Part shown: positions 1 through 64,000 of the stretch, in pieces
Layout: each line of letters starts with the position of its first letter
Numbering within the stretch: the first letter of the stretch is position 1
Assembly: GCF_000150275.1 (NCBI RefSeq)
Contig: NW_002060943.1
Span: 5,786,008 to 5,850,007 of the forward strand
Direction of reading: 5' to 3'
Length of the DNA stretch: 64,000 bases
From: Trichoplax adhaerens
Lineage: Eukaryota > Animalia > Placozoa
Translations under genes and position numbers: made by a program
The notes under the pieces: generated by a model
Databases searched by the model: none
Seen by the model: only the letters and a program-made list of their open reading frames with translations
What the model was told of the DNA's origin: nothing

Positions 1-324
1 AAACCAAGTAAGAATACTACCCGTACTAACTCAAATTAATACTACTTAAATTTGAAAAGAGAAAGTGATTAATTATTGAGATTTATAGAATATATAACAT
101 AAGTTGGTGTCGCCAGATAATAGCAAAATAGGTACCGCATTAGTCGCAACGAATGTTGTAATTCAAATAGTGTAATTAACTTATAGCATACTTTACCTAA
201 CCGTAAATATTTACTATCACTGTCTCCTTTACAGTCCGTTTTGTGAAATGCTTGCATCAATATTTAAATATCATCATTTTACATTTGATCAACAATTATA
301 CCTCTTTATAATGCTCGACTTTAG

Positions 325-3300
325 ATTAAATTTTACTATCATGCATATGGTTCAAGTTTGGGTAAACTTCAGATATATGCAATGTATCCAAGAATTAAGC
401 AATCAATATATCCTATCAAGAATGTTAGCTTCTATTCTCTTAATTCATGGCGCTCATTTTCTACAACATTTCGCCCACTTCATAATCCATATCGTGTAAG
501 TAATGTAACTTACCAGCATTTATCTTTGAACATAATCATTAAATAAATAATATGAGTAAATAAATAATGCTTGACTATGGCATGATATTAATAACTTGAA
601 TAAAATTGTCTAACTTCAAATATGCTAGATAAAATAAAATCATATTTCGATACGAAATCTACAGGAATTCATATGAGATCATTTATTTTCCATGCTGTAT
701 AACTAGGTTATTATTCGTGGAGTCGTCGGATCATCATTTAAAAGCGATATTGCCATCGATGATATCTTCGTCTCTGCAAATGGTAAATTATAAAAACAAT
801 ATTATCTAACATTCGTTGTTCGACAAGATTATTTAGCAATCAAGTCATACAACTATATTTTGACATACTTTTTGGGTACCTCATAAATAGAGAAGCAGTG
901 CTATACTCGGAATAATGATGTCTATCGAGGGTCAACTTCTACCACCCAGTCTGGTTTAACATGCCAATCATGGAGTTCACAGTATCCTCATTCTCATCCT
1001 TTTACTCCATCAAATTATTCTAACAGCGATCTTATATCTAATTATTGTCGAAATCCCGGTGGAGTGCGCAATGGTCCATGGTGCTATACGATCTCTTCCC
1101 ATCATTCTTGGGAATATTGCAATATACAACTTTGCGCTTCTCCACCTAGCAGCACAGCAGAGTACCCTTTAGGGGGTATGTTATGATATACTGGTAGATA
1201 ATTGAAATAAAGCTAATAATTGCAGTTAAGGACGCTGCATCTCTAATAATATAGATATTAAAATACATTACGCACTATGAGAAAATTTAAATTGAGTTTC
1301 ACTAGTAGTTAAAATGAAGAAAATTATCCTCGAGATCTATGTTAACCAAACATACAGCATAGCTTACAAATATAACTCTTTCGAATCATTGTATATAGCT
1401 TACTTTACTTTATTATTATCGACGACTTAACGATAAATATATTAATTGTTATTGATCACACGTGAGTATAAACACATGGTAAAATATTTTAAATTGAAAT
1501 TTATCATATTTCATTAACTTGCATACTTATATTTCTTACATCTTCATCTCTACGTAGTTCGCTATCCAGTTGCATTAGTTAATTTGGACGATGGTAATCT
1601 TAACGTGGGTCGCGTAGTTATTTATCATAACGGCAGATGGGGTACTATCTGTAAAACGGGACTATCAAATCAAATTATGGGTCTATTTTGTCAGCAAGCT
1701 GGTCTTGGAAACTCAGGCTCTCCACAGAATGGTAGGTTGTATCGCATCGTGGCATTTTATCCTTAATTATTAGTAATTTAACCGATAGATTGCAGTATTT
1801 CACTGTGATATTCGCATCCACATTCGCGTATTATATTTTTCACTAAGACCTACTAAATATATTGATTAGTAAGATTGTTAAAATAAAATCCTATTTTTAC
1901 TCGCTTGCTTTCTTTAGGAATCGTTAATAATAACCATGGGTTTATGTGGCTAGATAGTAACAGCATTTCGTGTTCATCAAACGCAACTTCCCTCATTCAT
2001 TGTTTTATGGGACCATGGGGAAGCACTTGCGGACATACTAATGATCTTTGGCTAATGTGCTCCGGCCCTTCTCCCATACTTCCACGTTAGTAAAGTTTGA
2101 AGAGGAGATAAATTGTTACAACTTCTGTCTTAATATCAAAGCAAACATCTTAAATTCCATGCATAACAGAAAAAAAAATTCCATCAACTATCCGTGTTGA
2201 TTGCTTTCTTACTTTAATTTTCTTTCTAACGCCTCTTCTACCAGCGATTCCGAGTTCATATCAGCTGTTCCTTAGAGGAGGATATAATTATTCTAGTGGC
2301 CGAATTGATGTCAATTATAATGGTCAGCCTGGTATTATGTGCTCCACATCTTGGGATATTTATACTGCAGATGTCGTTTGTCGCCAGCTGGGTTATGTTG
2401 GGGCATATTCTTGCAATTGTAAGTAATTTTTGAATTTCTCTATGTACTAAACATACTAAACTTGTTAAGGCGTGATACCTACTATGCGTAATAATGAATA
2501 TGAAGTACCAACTTGAGCCGCATAATCAAGCTAATAAGTTAAACTTTTCTAAACAGCGACAGCAATTTCAAGACCTTCAGGGCTAACTGCAAAAATTAGC
2601 TATATAAGATGTAATGGGTATGAACCAACTATCGATGGATGTACTATAGCAACCTCTAACTCTATTTGCCAGTCATCAAATATCAACGTTGTATCGTGTA
2701 GGCCAGGGAGTCCAAAAACTGGTAAGCAATCGATAATATTACTTCCTCTAGTAAGCCATTCTAGCGTGATGAAATCTTATACAGATAAATCACTGACTCT
2801 AAGCTTAAAGCTATACTCAAATTATCAAATTGTATTAATATAGTATTTAACCTATATGATTTTGCCATTCAGATAATTATAATGAGCCTGAAGATTGTTC
2901 CTTTCAAAACGGATTTTGCGGTTGGACAACAATAGGACCTGTAACTTGGATTTGGTACCCTAACGAAGTGGGACATTTCAACCCTTTTTCGACTCCTAGC
3001 GGTTAGTCGTAGTCGTAATTGAATATTTTAGCAATTGAATACCATCCACAAAAATACGCATAGGTATTATGGCTAAGAGTAAACTTCCGCGGAGTTATAA
3101 TCTTCCGTGATAAAATAAAATATAATTCCTAATAATTCAAAAAGCTTAATAATATCTTTCCGTTTTCTTTTTAGATATACCCTTTTTATATGTTTATAGG
3201 CCTTCTAGTGGCTCTGCTCCTATCTCAGCTTTGTTGACTAGTCCATTATTCACCGAAGAATCTTCAGAACAATATGTAATGAAATAGATTATATTTAGAC

Positions 3301-5134
3301 CTCATCAGTAAATATCGTTGATGAAATCCAATGTCACTGTTACGAAAAATGAATTGATTAATTATTTCCATAGATAACCTTCGATTACATTGTTACTGGT
3401 ACAGCCTTTGACTATCTGGAAATTAGTTACAAGCTAAGTAGCGGAAAGGAAAATATTATATATCAACACCGTATAGATACAACGGTATCAACTTGGACTA
3501 TCGCTTCGACTGACAAGATTGATACCGATGAAAGTTTCACAGTAAGTTTCACGAAGTTATTTACCCAATTCAAGATAAGATAACTGTCTATAGATTGCAT
3601 AATATATAAATGAGTACATAAGTTATTTATATTCACAACACTTGTACACAGGTAATTTATCCTGCATGTGATCTTAAAATAGCTAAACAATTTTAGGTGT
3701 AGTGATATAAACTATTAGTTACAGTAGCTTATATATAATATAATTTATCCTCTGATTCCAAAAGATTATCATAATTAATTCACTTCGTTTTTGCACATCA
3801 AGATTTACTTAAGCATATGGCTACTTTATTCAATTTAACTGTAAAAATTTATTTTAAATCATTAGATAAAAATCATGTGCAGATCAGTCAGCACTTCTAC
3901 GGGATCAGTTGCTTCGGCTATAGGAATTAGGAGAATAAATTTTCAAGATGAAAATTCTAAACATGGTTAGTATAAAGTGAAACAGCAAGATATACGAAAT
4001 TATTTTCGCAAGAAGATAGACATAGCTGCATCTATATCCAGTTTTAATATTTGCAGTGATTCTCATCACCTCTATCTATTTAGGACGTTTCCTCAATATC
4101 CCTGGTATTGCAGTAGGTTGTGCAATTGGTATCATAATTATTATATTTATAATTTTATACGTTTATAAAAGATCTCAGCAAAGGCAATCGGTAAATACTG
4201 TGGTTACTCCTTCGAATATACAAAGACAAACAACCAGGATTATTAATAGTGAACCATCAAATAGTCGAATTGATACAACAGCAACGAATAACTTAGCATC
4301 CACGACTATAAGTAAAAGAGTTATTAATTCGGCTTCTACTCCTGTAACTTCAGCCGCCCAATCATCAGGTAAAATTGAATAATTTATTTGCATTTGAAGT
4401 TTGCATATACTTTTATTAGTGCTGAGTTATCAATGGCTCTTATCTGTGACGTTCGCTTTATAATGTATTAGGTTAAATATGCTATTTATCTTAGAATTAC
4501 CTTATACCCGTAACTATACCTAATTGTTTGATATATTCCTTTGCATGTTGTATCTGCACATGTAAAATAGTCTGTTCTGACTTTAAGTCATCGCAAATAC
4601 TAGATAAACCGTGCATCTTTCGCTCCATTTACGACAACTTTTCCACCAATAACTTGATACTTACGATAGATAACCCCATAATTAAAACTGTTTAAAACAT
4701 TGGACTAAACAATTTATGTAATATATACTTTTAATTTATTAAGGAGTGATTTACCCAGCACCCTGTGGGATTTCTAATTCTGGCAATCGAGTCAATCAAT
4801 TTGGTTCCAATACTTGCTTCCATAGTAGTGAGCTACCTCATTCAGTTAACTGTAACGTCAATCCTGTTATGCCATTCCCAATGACCTCAACCGGTATGTT
4901 ACTGGCTTTCATAGCAATCATCTATTAAGACATTACATTTCTGTTTAATGTAATAAAATGAGAAAGAATTGTTTAATTTTAAATATTGTTTGTCTTGGTA
5001 AATATTAATATTATTTTCGTTATCATATTCTAATAGTTACAGTATCCTTTACCGATCCACCACCAAATTATGAAATAGCCATGCAACAACAAAACAATGA
5101 GCACGAGACACAACAGTGCAGTAATCGAACGTAA
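325..5134 (+). CDS. MAM-kringle-SRCR-SRCR-MAM single-pass receptor, paralog 1 (5' part lies upstream of the window)
   Basis: Phase-consistent GT-AG exons: 325-495, 707-782 (MAM end, DIAIDDI), 891-1175 (kringle CY..YRG..CQSW..NYCRNP..PWCY..WEYC), 1558-1731 and 1918-2085 (SRCR1, GRVVIYHNGRWGTIC), 2246-2418 and 2557-2721 (SRCR2, ADVVCRQLGY, CNGYE), 2873-3001, 3175-3275, 3374-3541, 3866-3965 (MAM2, CSFQNGFCGW), 4084-4368 (TM IAVGCAIGIIIIIFIILYVY then KR), 4744-4893, 5037-5134 (DPPPNYE...stop). Confidence 0.88.
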
Positions 5135-7956
5135 CTGATTGTAACTATTGCAACAAGAAAATTATTATCAAAAGTGATACTTCGGAAGATTGTGTCAGTC
5201 ATTATCGCGCAAAATTACAAGAGCATTTTTTGTCAAGTTAGCAGTCTTTGTTGGCACTAGTGCGAGGAGGAAAATCATGCTAGCATCTAGCGTCAATAAC
5301 GACGTGAACTGATCGAATACTTATAGCAGAGTAGAATATAAAACATACAAGCTTAGCGTATAATCAGCAGAATTAACAAACGAAATCGATGCACTGAGGT
5401 GTTTTTATAACGTAAAAAGTACAGTAGGAGAAAATTGTTCAAATGCAGATGAGTAATAAGTATCACTTACTTTTATGTTAGGAGTTTTCTGCGGTATAAT
5501 TGGATTAGAGAATAAATAGAATTCGACTTTGTAAATATTACGCTGTATATCGATCATGCAAATATGGGGTAATACTACAGTACAAGAGAGATTTCTACTC
5601 ATAATAGAATATACTGTATATAAAAATCTATGCTACAATCAATATCTTGTTATTAAAGTTATACTTTTAAGACATTTTCCTATTCATTAAATATTTTTAT
5701 GTTCATATGAAACTAAAGATATCTTTATCTGAAATAATAGTATGTTGATCGCTAGCAATAATCTACGAACGCTCGATTTATGATATTTTCATACATACGA
5801 TTCTCAATTTTGTCCAATAACTATTGCAAAAATTTTTATGCCGAATAGGACAATAAAACACGGAGTTATATGCTGCAAAATTCACTATACTAAACCGTTG
5901 AAATGTTATAATAACGCAATTTTATGATTAATTGAATTCAGCACAAATACCTTCTAATACATTATTACAGTTTTGGCTGTATTTACATTACTATTATGAA
6001 TCACTTTAAGAATGTTTACTACTTAAAATTATGCTAAAGCAATTTAATAGAGCATTTTAAATGCACCTACACGAAAGAATCATAAACAGGTATAGTAGGG
6101 TGTGAGACTTTAAAGCTATAGCCTGTAATAACATCTACTGTCTGTTGTCTCGGCTATCTCTATCAATCTATTTACAGCCGAGTATACTACCAAGACAAAA
6201 TGGAACGAACATGATCATATTTATTTACGATTATACCATTTTGTGACATTAGTATGCACTATGTTGGATTTACTAATCTTTATGGCTGTTGTATGCAGTA
6301 CAATAGTGAACGAGCTTGAAGCGATACCTTAAAAGCAAAAAGTTAGTTACAGCACTTAAATAGAACTTGAAAATTTTCTCAAAGACTGGCCAATCTCTAC
6401 AGATTCCATTTTTACCCATATTAACTTTAAAATTATATAATCCAATGGATAACAATTTTATCAGAGTCCATTCCGATGAAACTATATTAAATCAAATTCT
6501 ACTGTGCATATCCTTACTTATCAAGTGGTTATTTCTCTGTAGTGATGCACCCGTATTTGATTATAAGGATAGCTATATTTGATATAGTTAGGTTACTCTA
6601 AATAGATATTATAATCGTGAAGCTAATATTAGATGATTGCTAACTACTACATTAGAAATTGTTGATGACTAATATTAGCCAGTTGACTAAATATGATACA
6701 AGATTTATGTGGCTAGAAACACTGTAGTTGTTAAGATGCCCTTCGGAGAAAGGGGCTACACGATAATAGGAGAGTACAGCGACATCTTAAGTAGAATGAT
6801 TTCGATTGTAGAAAATAATGATATCCTATTTGAGAAAAGTATTTTGTTTGATGACACATGCCTGATTGTAGATGAATCAAGTTGCCATGAATGGATTTAA
6901 CGAAATTTATATAAGAATTACAGGGATGAGCTCACGAGGGAGAAGAGACTTGACTTCGCTTTGAGTTGGGAATACTTTCGATTTTAGACTAGATTCTTGT
7001 CGTAATTCATTATTGCTCTACTTTTCCTAAAACCTTGTAATAAAAGCCATTTAGAAAACAGCATTTGACTAAGATAGTTATTAAGAGACACTTTTATTAC
7101 ACTCTCTCCAACAAATATGGTGTGAATATCTTTTAGGCTATTGAGCTGACTGTAATTATAATTTAGCATATAATATTGAAGTATTTTACAAATGAAAGCA
7201 GTCTTCTTACAAGGCAGAATATGAAACAAATTTTTGAAAACAAATAATATCAATACCGCACCATATCGTATTGATTATGGACATTTAACTTTAAATTACA
7301 ATTATTGACGAAAGGCAATAACAGAGTAATTCTGCAACATCTGTATTCCTGACGATGATTATTATTTTTAACTTTAGCGTCTATTCTACGTATAAACGAG
7401 TTATCTTTAAGAATTAATACCTTTATCAATTTTCTGTAAGGCATGTATATAATATATATACACTCTATCTCTTCAATCCATGAACAGCTATTTTAATGAT
7501 TACACTTCTATGGAACAGAGTATTTCTCTGTAATTTTACGATATAAATCATGAAGGTTATATTGTCCAATGTACGAGTTATAGATTATAACAGTGTAACG
7601 AGATCAAGAATCTGAGATTTTTGAGCTTTCCTTTCCTTTAGCCTACTTTATTTGGAAGCCCAAGCCAAGCACGATATCATACACACGTTAACGAGACATA
7701 AGAAATGTGACAACAAATCAGTTCTAGTACGAACGTAACTATAGTATCATATCCTAACAGTACGTGAACATTTCTAGCATGCGATCTTAATCTAGTACAT
7801 TATACAGTAGATATGATGTAGATAAGCCGTAAATAGTATTGTACGATATCTAGGATTCCCCACGTTCTATGGCGCGTACACTACAAGGTAACAAGCAGTA
7901 GTTTACAGGACAGGCGATGTTACGACAAAGAGGAAAGTCCCTGATTCTAATTAGCT

Positions 7957-8079
7957 TCGAATAGAAACTTTTCTACTGTCTAAAATGATGCAAATTCATC
8001 CAGAACTTTATGAGCTCGTCGAATAGAAACTTTACTACTGTCTAAAAAGATGCAAATTCAGCCAGAGCTTTATGAGCTC
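7957..8079. repeat. Direct tandem duplication, ~61 bp x2
   Basis: TCGAATAGAAACTTT(T/A)CTACTGTCTAAAA(T/A)GATGCAAATTCA..TTTATGAGCTC occurs at 7957 and 8019. Confidence 0.9.
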
Positions 8080-9224
8080 TGCATTGCACTCATGCGCCAG
8101 TTTGAAGCTTGGTTGACCATGACGTCATTATTGGCGCGACAGCAATAGTACTTTCCTCTAGAAAGTTGAAGTCCGCTCCCTTTTACAGTACTGTACTGTA
8201 CTTCGACTAGTTTAGAATGCTTGAGGTCAAAGATTACAGAATGATTAAAGCAGTTGCTATAAGATGCACAAAATATAGCCCTGCGACGAAGAGTTCATAT
8301 CCAATGATTGATGATAAAGGATGAAAAAGGGCAAAATAAAATGTTGAAATTTGCTATTCTAATACACTAATGAATAGTTCAAAAATCTATTTTTAAATTG
8401 TGCCTATTGTTTCGACAATCGCCATACAATAGGATTCCAGTGGACGGTACGGTACGGCACGGTAACGGTAACGTATTGTTATTCATCACAGATCCAAGGC
8501 AAACCGCCCTAGTGCCTGATAACGACCGTAGTTTCGATTGTTACCATGTGTTTTACATACCCTGTTTCGAGTGAGGCGTTGTGCCTATACTGTACACTCA
8601 TTTAATGACTGTACTACACACTACACAGTCTACCATAGTATGGTGGTACTCGTTTTACGTCACTCATTATGTAAACATCCTTTTGCTGCGGCCTGCAATG
8701 ATGTGGATAGGGTACTAGAGTGTTGCAGACAGGAGATAGTAAGCGCTAAGCCTGATATATCGATAATCATCATTAAACGTCCAACAAAACTCTTTCTATT
8801 GAAATCATAATTACAATATGATCATGAAGTTTACTATGGCTAGCTGATGATCATCTTGTTAACGGCAATGCCATGCCCCCTCAAAGCTATATAAGGCGAT
8901 GTACTTGATATCGACCAGACAAAGTGCTCTACTGTCGATGGGTATAACGTTGAAAGAGAATTTGACAACCTTGTAAATAATTTCATTCTTGACTGGATAT
9001 CGATTTCGTTTAATAACCATCTAGTGGTAGTTTAAGTTAATCGATTTATCTTGATTTTGAAGTAGTAGTGGCTTATCTAAAAGTGTTCAACTATTGTAAT
9101 AGACAGTAGCATCGATATAAATAATAGAATAGTCAGGGTTATCTTTTATCTTACATTGCAGTTGCACTAGATTACTGTAGGAATAGTTATTGTATAGCTA
9201 GGTCAAAAAGCCAAACACTGCAAC

Positions 9225-12200
9225 ATGATTGACTTCCGTCAAGACATGATAATGATGTTACTACTATCCTTCCTACTTCTTACATCAAGTATCAATGGGA
9301 ATCAAGATGGCGATACGAATTTGCACCCAATACGTCGTTTTAAAAGATCGGGCTTTAATGTTACATCAGTCTATAACTTTACAGGTATGCAGGCTAAAAC
9401 GGAATACAACAAAATTCCCCAGGCTTGCTGTAGAACGCAATCGTACTAATTATTGCATAATTGGAGCCTTTCACTCTATTGTAAACTAATAGTAGAACAT
9501 AGATAGTCCATTAAAAATGACAGTAATGTTAGGGTTCTTGTACGATAAAATACATATGTTACCAATAATTTACTATTATTTACTCTTAAATCGGATTTAA
9601 AAAATCTCATTTATAGTTGTACAATAGGATAATACGTGTATTTTAACTGTAGGTTAAGTGCATTATTCAAAGATTTCTAACATCGAAATTGTATTTTACT
9701 AGTTCCACCGGTTTACTATTCTCACTGCAGCTTTGATAATGGTACTTGTGGCTGGAATCAATTACAAAACATTGATTTCTTTGATTGGACACGTCTCAAT
9801 ACACGCACTCCTAGTTCTACTACAGGACCTAATCATGATCATACTCAAGGCAACAGTAAGTGCGAGCTGCCATTAATAGTGCAACGTAGTAGGTACCTAT
9901 CTTATTCTATCATGTGAAAATAATCGACATACTTTCAAGCATTAACTGATTTAATAAATGACTTAAAATAAGTTTCTTACCTATTTTAACTTTAAAACAA
10001 TGCTTTTCCTTGATTACTTTTAACACAGGCTCTGGCTATTACATGTATATTGAAGCAACACAGAATAAACATGGCCAATACGCCGATTTAATTAGCCCTC
10101 CATTGTTGTTATCAGCTTTTGGCTCTAGTGTCCAGGTAGGAAATCATTAATAAATCAAGTTAGGATCGACTTAGACGGCAGTAAATGTCTCATTTTTCTG
10201 TCGTTCAAGATCGAAATTAGGCATAATTTACGGTTAAGATGTATCGGAAGGCCAGTTCGTGAAATTTTCTAAAATATTATTTTTGTTAATTAATTTATGT
10301 AGGTATCATTTTACTACTACGCTTACGGTGACAACTTGGCCGAACTTAGTATCTACGTGATGTATCCGCGATATGAGAGCGCCCCTATATTAATAAAGAA
10401 TATGACACTAGTTTCTAGACAAGCTTGGATATTAGCTGTTATTCCATTTAAACCGAAATATAGCACTTACCGAGTGAGTATTAACCAACCGATTGCAAAT
10501 ACGAATAGAAGATAATGCTAGAGTATCTACAACTGACAGTACCAATATGATCAGTATCTTGATTAGAGCCAGTTTTCATGTATAGATTTTCTCACTTAAT
10601 TACGTAATGAAATTGTATACTTGAAATTATTTTGGAAGCCGATATATTACTCTCTCTACAAGCTGATACATATTCGATATTACCGATAATATGCCTATAG
10701 TAAGATGACTCACTTGTTGAATAATAATATTGACATTATTTAATAGATCTTATTTCGTGGAGTTATTGGCTCTACATACTCTAGCGATATCGCTATTGAT
10801 GATGTTTCTGTTACTCCTATCGGTGAGCGACGGTAGTCATAGGTTATTTTGGTGGATACTTTAGCTTCGCAACAAATAGCCACGCGTTAATTTTTCAATT
10901 TTCAATGCTGCAATCACTTCACAGAAAGGTCTTGCTATACTGGTAATGGCGAATTTTATCATGGAACGATTAGGACAGCTGTTGGGGGACTCTCGTGTGA
11001 ACCTTGGAGTCTATTCAATACTACCTTTAATAATCAAACTGGAAATAATTTTGTTAAAAATTACTGCCGTAACCCTATCGGAATGGTTCGAAATCGGCCT
11101 TGGTGCTATACCAACTCGACCACAGGCCAATGGAAATACTGCAATGTAGAAAAATGTATTCGTCTTCCGATTTCTGGTTCAACCTATCCCCTTGGAAGTT
11201 AGTGCATGAGTTATTCACTTAAAGTTAATATAGACTTGCGAAAGTAATATTTCAATATTTTTACATCCGATGAAATATGTCCATTCGCTCATTTTAAACT
11301 TCTTATCTCATATGGCAATCACTATTACAACAATTATTGCTCGCACTACTTTACAATGATAGTTGTCACGGACTTGTTATAAGATTAATTTTTGTTTTAA
11401 GGTCGGGTTCCCATGGCATTCGTAGCCAATGCACGAGTAATACCTTATTTAGGTCGAGTGGTCGTATATCATGATGGTCAATGGGGCACTATCTGTAATG
11501 AAGGTTTAACAGATTTAAAAGTCGAATTAATGTGCCAAAGCTTCGGTTTTGCAAACTCTGGAATTTCGACATGTACGTTTTATAGCGGCGAAAAGCGATT
11601 CTATAACCTATACACTGTAGGCACATTCAATCGCCATAGGGCATAGAAAGTTCGCTGAAACTGTATTACATTAAAATTGAAGAAACTCGCATACTACATC
11701 GTAACCCAAATTTTATTTTTGCTGGTATTTATTTACACAGATAGTGGAAGGAAGAGCAGCGGACTAGTTTGGATAAACGCCTCCAATATCAACTGCGACC
11801 CCTCTATGTCAACTATACAAAACTGTGATTTCAATCCATGGGGTAGCTCCTGTTCAACTGATCTTGATACTTGGCTTATTTGCCGGTCTAAAACAGGTAG
11901 CCTATCACATTATGACCAATAAGATTTCTACTTTGATATTGTTACTTTCTAAGATACGAGTTTAAATGCAAAAGAAATAGGATTGAGATTCCGCTAGTAA
12001 ATTATGAAAAATTTGTAGATCTAGTTAGTGATACAGGTCATGTATGATAAAATGGCGGTGATACTGTTTTTTATGTTTCATTAATTCATGAAACATTAAC
12101 AATCATCGCTTAGTAATTATTTACTGACATTGATTGTTTAAGTTATCTTAATGTCTAACGAGTTATAAGCTGCAAGTGATATAAAATGGTGACGCATTGA

Positions 12201-14936
12201 TACAGGACAACACCGCAATTTATTAGCCATACACAAAACTATGAAAATTAATGATTTATTTGTATAGAGAGCAGTACCTCTTTTTCGCCTTTGTCATTAG
12301 CTCTTTGAATAAGTAACTTGATATTCTATGCGTAAAATCAATGACCAATGTTGTATTCTATCCAATAGCTACAGTATCGCCATCAACAATTCCTAGAAAG
12401 TCATACGATTTAAGTTTGATAAATAGAAAAAACACAACGACTGGTATTATCTACGCCAGTACCAGCGAAAATGGGTACCGGCATGGGGTCATCTGTCCTC
12501 GATCACGGGATATCAACGATGCTGATGTTGCTTGTCGACAGATGGGTTACCTTGGCGCGTATTCTTATTACAGTAAGTGAGAAAATATTGTATAAATACA
12601 CATGGAAAAGCCGATAAAGATATACTGCTATGGTTAACTCGTCAATTTTTAATCACCCAATTTCAGTTAACGTCGACAGCACTGCGACACAATCAACGTT
12701 GATTAACTCCATCAATTGCAAAGGCTACGAAAATTCAATCGAATATTGCCAAGTAACGGAACCAACAACCTCCAATACTTGCAACTATAATGATATGTTC
12801 GCTGTTTCATGCAGACCTGCACAAAAATCTTACAGTTAGTACTAGCTTGCGATAAAGTCCAAAATGTTTCTTGTTATCATAAAATCACGATGCAATATAC
12901 GAGGAATTATAAAGGTGTGCTCTTATTCCAATATCTAACGGTTTTCTACGGTTACAGCAACCTCAAACAAGCCTTCAAACTGTGAATTTCTTCATGGACA
13001 ATGTGGATGGAAAGCCAATGGAAATCCAACATGGATATGGTATGGTTCTTACCGAAAATATACTCAATTGGATAAATGTAAGATCTATTTATTTATTAAT
13101 GATGTATCCAGCTAGTATCTGATTATCCAATTACGAAGCGACTAATGCGATTATCATGATCTTTGATAGATGAATTTTATATACAATTTATAAAGCCAGC
13201 AGGCTACACAAAACCAATAAAAGCTGTACTAACTAGCCCGTATTTTCAACGAAAACAATCTGCAGTTTATGTAAGACCTTGCTATGTCAGCGCTATGGTC
13301 GTACTCCTATTCCTAATGAAGATAAATCTAACTTACTTTCTGTACGAACTTTTTTCAGGTTTCGTATTACTATTATTTAACGAGTAATGACTTTGACAAA
13401 ATAACGACAAGATACGGATACAAGGGATCTGTGTATACTTACAGCGTATACACATTCTATGTACCACAACGAAGTCTATACCGTTGGTATTATTCACGGT
13501 CAAGTTACTTCTATCCAAGCCGCGACTCATCATTTAAAGTAAATATGCGTACATTGCTACGCTATGAAAAAACATGATTTTAAAACTAGTCGAAAGTCGA
13601 TTACGACTTACGTTCTGAAAATAAACAAAATGCATAACGTACATTAGAATACAGCAATAACAAACTAGTTCAATACGTATCTTTGAAAACACTTGCAATA
13701 TTGTATTATCCTAAATCTTAAAATAGATTGAAATCGTCTGCCAGTCAAAAAGTACGCCTGGAAGTTCATCAGTGGGTGCTATAGGGCTAGATAATCTTTA
13801 TGTGCATGGCGTAGATGACGAGTCCGGTAAATTACTTGCAATGTCTTTACATCGATTAAAAATATTTCATTAACAAGGGCTTCTGATTAAGTAAATGGTA
13901 TAATCAATTTTAGGTTCAGGTCTATCTTCAAGTACTGTAGCCCGTATAGTAATTGGCTGCAGCGTAGGCTTTGGAGCATTAATAGTATATGCGATATTCT
14001 CTTACGCTGCAAAGAGGAGACGAAATCGCGCTGCTAGAAATGTTTCTCGTTCAGCTACGAGCAGATCGCGTAGAAACAATCTATCTTCTAGTGGAATAAC
14101 TAGGCTAACATCAGATGATAGTAGTTCAGCTCATGATCCGATGAATTTTAGCTCTCCGGTACCGCCACCAAGTACGCATAACCTAACTTTCTAAAATGAA
14201 ACTTTAAATTTATAGTTATTACAGTAAGGAAATCTTTATTGCACTATAAAGTCTAGTAAAAATATTCAAGAATCAATATTCTTTAACTAGGTGGTAACCA
14301 ATTTATGCTAACAAATACTATAATTTTAATTATTATGTAAAGTAATCATATAGGTCCTGACCTTACTATACTATTGCATCAATTAAAATATGAAATTTAA
14401 CTAAGACAATTTTACTTCTCTTATTTGAAAAACTCAGGCTATCCATCCGTAGTGAGCGACCAAAATACAGGTAAAATCTTTATAATATATTATTTCTTTA
14501 TCTATTCCTTTGTATATGATGTTACCCATAGATGAAAATGTTACTTGTCTTAAAAGATAGTTAACCTTATAATCTAAACTGTTATAATCTTTGTAGGCGA
14601 TCCAAATACATCCCAAACTTCGGCCTCAGGTAAAATATCATAGATATGTGAAACAAAATATTATTGGCCACTGATATAATTGCGATTGATTAAATTATTT
14701 ACTTTACTTAATCAGGAATTGCTACAGCTAGTGGAAATTCGCAAAATAATGATTCCAATTATCCAATGAACTCGAGTGCTCAGACACAATATGCAAATCC
14801 TGCAGGTATTGATAATAAGAAAGCGATTATTCCGGAATCCATCTTAACAAAAACTCTAAACTCCTGACGTTATTGAATTTTTCTTTTAGCAAAATTGCCG
14901 CCTCCACCATCCTATGATGATTCATCATTTATCTAA
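9225..14936 (+). CDS. MAM-kringle-SRCR-SRCR-MAM single-pass receptor, paralog 2 (complete, 18 exons)
   Basis: Exons 9225-9384 (signal peptide, RRFKR), 9703-9855, 10029-10135, 10303-10473, 10747-10822 (MAM1: CSFDNGTCGW, TGPNHDHT, GYYMYIE, LISP, DIAIDDV), 10925-11197 (kringle), 11402-11572, 11741-11896 (SRCR1), 12369-12572, 12667-12834 (SRCR2), 12958-13077, 13170-13270, 13359-13538, 13727-13826 (MAM2), 13914-14171 (TM IVIGCSVGFGALIVYAIFSYAA then KRRR), 14597-14629, 14716-14805, 14890-14936 (LPPPPSYDDSSFI*). Reading frame stays open across all junctions. Confidence 0.9.
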
Positions 14937-17275
14937 TCAATCAGATATATAAAGCACTATGGATTCGATCTTTAGGAATGAGCGATATAGTGCTACAACG
15001 AATAGAAAAATAGAATTTCAATACTGGTTATGTCTAATATTGTTCTAACGCTAGTATTACTACTATCATTTAGTTCGTTATTAGAATCCTAGATATGTTA
15101 ATATTCTCAATGCTTAAAACTGAGAAATAAGTTAAAAACTGCATTACCTAATTGAGCGTGCGAATATGAAATATTTCACTTGCTTATGAATATTTGTATG
15201 GCATGTATATATGTTCTCATATTAGGATGATATTAATACATTTTTATAAGCAATCATTGTGCTTTATAGTACTTACGGACTTTTTAATGAATAATAAATG
15301 ATTATAACTTGACTGTAAAATTTCAACTTAATTATCTACTGAACTAGACTAGAGTAACGCTTCCATAGTATCAGCACTATTACATGATAATTTTGTGCAT
15401 TAATTCATAAAATACCAGTAATAGTAGCCAATACATCGATATTTTATATGAATAACCATGTTAAATATAAATTTAATACAGTAATATGAAGCCATGAGTT
15501 TACTACCATTAACTCATTCGTTTCTGACGACAACTCAACTGTGCCATAACTACCAAAAATTACTATTAACACTAGTTTTTCTAACTACTGACCTTGATAT
15601 CTTACCTTTAGGCTACAAGCGTAGTCTGCAGTACATGGCTATTTTATGAAATCTATTTAACTAATTACATTTTATGAATAAATTGTGGCTTGTAGTAGAA
15701 ATTATTGAATATAAATTAACATTACCATATTATCGCTTTTCTCTATCTAGGATCACCATATGATAAACTTTACGGTCTACAAGATATTATAATCATAAAT
15801 CAATAATAAATTTATCGCTTTCTTATCTATAGAAGATACTAAAGTTTAAATCCTTTAAAAAGTTTATGACATTTATTCGCCGGTTATAAAATAATATTTC
15901 TGTAAGCCAATTTACAGTTTCACTTGCATAACCTTAAATGCAATTGCGAAAATGTTAGAGTCATGACATAAAGAATATAAACAAATATTAGATATCTACG
16001 ATAATGCACGCAATTAATTTAGTGTGTTATAACAGGTCGTTATAAATTGACATATTAGAGGTACATAATAATCATGCTGTATAAGAATCTATCTATGTTA
16101 AAAGAACAAATTCTATGTACAGTATAAAGGCCTAGCACTTGTAAGAAATACGAAAATCATTTACAGTAGAAGTTTGTACAGGAATATCTAAAGTACGGTG
16201 GTTAATAGTTCTTTTGTAAATGAGGCACTGTTGCTACGAAAATTTATGTCACTTAAGGTAGTTCCATATAGAAGAAAGGAAAGCAATCGCGAAAAAATAT
16301 CAGAAATCAAATGCATGCACATCCACGTATGTCATTTTGCGATATTAAGTATACAGTAGGAGCATATTAGCTGACAATTGCAAATATGTTAGGGAGACAC
16401 AGTAGAACGTTATGCGGCTAGTTCTTGTAAACCAATTAAACCAGTTTAATATAAGCCAAATACTTGCAAGAAATATTACTGCACTTAAGGAGCAGAAATC
16501 GCATATTTTAGAAATATCTATTCCCAGCTAATACTGTTCCATATAAATATAGTGCTGACATGGAATAGTCGTAATTTCTTACTTCTCTATCCTATGACAA
16601 TCGCTTAATTTATGCATTGAAAATAATTGTCGTCAGGATATATAGTTTAGCAGCCATTATATTATTTCACTTCCTTGTCTTAAGTAATAATACAGCATTC
16701 TTTATTCAGTAAAATAACTCCTCCCAGTTCCTACAGCTACATTGTCCATTAATTTGTACCATCGCATTTCCGACACATAACTATGTACTACTGAAACAGG
16801 TTTATAAGCACATTCTAACACTGTTTATTACATAAAAATTAGTTACTGCTATGCCCGTATATTGGTTGTCTCAGACTCCGTTCGGGATAATAATAACGCA
16901 GTACAGTACATTAACAATATGTTTCACAAAGAGTGTATGTGTAATGGATAGTATATAATTTATATAATCAATTCACGCTTATACTGTATGATTCGATATT
17001 CATCTGTTGATATTTCGATGGTATGACGAATCAGCAAGTACTGAAGTAGTCTTTGTAAGAACACTACTTATCATATAATTATAGCTTTGGCGCAGTCCTT
17101 AGGTAGACTTGCTACCTGTTAAGTTGAAAAAACGTGAAACTGTCTGCAATAGAATGATCCGACTCAGACATTAGGTGTGCCATGGTGATCAAACACTTAC
17201 TAATTGGATCAATGTTGACGATCAACTGGACTGCCAATTTAGAATTCGTAATTTAAACGATCACTTGGTAAATCT

Positions 17276-20200
17276 ATGGAGTACGTGATGGGCAGCTCAT
17301 CACGAAAAATAGTCATGCTATGGTTTATATCAATGATAACACTTTCTGCCAGCATTATTGTTGAAGGAGTTCATGAAAGCAACAGATGTCAACAATATCG
17401 TGAGAAACGGTGCCAATTTAATATTTCATCCGTTTATAGCTTCTCTGGTACGTGTTCGTCAAAGATTAATTTTTTCAGATTAGTTCGTGTCCCACATTCC
17501 ATCTTTACTGTCTCAAGGGGTAGATATTTCATAATAAATACAATCTCTAAGTTTCTTCGTAGTAGTACCTTGCTTGGCTCCATCAATCCGCTAGCTCAAG
17601 CAGTAAGGTACCTTACCTTACTATTAATTAAATTAAAACTAGGAACGAATTTATATTTCAGTTATTACATATTTACCGGTACTCAATCTATCTAAACGAA
17701 ATTATATTCCAATAAATGAAAAGAATTTCTTTTTCATCAGTTACGAAAACGACTAACGAAATGATTCTCTTTTTAACAGTCTCTCCAGTTTATTACACTC
17801 ATTGCAATTTTGATAGCGATACTTGCGGTTGGAGCCAACTGAAGAATATTGATTTCTTTGATTGGACTCGTTCTAAAGGCAGCCTTCCCAGTGCTGGTAC
17901 ACGATCACTGTATGATCATACACAAAATAATGGTTAGTTGCTTAGCTTAAAGTTAATATTTGACGATAGTAAACACAAGTGTAGCTAGTGAAACTGAACC
18001 GTACAAAACTGCTACACGTTCTGTTAAATATATATGTTACGGCCTACGCGTATTGGCCAACTTCGGGTTTTGGCCGTAACCTATGTTATACGTGCTCGAG
18101 CAAGTAAAATTGATATTTACGATTCTTTAATGAATCTTTGACAATTAGAAGTAATCCTATGGAAAAATTTAGAATAATTTAAGTTTGTATTATAGGTTCT
18201 GGTTTTTACATGTACATTGACGCATCGGTAAACAATTACGGAACTTATGCGGATTTGATTAGTCCACCGTTACAATTATCGGCAGTTGGTGATAAAATAA
18301 GGGTCAGCAATCCTATTCGTACAGAAATTGTACTTATGATTGTTTTCAATCTCTTACTAACAAACAAATAAACTTAAAAGCGATTGATGAAGATGAATTG
18401 ATAGTTAATTATTGTAATGCTATCGTAATCGACGATAGTCGTAGATCGCAAGTGTAAAAGAATTTTATGGCATGGCTAATCGTATGTTTGCGTTCATGAT
18501 CTTACACATTGTCCAATTCATTTTATAGATTTCATTTTATTATCATGCATTTGGTTCAAGCTTGGGAGAGCTTCATGTCTATGTTGTATATCCTAGGCAC
18601 GAAAACGCCTTCCATGTACTTCATAAGATTAAATCGAACTCTATAAATTCTTGGCGGCTGTATACAAAGAGTTTCACTCTCAAATACAGTACCTATCATG
18701 TAAGTAGCTAATAACAAATATGAATATGAGGACTTTGCCATGTCCATTTATATTATTTTTATTTAAAATAATGTATAAGCTCTGTCTTCCATAACTACGC
18801 AAGATTTGAAACTTAATAAATAAATATATTCAGAATATGTCACTAGCCTATAAATACTAAGTACTAATTAGTAAACTCTTATCGATCGTTCAATTTCTAT
18901 CGCATTTGATTTCCATTGCTTACTATAATGATGAAAAGATTTTACTTCGAGGAATGGTTGGATCGACCCACTCTAGTAATATTGCTATTGACGATATCAG
19001 CGTTTTATCAGTTGGTAAGGCTATAATTAAGTGTCGGATTATGCATCTACTCCATATGCCTAAGTTTCGTTACTGATCAAAAAATAAATTCTTTTTCTAT
19101 CATCAGAAACATCTTGCTACACCAGTCATGGTGAGTTTTACCGTGGAACAGAAAATTACGCCAGAAATGGCAGCGTTTGCCAAAATTGGCATTCTTTTAA
19201 TTTGACCACTAGCTACGCCACTGCTAACCATTTAATGTCAAACTATTGTCGGAATCCCCTTGGATCGACTCGAAATCATCCATGGTGCTTTACAGATACT
19301 TTAACACGTCAGTGGCAATACTGTAATATTTCTAGATGCAATCCATTGCTCATTCCTACTCCAGCCTATCCGTTGGGAAGTGAGTAAATGGATACATGAT
19401 TAATAGAATCGTCCTTGATTTTAAGATCGAAAAGGGCCTATTAAGCATAATACTCGTATACTACAATTTTTATTCATTTCTATTTAATAACATTTTACTT
19501 TACTTCTTCTCTAATTAAAGCTCCCTATCCGTTAAGTTTTGTCCACAATTTAGTAGAACAAACCAATGTTGGTCGAGTAGTTTTGTATCATAATGGACAG
19601 TGGGGTACTATATGTAGAGCTGGTTTAAAGGCCTCTACAGCTGCTCTCATGTGCCAGAGCTTCGGAATTGGCACCGTCGGACAACTAACGAGTATGTAAT
19701 TTTACTTGAGGCATGCAATGTTTCTTGTGAATCATTAACAGTTACGGAGATCATTACGCGTTACCATCATTACAATTAAACCTGTCTCGTGCTTTCCATT
19801 ACAACTATTACAGCTAATAGATATATAGGTGTTGATCCTGTTTGGCTAAATGGTTCCAGTATAAATTGTCAAAATTCGACATCCATATCGGCCTGTACTT
19901 TCAATCCTAGGGGCAGTATATGCCCTAATACATTGGATGCATGGATAGCTTGCAGTTATGTAGCAGGTTAAAACTAATATAAGTTCAAAAATGTCAAAAA
20001 TAATTCATGATTTGATATGGCAGTTACCATACCAGATAGCTAAATATCTTTTAGAAGCTATAAAGGAGATAACTGTTGTAGGTGCTATTAGTATACGCGC
20101 TTTGCCTATCATCAAATAAGTACGGTTGAAAAACTGGGAAGTAACAAGCTAGGATAGTAAATTAATTACCAGGATTTCATATTTTGACCTACTATAATTT

Positions 20201-23200
20201 TCTCGTAACGATATGCATTATAACCATCTAATTAATAATACTCTAGCAGCACTAGTTTTACGATCCTAATTCTATACAACTATCGGCTTACGCGCGCCAA
20301 TTAGTTTCTTGCTGTCGTTTAAAAATGACTAGGTATTAGTGAAATATTTCGAAAACAAATGTGCACCTAATTGTGGATTATGTTAATATAAAATAATGAT
20401 ATGAGCATGCCAAACGATCACCTCCGCTTTCTAGAGATTATATATAAGCACTTTATTAATCATCAATTTGCTAATCTAAAACTTACCTTAAAGATATCAA
20501 CTAATACACGAATTTTTGTATAACATCTCGTGATTAACTATTGTGAAAAAATTAAAGCTTCTACGAGGTATAACATATCACTTTCTAGTGGAGGAAATGA
20601 TACTAGTGGCGTTATTTATGTTGGAGTTAACGATCGATATGGTATCATCTGTTTTTCGGCTTGGAATTTAAATAGTGCTGATGTCGCCTGTCGACAAATG
20701 GGATACATTGGAGCCTATTCTTCTAATGGTACGCACTATGTATAACGGATTATTGATATGCATCGGAAATATAAGTTTTGACATTGTCAGTTATATCACT
20801 TAATTTCAGTTACGACTAGTACCTACCCAACGAGATCGGTATTGATCGATTTAATTGAATGCAATGGCTACGAAAGTTCAATTGGCCAATGTAAAGCATT
20901 GATAGTTTCATCATCCTCTTCCTGTCTTTCAACCAGTATTGCTACAGCTTCATGCAATTCCGGCCAAAAGTCATACAGTGAGTTGATATTGTAACAAAGG
21001 ATAGCCTATCCTAAATTATGCTTGTTTCCTAGATAAAAATGAAGTGATTGGGTTGCCCATTAAACAGCAGCTAGTTAAAAATTTACAACATAGGATATTT
21101 TATGTACGGCAGACAAGTATTACTCATGTTTGCATCTTTTAGCAGAACGTAATGCTATAATATTTCATGCCTCAAAGTAAAATAATTTACCCGCATAATA
21201 CAGGCATGATTTTTTATTACAAGTAATAAACAATTACAACTCTGCCATTGCTGTTAACTTGTTGCTGCAGTAAATATTATAGTAAATGTTGCCTAAATGG
21301 ATAGTCTATACTTGATTATATTATCACAAATAATAAAATTCTATGCTATTTGAAAGCAATACGTTAGCATTACAATACAAGATGCAGTTGTTTACATGAA
21401 TTATAATGTAAGGAAATAATGTACAATGTTTTTAATTATACAATGATTTAAGCAATGATAACACTATGCTTATAGATCAGTAACTGTGTAGATAAATACA
21501 TGTTTATCGTATGCGTATAGAGGAGATTAAGATGCAATTAGCAATAACTACCAAGGATACATTATTGACAATTTCGCCATATAATTATCGTTACAGCAAG
21601 CAATAATAAACCTTCCAATTGTCAGTTTGAGTATGGTTTATGTGGATGGAATACTACTGGAAATCCAACATGGATTTGGCATCCTGCTGGTACTGGACGT
21701 TTTGCAGGATTCTCAAATGGTAAGTTATAACTCAACTCTATTACCTAGCTATTTAAGCAGGAACTGATAGGAAGCAAAAACGTATTCAATTCATATTAAT
21801 AGATATGTCGTACTTACAACTTGTAAGGCCACCTGGTTATGCAAATCCAATTACAGCCGTATTTAGCAGTCCACCTTTCGAAAGGATAGATACTAGTGTC
21901 TATGTAAGAACTTCGAGCCTTGGACTACAGTGTCGTAACAAAGGCACATATCTAACAGCAGTCTTGCATAGGAAGTTAATTTAATTTAATTCGACTCTAA
22001 TTTTAAATTATTTCAGATTACTTTTCGGTACATTTTGAATAGCCATTTCTCAGGAGTGTTCGAAATCCAATATGCCATGTTAACGATGCAATATTTTGAT
22101 CGCATTTACCACAATGCTTTTACATCGGCAGATTTCAATACATGGCTATCTGTTACGACGATGACATTTAGGCCTAGCAGCTCATCGCTATTTCGCGTAA
22201 GTTTGTTTACAGTTGCCCCATTTATAGGATTCAGTTGACTGACCATCAATATTACATAGCCGTACCGATAGATGAAATGAATGTTTTAGCCTTATTTCCG
22301 TTGATATCCTCATTTTTGTGGATTGAACTATTAAGTATTATGCTTCCATTGCAAATTGCAAACTATAAATCAATGCTAATTCCATTTGATTTTTAATTAT
22401 CGGTTCAAACAATTAGATTAATTTCTTTTATAAGTCACCTCCTACGTCTTCCAACTCCGAAATTAGTGTCATAGGACTAGATGATATTAGAGTTTATGGC
22501 GTCGATGGCATTCATCCTTGTACGTTGCTACTTATTCCCATCCTGACTATGATTGGAATATATCGATAGATAATTAAAGTGTTTTCATTTCGTTAACCGT
22601 TTTCTTTGATGTCTGATTTCTGCTACTATTCCTATACCATATTAATTTATTATTGGTGATTCGAATATGGCAAATATTTATTGATACATAATCACTTTGG
22701 TTCATTACAGCTCATGCTGCACATAATTTAACCCGCCTTGGAATTGGCTGTGGAGTTGGATTGACAGTCCTCATGTTTATTATTGCTTACGCCTATGTTG
22801 TTAGATATAGGCGTAGGCTTGAACGGGGTGGTAGAAGCACGATAGCAAATGTCAATTTAAATGGTCAAGGTGAAAACGGAGAAGTAACAGCTGATATTCA
22901 TTTCAATGGCGCCAGCATGAATTCTGTGCAAAATCTACCACCACCAAGTAGGTTTGAAGACTTGTGTTGACTTTAGCTCGAAATTTGCGATTATCTTTTA
23001 CTAGCTATCAGCAAATAAAATTATCAATTAGTATGACTGTACTGTAGCAAGTGGATTTAAAAAGTCTTTCGCTAGCGAGTAGGTTTGACGACGACGACTT
23101 GTGTTGACTTTCGAGTGTAAATTAGCGACTATCGTTTACTACAGTAAGTAAGACTATCCTGTACTGTAGCAATTGGATAAAATAATAATCTACCACCACC

Positions 23201-23844
23201 GAGTAGGTTGGATGCCTAGTGATTTTAGATCCTCAATTTGTGACTATTGTTTACTAAATTAAATTATCACCTAGTATGGCATAATGTTGCAAGTGAATGA
23301 AGTAATAAGCGAATGTAAAAGTGCAATATTGATCAAATGATTAATATCCTATTTGAATTGTACTAGGTTATCCAGCTGCTATAAATTCTCACGCCACTGG
23401 TAAGTTACAGTAATTGCAACTACTTTTGATAATTAATTTATCATTTAAAAAATTTCGACTAGAACTGCTGTCTACTACTTTTCATGTAAGCTTATCCTGT
23501 AATTCTACCTTTACGCTTATTCCCATATCCATTAGGTGAAACGCTATCTTCGCAATCAGGTTGTGATAATAACGATCACAACAGCGAGTTGGGAACCAAT
23601 AATTTAAGATATCAAGTTGATTCCAATAGTCAATTATCAACGAAAAGTCCTGCAGGTAGTTACTATACTGTATTTTATTAACAATCATTTTCTACACGTG
23701 CGAGTATTTTAAGTGGATAGAATAGCGTAGCTTGTCTTGGTGAAATTAATTATAGTACAGTACAGTATATAATATTTAAAATTTTTATGGCTAGACCCAT
23801 CGCTGGCACCTCCAACCTACGATCAGGCTGCGTCACGTCAATAA
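17276..23844 (+). CDS. MAM-kringle-SRCR-SRCR-MAM single-pass receptor, paralog 3 (complete, 18 exons)
   Basis: Exons 17276-17447 (signal, REKR), 17780-17932, 18196-18302, 18529-18699, 18939-19014 (MAM1), 19107-19379 (kringle), 19521-19691, 19814-19966 (SRCR1), 20558-20728, 20810-20977 (SRCR2), 21597-21719, 21803-21903, 22017-22196, 22417-22519 (MAM2), 22711-22947 (TM LGIGCGVGLTVLMFIIAYAYVV then RYRRR), 23367-23399, 23536-23655, 23795-23844 (LAPPTYDQAASRQ*). Exon structure matches paralog 2. The start could instead be the Met at 17288. Confidence 0.88.
22932..23300. repeat. Degenerate ~125-130-bp tandem triplication spanning an exon/intron junction of paralog 3
   Basis: (A/G)AGTAGGTT followed by TGTTGACTT..GCGA.TATC.TTTACTA..CTGTACTGTAGCAA recurs at ~22946, ~23077 and, more degenerately, ~23201. 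Copy 3 retains AATCTACCACCACC from the end of the exon. Confidence 0.75.
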
Positions 23845-25365
23845 CAAGCATTCCATCAATTACTTCTGCCATATCGCTTTGGAACTTAACAAGTATCTCT
23901 CCGTTGTGGAGATTTTCCAATCTATCCAATCGTTTTTGGATTTAATCAGTGTCACAACGTCGTTTGCAACAATCGGATTCCCGTTCCACACTTATCCTAC
24001 TCTCCTCTGTCCTACAGTAAAACTGCCACCAGGCGTCACTACTCGCTCCACTTCAGCGAAGGACCTCAGTCAACAGTAAAGGCGGACTAGAAGCGTCTGG
24101 ATAAATTTACTGAACTAACTTTATTAGGTCTCCGTATTTTCCTCCTCTCTAGCGAGGTAAACTACAACCTCTTATATACTTGTATCAAATCTACACCTTT
24201 TCCACCTGTTAATTATTCTTATACATAACTTAGTCTTTTCTATAACTTTGTAATCCTATTAATTACTATCGAACAAATATGTGATAATTGATATTATTAT
24301 GCGCTAATAATATTATAGCTCCAATTAACAATTTAAGATCTAACAGATTCCCTACAAGTGTGACAACCGCCATTTGGTTATTACACGTCATTGGCATATT
24401 AAGTACCTTACTTCTACACATTCGTTAATGGAAGTCCATTAACGATTGAACCTCACAATATTAACAGATCATAATATTTATGATTATCTAATCGTAACCG
24501 TCTACTTCTACTTCAATAACATTATCACATAATATCTTAAACCGTAACAATCAGTAATGACGTGGATAAATTACTGTACTATACTTATTTCCAAAGGTTG
24601 CTACCCTATTACTGTATATTATCTTAAAGTAATTGAAATATCATAGTGAAATTGCCTTTCTATACAACTAAAGTTGATGAAATCTATGTGTAATCCTTTT
24701 ACTATGTGAAGAGGCTACTGTACAATGTTAAGTTCATCATTATTTCATCAGCATTTGTCATATTTACGCCCATACAATTTTTGCAGCATAACAGGTGCTC
24801 ATTTGCCATCGTCATACTTTGCATTATTAGTATTAGTATTGTATTATTAAGAGTTGGTTAATCTATTTGTTCAACACTATTTAATTGATCCATCGTAATA
24901 TGATGGCGAATACTCGTACAGTAATCAGCTAAACATCTACTCACAACTAACATTAGTTATTTATTCAACCAAATTACCAAGTATTGTTATTTATTATACA
25001 ATTAACCGCACAAAAATATTCTTTTTTGCGGGATTATTCTTGAACACGCTGTATACCGTATTATCAACAGTAAATAAATAAATAAATAAAATTTCATGTT
25101 GCAGTGGGTGTTTACTTACCACTGGTATTATGAAGGTTAACGATAAGATTAGATTAGTTACGTTTAATTAATTAAGGCGCCATCGAGGCGGCAAAAGAAG
25201 AGATAATGATACTACTGAATTCGTGTAATGACTTAAAGATTCGTTCATCGTCTGAATGAATGCCTTTAGAGAGAACCTGGCATTCTGTTTTAACTCTATT
25301 CAATAAGACGAAGTTGTTTAGCTAAGACTTCTGACACTATCGTACATTTTGATCAAGGCTAATAT

Positions 25366-27652
25366 TTATTTATGGATTCCGCGAGAGAGAGAAGCTGCTA
25401 TCTGTCGGTAGTCACAGATTACTGTACGCTATCGATGGCGTCGAATAAATCATCTGATCAAATCCTTCAATGATAAACATCCAATTCCACCGATTGACGG
25501 TTTACTATGGTATACTGTATTTATATTTAATTATGGATTCGAGGAGGGAAGGAGGTAGCTATCTGTCGTTAGTCTGATAAGTGATGACAGTAGGTTATCA
25601 ACCGTTATCCAAGGCGACTGGATTGACACAATCACAATTTCTTCCTACTAAATCATCTGGTCAAATCCTTCAATGATGAACATCCAACGTCTACCTTTTC
25701 CGAATTAATGAATCTTTATCGCTGTATTGCAGGCGAGGAAACATGTCAAGCAAAATTCTCACCGACGCACAGGAATAGAAACTTTGCAAGTCGCTACCAT
25801 ATCTCAATCCTATATCCTTAGGGTCATTTGCTAAGTACATCATCCACTTCTATAACTCTTTGTCCATGATAGCATACAAGAAATTCAACGACAACATCCT
25901 CTCCATGTTGTTTTCAAGAATGATAAATTAATTACGATGCTATTGGTATTTCATTCACGAAACAACATGGTGCATGTCTGCAAACGCAAGTTGGACATGG
26001 CAGTGTTACACAGTCAATTGCTACTTGCCAATTTGAGTTGCCATCATTCGTTTCCATACTGCAATAATCATAAGATAGCAAAGTATTGCTATTGCTCGTT
26101 GCTAATGCAAAGGTCAATTTTAATTTGATTATCCACTACAGCATCCAGTCATGATTGCAGATAACAGTAGAAAGGCGTCAAGTAGCCATGAGGAAGTAGC
26201 CATACTGTCTATCCTTCTTTCAACTGAACGTAAGTTGCTATTGGTATTTCATTCACGAAACAACAAGGTGCATGTCTGCAAATGCAAGTTGGACATGGCA
26301 GTGTTACACTGTCAATGGCTACCTGCCAATTTGAGTAGCCATCATTCGTTTCCATACTGCAGTAATCCTAAGATAGCAAAGCATTGCTATTGCTCGTTGC
26401 TAATGCGAAGGTCAAGAGAGGAGATCAGGATGTTACTGTCCGAAAATCTTCATGCGCACCTCCAATCTCTTTCGCACGCGGCACGCATACTGGACTGCTG
26501 GAGAATATATCAAAATAATCTTGCCATTTAGCAGTCTACAAAAGCGCCGCCTTGATCTCATTATCTGCTAGTTAGCTGCATTCCTTCTTGCTGATGCTTC
26601 CACGCCAAGTTTGAACGTCTCCAGTATTGTCGAAAGGTAACAAATTTGTTTTTAGTTTTTCATTGATTGGCAAGAAGACAAAGTAGTATTGCAGCGGCAG
26701 AATATTTTCGCCTCTTGCTTGTCTATGTCAAATGAGTTCAATATCATACCCAACAGTTAAACCCTAACCAATCTAACGGGGATCTTATTATTATTAATGT
26801 ACATAAAATGTCGGATCAAGTCCAATAGACGTCTCGTCAACGAGAATAGATGGACGACTACTAATCGTATTAAATAATAAAATGTGCCATACTTGCTGTA
26901 TTATAGATGATGCTATTCTGACAATTTCCCGAATCTAATGATTGGAAAGCTAAAGTTGACTTTAAAAATTATTACTTCGGATTAAGTCCGATAGACGTCT
27001 CGACAACGCACATGGATGGATGACTACTAATCGTAATGAATAATAAAAAGTGCCGTACTTGTTGTATTCTATATGATGCTATTCTGACAATTTCCCGAAT
27101 CTAATGATTGGAATGCTAAAGTCGATTTTAAAAATATTTTAAACTTCAGAGAATAAAGTAGAAACATCCAATACAAATTTCGCTCGTACTCGTACATCGT
27201 AATGGAAGCTAATCGCCGCGTTCTGTTCTTGCGATGTAGTTCTGTTAAGGTCTTTCCACTCTTCAAATAATTATAGTTATTATTATAACTTATGAATATA
27301 GTTGGACCTACTATTTTGCATAAATTGAAAGGAATCATCAAGCTTTCAATAGTAATGATCAAACTAGAATGTAAAGTGTCTGCTTGAGCTAGTAATGGAT
27401 TGATAAACACAGAAAAGTAAAATGGCGTTGGCGGTCTTTCATAAAATTGGTATATCGCCCAGTGCACGTGTTAGTCGTTTACTCCTTTGCTTTATCTGCT
27501 ATAATTCTAAACGGTAAACTAAACAAAGTCCATCTGTATTTGTTGGTAATAATCACCCTATAATGTAAAGTGTCCTTGAGCTGATAATGGATTGACAAAA
27601 TAGAAACGTAAATGTTGTTGGCGGTTGTTCTTAAAACAAGGAATATATCGCC
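25366..27652. repeat. Cluster of local direct duplications between paralogs 3 and 4
   Basis: Pairs: ~25366-25490 / ~25527-25690; 25938-26117 / 26236-26415 (offset 298); 26811-26969 / 26977-27135 (offset 166); ~27368-27458 / ~27562-27652. Confidence 0.85.
26420..26480 (-). pseudogene. Possible relic of a kinesin-light-chain-type TPR repeat
   Basis: The minus strand reads RVRKRLEVRMKIFGQ*HPDL, resembling the (L)EIRxKxLGxxHPD consensus of KLC-type TPRs, with an in-frame stop. It sits in a relatively GC-rich decayed segment (~25740-26740). Confidence 0.35.
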
Positions 27653-28019
27653 AGGAAACCGTATGGCTCTAGACTTATCAACAACGTAATTAATCAATTG
27701 CATTAAACGGGTAAATTAATAGAAAGTCCAAATCATGGCTTTATAGCCAAGTTGTCAAGTACCATCAAATTGTTCCATAAACTTACCTTTAAGAATTTAA
27801 AAAGCAAATTACCGTAGTAAACTACGATTTCTTGCAAAATGGAAAGTCGGCGACGTCCACTTTGTCTACAAACTTTAAAATCGAAATTTTTATTCGAGAG
27901 TCCAATCTTAATTAGTTATACTTCACTTGCATTTTTGGATTCTTTGCCAGGACAAGAAAAGACAAAAACCATAAAGCGATTAAGGAATTAGGTCTAGCTG
28001 TAATAACATTAACTAAAGC

Positions 28020-31000
28020 ATGGGTTGGAAGATGAAATTCAATTCAAGGATCATCCTTTTTGCCACCTTGTGCATGATATTGTTGCACTATATCGTCGAA
28101 GGTTTACATGCTCGACGGCTTCGATATCGACAAAATCACGGACTCCATCGTAAGCGAAGATGGCCTACTGTTACTTCTTCCGATTATAACTTTGCAGGTA
28201 CATATGGACAAAATCGTTAGTGTCCTTATTTGAGTCTTCTTTGATGTCTGTCTCACTGGATAATAAAACGAGCATTCCCATGCATGAAATAGAAAGAAGT
28301 TAATTGGATGTATTTTAATCAAGCCTACTCAACGTTTTCAATCCTTGTCTAGCACAACCGGTTTTCTACTCTATCTGTAACTTCGACCTTGATACGTGCG
28401 GGTGGAATCAGCTTAAAGTCATCGATTTTTTAGATTGGGAACGAAAACTTCATCGACAGGAACATTCCCCTAGTAATGGTAAGTTGAACTTATATTTACC
28501 ATCATTCCGACCTGGATTTCACTATCGAATCAGTTTTACTTGGAGAAAGAGCGCTGTTCACTATTTCATGATCATGTTGGCAATTTCAATTTTTATTGCT
28601 CAGGTACGAATTATTTTATGGCCATTCAAGAGATGGAGGCCTATGTTGATGAATATGCCGATCTCATCAGCCCACCTTTGCTGCTGACTACGAATACTAC
28701 TAAAGTGAAGGTGAATAGGATGATCATAAGGTCGAACCTTTATATCCACGTTTACTCTTGTTCGTTCAAAACTAAGGCTAAGAGAATAGCTGTATCATCA
28801 TTTAAAATTATTGACACTGTCTTGCTGTAGCCATCTTATGCTGCTGAAGCCCAATGGTGCTTGCTTCCCTTAATGAATGCCAACATGCTCAAATTTTGTG
28901 GCAATATTTTCACTTAGGTTTCCTTTTCCTACTATGCAAATGGAAATTCCCAAGGTAGAGCTGACATCTTTGTTATGTACCCTAGATATGATACCAAGTT
29001 GTATTTAATAGGCAGAGTAACTCCCACTTCCCAACGAAATTGGAGACATTACTCCTGCCGGAGTTTCACACCAAAATATAGCCGATATCGTGTAAGTAAT
29101 TTAATAGAAACATTTGGACTTGAGGTCGACAAAACTAAGGAATACAGTGGAAATAATTGTGAAAGCGAAATTTTAATAATTTTCATGTAAAAAATGACGC
29201 TAGTAGAACAAAGTTCTGTGACCTTTCAAAGCGATGATCGGTTGAATATTGTACCAGTAAACCTGCTCTAGATCTGTACGTAGTCTATGCAATCTCTTGA
29301 CAAATTAAATCTCGAAAAGCCGTATGATATCAATCTACTAGGAATATCTGTCCTGTTTAATTAGTAAAGCTTTCCCTATCGCGTAGTCGATGCAGTGACT
29401 TTGACAAGTTAAATCTCGAAAAGCCATATCATTGCAGTCTACTAGGAATATCATTGCGGTATACATGTTTCAGAACCCAATTTCTCCGGTCATGATTAGA
29501 CTAGTCTACTGAAAGTTAAAAAATAGTTAAATTGTGCCCTATTCTCTAAAACGACATGCTTCAATGAAACATGGGTAGTATTAGGTACCATGGAATAACC
29601 AATTTCTATTTTGTATATCCATGCATATCATTGACTAAATCTAAGAAGTAATGTCCTTGCCATTGTCTTGAACTTTAATAACAACCTAATTCTTTACTAA
29701 ATAAAGATTATTCTTCGTGGAGTTCTCAGACAAGTATCACGCGCTAATAACTTTGCAATTGATGATGTAACGGTCATCCCAATAGGTAAGCCATGAATGA
29801 TTTCGATCAATAAGTCTTTGCGTATATTACCTATTTACTCGTGATATATCTTGATGACTTAGCGATCATAACAATTGATACTTCAATTTAGAAACAACTT
29901 GCTATACCAATAACGGCGAATTTTATCGGGGCTCCATCAGTACAACTGAGAAGGGCCAGCAATGCATATCCTGGAGTTCTAAATCGCTTGTGGATTCACA
30001 GTTTCACCAAACTAATTATTCTCATCCGACTTTGGTATCCAACTACTGCAGAAATGTAAATGGAACAAAACAAAAGCCTTGGTGTTATATCCATGAATCG
30101 AACAACAAATGGCAATATTGTAATATACCAAAATGTAATCCAATCCCTCCCACGGACCCGCCATATCCTTTAGGAAGTCGGCACTTTTTAAATTTGCTAG
30201 TGTCTTTTCTAATTTTTTTGCATTGTCGGTATACTGTAGAGATTGTTGAACTTTTCATAATTTTTTTATCACTTCCCAAGGTCGAAACCCGATAGCTTTA
30301 GTGAGCTACGATAGAGGTCTTCGAAATATTGGCCGATTGGTCATTTATCATGATAAAAAATGGGGCACGGTGCACAATGTTGGAATATCAGAAGCTGTTA
30401 TTGGTATATTATGTAAACACTTCGGCTTTGATGCAAAAGGATCCTTGTGGAGTATGTTAAGGCTGATGGAATAGACTAGTGTAACTGTAATAATTAAGTT
30501 CTCAATTTGTGATCACATCTCTATATTACATAAATTTATGATTAGAAAATGACTCTTGGTTTGAAGTTGAAGATCAACCTGTCTGGCTGAATTCTTCTAA
30601 CATCAACTGCCCAAATTCTGCAACGTCGTTGTCAGCATGCACTATAGGACCATGGAACAGCCCGTGGCGTAAATCAAGGGATATATGGATTGAATGCTAT
30701 TCTGTTGCTACATCTACTGGTTAGATAATCAATAGTTATGTCGAAAAATGTATAGTAATTTCTCGCCGCTGGGTGCTGACTGATGTGATGATGTAGATGA
30801 AATCAATTGACACGTAGCGTAGTGCCAAGTAAATTTATCTTTTCTAGTTAAACATGGTATTAGCATGCTATGCAATCATACACTACAGTTCAATATATAT
30901 TAATTGGCCAAAATGGTTGCAATCAATTTCTTAAATCGATCATTTTTTATGATGTTGACTAATTGGTATTAGATTTTGACTAATTCTTATTTACCGCTAG

Positions 31001-32933
31001 TTGCGTAATGATGAACTATTTTCATCTTTATCTATCAGCAGATTATACTACGATCAAATCTCCGCTGACTAATATGACAGTATCTCCAATCTTATCAAAG
31101 ACACCTTCAACACTTATTTCTTCATATTCTACTTCATTTAGCGTTTTAGCCAAGGCATATCGGCTATCTATAATGGGTGGAAAGAATGCGACTAGCGGTA
31201 TGCTCTATGTTAGAGGCAATAATCAAAATGGGACTGTCTGTTCGCCATTTTGGGATCTTAATAGCGCAGACGTTGTTTGTCGCCAAATGGGATTCATTGG
31301 CGCTTATTCCGTAAAAGGTTCGCCCTTTAATTCTATACAGCTTAAAGATTAACTAACTCATGATTATCATCGCTACGGTGATAAGCCAATAGTACTAAAT
31401 ACAAGTTATACATGTTGTAAATTATTATTAGTTGTTCTTCGACAATTCCCGATAACCTCATCCTTAATAAGTCGTATCGACTGCCATGGTTACGAAAGTT
31501 CAGTAAATCAATGCAACGTAAAAGCGTCCCTACATTCCACCGATTGCCCTTTGTCTGATATTGCTAGGATTTCCTGCAATGATGGACAAGAAAATTACAG
31601 TTCGTAACCGATATAGCTAATGACTGCATTTGATTAAGTTGAATTATTAATTATTTTTAAGCGTAAAGATAATTAATAAGTACCGGATTATGTACTATAC
31701 CACTAAATTAAATATTTTTTAGCCAGCGCAAACAATCCCTGCTATTGTTCGTTCAGTCACGGATTTTGTGGATGGAAAAATAACGGGAGTAGGAGCTGGT
31801 TTTGGCATGCTGCCGATTCAAGGAAGTACTCTATGCTACCCAATGGTAAAGTACAAATAAACAATACTGAAATACCCATTGAATTACTTGACTTCGAATT
31901 CTGTATCCTAAAAGAAAATGTTAAATGTGACAATGTACTATTTTGATTATATGATCTAATTGGCATCTTAGATAGATCGTATATTGCATTGCTAAAGCTA
32001 GAATCATTTGACGGTCCTCTTGAAGGGATTTTAGTCAGTCCACTTCTGAAAAGAGGTGGTTCATCGATTTACGTAAGAATTCTTACAGCAATTGTTTGAT
32101 CGTAGAATGAATTAGAAGACATTCAATGGATTTTTAGGAAATTAGTTGACTAATAGACGCCATCTTAATAACCGTATGTGTTGTAGGTAACTTTCCGATA
32201 TTATATCACAAGTTATACTTTTGATAGCTTAGAAGTCGAATATGCAACCTTAGATGGAAGCTTTTCGACCTTGTACCGTAGATTGCTTGATACTGGTGCC
32301 TTAAATACTTGGCATTTTAGCAAGACACTTCCGCTACCCGCTGGCTTATCGCCATTTCAAGTATGTTCTTTCTTGCGGTATTTTGTCAGTAAAATAAACC
32401 ATTATACATTGTGATTTGAAAATCTCACGATTTCTATTAATTACGAATTATTCATCAATGCTTTTCCAATGCTCAACAATTAATTATGACACTCGCTTCT
32501 GTTGTTAAAATATGAATTGATTTTTAGTCAATATGAAGAACAAATGACTATTTTGTTAAGTCTTTGTGGCTTTTTGTTAGATTCGATTTATTTGCAAGGC
32601 TGTAAATAATATAAATTCCTACAGAAGTGTTGTGGCACTAACTGACATGAGGATAATTGGGGCTCATTACTTAGACCTACGTGAGTTATTTTAGTAAATT
32701 TTAATTTGAGAGTTAGTGATCACTCTCCATGATATTTTCATACCTTCGTAAACTGGATTTTAATTTATAACATTGACATTATAGCGACGCCAAAGCATAG
32801 CTCTATAATTGGTATTACCGTTGGTTGCTCCATCGGTGTCATTATTATCGGTTTCCTAGTGTATTTCTTTTGGTCATCAATAAAACAGAAAAGAGATGAT
32901 GGACCTTCAGTTACAAGGACTTGTCGAGCATGA
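28020..32933 (+). CDS. MAM-kringle-SRCR-SRCR-MAM single-pass receptor, paralog 4 (short cytoplasmic tail, no PPxY)
   Basis: Exons 28020-28197 (signal, RKRR), 28353-28478, 28604-28710, 28918-29091, 29707-29785 (MAM1), 29892-30176 (kringle), 30281-30451, 30546-30719 (SRCR1), 31039/31042-31317 (S/T linker and SRCR2a), 31432-31599, 31723-31845, 31972-32072, 32187-32360, 32581-32680 (MAM2), 32785-32933 (TM IIGITVGCSIGVIIIGFLVYFFW, tail SSIKQKRDDGPSVTRTCRA*). Confidence 0.85.
29297..29452. repeat. Intronic direct repeat, ~52 bp x2
   Basis: TTGACAA(A/G)TTAAATCTCGAAAAGCC..TCTACTAGGAATATC occurs at 29297 and 29401. Confidence 0.85.
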
Positions 32934-35900
32934 AACAGTAAGCCATGTAAGGGGCAACTTGGTAGGTGTGGAACTTAGGATTAGGTACCAAGGCTTATCG
33001 AAATATGTACACCTTTTAAACTGCTTATAAAATTATATTGCAAATACGAAATAATTAAGTTTGGATAGATTTTTTAAACGCAGTCCTTTAAGCCCTCTTG
33101 TTTCTCAACCGCAAATGTTGTGTTTGATGTTGATAGAGTTGAGTTATGTTTATCAAAGTCTTAATTTTCTAATTGACTGGTGGTTCTAAGCATACAGATC
33201 AGCGGTAATGAGTTCATTCCTGAATCTCAACTCGGAAACCGTGACCAAAGTCAAAACAATTATTAAATATTACTTTGATTGCGATTGTATTAACCCATTA
33301 AAAAGTAATTTTTAAATTGTAGAATGCAGTTAAATTTTGATAAATCATGGTTTGTGTTCGAAGTTATTTGTAATTGATTTTCCATCGCGGAGTGAATCGT
33401 AGTAATAAATTATTTTGAAAATTTACAACACGTCACGCATGATGTTCATGAATTCATTGGTGCAATGTTTGCGGCAACATTATGTTTTACAATTGTCATA
33501 ATCTGATATTCTATTTTAGCCAAAGTTACAACAGTAAACGAAATCGATGTGATCTTGAAATCTATAATTTGTTCAGATCGTTTAGTTTAGGACAGTAAAC
33601 CGATATAATTATACCGTGTTTGCCGTCAATACTATTAATCTGGCATACACATGGCGGTGTTCCCGCATTCATTCAATGCAATTATGGTCAAGTACGTACA
33701 ATTATATAGAAGTCTGCTGCAAACTAGTTAAACTGACAATATGTGTTCGTTACATTTTTAAGCGAATCCCTCAAATGTTCAAAGTAATTGAAGAATAAAA
33801 TCTGCGAACTAGTTTCACTTTGTAAAAGCAATTACATCGTACCTACATCACTATATTTTCATTTACTGCGGCGTAACCGTTAATCAAAAAACAAGTTAAC
33901 GCAGATATAATTTCACCTCTTAATTGTACTTTATACAGCACATGCCTAAATCTGAATACTTAGCAACATTTTTAGAGTTCTACCAAAACTTATTAGTTAT
34001 TAATTTCGGCTGTTTTCTGAAGTCAATGTCAGTTATATTAATAAAAGACTATCTTAAGTGTTTCGCATAAACTGACCTACTGCTTGATAAGTCTTACTAT
34101 CGCTTTACTATTTTTAATCTGACTTCTACTATAAATAGATCACCCTTTAGAAAGTGATAACTACAATATATTGTAGTACGCGTATGCGTACAACCAGGAT
34201 ATAAATATTGAGCACAGAATTCCATGAATTGACCCTGAAATTCATCTACTCGTAAACAAGCGTTACAATCACTAGATACTAGAGAGGTTAAGGGTTCCTT
34301 TTATCATAAAAATAGCGACCTTTATTACTCTAAAGCGCTAATATAGCTCCAACTGCCTGTATAGTCACAATTCCTCGTGGCATTCGCCAAAAACTCCTTT
34401 TATAGCCTACTGACAGTGCACCATCAGATGATATACTCCATATAAAACTGTACAGTATTATACAATACCATTAGTTTAGATAGTGTTACGTTACACCAGG
34501 TAACTATCAGAACATAGCAGTATGATTAGATGTATCAACAAGTAATTATATTTCCTTAGCAATTTATCTTATTTATTGAATTTATTAATTATTCAAGACG
34601 GCATTTGTATCGCTTTCAATTCTTCCACGAAACATCATTTAGTGTAATATAGCTGTTTGTCGAGCGAAGAATTAACCAATTACTATAACACAATTGCCAA
34701 TTGAATAAAAATAAAGTCAGAAATAAATGTATACATTAATTTTATCAAGTAGATGACTAAATACGTTTTATTTAGCATAACCTTTTTCGGGAGGCAAGCA
34801 TCATCACATATTCACTACAGTTGTCGCTTATAATATAAATTGTAGTTCTTGAACACAAGTAGATGCTACCCAAAACGGCCGCCGTTACCTGTTCATACCT
34901 TAATTGTAATTCAATCCGTATATGTACCAGTATTATAAATAGACTTATTAATAAAATTTCATCAATCTTAAATTTAGAGCACTTGTTTCGTAACAACATA
35001 TCGGCCATGATGCTTTAATTATATTAACCGACGTAGTGACTAAAGAACTCTAGCTATATGTATAGCTGAATAAATATCAGTATTTTACAATAGAGATTAA
35101 TGAAATAATAAGTTAATCAAAGTCTTTTCGATGCAAGTTGGAAATGGAGTTGGTCAAGCATTAAATTAATGTAACCATAGTAATTTAGCTTTACTCGTAT
35201 CTATAAACTATATTACAGGGGTTTATATATTGTTTATAAGTACAGATATTTTTACTGACAGAATATACTGTTCTAGCATTTCTTTTGATAAATGGTATTA
35301 TTTAGTCCACGACAGCATTAACTTTTGTTACTTGAACTAGAGGGCCTATAAAAGGGTTTTTGGTCTGTTCCTTAGCTAAATGAATATGGAATAAAAGTTA
35401 AGTAAAACTGAGCATTTGGCTAATCATCAAATTGAGTTAATGCAATTTATGTTGCATATTATTTAAGAATTTGAATTGAGTATATCGATGCGTACATACA
35501 ATGCTATTTATACACAATCAGACATTTCCATTGGTTTGTATCTCTGAAAAATTTATGAAAAGGTACTTTATCAATTAGACCATGAAGCATTGAACTTGTT
35601 ACTTCTAGCTAACTTATCTATAATAGACCAATGAATTTTCGTAAACGACTTGGCTAAATTGGCATGAGTAATGATACTAAGCTAATGAATCTTTCGACTT
35701 ACTAATATACCGTATTTTGATGCAATAGTCCAATTACTGTAATAGAATAGATATCTATATCATGGTATTAGAATATAAACTCAATATTATGATTGAATAT
35801 CAGACTACCATTTTAATTCTATGTTCTTGTAGAAAAGTAGTATCATGTAAAAATAGTGTTGTATACTTGCGCATAATAAATCGGTTTTGTTCGTATGGAA

Positions 35901-38075
35901 TGACGCGTAACCGTAGGGATAAAAAATTATGATCACGCTCTAGTTTTAATTTAAATTGGCAGACAGGAAAATCAGTAGTTTTTACAGTGCCTTTGTGAGT
36001 TATTCTTGTTTTCTGAGTATTGAATATTGATAATTTATCTTACTCAAATTTACTACTTACATCGAATCTCCTAAATTGATAACCTATAGAAAATCCGTTA
36101 ATATTGCTATAGGAATGAAATAGATTTGTCTTATAAAAATAGTATAATTTTATACGACTGGATTAAATTTTCAAGGGGCCCTAAATGAGACCTTGTAAAC
36201 GCGTTAGTAGGTTATCGTTGGACATAATCTAATAAATTACAACTCCAAATGCAGCCGCAATAGCCATAACTTTAAAGTTTATTGGAGCTAACATATCTAG
36301 AATAATAAAATAAATTAGATTCTTAATCTCTTCAAATTCTTCGTGTAACATCTACTTACTGCAGTTGGTAGAGGATCTAACAGAGAGACGTGGCTCCTAT
36401 CTACTAGATTTACCTAGTGATTGCGATTTAGATTAGTTCTGGAGTATCGTTTACATAACATCATCACCGTAGTTACGGTAGCACAGTAAAGTACAGAAAT
36501 TATTTTGTATCAACACTCTACAATTCTTTCAGATTGAGACAATTCAACCAAATAACCTCATTTGATAAAAGAAGTATCTTTTACGTCATGCGAGTTTTAT
36601 TACTTTAGAAAATAATTCGATAAAGGACTAATAAATTTTTATAAATTCCCTAGCTAATTGAACGTTAAAATAAGTATTAACATATTATTGAACTTTTAGC
36701 TAATCAAGATCAATATTCACGATTGAAGTTAGAAGGGAAGTAATTAATATATCAAATTAATGCTACCATAGTAATGCATTAGTTTTACATCTATATATAC
36801 AAATAATAGTAGTTACAGAATCGGATGTATCCATTGAAAAAATTGACTGCAGAGAAATTTTACTTTTTGAAGTATTGCAGCAAAAACAGCTTCAGCACTC
36901 CAATTTAATCTACTCAATAAACAACGAAAATTATAAACTTTTAAAATGTATCAAATTATCAATTTTATTCCTAATTATTTAGCTATTTACAAATCTAATT
37001 TTCAGTGTAAAACTCCTAATTACTATTATAATTAATATCGATTTTTTATGTCTTTTATTGAAAATGAAATCATTGGCATAATTTATTATACCACTAGGGA
37101 ATAAAAGTAACTGAAAAGCCATTACGATCGATTGCCTCGCTTACGATAAGAATTCTATTTTTATATATCTATGTATTTATTTTTCTCTACAGCTGATTGT
37201 TGGAGGTACTAACATATAAATAGAGACTATGCTACCTTGGTAACAAATCAATGGACCCGCTACAGCATCATCAACTTTGGTATCATATGGATTATTTTTT
37301 TAAAGGCTTTTAGCATCAATCAATTGTTATTATGAACAACAGCTGGTAAGTGTCCTTCAATTGGGTATGCAATGTGTTTTAATTATACTCTATATTGCAT
37401 TATTGCTATTTATGTTGGATAATCAAAGTATTTCTATCGCATTAAACAAAATAATATTCTTTATTATTCAAGCTTAAATTGAGTTTTAATTATCTCCATG
37501 GAGATTTACATCCACTAATCGACGACAAGCAAAATAGCCTTTGATATAAGTGGAATTATTTATCGATACGGATAATCGTACTAACAATAATGTATAACCC
37601 AAATTTATATAAAATTATAATTTTAGAAATATCTCCTTATAATATATTATTATTTGGCTAATCGATCCACTTTAGAAAGTAATTCCATCAAACATTTGTG
37701 GAATAGATTTTTTATAGCTAGATCGAATAAAATTAAGTTTTTAGCTAATTTTTACGGAAAATAAATTGAATCTTTCACTTTTAGCAAACTATTACTTATG
37801 CTGCTTTATAAGATTGCTCAGAACATCCTTTCTGTCAAAATTAGCATAAAGTAAATAACGTCACTTCCGAAAATCATAGTAGCAATCTCGACAACAAACA
37901 TGCCAAGGGTGATATTTAACGATTTGTGAAGGACAATTTTTACTTACTATGAAATCATAAATTGCTTTCAAGCATATATTCTACGCGGAATGAAAATCAT
38001 ATACATGCTTACTAGATTATACAATTGAATATCGTATGCAAAACTTCTCATAATTTGATACCGATTACATACAGT

Positions 38076-41000
38076 ATGATCATAGTCAACTTCATAAAGT
38101 TAGCTCTGATGATCTTAATATTACCGAATACAAGCATAGCTTACGGTGGTCAACATAATGAAATTTCAAGTAGAGAATTTGTTTGCCCATCTAACTGCTT
38201 ATGTCAACAAGAGGAACTTCATTGCTTTAACCTACCGAAAATTACGGACTCAAACTTACCGCGAGCAATTAAGAGCATGTAAGTAGTACTATGCAATGTT
38301 GGTTAATTTCAACTATGCATCCTGTATCGTTTTTCAGTCATCTTTGTCTTCATTGCTACCATAAAACTTTCGTCCAATGGCAATTAAATTGATAGTTATA
38401 CGAGGGTATCTTGTTTTGGTAATAGTTATTAGCATATATCTCATTTCCAAAAATAATAATATCATCTTAAGCATAATAGGTTGCAGTAGTATCAGTTTTT
38501 CTGTATTTCTGATCATAAAACGTGCCGTACAAGATTAAAAGTCGACAATGTTGTTGATAATAATTTTAAAAAAGTAAAAATGACAGATAAATGGCGCTAA
38601 TATTGCTGTCTTAGTTTGAGTTATCAATCCAATTTAGTATGGATCCTATTAGATATAACTAATGATGACGTATTAGACTATCATTAAATATGAAGAAAAG
38701 TTGTTCATATATTTAATTTTTTGAAGCTGCATCGAAGCTCTTAAATGATATCTTATCGTAGTACAATAGTTAAGAAACAAGTTTTATCAATAGCGAAAGC
38801 CTTGAAACAGCACTTCGAATGCTATGTACGAATTAATGATATCTGTGAGATACCAGTAAGTCATCAGAATCCGTATTCATTTGTTACATTCCAATGACAG
38901 TGAAGTATGCTCTGCTGTAAAAAAAAAATATTGATCCATTCGTAGCAATATGCATCTTCGGATAAAGATCGGTTAGTTGTAACAAAGTTAAAGAACTTAT
39001 TTGAATACCTTCAGCACTAGATTATTTTCAAACTAATTTTAATGTGCAGATATAAACGTTAATGATAGAATAATGTCTGTATGGATTGTGGCCCATAACA
39101 TTATCATACTGGTATATTGCTACAAAATTGCGTATTAATTTATTTCATTAACTTATTTAGCAATTTCGTATTGCCATTTTAAGTATTTTATTGCATGGTT
39201 ATAGTTCGCATATTAATTCATTTCTATGAATCATACTCAATCGCTACTTTAGTTGGAAGTACATGGCTGCCAGAATGATTTCTGTTTCAAAATTAAAAGC
39301 ATTTATTTTAACAAGTATGCATTCAGTACGATCTAGATGATACCAAACCATTCCTTTTTTACTTTTCATTTTAATATTTGTAATTTAACAGAAAGTCACT
39401 ATTAATTTTATGATACCGTGCCTTGGAAACTGTAGCGTAATCCTGAACATTAACAGAATAAATCTAACTGCCGTAAAAATTTTCGTTTTATTGGCGTTTA
39501 TACTAGTGTAGTTGCGCTATACTAGTTTTTACGTTTCCTCTTAAGTTTATTTCTTCTGTGATATCACTGCGAATACCTTAATAAATTTAGTAAATGTAGA
39601 AAATGTTTAAAATTTTAGTGCATCAAAATCTCCGCAATGTTTCATATTCAAGCTGCACAAATCAATTAGCATCTTTCTGATGTTGGCCATTAACCTATTG
39701 AACATTATTATTTTCCGTAAAACTATTTTAAAACAGTAGCCGCCTCAAGTTACTGCTTGGAGCACGCTATGAACTTTTGTAAGACTTTACTAACTTCTTA
39801 GCTATTATATGTAACTGTCAACTTTAAACAATCAATAATTGGCAAAGATCCTTCTAGTTTGAATCTATTTGATTTTATCTTCTATATCACTACCTTGTAA
39901 TTCACTAATCATAATACCTGCCAATAGTTTACTAAAGGATTGAAATTACTGGAAATAGATATTATCCTACAATACGTCGATTGAACTTTATTATAATAGA
40001 GAAAGCATAAATGGAGTCTACAAAAACGTTATACTTTATGCCACTAGTTTACTGTTTATTTGCAATAATTTAGGCTTTCGACACAATTTTTCCAGATATG
40101 TATTTAAATCTTGATTCAAACTACATAAGATCTTATATCATCATTAGATGTTTTATTATTGCCATATTCTTCTACATATGATAATTTATCCATAGAGTAC
40201 GCTATTCCGCTTTATTTAATGGTACTAAATTAAATTTTTAATAGAGCTCATTTAAGTGGTTTACTTTCAGCTTCGTAGTCAGCTTTCTGTAGCCTAATAA
40301 GAGAACCTGTTTACAAATATTAGAGTTAATGCCTAATATTAAATTTGGGATATTGAATGGTTCGGTTATATCTACTTTTTAAGAAGTTAAAATCTTCCTC
40401 TCCATATAAGTTTAAAATGAGGCATCAAAAGAATCATCTTCAGCCCTATTTATACAATTTACGTTTAGATAGGCCAATCGAAAATTTAAAATTCTAATCA
40501 CTACGAGAAATAGAACTGCTCCTTAACAATTGGCATAAGAAATTGACTGCATTAAATTAAGTATACGGTTTCTATCTATTATAGAGCTAGACATGATTAT
40601 GGCTGAACGTAAATTCTTTGTGTAGCTTTTACACTGGATTATTGAGCTGCCGACTAATCAATAATTGAGTAAATTATGATGTCAATATAAAAGTTGGGTT
40701 TCTTTATTCTCATCGCATGTTCAATATTATCATTATTTAAAGCTAACGTAATTGCTTTCTTTTTACATATGTTAAAATTATTATCAACTTCTACCATATT
40801 ATATCAATTAATATTTGATCAACAGTCGGGTAATATCCACGGAATTTTCGCTTATATTTACCGTTACATGACTAACGCATGTTGGAATTACTAACTGAAG
40901 AAATTTGTAATTGTATATTTTAGACGCTAAGAATATTCTCCTTATTTCTTAACCCTAGCAATGTAATTATTAGTAAAATATCATTAAATTCTATGAAAGA

Positions 41001-43950
41001 TGCATGTAAATTAATCTGCGGCTCTTAATCAAAATACTTTTCTTGCGGTTTGATAACTTGATTATAAATCCATATTGTTGATATTATACAAATTAGTCAG
41101 GTGACTAATTCAACCCTAGCATCATATGTGCCCCAGTATAATAGCAAATTATCAGTTACGGTAATATTTATTGCAATGAGCTTTTCAACATAAATGTAAC
41201 AGCGCTAATAATAATGTAGCAACCTAACAATCATCTATTTTCAGTCAAAATTAGCAAAATTTTAGCACAAAAAACTCGTAAACTGTATTGCTACAACAAC
41301 ATATTCACTCCATTCGGCCGATTTACGAATTGAATCTAGCAAAGTTACTTCAGGGCTTGTCCTTCCTATATCTGTATTAGATGCATTCGTTCATGTTATT
41401 CCATATTACCGTCTATTAAACTGTATATTCAAATTAAATCTTGCATATAGTAATAATATCATCAGAAACATATGGCTTACTTAAAATAAACAAGCTAAAT
41501 AAATGAGTACAGTACATATTGCTTACCCTAATAGTAATATTAGAAAATTATAGTTCTTGATTGTGATTCAGCTATCCCTTCTCTTTATATAAAAATAAGG
41601 AAATTGCTATATTTAAATCATTTTGCAACAAGTAATTACGGCAATTAATAAATACTTGTAATGAATTTACGACTTTGCCGTTATGTCTGCAAATAAGATA
41701 ATTTTAATGAAATCATTCTAAAATTCAAGAAATATGTTGACTGTGTCCAGTTTAAGGCAGTAAATGTTCTTAGTAATGATATAGTAGTATTAAATATTTC
41801 ACGTTTCAAACCTATAATATATATCACCTACCACAAATACACTTTGTCTACTACTTCATGACCTCTTAAAATTAAGACACGATTTAATAAAATGGTATGG
41901 AAAGTTAAACTGTTAGGCATAAATGCTCTAATATTCTCGCGTAAAAGCCTTTCATTTTCAAGACTTCCTTCTCGCATTACCTATTTTTCAAGACTCTTTC
42001 GAAGCAGCAACAGTGATCTAATAAATTTTTCTACTTACCCGTAACGCTATTATTATAGAATTTAAGATTTAAGGCATCCAAATCCATGCTCTTCAGCACT
42101 TTTACTAATCATATTCCCGTTACAAATATGACATTTTACTAGATACTATACAAGATGACGTAGCTTGGCAAATTTTATCGATCTTTGCATCCTATAACTC
42201 GGATCTGTAGATGGATATTAAAAAATATATACTTAAAGACACTCACAAACTGCCGTTTTTTACTTAAATTCAAGGCCAGATTAAAGTAGTCTCCAAATGT
42301 TCTTCATAAAATTTATTCCACGGGAAATTTAGAATCAATAGCTAATTTTTCTCCATGATCCAACCTTTAATACGGCTCTTAATATGAAAAATTTGTCATT
42401 ACGTTTTGCCCCTAAAAGATAGCTAAAACAATATACCATACTGTAAATGAACAAAAAATTATTCAAGAAACTGCTGGTAATGTGATTTGGAAATTAAATA
42501 AATTGCACGCTTGACAAACTGAACTGAGACCAGGCTAAAATTAGATTGTAATAAGATCACAGATATTTTGTATTAAATATTTCATGAATCAAAATAAAAC
42601 TTATCGGTACTAATTTATTTCAACTAGTAAACTGTTTGGATCGCAACGATGTAGTGACCAAAGTATATACCGGTTACTGAAATTAGCTAAGATAATGAAA
42701 TGGAAAGTCCATGGATTTTGCCATTGGCCTAATCAGCAAACTCAATATTCATTACAGGATTTATCCTACGATCAATTATTCAATACTCGGATAAAGAAAG
42801 GTAAACACAATTGTAATCAATGCACTTTGTTAAGTATTTATTGTAGTTTATGCTTATTTATTAATTAAAATTGGACACTATTCATTGTATATTCCATTAC
42901 TTTCATGCAAGTATTTTGAAACATTTATCTAATGTGAGCCGTATATCAGTCTTTAAATTACCCATAATGATAATTCTTTACTGGTCATAAAATGAAGTTG
43001 CAAAACACCAACGATTGTTTGGCCATGATTAACATTCGGAAATATTCATTTTAAATCGGTACCGCAATTGATAATTATTAAGCGTAATATTAATAATTCG
43101 ACTCCGTAAGTAAACTATGACATTCTGAATATAAATTTACTATTTATCTATGATTCATCAGCTATGAATAGCTAGTGAATTTAGTTACTTTATTTCATGC
43201 TCCATCTTGATAGCTCTAAAGTATTTACTTCTTCAATCCTTTATAATAAACTGTAATTAACGTCTTTCAGAATAAAAATTGGCCATTTCATTTTTTTAGA
43301 ATAATATCATACTATCATAACAGAATAATACGTTAAAAGCAAAACATTATCGCTGCTTTCATATAATTTATGTGCCATAATTGATATTTTAATAATAATA
43401 AACTAACAGAACGGCTTGAGCGGTATTAATTCTAAGTTCACTTAAGTCGATATGGAGTAAGCATAACTGAAAAGACTATTACCGTAAAGGTCTATTTATT
43501 AGCATGTTAGTATTCAACATACTTTTTTAATTTACTCAAAACAGGTTGTCATTAATTCATGGTTAAACGATTTGATTAATTATTATTAACTAGAGGATAT
43601 CTTTGAACTACATGTTCATTAATATGCGAAAGGGTACATTTAGCTGGGAAATGATGCTGTTATAGGCATCGTATCTGCTATTATAAATTATTCTATGTTT
43701 ATTTATTTCTTTTGGAAAGGAAGGTCGATCTGTGCCTCAATTTACAATTAGCGCCTGTATTTTAAGTTAACTCTTTCATCCTATTCATAAAAATCTGCAA
43801 ATTGTAGCACGTACAAATTTATCTACATAAATTTATGTAAAGACATACTGTACATAAAAATTTCTCCAATATATAATTCTGTAATGAATAATGTAACCAG
43901 TACAAGGCGTATATTTGCAATTTTGATCGATGTAATTACGCAGAATATGG
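38076..43950 (+). pseudogene. Decayed secreted/membrane leucine-rich-repeat (LRR) gene
   Basis: Intact first exon 38076-38278: signal peptide plus LRRNT cap (CPSNCLCQQEELHC...LP), ending at a phase-2 GT as is typical of LRR genes. Downstream are many LxxLxLxxNxL-like fragments broken by stops and frameshifts: YLNLDSNYIRS (~40101), LREIELLLNNW (~40501), RKLYCYNNIF (~41277), KLNLAYSNNI (~41431), LRQLINTCNEFTTLP (~41636), RLKLDCNKITDI (~42532), DLSYDQL (~42758), LIALKYLLLQ (~43206). The 3' end is approximate. Confidence 0.6.
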
Positions 43951-44276
43951 AGAATCTCATGAAATTCGAAGATGCGGAGGAATAATTTAGAATTTATACC
44001 GTAATTAGCACTCTTAACGACCGGACTTTACTATATTTACAATCTTTCCGTTCAAAAATCTACGTTGGCCATAATTTATTCTTGATTGATGTAGTAACAG
44101 TATCTTCGTCCTCATGGCAGTCTTAATAATTTCGCTAATATCAATATTATCGAACTGCAATGACAAAGTAAAATGGCTAATTAAATTTTCTTTTATTTTA
44201 GTTAAATAAATATCAATAGTATTATTAAAAGCTTCAGGTGAAATCAAAATTTGTATACATGAAAAACTTTGATATA

Positions 44277-47200
44277 ATGTCAAAGATATTAGGTGATAGT
44301 TTATCCACGTTTATCTTATTAATATTGGAATAAATTCAAACTTCATATAGAACGAAGAAGATACAGACAACGGCGTTCCATTACAAGTCATGATTCATCT
44401 GTTTATCAGTTTGAAGGTATTGGATTAAATGCATAAATTAAATTTTAATATGTAATAATAATTCACGGTGTCCATAATCATCGCTTTGATTCATTACTTA
44501 TAATTGTAATGTTATCGTAATTCTAAAGAGCTACGGCAAAAGAATTTGAAAGTAATGGTTGATAGACATTAGATTTAGATAAATGGCATCAATCAAAAGC
44601 ATTATTAATTCTACATTATCATACTTATATCTTTCCTGCAACAGATTTATACGCATAAAATAATATCGTTATATCGAGATCTGATCTGAGCACATAATTA
44701 TTCTTGTTCTTAGTGAAACCCAAAGTGTTCGTGAATTGTACCTTCGATCAAGATAACTGTAACTGGAATCAGCTCGAAAGCATTGATTTTTTAGATTGGA
44801 AACGACATCAAAGCAATACTCTTTACAATGGTACAGGGCCAATTTATGATCATACATCAAAAAACTGTAAGTACTTTCAAGCATAACTGATATATAAAGC
44901 TATAATATACAAATAAATGCGTTATAGGAGCACCTAAATTATTTATTGCAGTTCATTGTCGTATATAAACGCTACCCAAAATTAGAAATCTGTTGTTGAA
45001 GAAAACAAGTAATATTATGCTAATTTAAAAAATCCATATTCCGCCAGTAATAATTGAAAATTTTAAATCGTGGATTCTAAAATTCGTAATAAACTAGCTT
45101 TAAATAAGCCAGATCCCAATTAGTGGACATTCACTGGGAATATTAGTTTCTGTGGTACTGAGACTCTAAATCAAGTAGCATAAAGTGCAAAGCAGCTCGT
45201 AGTATATTGGTCTCCTAAAAGATTTGTTTCCTATTTATTAAAAATGGAGGCTTTTTCATCTAAGAAATTGAATAAATTACTTCGATGTTGCTAAGCTACG
45301 TTGTACTCTTATGACTTGTACAAAATTACGAAAGGCAAACATAACTCTTAATATACTAATTACAACCTTGTCAAAATTACCCTTAATTTACTTTCATTAA
45401 TCAATTTTCTACTGCTAATTTAATCATAACCACTTTTCCATTAAAAAGAATTTGTTCAAGAATTTTACTGTAGCAGAAAGTCTTAAAAACATTTCACTCA
45501 AATTGATTTATACATTTAATTTCTTTTTAGTGATGTGGTACGCTTACTTAAAAGATTATTCGCCAATTAGAATTTACCGTATTTCATATGTATGCTAAGG
45601 ATTTATAATTAAACTAATCTGAGCTACGGTAGTGTTTTAGAATAGTGTTAACTTTAATGCCATAATTAATGTATATAAACTAAGCTCGAGAAGCTCGTCA
45701 GGCACTCTAACTGAAGTACTATATTTACGTACCTGACTCGATATATAATAGCGGACAATTTTAGCGATGCAGCGTTACACGAAAGTGAGAATAATTCTGA
45801 CCGATGACTCTATAAGATTATAGAAGATTGAGCGAAAAACGGATAACTACAGCTGCATTTAACTACACACATATGTATCATTGAGTACAAAACTGCTTAA
45901 TGTGATACTGTAATATGTAATAGGTTTTATAATAGTATAGACCCACCCATACTAAAAATTTTTTTGAAGCATCTTTAATTTCAGTTGGGTTACAATTGCT
46001 GACTATAATATATAATCATATTGATCGGAAGGATTATCCTTAAAAATTGGCAACTTGATTTAGCATGAATGAGACTATTAATCTTAACTAGGAGTAAAAC
46101 TAAATCCTGATATCGATTACCTGTTGTTAAGCAAGTTTTTAATTTTTGTTACTTTATTTTAATTTAATTGTGATCTTTCGATCAAGTTGCTTAATGATAT
46201 CATCATACTAATACCTTTTAACACTTATTGATATTTAAATTACAGCCTTCGGTTATTATATGTATATTAACAGTTCCAGTCTTGAAATTCAAAATCAATA
46301 TGCGGATTTAATTAGTCCACCATTATTATCACCTGGATATGGAAACGATATCAATGTAAATGGATTCTGAATAATTTTAACTATTATGATATGCATCATT
46401 TCTATAAAATAATTATACATTAATTTACTTGCCAGATTACGTTTTACTATCATGCCTATGGCGTATCATCTGGTAAACTCTACGTATATGCTATGTATCC
46501 GAAATATAGCGCTTCATTATATCTATTGGAAAAAATATCATTAATTTCAAGGAATTCTTGGCTGAAAGCATCAATCCAATTTAAAACAAATTACTCAGAC
46601 TATCGCGTAAGTTATTAATTGGTATCTGGAAAATATAAGTTAGGAATTGATTTGCTTACTGAAGATGGCTGATAATGTCATAAAATACCTATACTCTGCT
46701 CATAATAGATAGTATAAATGAACGACTTTAAGCATCGATACTATGCAGATAATATCTACTCGATCGATGAAATTGTGTAATGCCTGCGATTTTTATCCTT
46801 TGCATTATGAATGATTATATCAGCAAGGTTGATAAGATTATAAATATAAAGTTTCTTAATGCCTACCTGATACTATCAGCATTACTTAGATATAACAATA
46901 TACGTTCATAACGTTCTTGACCAATTCAGCACAGCCGTTCTGTCAGTTATCAATCCACTATTGTTACATTCAGGAAATTCAGATAAATATATTTATTATA
47001 TGTCGGCCACCTAATAAAGCATTACAGTATTTACTAATTACGCTTAGTAACTTTATATTGCCACGAAAATTACATAAAGCAATTTGCAATTTGTTAATAT
47101 TAAAATCTGGTCTAAAAAGAATTACTGGCGAATGCTTATAGATAATCATCAGAGGGGTTGTAGGCTCTAAAGTTGGTAGCTCTATTGCTATTGATGATGT

Positions 47201-50200
47201 CTTCATTCAAGCACTTGGTAAGAATATTTCCTCCTTCCTATATTGTTTATCTTTTTTTATATTGTGATATTACTTTAAAAATCTATTTTTAAAGCTTAAA
47301 TTAAAATTAAATGTATGTAAATTTCTGTTTTAGTTAATCTCAATGATTCTATATTATATTTAACAGAAAATAATTGCTTTAGTCATGAAGGCCAGCATTA
47401 TCGAGGTACAATAGCTGTCACTTCTGATGGCTACACATGCAAAAATTGGAATTCGGACTCTATTACATCCGTGTCATTGGCTTTATTGAATCATTCTATT
47501 GAGCACGATTTATCATCTAATTACTGCCGTAACCCATTCCGTAATCGATTAAAGCCCTGGTGTTATATTGAAAGCAACCTAACTAAATTATCCTGGCAAT
47601 ATTGTAATGTGCCTACTTGCAACTTTTCCAAAATCACAGTGACAGCATATCCACTAGGAAGTATGTCAGTCCTTTAATCTTGAATAGAGTTTTAAAAAAT
47701 TATAATAGCGAACATAGGAAGCCTGGATTCAAAGGTTGGCACTAATTACTCAACTTTTAAGATGAAATACTTATGATTTATCCTAGATAAATACCCTATC
47801 AAGATTGTTCAAAAAGATGGGCAAGATAAACTAATTGGTCGACTTGCAATTTATTACAACGGACGATGGGGAAGTATCTGTCTTAAGGGCATGACTGCAA
47901 ATATTGCTAGCGTATTTTGCCGACAAGCAGAATATGGAAATCAAGGATCAATCATTACAGGTATTCATGCTGACCTAATATTAAGTATATGGTTACCTTT
48001 AATTTAGTATTTGTAGTACTTCAAAAGATTGAGAGTCTACGGTAATGTAAGAAATTACACCAAATTAATAAGAAAAAATGGTAGTATTTGTTATAATTAG
48101 TATTCGAGGAAACTATGTTATGTTACAGTGGTGATGTATAACGTGACATAGTCAAATAACTATAGTAAAATGAAAGAGGTAAAGCATATGTAAGCTTACA
48201 GGCGAACTAGTAGAACTAAATAACTAAATATAGAAAGCATTATAGGAGAGAATTTACTTCTAGCCATGGAATAGTACTTATGAGAACTTAGTTCTATGTT
48301 AGTGTATTTCTACAGTATAATGGCACTAGAGTATAATTCATTATATTAAAAAAATTGAAAAGACGAGACTGAAGTATGTTAATAATACTGTTCGTTAATA
48401 GATGATAATATTACGATCGATAATTAGCAAGGCATTCACATTTCATATAAATAATATTCCTTATATTATGTCTTTAAGGCCGAGAGCAATTAAATTTTAA
48501 AGTTTCCGGAAGAATTTTCTAAAGCGCAATTTTTTTGAATTTATCGAAAAACTGAATTCTACCGATACTTAATTTATGCTATCACTCCGTATTTTACTAG
48601 TTATTTTCATAATATTTCGTTATCTAAATTCATACTTCATGTTGATAAATTTAAAGTTTCCTAAAATAGAGCTATTGTTTTACAAATTTTCCGTAATTCA
48701 ATAATTTACTAAGGTCTTTCCAAAGCGTATACAACTCTGTATTCTCATGATTACAGTGCTTCATCTATTTAGATTGGTTATTAATTAAAATACTGATATT
48801 TTTAGTTTTAAATCAAACCAAAACTACCGGGACAATATGGCTACGTGGGTACGATATTAAATGCCCATCCTATTCAACTGATCTGACACAGTGTATTCTG
48901 GGGCCATGGAATGCCAGCCGTTGTTGCAATCATTCTGAAGATGTTTGGATAAAATGTTCTCAATCGAATCTGATCGGTCATCAACCTTCGAAAGGTATGC
49001 TCCTACTGATACTACGGCAGTATCGCTTTCAATAAAATTAATAATTCCTACTATTATGCGTTCATCCCGGCAAAAATAAAATTTTTTTTTATTTTCTAGC
49101 TTTTAGTAATGATAGCTATAATCATTCAACCGCAACTATTGATACAATCGTTTATAGAGCAAATAATGAGGATACTTACGTTATTGGCATTGCTTTGGGT
49201 TGTGTCATTATCGGTATTGCTATCATTGCTTGGCTGTTAAGGTATTACATCAAATGTAATCAGAGAGTTAGCGCAAGTGGAGGCGCAGTCCAATGGTCTG
49301 CGAATAATTTAACTGTTGCCACTGCTACTTCAAGTGTTATTAATCGTCCGACCACAACAAATTCCAGTGATGCTGAGCTAAGGACCATGTATGCATCTTC
49401 AATAACCGGTGTCATTACGCCAAGTATGTGGGAAATGTTCTTGAAGTTAGCCAGAGTCTTATGAAATTGTTATGTAATATGATGATCATTGTAAACCGCA
49501 ATTCAATTTGCTTCCGGGATTTAATACGTGATTACACTTGAATTTGTTTTTCAGTATCATCGTCAAACAGAATCGCCAGCAGTGATGCATCATATCATGC
49601 ACTGAATAGAAGTTGTGCCAATCACAGACCTCAGCATAGTATGCGATAATATTAAAATTAATTTACTGATTGGAAAATCTATCGTAAATTATTCAGGACT
49701 AATACCATGTACTGTAAATAATCGATCGATAAAATGTACAACCTTAACTTGTAGATAATATGAATTTAATTGTCAGAATAGTAATTAAAAAAAAGTTCTA
49801 TACTTCAAATCAAATATTCGACCGATTTCTGTCTGTCATAAATCTTAATAGAGTGATTAATTCGTCCATCAATGGTCGATAAATCAATTTTCCTTCGCTA
49901 TTAGAAATGGCAAAGACAGGTGTTTTCTATTTTTAATGTAGCTGCATGTTGCAAAACACAATTCTACCTCAGCAATCCCAAACTATATTTTATTCTATCT
50001 TACAATATGTAATATTGATATCTAATAATACTGTATTCAGGAATAGTACTCTGAACTAATTTAAAGTTATGTGTTGTTTGTGCTTGTGTTTGCATTATTA
50101 GGTCACAGTATCCAAGCATTTCAGGATAGCAGCTCTCGATCAAGTTAGATTAACTCTTATAACGTACCATTCGCTACATCGAAACTGATTTCTTATTTCC

Positions 50201-50559
50201 TATAGCCTATGTAGAGGTATTTCTTATTGTAAGATAATTATATTTTTAGACGCAAGCTTTGCAGCCCCATACCAACCTCATTATGATCGTAAAATGAGTC
50301 GTATGACAGGTATGCAGTACCAGTCTATACCTGAGTTTAGAATCGATTAAGAGCGTAGCTATGTAAAATTCTATGACGCTATTTTAAAATTTTAAGTGAA
50401 AGAGATCATCCTGGCATACTACTAACACAAGCACTCTTTTCATTGTCGACATTTACATTCCTAGATGTTGTTTCTCTACCTCCAAGTTATGATGCTGTCA
50501 TGAAAATGAAGTTTCAGCAGAGAAAGGGAAGGCAAGGGAATGGAACAACTTCGACATAA
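44277..50559 (+). CDS. MAM-kringle-SRCR single-pass receptor, paralog 5 (lacks SRCR2 and MAM2; start unresolved)
   Basis: Furin segment RRRYRQRR/SITSHDSSVYQFE ends at the donor after 44416. Exons 44714-44866, 46246-46355, 46436-46606, 47142-47217 (MAM), 47367-47660 (kringle), 47787-47960, 48806-48994 (SRCR1), 49100-49423 (TM VIGIALGCVIIGIAIIAWLL), 49555-49638, 50102-50143, 50250-50309, 50465-50559 (SLPPSYDAVM...*). The body is intact, but the candidate ATG at 44277 hits a stop at 44331 and is out of frame with the furin segment. Confidence 0.8.
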
Positions 50560-51404
50560 AGTTATCATTTTTGTAGTGATCCATACGGTGTCGTGCATGT
50601 TGAATGGATTATCACATTTTTTATTGATAAATTCTATCTTTAGCAAATATCAATCTTATACTAAAATAACTCTTGCTTCGTTTTAATTGATAATTTAGTG
50701 TTTTATTTTTCATGATTGGTGTTGTACATCCATTCATATGGATTAACTGATTGTAAATAGTAAACAATGTGAACTCGTTTGTGGTAATCAGGGACTTATT
50801 AATAATAATAAAAGTGGCTTCTTCCGGTAATTGTCATCTTGCCTGTTTTTACAAGTCGCTAAACAGGCTATTGCTAATGTCATCGATATTGGTAAGAATT
50901 CAGGATTACCATCATAATTTTATTCTCTTACAAGTCTCTACCATTAGCGAAAGTAACCCCGGCAATTAGCAGCAGTTTCTACGACTCGTAATTGGTATGA
51001 TCTATTTGATAGGTGAATTGTAGGTTTTAATAGACGCATCGATTTTACGTTAATTCACTACATCATGGTAGGCAGCCATCGTTATGTTTAGCAAAGTAGA
51101 TTAAGATTAGTTAGGCAGTAGTGGAAGAAGTTAGAAGCGTTGCAAGAAGCGAACCTTTCTCAGGTCTAAATGTAGGCAATGTCAAGTCATTACGAGAAAG
51201 GTTCGTCACTTGCTGGATAAGAAGTACTTATCGCCAGTAGCACCCGTCCATATTCCTGAACATCGCCCTTACTGACAGAGGTTGCAAATAGCAGAGACTT
51301 GTACAGGATGAGCATTTTCTCTTCTTTCAGGTCCCTGCAGGCACAGTTAGCCATAGTTTCTTTTTTATTGCATGTCTATGGCAGGTAGCGATCCCACGGC
51401 CATC

Positions 51405-53147
51405 CGGATAGAGCGGAGAGCGAGTTGCAGCTTGCAGGAGCTCAAGTGACGCGTAAGTAGTGTCAATGACAGCAGCTGAGCTTTGATAGTCTCAACGATC
51501 AAGTGACGCCTGATACGATGTCAAAATGGTCAATAGAGATCATTGTACAGTATATTGTACTGCCATGGCTTACTCAATCTTGGCGGGACCACAGCAAAGT
51601 GTCTCTCCCTTAAACTGTTCTTCAACTGTATATTATTATTGTAGTACAGTTTTTGTTGCAGGCCGCAAGCCTGCAACAAAATCTCCATAAACTGCCCGCG
51701 TTATTAGAGCGGAGAGCGAGTTGCAGCTTGCAGGGGCTCAAGTGACGCGTAAGTAGTGTCAATGACAGCGTCTGAGCTTTGATAGTCTCAACGATCAAGT
51801 GACGCCTGATACGATGTCAAAATGGTCAATAGAGATCATTGTACAGTATATTGTACTGCCATGGCTTACTCAATCTTGGCGGGAGCACAGCAAAGTGTCT
51901 CTCCCTTAAACTGTTCTTCAACTGTACATTATTATTGTAGTACAGTTTACGTTGCAGGCTTGCAGCCTGCAACAAAATCTCCATAAAACTACCCGCGTTA
52001 TTAGAGCGGAGAGCGAGTTGCAGCTTGCAGGAGCTCAAGTGACGCGTAAGTAGTGTCAATGACAGCAGCTGAGTTTTGATAGTCTCAACGATCGAGTGAC
52101 GCCTGATACGATGCAAAAATTGTCAATAGAGATCATTGTATATTGTACTCATGTACTGCCATGGCTTACTTAATCTTAGCGGGAGCACAGCAAAGTGTCT
52201 CTCCCTTAAACTGTTCTTCAACTGTATATTATTATTGTAGTACAGTTTTTGTTGCAGGCTTGCGGCCTGCAACAAAATCTCCATAAACTGCCCGCGTTAT
52301 TAGAGCGGAGAGACAGTTGCAGCTTGCAGGGGCTCAAGTGACGCGTAAGTAGTGTCAATGACAGCATCTGAGTTTTGATAGTCTCAACGATCGAGTGACG
52401 CCTGATACGATGCAAAAATTGTCAATAGAGATCATTGTATATTGTACTCATGTACTGCCATGGCTTACTTAATCTTAGCGGGAGCACAGCAAAGTGTCTC
52501 TCCCTTAAACTGTTCTTCAACTGTACATTATTATTGTAGTACAGTTCACGTTGCAGGCTTGCGGCCTGCAACAAAATCTCCATAAACTGCCCGCGTTATT
52601 AGAGCGGAGAGCGAGTTGCAGCTTGCAGGGGCTCAAGTGACGCGTAAGTAGTGTCAATTACAGCATCTGAGTTTTGATAGTCTCAATGATCGAGTGACGC
52701 CTGATACGATGCAAAAATTGTCAATAGAGATCATTGTATATTGTACTCATGTACTGCCATGGCTTACTTAATCTTGGCGGGAGCACAGCAAAGTGTATCT
52801 CCCTTAAACTGTTCTTCAACTGTACATTATTATTGTAGTACAGTTCACGTTGCAGGCTTGCGGCCTGCAACAAAATCTCCATAAACTGCCCGCGTTATTA
52901 GAGCGGAGAGCGAGTTGCAGCTTGCAGGGGCTCAAGTGACGCGTAAGTAGTGTCAATGACAACATCTGAGTTTTGATAGTCTCAACGATCGAGTGACGCC
53001 TGATACGATGCAAAAATTGTCAATAGAGATCATTGTACAGTCTATTGTACTGCCATGGCTTACTTAATCTTGGCGGGAGCACAGCAAAGTGTCTCTCCTT
53101 TATACTGTTCTTCAACTGTACATTATTAATCTCCATAAACTGCCCGC
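51405..53147. repeat. Tandem repeat, ~296-299-bp unit, ~5.8 copies
   Basis: TAGAGCGGAGAGCGAGTTGCAGCTTGCAGG (or a close variant) recurs near 51409, 51705, 52002, 52301, 52600 and 52899. Units are near-identical and more GC-rich than the flanks. This explains the repeated MHRIRRH... ORFs. Confidence 0.95.
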
Positions 53148-54103
53148 TTTATTATCATCTCCATGATCATATCCCCGCGTCTACCAAAATTCAGCTAATT
53201 TTAAAAATTTTATTTTTAAAATAAATAACAACATTTCGTTATCTATCGCTTTATCTCCTAGGCCACGACGCCAATGAAATTATAAATCGGACATGCGTAT
53301 TAGCATAGTGACACGTTGCTCATTTTGGGCTGTGTTGATCTGGGATTCCTGTCACGTGAGATGCGCCATCAAAATGCTTCCATCAGCAAGAAAGAAAGAA
53401 TATGGATTGTGTTTATTGGGCACGATTACAGCCTAAACTCTACATGTATACAGTGTGTAGAATTCCTTCCGTAGAGGTTAAAAGATGGTATTTTCATTGA
53501 CATTTGCGGCATCTACAAGGAAAACTTAAATGGAACAGAGAGGGATGCATAAAGATTGCTTCCAGACAGTACAAATGAAGGTCCCTGCTAGACATAGTAC
53601 TGTACAGTATGTTGTTTTCCGAGGTAGAAAAGGGAAATAATATTGCTGAAACTAACGTCAAAATACTATACTTTACATCATTATGTAGCTCGAGAGCTGA
53701 ACTTTTTATACATGTTGATAGAAATGCTGTCTATACAAGACCAGTCAAAGCACATCGTAATAATTATGATGTACTTTGCCATCCCAATGTTGGAAACGCA
53801 AATAAACACACAGTCTACAGTCTCCAGTACAAATCATCCAGTAGAAATTAACCAGTTCACCGTTGTACAGCACAGTACATTGCACTGTACACCTCACAGT
53901 GCAATGTACTGTACCGACGATTGATTTATTTACAATACATTACTGTACATAGCTACGTGGCAAGAAGTTTCCCAAAATTTGCTTACTCGTCATTTTGCAA
54001 TGTTTACTGCAGTTATTGGCTATCGCTTTGATATCCTGTAGAATTTACTGTGTACATAGATAGTTTTGCTGTCATCATCAACAAGCAATACCATACTCGT
54101 CTC

Positions 54104-54110
54104 TATATAA
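54104..54110 (+). promoter_or_regulatory. Candidate TATA box of the P450 gene
   Basis: TATATAA in a relatively GC-balanced context ~250 bp upstream of ATG 54358. The support is positional only. Confidence 0.3.
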
Positions 54111-54357
54111 GCAGCTGAATGACCGGTGCTCGTCGTATTAAAGGGTAGTCCATCCAGTCATCAATCTCTTAGCTTAGCCTTTGCGACAGGAAGAAAAATA
54201 GCCATTGGCAGCTAGTTACCACACTGTTCTGTCGAATCTTCATAAGATTATCTTATTATACACCACTTTCTTCTAGCACCAAATAGTGACAATCCTGTAT
54301 TTCTCCTTGAGCCAGTTTAGTGCAAGCATTAGCATCGATAATTAGAATTAACAAACC

Positions 54358-57200
54358 ATGAACGCAACAACGTCTATCCTCATCACTTCTGCTGCTGTGC
54401 TTTTGGGCTACCTCTTCTACAAGTAAGTTCGGATTACTTCCACATTACTGTACTGTATGCTAATGGTTACTCTCATTGACAGTCACGATCAATCGATTGC
54501 ACATGATCCACATTAAGAATTTGACACGTTTTAATGTTTGTTTCATTCTGGATTGATTCTTTCATTTTCTTCCGATCAATTTGCTAGATATTCCATTATA
54601 CTATTATTCTTCAGGTCATTCCAGCTTGTTTACTTTTGCAACAAAGATTTCCATTATCGATCCATGACTGTATCAACTGCAAAGACAGTTGATATGACTC
54701 ATTTTTTCCGCGTTTAATTAAGTTAATGAACCTTAACCAAGAGTAAAGTTAATCAATCAGCTTACTAGACATTGCATGAAGAAAACAAAAGCTGATTGAG
54801 ATAGGAATAAGGGTGTGAAAGATGTTAGTGTTAATAACGTTCTATGACAATTGTACAATATAGCACAACCTATATACGAGTACATCTGAAAAACACTTGC
54901 TTAGAATGGATTGACTTACTTTTGATCCTTAATCAATAAGGTTGAGGTTAATAAGATAGAATATCGCTCAATTTAAAGATACAGTGGCCTACTATTGCAT
55001 CGTTTTCTATTGATACACATAGCATACTGCACATAGACATATCCTATTTATTTGTCCCTAAAATGAAGTCATGATACCTCGTTCAACCGTTCTCATTCTA
55101 CGTGTACATCAATTTAATGATTATCTATTGGAGTCCTTAAGAGACTTTTTATCTACAGGATTTATCCATTATATTGTATTAAATTGTTCTAAACCCTAAC
55201 ATCTATAGCTGTGATAACTTAATTATCGTAGGATACGATGATATCATGTGATCGTTATGAAAACTACTATAATGCCTCTTGTAACGAATCCTAATCGAAT
55301 AGAACAAGTCTAAGTTTCATAATTTGTTAAAGTATGCTATTGTACTGTACGATTTAACAAAACTGTATTGACTTGCAGTAAATCATTTTTCCAATGCAAA
55401 ATTGATATCACTATCTCTAATAAGAGAATTAAAGCTCTGTCTGCAGATAATTGTGTAGGTCTAATCATTGATTTTCTGTTATTATCCTACTTCTGCTCTA
55501 AGTGGACACCTACTGTGCAAACAATTCACTATTGGATAGATGCTTATTTCTACTGTACTATACTATAGTCACAAACATACTGAGCTATAACGTTATTGCA
55601 ACTTGTAGGAGCTGGTAGAATTGAACGATTAATAGTCAAATTACAGATGATAAATCAGCTTGTGAATGAAATACGACCTTAATGTTTTATGCATATACTT
55701 TATCAGGAAATTTGTCAAGCCACTTCAACATTTCTCTAATCATGGCATTCCAGGTCCTAAACCAATACCGCTAGTAGGCAACATACTCAATGGCACTTTA
55801 AGAGAGGTATTATACAATATGCATGCCATTATAATCGTTCTACAGTATATGGAGTTCTCGTCATCATCATGTTGTAGTTTAGCGCAGTCCTAGTACAGTG
55901 TTAGTAGTTTAGGCCCCTGCTATGATGGTATCATATCAAAGTAATACACAATTTTAAGTATTATCGTGTGATTCATCTTTTTACGTAGGGAATTCATCCA
56001 GGATTATTAAATTTGGCCGCAAAGTATGGAGATATTTTCGGGTAATGAATATAATTCTTCACATATTAACTACGATTTGCTTTAAATAAACTAAAATATC
56101 TAGCTCAATCTTTCTTATGGACATTGTAAAGGCAAAGTATCAACTTTATTATTTCTCGATTTTAATTCCATATTGTAGTTTTTACTTCGGTCCCGTTCGT
56201 GTTTGTTACGTCGGCAAACCTGACGTGGTCAAGCAAATCCTTGTCAAGGAATTTCCCAAGTTTACAAATAAAGTAAATTGTGCTACTCATTAACAAAGAA
56301 TAGTATAGAAGGAAATATCCGTTGTAGTAATGATAATGTCTTGTTCTAATTTTCAGATATCGTGTCATTTTGCTACTAACTAACTCTATACAGACGCTCA
56401 GAAACTAATAAACTTTGTTTAATATCGTTTATTAAGATTGGAGCTACCACTACTACAATTCTCGATCTGAATTTGGAGAGCCTCCGCTCTCTAGTTAAAA
56501 GCAGCCTCGGTTCACGGTTATTTCTGCTATATTCGTATATCTATGTTAGGGGCATGAGGGAATGTGGTGAGGATTGTACGATTGAAGGTTACCATTTCAG
56601 CGAAGGAACTTCTGTTGTGTATCCTATTTATGGTNTGCATCACGATACTAGGTACTGGGAAAATCCTGAGGATTTTGACCCTGAAAGGTAACCAGGATTA
56701 TTACGTTTTAAGATTTGAAAGTATACGCATATATACATTCGTAAATCTTAATGCCATTCCTAGTAACGATTGATCTATATACTGCACTTTTTCTCTTTTT
56801 TTCATGATTCCAATTCTAGATTTAGCGAAGAAAGAAAAAATGATATACAGCCGTTTACATATCTACCTTTTAGTACTGGCCCTCGAGTATGCATAGGCAT
56901 GCGTCTTGCTATGATCGAAATTAAGATTACTCTTTGTTATCTTCTTCGAAGATTTAGATTTATTCGAGCTCCAGAGACGGAAGTAAGTCGCAATATTTGT
57001 TAAACTGCTTTTCTAAATATCTTTGATTATACGACATCTATATAATCTTGTAGCGTACAATGTCATTTTTCTAAATTATTGCAGTCTTAGTAACCTTTTT
57101 ATGTCTGTTTCTTTAGGTTCCAGTGAAATTAAGTGTGTATGCAACTTTGTGTCCCGCAAATGGAATTAAAATTAAGGTTGTCGATAGAAAGCACTCGTAA
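54358..57200 (+). pseudogene. Cytochrome P450, clan 3 (CYP3/TBXAS1-like), with central exons missing (pseudogene or assembly collapse)
   Basis: Exons 54358-54422 (N-terminal anchor), 55707-55806 (GIPGPKPIPLVGN), 55989-56041 (KYGDIFG), 56179-56272 (KPDVVKQILVKEFPKFTN), then directly 56550-56687 (HHDTRYWENPEDFDPER), 56820-56982 (heme signature FSTGPRVCIG), 57117-57200. Only 277 bp lie where more than 250 codons (helices B' to K) are expected, and the flanking phases (0 and 2) do not match. Confidence 0.85.
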
Positions 57201-58465
57201 AATAGATATTGTAGCTTCATCTGTTATACTACTGTCATTTAAAGTTCCTTGAATTATTTTACATCACATTCATAGTATGGTACCTATTGTTACCAAGCAA
57301 TATTAATTGTATGTAGTATATACAGCACTCAGATTTATATAATTTAACGTATGTGGTAATAATAGCAGTAATACTATACGTTGTTAAATAGCTTGAATAG
57401 GATCTTTTTACGTTGAATGAAGCATATTAAAGATTCTATATATATCTAATTTTTAGCAATTGCTATCTTATAAACTTATGTATATTGAGTGTCTGTGTCT
57501 TAAAAAATTACTGCAACAGAAGTTCTATGAAACCTATCATCTACGTCATTTTTATTTATTAATTTGAATTTTTAGATATAAGATAAGGTCGTGTAAGACC
57601 AAAATAACCAGTATAAGAATGAAACTTAACATGATAGATGGTGACATATACCCTGCAAGATAAAAGCGAAATAAATAAATTTTACAATTAAACATTTTGG
57701 TATCCTTTTACTTGTATATGAAATTAATAAATAAGCAAATATATATAAAAATATTTCGATTCTTTCGAAACTTGTGGAACCTCAATTTAAGATGGAGAAT
57801 ACCGTACAGATAGTAATAGACGGTAGTCAGCAGGCACAAAAACGGCACCGCCGTCTTATTCTTCTGTACTCTATCAAAGTTGTAAACAAGTCTAAGTACT
57901 CGCCATGATGCCTTGTCAGCAGTTTTTTAAAGGCCAGTATTGGAGGAATATTGCAACTGCATATCTGCATATGACTGAGTCGTACAGTATTGTATTGATT
58001 GATCTAAATGTAGAAGACAGGAGTTTGTCGATAGCTAGCGTTTGATCTTGATGAGAAATTTAGTAAGCTTTTATCACTCTTTAAAAATAGCAAAAGGTGA
58101 GCAGGAGTACTCGTTGCAATATGCTATTACAATATCTATCTATTCGACACTGATACTGCGCTCTGTCTCAGCTACCTATATATTGGCATAAAAGAGACGT
58201 ATTTGATTGTGCACGTATGATGTATCATCATCGCAGAAGCCATATAACACTACGTAAAAAAGTAATGAATTTGAAATTCTATTCTTGCTGATGTGTATCA
58301 CAAGTGCAACATAGTAGTGAAAAATTAGTATAATGATCAATCCGATGAGTTGATTAAGGGATGTTCTATCCTAGCAAATACTTTCCGTTAATATAACAAT
58401 ACGAGTTTACAGTGGTAAAATGCATAAAATTACAGTGCAAAATGATTTATTGACATTATTAATTT

Positions 58466-58611
58466 AATCTGACCGATACGGGTACTTATGCAACGTAGAT
58501 TTCTTACATGCAGAAACATGCACAGGAGACAAATTAAATTAAATTAAATCCGACCGATACGGGTATCTAAGCAACGTAGATTTCTTGCATGCAGAAACAT
58601 GAACAGGAGAC
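58466..58611. repeat. Direct repeat, ~65 bp x2
   Basis: AATC(T/C)GACCGATACGGGTA..GCAACGTAGATTTCTT(A/G)CATGCAGAAACATG(C/A)ACAGGAGAC occurs at 58466 and 58547. Confidence 0.9.
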
Positions 58612-59314
58612 GAATGCTTATATGTATATAGCTTGATTTTAGTAAAGACCATTTAATTACGTAAAAACCCGCTGTAAGAAAGAATAAGTATCCAAGTGAA
58701 CACAGCCGACTTTTACACTAGTCATCAATTAGGAGTGATAATGAATGATTGTTTATGAATTTTTATATCCGATTAAATTTGCATGTTTTTAATAACAACT
58801 TTCATAACTCTAACCACTCACTAGATTAGACATGTCAGCAAAATTATTTTCAGATATACAATGAAGAATGTAATATACAGGTATGCCAAGAGTCTGGCAA
58901 TAGTGGAACCAAAGGCTTGATCACGTTCAGTTGAAATAAGCTACAAATGAGTGGCATATTGTCTTTAGCAAAATAAATAGCTTTAGTTTTACGTGATCTG
59001 ATGTTAGGGAATAATTCAAAGTTTCAAAGTTGTGATAATGTTCCAACGTAAAAAGCAAAATTTTTAGTTTTATGAATGCCTTCGAATAGCAATACGAAAT
59101 CTAAATAGATTAGAACGTTCCACTTCAATGGGTGACAATTATTGTGCATACAGCCTTCTAATTATAATGATTTGATATCCGAATCAGACAGAAAAATACT
59201 TCCCAGGAATTTAATAGCTAGCAAAGTTATAGTGTTGAAGACTAGTTCAGACACATTAAAATGACAAAGAAGCATCCAGTAAATTATAATAAATAAAAAT
59301 GAAAGTCTGTGGTA

Positions 59315-62239
59315 TTATTTAACATTGTAGTAATTCGATGGAAGAAATGGCATTCTTGCAATGGTAGCATTAACTTTTTTATTTCTAACTTGTAACTGCA
59401 CCTCTGTACCGATTTTGCAGAATGCAGTCTTAATATAACCCATAGCAATATTCTTCTTTAAACTGGGAGAAGGTGAACCACTAGTAATTATGCCTAACCC
59501 AAAATCGAAATGTCAGTTGAAATAAAGTTCAGGTAAGAATTAAATCCTTGTAACATGCGTACCTATTTCATCATCATGACTTGAAAAAATTTTCGTACCG
59601 CCTGTCAGTATAAAATAAAATGTTTGCATATTAAACCATTGTAAGCGTTTGGCGTTATCATGCAACGTGCATACTGTCTTGATTAATGAGCTAGTTTTAA
59701 ACTTGAAAAATTTACCACGTGCAGGAGGACCAGTAGAAATTAACCCAACTCTCTTGCGTGACGGACCTTCTTGCAACTGTTTTATGATAGTATCCGATCC
59801 AGGAAAGTTACCTGTGTTTCGACGAGCTTTACCTACTGTCCAAGCAAGCCCTGCCTCTATAGGGGTGGTTTCTTCATCGATATCGTTTCCATACAAACAT
59901 AGTCCTGCTTCTAATCTTAGGCTATCCCTTGCACCTAAGCCTGCTAGCTTAACCTCAGGATGTTTCAAAAACTCTTGAGCTAACTTAGCGCAATAGTCCG
60001 AAGGAACTGAAATCTAACGATAAATTTTCAAAGATTAAACAATCAATCGTTCAAGTAGCAATAAATAAATCATTTAAGTATAATATTTTCCTAAATTAGA
60101 TTAACCTCAAATCCATCTTCTCCAGTGTAGCCGCCTCTTGCGATAAAGCAGCCATCAATGTCAGCAATATTACTATTCGTATAGCCCATGAACGGAATCT
60201 GACTCAAATTAGAGTTTGTTAATCTCTGTAAAACTACAGCAGACTTTGGTCCTATAATTTTAATGCCGAAATAACCCATGTCCATATTATGTAAAGTATT
60301 ACAAATGATGAGGACAATTAGGATAGTAATCACCTTGTAAAGCTAAAAGCCCTCTATTAGTAATAACCTTTACATCGACACTTTGATGGGATGATGAGTT
60401 GAATTGGTTCATTTTTGTCTAAAAATGAAGAGATTTAGACGACATAGTGGTAGAAACAACAATGATCACCACGCTTATTTTTTTCAGTTTCCAATAATAA
60501 TCCAGATTTTCAACATTATTATACGACCTGCTAGACTGATAACTTGGAAAGGTGAAAGCGTGAAAGTATTTATTTACCTGGATGTGTTGTACGACTTTTT
60601 CGCTACAAGCAGCATTGGAAACTACACTGATTGATTCATCCGAGATTTTACTGACGATTAAATCATCAATTATACCGCCATTTTCATTAGTAAAGACAGA
60701 TAATGTACCACGACCTTGTGGAAGGTTTGCCACATCAGTAACAATTAGTGATTCAAGGAACTATAGAATATTAATGGAATATTTGACATTCATTATAGAA
60801 TAATGAGAAAGCTACTGCTAAAAAATCACAGTATGTTGAAAGTAAATTTTTAACATAATTTACTGTAATACCAAATTTCTAGCAAAATGAACTATCATAC
60901 ATGCTATGGCATTTATTATAGAATTACCAGAAAGATACTGTATACAGGAAAGTGCAAAAAATCGCAGTATGTTGAAAATATTGGCAATAGAGTGTATGAT
61001 AGTTCATTTTGCTAGAAATTTGGTATTAGTGTAAATTATGTTAAAAATTAATATGACCATCGTTATCTAAGCAATCCATAGAATTGACGTCATTCTCATC
61101 CTTACCTTAACACAACCTGAATTGCCGAAAGTCAATTGTAGCATATGCGATACATCGAAAAGAGAACATTCTTGGCGTGTATGTAAATGTTCTTGCACTA
61201 AACCACTACCAGTATATTGAATAGGAAGTGCCCATCCAGCAAAAGGGACAATTTTACCACCATGTTGTAGATGAAAATCATAGAGGGGCGTCTTCTTGGC
61301 ATCGGAAGCCTAAAGTGTTGGTAAGGATATCGACCCATTAATAAATCAACAGAAGGCAATAGACACTACATTGATTGTATGACGCAACTGCAAGATATGG
61401 CAATATTATCAACATCAATCAATACTATGTTCTAATTTGAACTTCATTTATTCATTCATTGCTTAACTCTATGAAACAAAACTTTGTCCCTATAACAAAG
61501 AGTGCACGTAATCATGGATGACCTAGTTAACTCAATGAGTAAGTGCTGTCAAAAGTGGCAACATCCCTTGCAATAAGTCGCATTCCTACAAAGGATAACT
61601 TGATGCAAGATCAATTTTTCTCTTCCAAACAGACTCTATCCTAGCGAATCGCTTGCAGGTTATGCGTCCATTGTACTCGTATGAAGTGACGTCAACGCAA
61701 AACTATCATAACAACAACTGTAGACATTACTATAAGATATTGTCGTTTGTCATGAACGTAGATGAAAACAGAATCATTATCCTTTCATCATTTTTACTAG
61801 TACAACATAACTATAGTATGATGGAGTTCAAAAGTCCAATCTCGCAAATGAATCCAACGTTAATATACCCCCTTCCCCCCCCCAAAAAAATAATAATGAT
61901 TGAGGATAACATGATCATTCCTTACTGTCAAAAGACGTACTCGATTGGTTGCATGAACAAAATACAGTTTACAGAAGCCAATTTCTATCTTATTGATGAT
62001 ACAATCTTAATATGGCCATACAGGTGCCTGCTTAGCAGAAAGTAGTCAATAATAGAAAATGATGCTGGATATGAACCCGTTACCTGAGTGGTTAATAAGC
62101 GGCCATTTTGGACGGTACATCGACACCGTCCAACCGTCGCCCAGCCAGCCGCAAAACAACGTTGGACGACGTTGGAATGAACATCATAGCCAATACGAGA
62201 TAAAAAATGACCGGATTGGATAGCCCTTGCAGCAGCCAT
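59315..62239 (-). CDS. AMT: Aminomethyltransferase (glycine cleavage system T protein), mitochondrial
   Basis: Exons (-): 62239-62084 (Arg-rich transit peptide), 61309-61106 ([35 protein letters not shown]), 60760-60578 ([13 protein letters not shown]), 60418-60334 (LLALQG), 60251-60106 ([11 protein letters not shown]), 60013-59716 ([20 protein letters not shown]), 59601-59563, 59493-59315 ([26 protein letters not shown]). Diagnostic GcvT motifs and an open frame throughout. Confidence 0.96.
60845..61049. mobile_element. Foldback / MITE-like element in AMT intron 2
   Basis: Near-perfect ~55-bp inverted repeats (60845-60901 TTTTTAACATAATTTAC..CCAAATTTCTAGCAAAATGAACTATCATAC and 60993-61049) around a ~90-bp spacer, with no coding capacity. 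Confidence 0.6.
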
Positions 62240-62526
62240 ACCGTGGTGTCTCTAAGAGGTGTTGTTCAATTTAAAAATTGGACTGGGCTTTCACTGGGCT
62301 TTTGTGCTTGACACTAACTACAGTGAAAGCTCAACCTACCGTAGGGCGGAACCGCGAGCCAAACTGTTCATACCGTACCGTGTACAGTACTGTAGTATAC
62401 TGTACTATACTGTAGACTGAGTGTACTGTAACACTGTACTGTTTATAATGGTGGTGTCGATGTAGAATTGCCCTGACTGTCTTCTACTGTATTTCGACCG
62501 CCCAGTCATCGAAACTACAGTACAGT

Positions 62527-63256
62527 AACTACATACCTTTGGATAGGAAAGTGGACTCATTTTGAGGCCCACATATTTAACTTAGAGGCATTTCAAACTA
62601 CATACCTCTGGATAGGAAAGTGGACTCATTTTGAGGCCCACATATTGAACTTAGAGGCATTTCAAACTACATACCTCTAGATAGCAAATTGGATTCATTT
62701 TGAGTCCTACATTTTTATTAGGTTAGGGGCATTTCAAACTACTGGACATACCTCTGGATAGGAAAGTGGACTTATTTTGAGTCCTACATATTTATTAGGT
62801 TATTAGGGGCATTTTAAACTACTGGACATACCTCTGGATAGGAAAGTGGACTCATTTTGAGTCCTACATATTTATTAGGTTAGGGGCATTTTAAACTACT
62901 GGACATACCTTTGGATAGGAAAGTAGACTCATTTTGAGGCCCACATATTTAACTTAGAGGCATTTCAAACTACATACCTCTGGATTGGAAAGTGGACTCA
63001 TTTTGAGGCACACATATTTAACTTAGGGGCATTTCAAACTACATACCACTGGGATAGGAAAGTGGACTCATTCTGAGGCCCACGTATTTATTAGGTTAGG
63101 ACATTTCAACCTACATACCTCTGGATAGGAAAGTGGACTCATTTTGAGGCCCACCTATTTAACTTAGGGGCATTTCAAACTACTGTGCATACCTCAGGAC
63201 AGGAAAGTGGACTCATTTTGAGGCCTACGTATTTATTAGGTTAGTGGCATTTCAAT
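62527..63256. repeat. Minisatellite, ~69-80-bp unit, ~10 copies
   Basis: Unit CTACATACCTCTGGATAGGAAAGTGGACTCATTTTGAGGCCCACATATTTAACTTAGAGGCATTTCAAA repeated head to tail, with indel variants (AACTTAG vs ATTAGGTTAG; with or without CTGGA). It begins ~290 bp upstream of the AMT start codon. Confidence 0.95.
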
Positions 63257-64000
63257 ACCGAGAACTTGTAAGAGAAAATTTTCTCCTTTCACAAGGCATG
63301 GATTGTACTTCATACTTTGCAAAGTATCATTACAAGTATCGGGAAATATCTTTTATATCTTTTGCAATATACTGACAGACACCATGGATTTTCCAAGGGA
63401 AAATGGGAGGACGGTGGCTTTAGCATGACTTGATTACAGTACATTATTTTGGGTTGTAGAGGAGAGTTGAACAGTCTCTGGAATTGCTCTCTTCGCATTT
63501 CCTGTGCTGTAGTACTGTACTCTTGTAGTCCTAGGCACTACTGCACAGTAAAGTGGTTGAACGGAGTGAAAATGTAACTCGAACCCAATAAAACCCGATC
63601 AAATTATTCATTTTCGAACCCGAAATGAAAACAATTGCCATACAAACACTTTATTACCACAAAAATTCTTAATCCGAATCCTGCCCTCGAGTCAGGTTCA
63701 AGCCGGGTTTTGGGTTGACCTTGAAGTGCCAGCTACAAGGACACAGTTTGCAGTTCACTACATCAGTAATAGTGTTACTATTCATGCTGTAAAGAATGCT
63801 ACTGCAATTCTGCGAACTATCTTGATGCTGAATATTCTAGATATTGTGTTGAAGTGGCAAGAACATCTTCATCTCATGATTGCTAATCGAATATGCCACA
63901 GATATTAAAGTATTTGACTGCAGTATTTAGTAGTCAGCTAATTGTTGCGTGTTGTACGGCCAGGTATATGAAAGAGAAAAACTTTAGTTCCTTTCAGATT

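Follow-up and report, generated by a model that had tools for sequence, protein, structure and literature searches.

The closest described relatives of the genes analysed here are 21 transmembrane proteins of Trichoplax sp. H2 that Kamm et al. 2019 (PMC6321704, Dataset S3A) grouped as an 'SRCR + MAM or Kringle' class, regarded as putative scavenger receptors whose domain combinations are 'restricted to the phylum'; for these, the paper gives the class name and locus tags only. The window, a 64,000-nucleotide stretch of a Trichoplax adhaerens scaffold, contains five paralogs, genes A to E, all on the plus strand. The H2 orthologs of A-D are deposited in GenBank as RDD37228-RDD37231, with DNA 99.2-99.3% identical. 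Like the window genes, they combine SRCR, a predicted transmembrane (TM) helix and MAM or kringle, and the two sets belong to one family, sharing the domain set and TM and forming a clustered, phylum-restricted expansion. A search for a link between the RDD accessions and the TrispH2 locus tags found none, and a literature search by gene identifier was empty. The first-pass annotation had put the array forward as an undescribed system; that claim falls, as the class of Kamm et al. 2019 and the deposited orthologs precede it, and the array is an already-known placozoan family. The text and searchable supplement of that paper do not mention the second MAM domain, the PPxY tails, the furin-type site or the exon phases. 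These features, together with corrected exons, were found in none of the papers searched and are incremental additions to the family's description; the H2 models lack some exon parts of gene C and place gene D in a wrong frame.

Several better-known proteins share parts of this layout. Neurotrypsin (PRSS12) also has a kringle directly followed by SRCR, but it is a secreted protein with a trypsin domain at its end, whereas the array proteins have no protease, two MAM domains, a TM helix and a PPxY tail. No Pfam Trypsin match was obtained in any exon or H2 ortholog, and membership among neurotrypsin or the kringle serine proteases was rejected for lack of a C-terminal trypsin-type domain. The first-pass reading that neither protease nor kinase is present agrees with the gene C transcript, which stops in its last exon, after a PPTY motif in the tail. 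Kremen1/2 are likewise single-pass kringle receptors, and drive endocytosis of the bound complex; however, Kremen is kringle-WSC-CUB, and since no WSC or CUB scored above threshold in the exons or H2 orthologs, this assignment was rejected too. Insect class C scavenger receptors (SR-CI and the SR-C-like 8yt7) are also type I membrane proteins that use MAM. They combine CCP, MAM and somatomedin B domains with a mucin stalk and are not known to contain kringle or SRCR. The class A scavenger receptors (SR-A, MARCO), which are type II with a collagenous stalk and C-terminal SRCR, were rejected as well: the array proteins have the type I orientation, with an N-terminal leader and TM near the C-terminus, and the 848-aa gene C product has no collagen repeat. 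Mosaic proteins of amphioxus and sea urchin annotated as 'DMBT1-like' or 'mannose receptor-like' (for example XP_019616170 and CAH1265180) share MAM-...-kringle-SRCR and repeated SRCR-SRCR(-SRCR)-MAM, but are far larger and contain CTLD, CUB or ShK, and a scan saw neither TM helix nor PPxY in them. They cover 18-42% of the placozoan query in BLAST, and by sequence comparison the likeness is one of shuffled modules, not orthology.

Gene C (17276-23844) serves as the reference. Its 18 exons, taken from RNA contig joints and fixed to GT..AG, lie at 17276-17447, 17780-17932, 18196-18302, 18529-18699, 18939-19014, 19107-19379, 19521-19691, 19829-19966, 20558-20728, 20810-20977, 21597-21719, 21803-21903, 22017-22196, 22417-22519, 22711-22947, 23367-23399, 23536-23655 and 23795-23844, and joined they give an uninterrupted frame of 848 codons from ATG to stop. 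Each of fifteen GT..AG joints recurred in at least two of the three RNA contig runs (X6, X10 and X11), which come from three studies; the exon 1/2 and 7/8 joints were set in silico, the former in agreement with H2 model P0010. The RNA check of junctions that had been advised shows a single spliced mRNA for gene C. A few sequence variants were seen among its RNA contigs.

The exons of gene C follow its domains. Exon 1 (17276-17447) encodes a hydrophobic leader and a predicted furin-type cleavage site, REKR, without a Pfam match. MAM1 occupies four exons (17780-19014) with phases 1-1, 1-0, 0-0 and 0-1, three of which match Pfam MAM, as do the H2 proteins P0010, P0151 and P0152. The kringle is one phase 1-1 exon (19107-19379; Pfam Kringle, 63 bits), and SRCR1 (19521-19691, 19829-19966) and SRCR2 (20558-20728, 20810-20977) each match Pfam SRCR, with six Cys over two exons. 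A probable divergent MAM, MAM2 (21597-22519), repeats the four-exon phase pattern of MAM1, and the TM exon and cytoplasmic tail (22711-23844, stop at 23842-23844) carry a PPSY split between exons 15 and 16 (22941-22947 plus 23367-23371) and the PPTY at 23809-23820.

Gene B (9225-14936) has the same full architecture: exon 1 from the ATG at 9225 with leader and RRFKR, MAM1 at 9703-10822, kringle at 10925-11197, SRCR1 at 11402-11896, SRCR2 at 12369-12834, MAM2 at 12958-13826, a TM exon from about 13925 and a tail with two PPxY, the C-terminal one being PPSY at 14904-14915. Pfam recognises MAM, kringle and two SRCRs in its H2 ortholog (RDD37228; P0151, 864 aa). Gene D (28020-32933) retains the full ectodomain, with leader and HRKRR, MAM1 at 28353-29785, kringle at 29892-30176, an SRCR1 of only four Cys at 30281-30719, SRCR2 at 31150-31599 and MAM2 at 31723-32680; its TM exon (32785-32933) leads to a short tail, and no PPxY occurs in any plus-strand frame from 32.9 to 44 kb. 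Its H2 ortholog (RDD37231; P0152) is in a wrong frame in the first exon of MAM2. Gene A has in silico splice sites, and its H2 ortholog (RDD37230; P0176, 957 aa) maps to it at 90-100% identity. The part in the window (325-5134) begins with the third coding exon of MAM1 (325-495, 707-782) and continues with the kringle (891-1175), SRCR1 (1558-1731, 1918-2085), SRCR2 (2245-2418, 2557-2721), MAM2 (2873-3001, 3175-3275, 3374-3541, 3866-3965), a TM exon at about 4084-4368 and tail exons at about 4743-4892 and 5036-5134, with PPNY at 5060-5071. Since the remaining 5' exons of gene A are 233-3389 bases upstream of the window, its N-terminus is outside; via the H2 ortholog, gene A has an extra LRRNT-like cap, absent in B-E, and no canonical furin site.

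Gene E (44260-50559), modelled wholly in silico, is a short form with MAM1 at 44714-47217, kringle at 47367-47660, a single SRCR at 47787-48976, a TM exon from 49100 and a last exon at 50465-50559 with PPSY at 50479-50490. SRCR2 and MAM2 were not found in it, six exons (9-14) being gone. Because the domains are carried by phase-1 exon modules, the frame is kept despite this loss. In exon 1 the frame of the ATG at 44260 stops at 44331, whereas that of RQRR, from 44323, is another one; no in-frame combination of ATG, donor and acceptor within 1.8 kb would supply the RQRR exon with a signal-peptide exon. The first exon of gene E has a frame break in the assembled sequence.

The first-pass annotation had proposed five co-oriented paralogs with conserved exon boundaries and phases, and both points are well supported. 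Self-BLAST of the open frames matched the paralogs exon by exon with order kept, at E-values of 1e-5 to 1e-32, most below 1e-8. When gene C was used as the reference for projection, 41 exons of A, B, D and E, with splice sites set in silico, had same-phase AG/GT at most 18 bases from the projected position, most of them exactly. Pfam assigns MAM, kringle and two SRCR domains on single exons and likewise on the H2 orthologs, and all five genes encode a TM helix. Full members consist of leader, MAM, kringle, two group-A-like SRCRs, divergent MAM, one TM and a tail of 20-190 residues. The domain order that had been proposed for all five is complete in B and C; gene D lacks PPxY, gene E lacks SRCR2 and MAM2, and the N-terminus of A is outside the window. 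About 12 or more related genes, spread over about 185 kb, make up the larger cluster to which the array belongs. Its module variants include triple-cassette forms, C-half forms (two SRCR-MAM genes upstream) and, in gene E, an N-half form. C-terminal PPxY open frames adjoin other cluster genes and are unjoined to gene models.

MAM2 is silent in Pfam: exon by exon it gave no match in gene C, and P0151 and P0152 have one Pfam MAM stretch each, MAM1. Profile-profile comparison aligned MAM2 with MAM1 over 148 columns (hhalign probability 90%, E 1.4e-6), and in the ESM Atlas it had a feature score of 0.91 to MAM clusters and a structural TM score of 0.72-0.77 to MAM proteins. MAM2 is most likely a divergent MAM domain, in agreement with the second MAM first noted from the sequence. 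For MAM1 itself, a match among solved structures is 8yt7 (E 2.8e-15), the MAM of an insect SR-C-like scavenger receptor. The SRCR domains score 78-95 bits in Pfam, above the curated cut-off for this domain of about 100-110 residues, with two stretches each on P0010, P0151 and P0152, and their exon halves also match. Group A SRCR domains have six Cys and two coding exons, while those of group B have eight Cys and one exon. All nine array domains are split over two exons, and six of them have six Cys; D1 has four, A2 and E1 have seven, and E has a single SRCR, so that the earlier description of two six-Cys, group A-like domains applies to most of the family and not to every copy. The array SRCRs probably do not conserve the acidic cation-binding cluster that MARCO/DMBT1-type SRCRs have, and ligand binding may therefore differ from that of classic scavenger receptors.

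At the N-terminus, an R-x-K/R-R site is aligned after the leader in B, C and D, and E has RQRR. The signal peptide with furin site that had been ascribed to the whole family is accordingly present as a site in B-E, with A lacking a canonical one and the ATG and RQRR frames of E differing. PPxY occurs in four of the five tails, once in A and E and twice, at aligned positions, in B and C; the PPxY tail, too, had been ascribed to all, and D is the exception. By a rough estimate, PP.Y would occur in about 1% of random tails of such size. Binding of PPxY by class I WW domains is well established, ENaC and NEDD4-2 being an example. WW/HECT genome scans found WW-domain genes in the genome, including a three-WW cluster; these scans, which were not decisive, did not identify a NEDD4-type C2-WW-HECT gene.

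With moderate confidence, we consider the array to encode tandemly duplicated, placozoan-restricted type I membrane glycoproteins of the SRCR superfamily that act as endocytic scavenger-type receptors. The ectodomain would offer a multivalent surface to which particles or macromolecules bind, for instance microbes, debris or food-derived material. The tail PPxY would attract proteins with WW domains, NEDD4-type ubiquitin ligases being the most plausible, and this would lead to ubiquitin-dependent internalisation and lysosomal delivery. The class of Kamm et al. 2019 (PMC6321704), the match of MAM1 to 8yt7, weak constraint and paralog divergence are counted in its favour. So are the architecture, the expression of gene C, the PPxY in four of five tails and the WW-domain genes. 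Counted against it are gene D, without PPxY, the failure of the WW/HECT scans to identify a NEDD4-type gene, the mere 30 substitutions behind the pN/pS estimate of constraint, and the probable absence of the acidic SRCR cluster.

YAP-type WW domains also bind PPxY, and the two motifs kept in B and C could also suit signalling co-receptors, whose kringle/MAM ectodomain would bind a secreted ligand in the manner of Kremen, ROR and MuSK, and whose tail would signal via YAP-type Hippo WW proteins and not by endocytosis. Such membrane kringle proteins exist, and the ROR2 kringle is among the PDB matches. However, the array has no WSC, CUB, Frizzled or kinase module, at least 12 or so fast-diverging, weakly constrained tandem copies are ill-suited to a conserved developmental pathway, and protein searches found no orthologs outside placozoans. 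We regard a co-receptor role as unlikely.

The restricted distribution and the divergence of the family agree with the first-pass description of it as lineage-specific and diversified. Full-length relatives were found only in placozoans by protein searches, for which the public H2 proteins stood in for the spliced models, with no Hoilungia or any further placozoan genus among the matches. A search with the kringle exon against 1.84 billion representatives was ranked by summed score, and multi-kringle proteins dominate its list; MAM and SRCR profiles occurred together in only four proteins from this and the first homolog searches, three of them H2 orthologs. Paralogs are 31-47% identical per domain. 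Between H1 and H2 orthologs, 30 substitutions (21 non-synonymous, 9 synonymous) give a pN/pS of about 0.66. This constraint appears weak and, with the paralog divergence, is as would be expected of fast-evolving surface binders. The same ratio, the two MAM domains per protein and the tandem diversification with module variants could also fit adhesion or self/non-self recognition by MAM domains that pair homophilically, like those of RPTPmu or of meprin oligomers. Yet non-synonymous sites differ between H1 and H2 by only about 0.4-0.65%, like introns at 0.7%, and neither this comparison nor the few contig variants indicate allorecognition-type hypervariability, leaving such a role slightly less probable again than that of a co-receptor.

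The kringles bear on a further alternative, that the proteins dock or regulate secreted proteases or digestive enzymes at the membrane, holding or clearing enzymes in external digestion. The kringle-then-SRCR order is that of neurotrypsin, the H2 annotation names relatives 'Neurotrypsin', 'Plasminogen' and 'HGF-like', and meprin and enteropeptidase also contain MAM. Those names, however, are automatic best-hit labels, and neither a protease domain nor a partner is evident in the window. In the gene C kringle the NPD-x-D positions of plasminogen kringles read NPL-G-S, and the anionic Asp55/Asp57 pair of lysine-binding kringles (plasminogen K1/K4 type) is absent there and in the other four paralogs; judged by these residues, the kringles probably do not bind lysine in the plasminogen manner. 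We find a docking function improbable. Least credible is a decaying array of mostly non-functional duplicates, for which the frame break and six lost exons of gene E, the missing two Cys in SRCR1 and missing PPxY of D, and the weak constraint could be cited. Against it, open frames with intact splice sites run through exons 2-8 of E and the modelled exons of A-D, which comprise the whole of C, exons 2-14/15 of B and D, and the part of A inside the window; RNA from three studies shows gene C spliced, and pN/pS is below 1.

For the favoured endocytic scavenger-type receptors, a bolder proposal, which we hold only tentatively, is that placozoans evolved PPxY-tailed, furin-processed, dual-MAM receptors to take up microbes or digested food in a ubiquitin-driven way. 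The array might then represent live exon shuffling, in which phase-1 modules are dropped or kept and the resulting forms are tuned to different cargo. A literature search returned no cell-type expression data for A-E. The value of the locus lies in annotation and experiment design, not in a new kind of system: it yields a reference gene model, checked against RNA, for one family of surface binders, mends errors in public models, and offers as handles the PPxY for sorting, the furin-type site, the hidden second MAM and natural module-loss variants. Placozoans lack adaptive immunity and take up their food after digesting it outside the body, and for this reason large private families of surface binders are obvious candidates for recognising food, microbes and symbionts.

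Comparison of all stop-free forward-strand frames of the window with one another recovered five collinear series of matching exons (E-values 1e-5 to 1e-32), starting at about 325, 9.2 kb, 17.3 kb, 28.0 kb and 44.3 kb, which bears out the five co-oriented paralogs proposed in the first-pass annotation: gene A (325-5134), gene B (9225-14936), gene C (17276-23844), gene D (28020-32933) and gene E (44260-50559), all on the + strand. The array is a real, nicely modular receptor array, and its earlier description needs some corrections.

Gene C is the one gene whose junctions were checked in RNA, using contigs from four public sequencing runs placed on 17860-23859. Contigs from three of the runs (X6, X10 and X11), which come from three studies and include one run recorded as RNA-Seq, gave 15 listed joints, all GT..AG, and a single 3302-base contig spans the whole gene. 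Contigs from the fourth run, X5, cover the introns without joints and look like DNA. Intron 13 is kept in one contig and removed in two others. The exon 7/8 joint is absent from the listed joints, and the exon 1/2 joint, outside the checked stretch, was picked in silico and agrees with the deposited model from Trichoplax sp. H2. Joined by script, the exons give one open frame of 848 codons, encoding a hydrophobic leader, a REKR site, a membrane-distal MAM domain (MAM1; four exons), a kringle (one exon), two SRCR domains with six Cys each (SRCR1 and SRCR2; two exons each), a membrane-proximal domain of 168 residues (four exons), a transmembrane helix and a tail. The tail is about 190 residues long, its PPSY motif spans the exon 15/16 joint, and its PPTY motif lies twelve residues before the C-terminus. 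Pfam searches of single exons found MAM on three consecutive exons, the kringle at 63 bits and SRCR halves on all but one of the four SRCR exons. The stop codon lies in the last exon and neither a protease nor a kinase follows the gene C tail, so the transcript does not run on into a protease domain.

Conservation of exon boundaries and phases was likewise upheld: when the gene C exon ends were projected onto genes A, B, D and E, 41 of 41 exons had a same-phase AG or GT within 18 bases, mostly at the exact base, and the joined pieces are stop-free. The proposed domain order is complete in genes B and C and needs correction in A, D and E. Genes B and D encode the full ectodomain, as does gene A, whose start lies beyond the upstream edge of the window; the H2 ortholog of gene A (RDD37230, 957 aa) maps to that upstream stretch and carries an LRRNT-like Cys-rich cap ahead of MAM1 and no canonical furin site. 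Gene E lacks exons 9-14 and with them SRCR2 and the membrane-proximal domain, passing from one SRCR directly to the transmembrane exon; the frame is kept because all flanking introns are phase 1. Its exon 1 is broken as assembled: the hydrophobic frame that begins with the ATG at 44260 runs for 24 codons before a stop at 44331, and the RQRR frame, starting at 44323, is a different one. Gene D has lost two Cys of SRCR1. The PPxY tail ascribed to all five paralogs was found in four of them, A (PPNY), B (two copies), C (two copies) and E (PPSY), but gene D has no PPxY anywhere downstream.

We say that the membrane-proximal domain (MAM2) is probably a divergent MAM, as three lines agree, though Pfam MAM misses it both in single exons of gene C and in the H2 orthologs of B and D, where its one match is MAM1. 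A profile of four MAM2 copies aligned with the MAM1 profile over 148 columns (90% probability, E 1.4e-6), and the four MAM2 exons repeat the MAM1 phases (1-1, 1-0, 0-0, 0-1) at similar lengths. In the ESM Atlas, 24 of the 30 clusters nearest to residues 450-622 of the H2 ortholog were MAM-only (score 0.91), and the Atlas model of these residues superposes on MAM proteins (enteropeptidase, ALK/LTK, meprin-like, neuropilin) with TM 0.72-0.77. MAM2 is the most divergent domain among the paralogs, with a mean identity of 31% versus 47% for MAM1.

The array belongs to a larger cluster. Of 35 kringle matches in the 105.6-Mb T. adhaerens assembly, 13 lie on this contig within 5.68-5.87 Mb. Searching 140 kb around the window with the gene C exons found, upstream, three further full-architecture genes and two + strand genes with only SRCR2 and MAM2 exons (contig positions 5757879-5758497 and 5764178-5764739, 28 kb and 22 kb from the window); downstream, MAM-kringle-SRCR cassettes on the minus strand; and, in addition, other kringle-SRCR genes. 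The two SRCR2-MAM2 genes complement gene E, which retains the other half, and about 3 kb downstream of the one at 5757879-5758497 there is a frame with a C-terminal PPSY. Elsewhere (G000:C1404:650000-777000, minus strand), complete MAM domains, each on a single exon, form a very large cluster: more than 60 matches of up to 150 bits fall inside open frames as long as 3548 codons, with one kringle among them.

Several other features accompany the array. Between genes C and D, adjacent segments at 25856-26528 and 26811-27135 share 82-88% protein-level identity, with no Pfam match and no gene called there in the H2 annotation; a two-copy 166-bp repeat is also present. Between D and E, about 11 kb (33000-44000) is very AT-rich (28-31% G+C) and holds no family-related exon. 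A tandem repeat at 51409-53128 (299-bp unit, 5.8 copies, 95% matching) has in its units open frames of 58-59 codons with four Cys, which share 81-100% identity and have no Pfam match. An open frame at 56380-56688 matches cytochrome P450 (Pfam p450, E 2e-13), and therefore a different gene follows the array; a PPSY-ending frame nearby at 57848 is probably unrelated to the receptors. At 62527-63235, a 69-bp repeat (9.8 copies, 85% matching) overlaps + strand Trp-rich open frames. TRIADDRAFT_51917 (91-100% identity) was placed just past the window end.

The proposal of an undescribed system was not sustained, as the family is already catalogued in the literature and in GenBank. The H2 orthologs of A, B, C and D are RDD37230, RDD37228, RDD37229 and RDD37231, and H2 proteins served as stand-ins for the spliced window models in homology searches. 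Window 7287-33780 and the H2 sequence NOWV01000261.1:35455-62018 are 99.2-99.3% identical across 26 kb, introns and spacers included; the alignment has a gap of about 0.5 kb between C and D. Automatic annotation named the H2 proteins after their best hits ('MAM and LDL-receptor class A domain-containing protein 2', 'Hepatocyte growth factor-like protein'). The deposited model of C misses part of MAM1 and the SRCR1/SRCR2 junction, and that of D has the first MAM2 exon in the wrong frame. Among 45 SRCR-containing transmembrane proteins in H2, 21 were listed as 'SRCR + MAM or Kringle', five with consecutive locus tags, and regarded as putative scavenger receptors with mostly phylum-restricted domain combinations (Kamm et al. 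2019, PMC6321704); the window genes were matched to this list by its criteria, not by locus tag. A later paper described a large scavenger receptor repertoire in Trichoplax, giving expression for cd36 only.

Searches with an H2 protein and a three-sequence profile, which rely on shared words plus a length window and thus do not prove absence elsewhere, gave full-length matches only in Trichoplax, with no other placozoan genus among them. Sub-cassettes are shared more widely: amphioxus and sea-urchin proteins have the common cassettes CTLD-CUB-MAM-kringle-SRCR and kringle...SRCR3-MAM-SRCR2-MAM, but unlike the window genes they carry additional modules, and the scan found neither a transmembrane segment nor PPxY in them.

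Orthologs in T. adhaerens and H2 differ by 21 non-synonymous and 9 synonymous changes (pN/pS 0.66), with an intron divergence of 0.7%; these few data indicate weak constraint and no hypervariability. The kringle lacks the Asp pair with which plasminogen binds lysine, and MAM1 is similar to the MAM domain of an insect SR-C-like scavenger receptor. PPxY, to which class I WW domains classically bind, occurs in the tails far above chance frequency and at aligned positions; the T. adhaerens genome encodes WW domains, among which a NEDD4-type ligase was not pinned down. Roles as signalling co-receptors, in adhesion or recognition, or in enzyme docking are rival readings. Given the kringle, the likeness of MAM1, the frequency of PPxY, the WW genes and the weak constraint, we favor a role, inferred beyond the architecture and the expression of gene C, in which the window proteins would be endocytic binding receptors whose sorting may proceed via PPxY, WW domains and ubiquitin.
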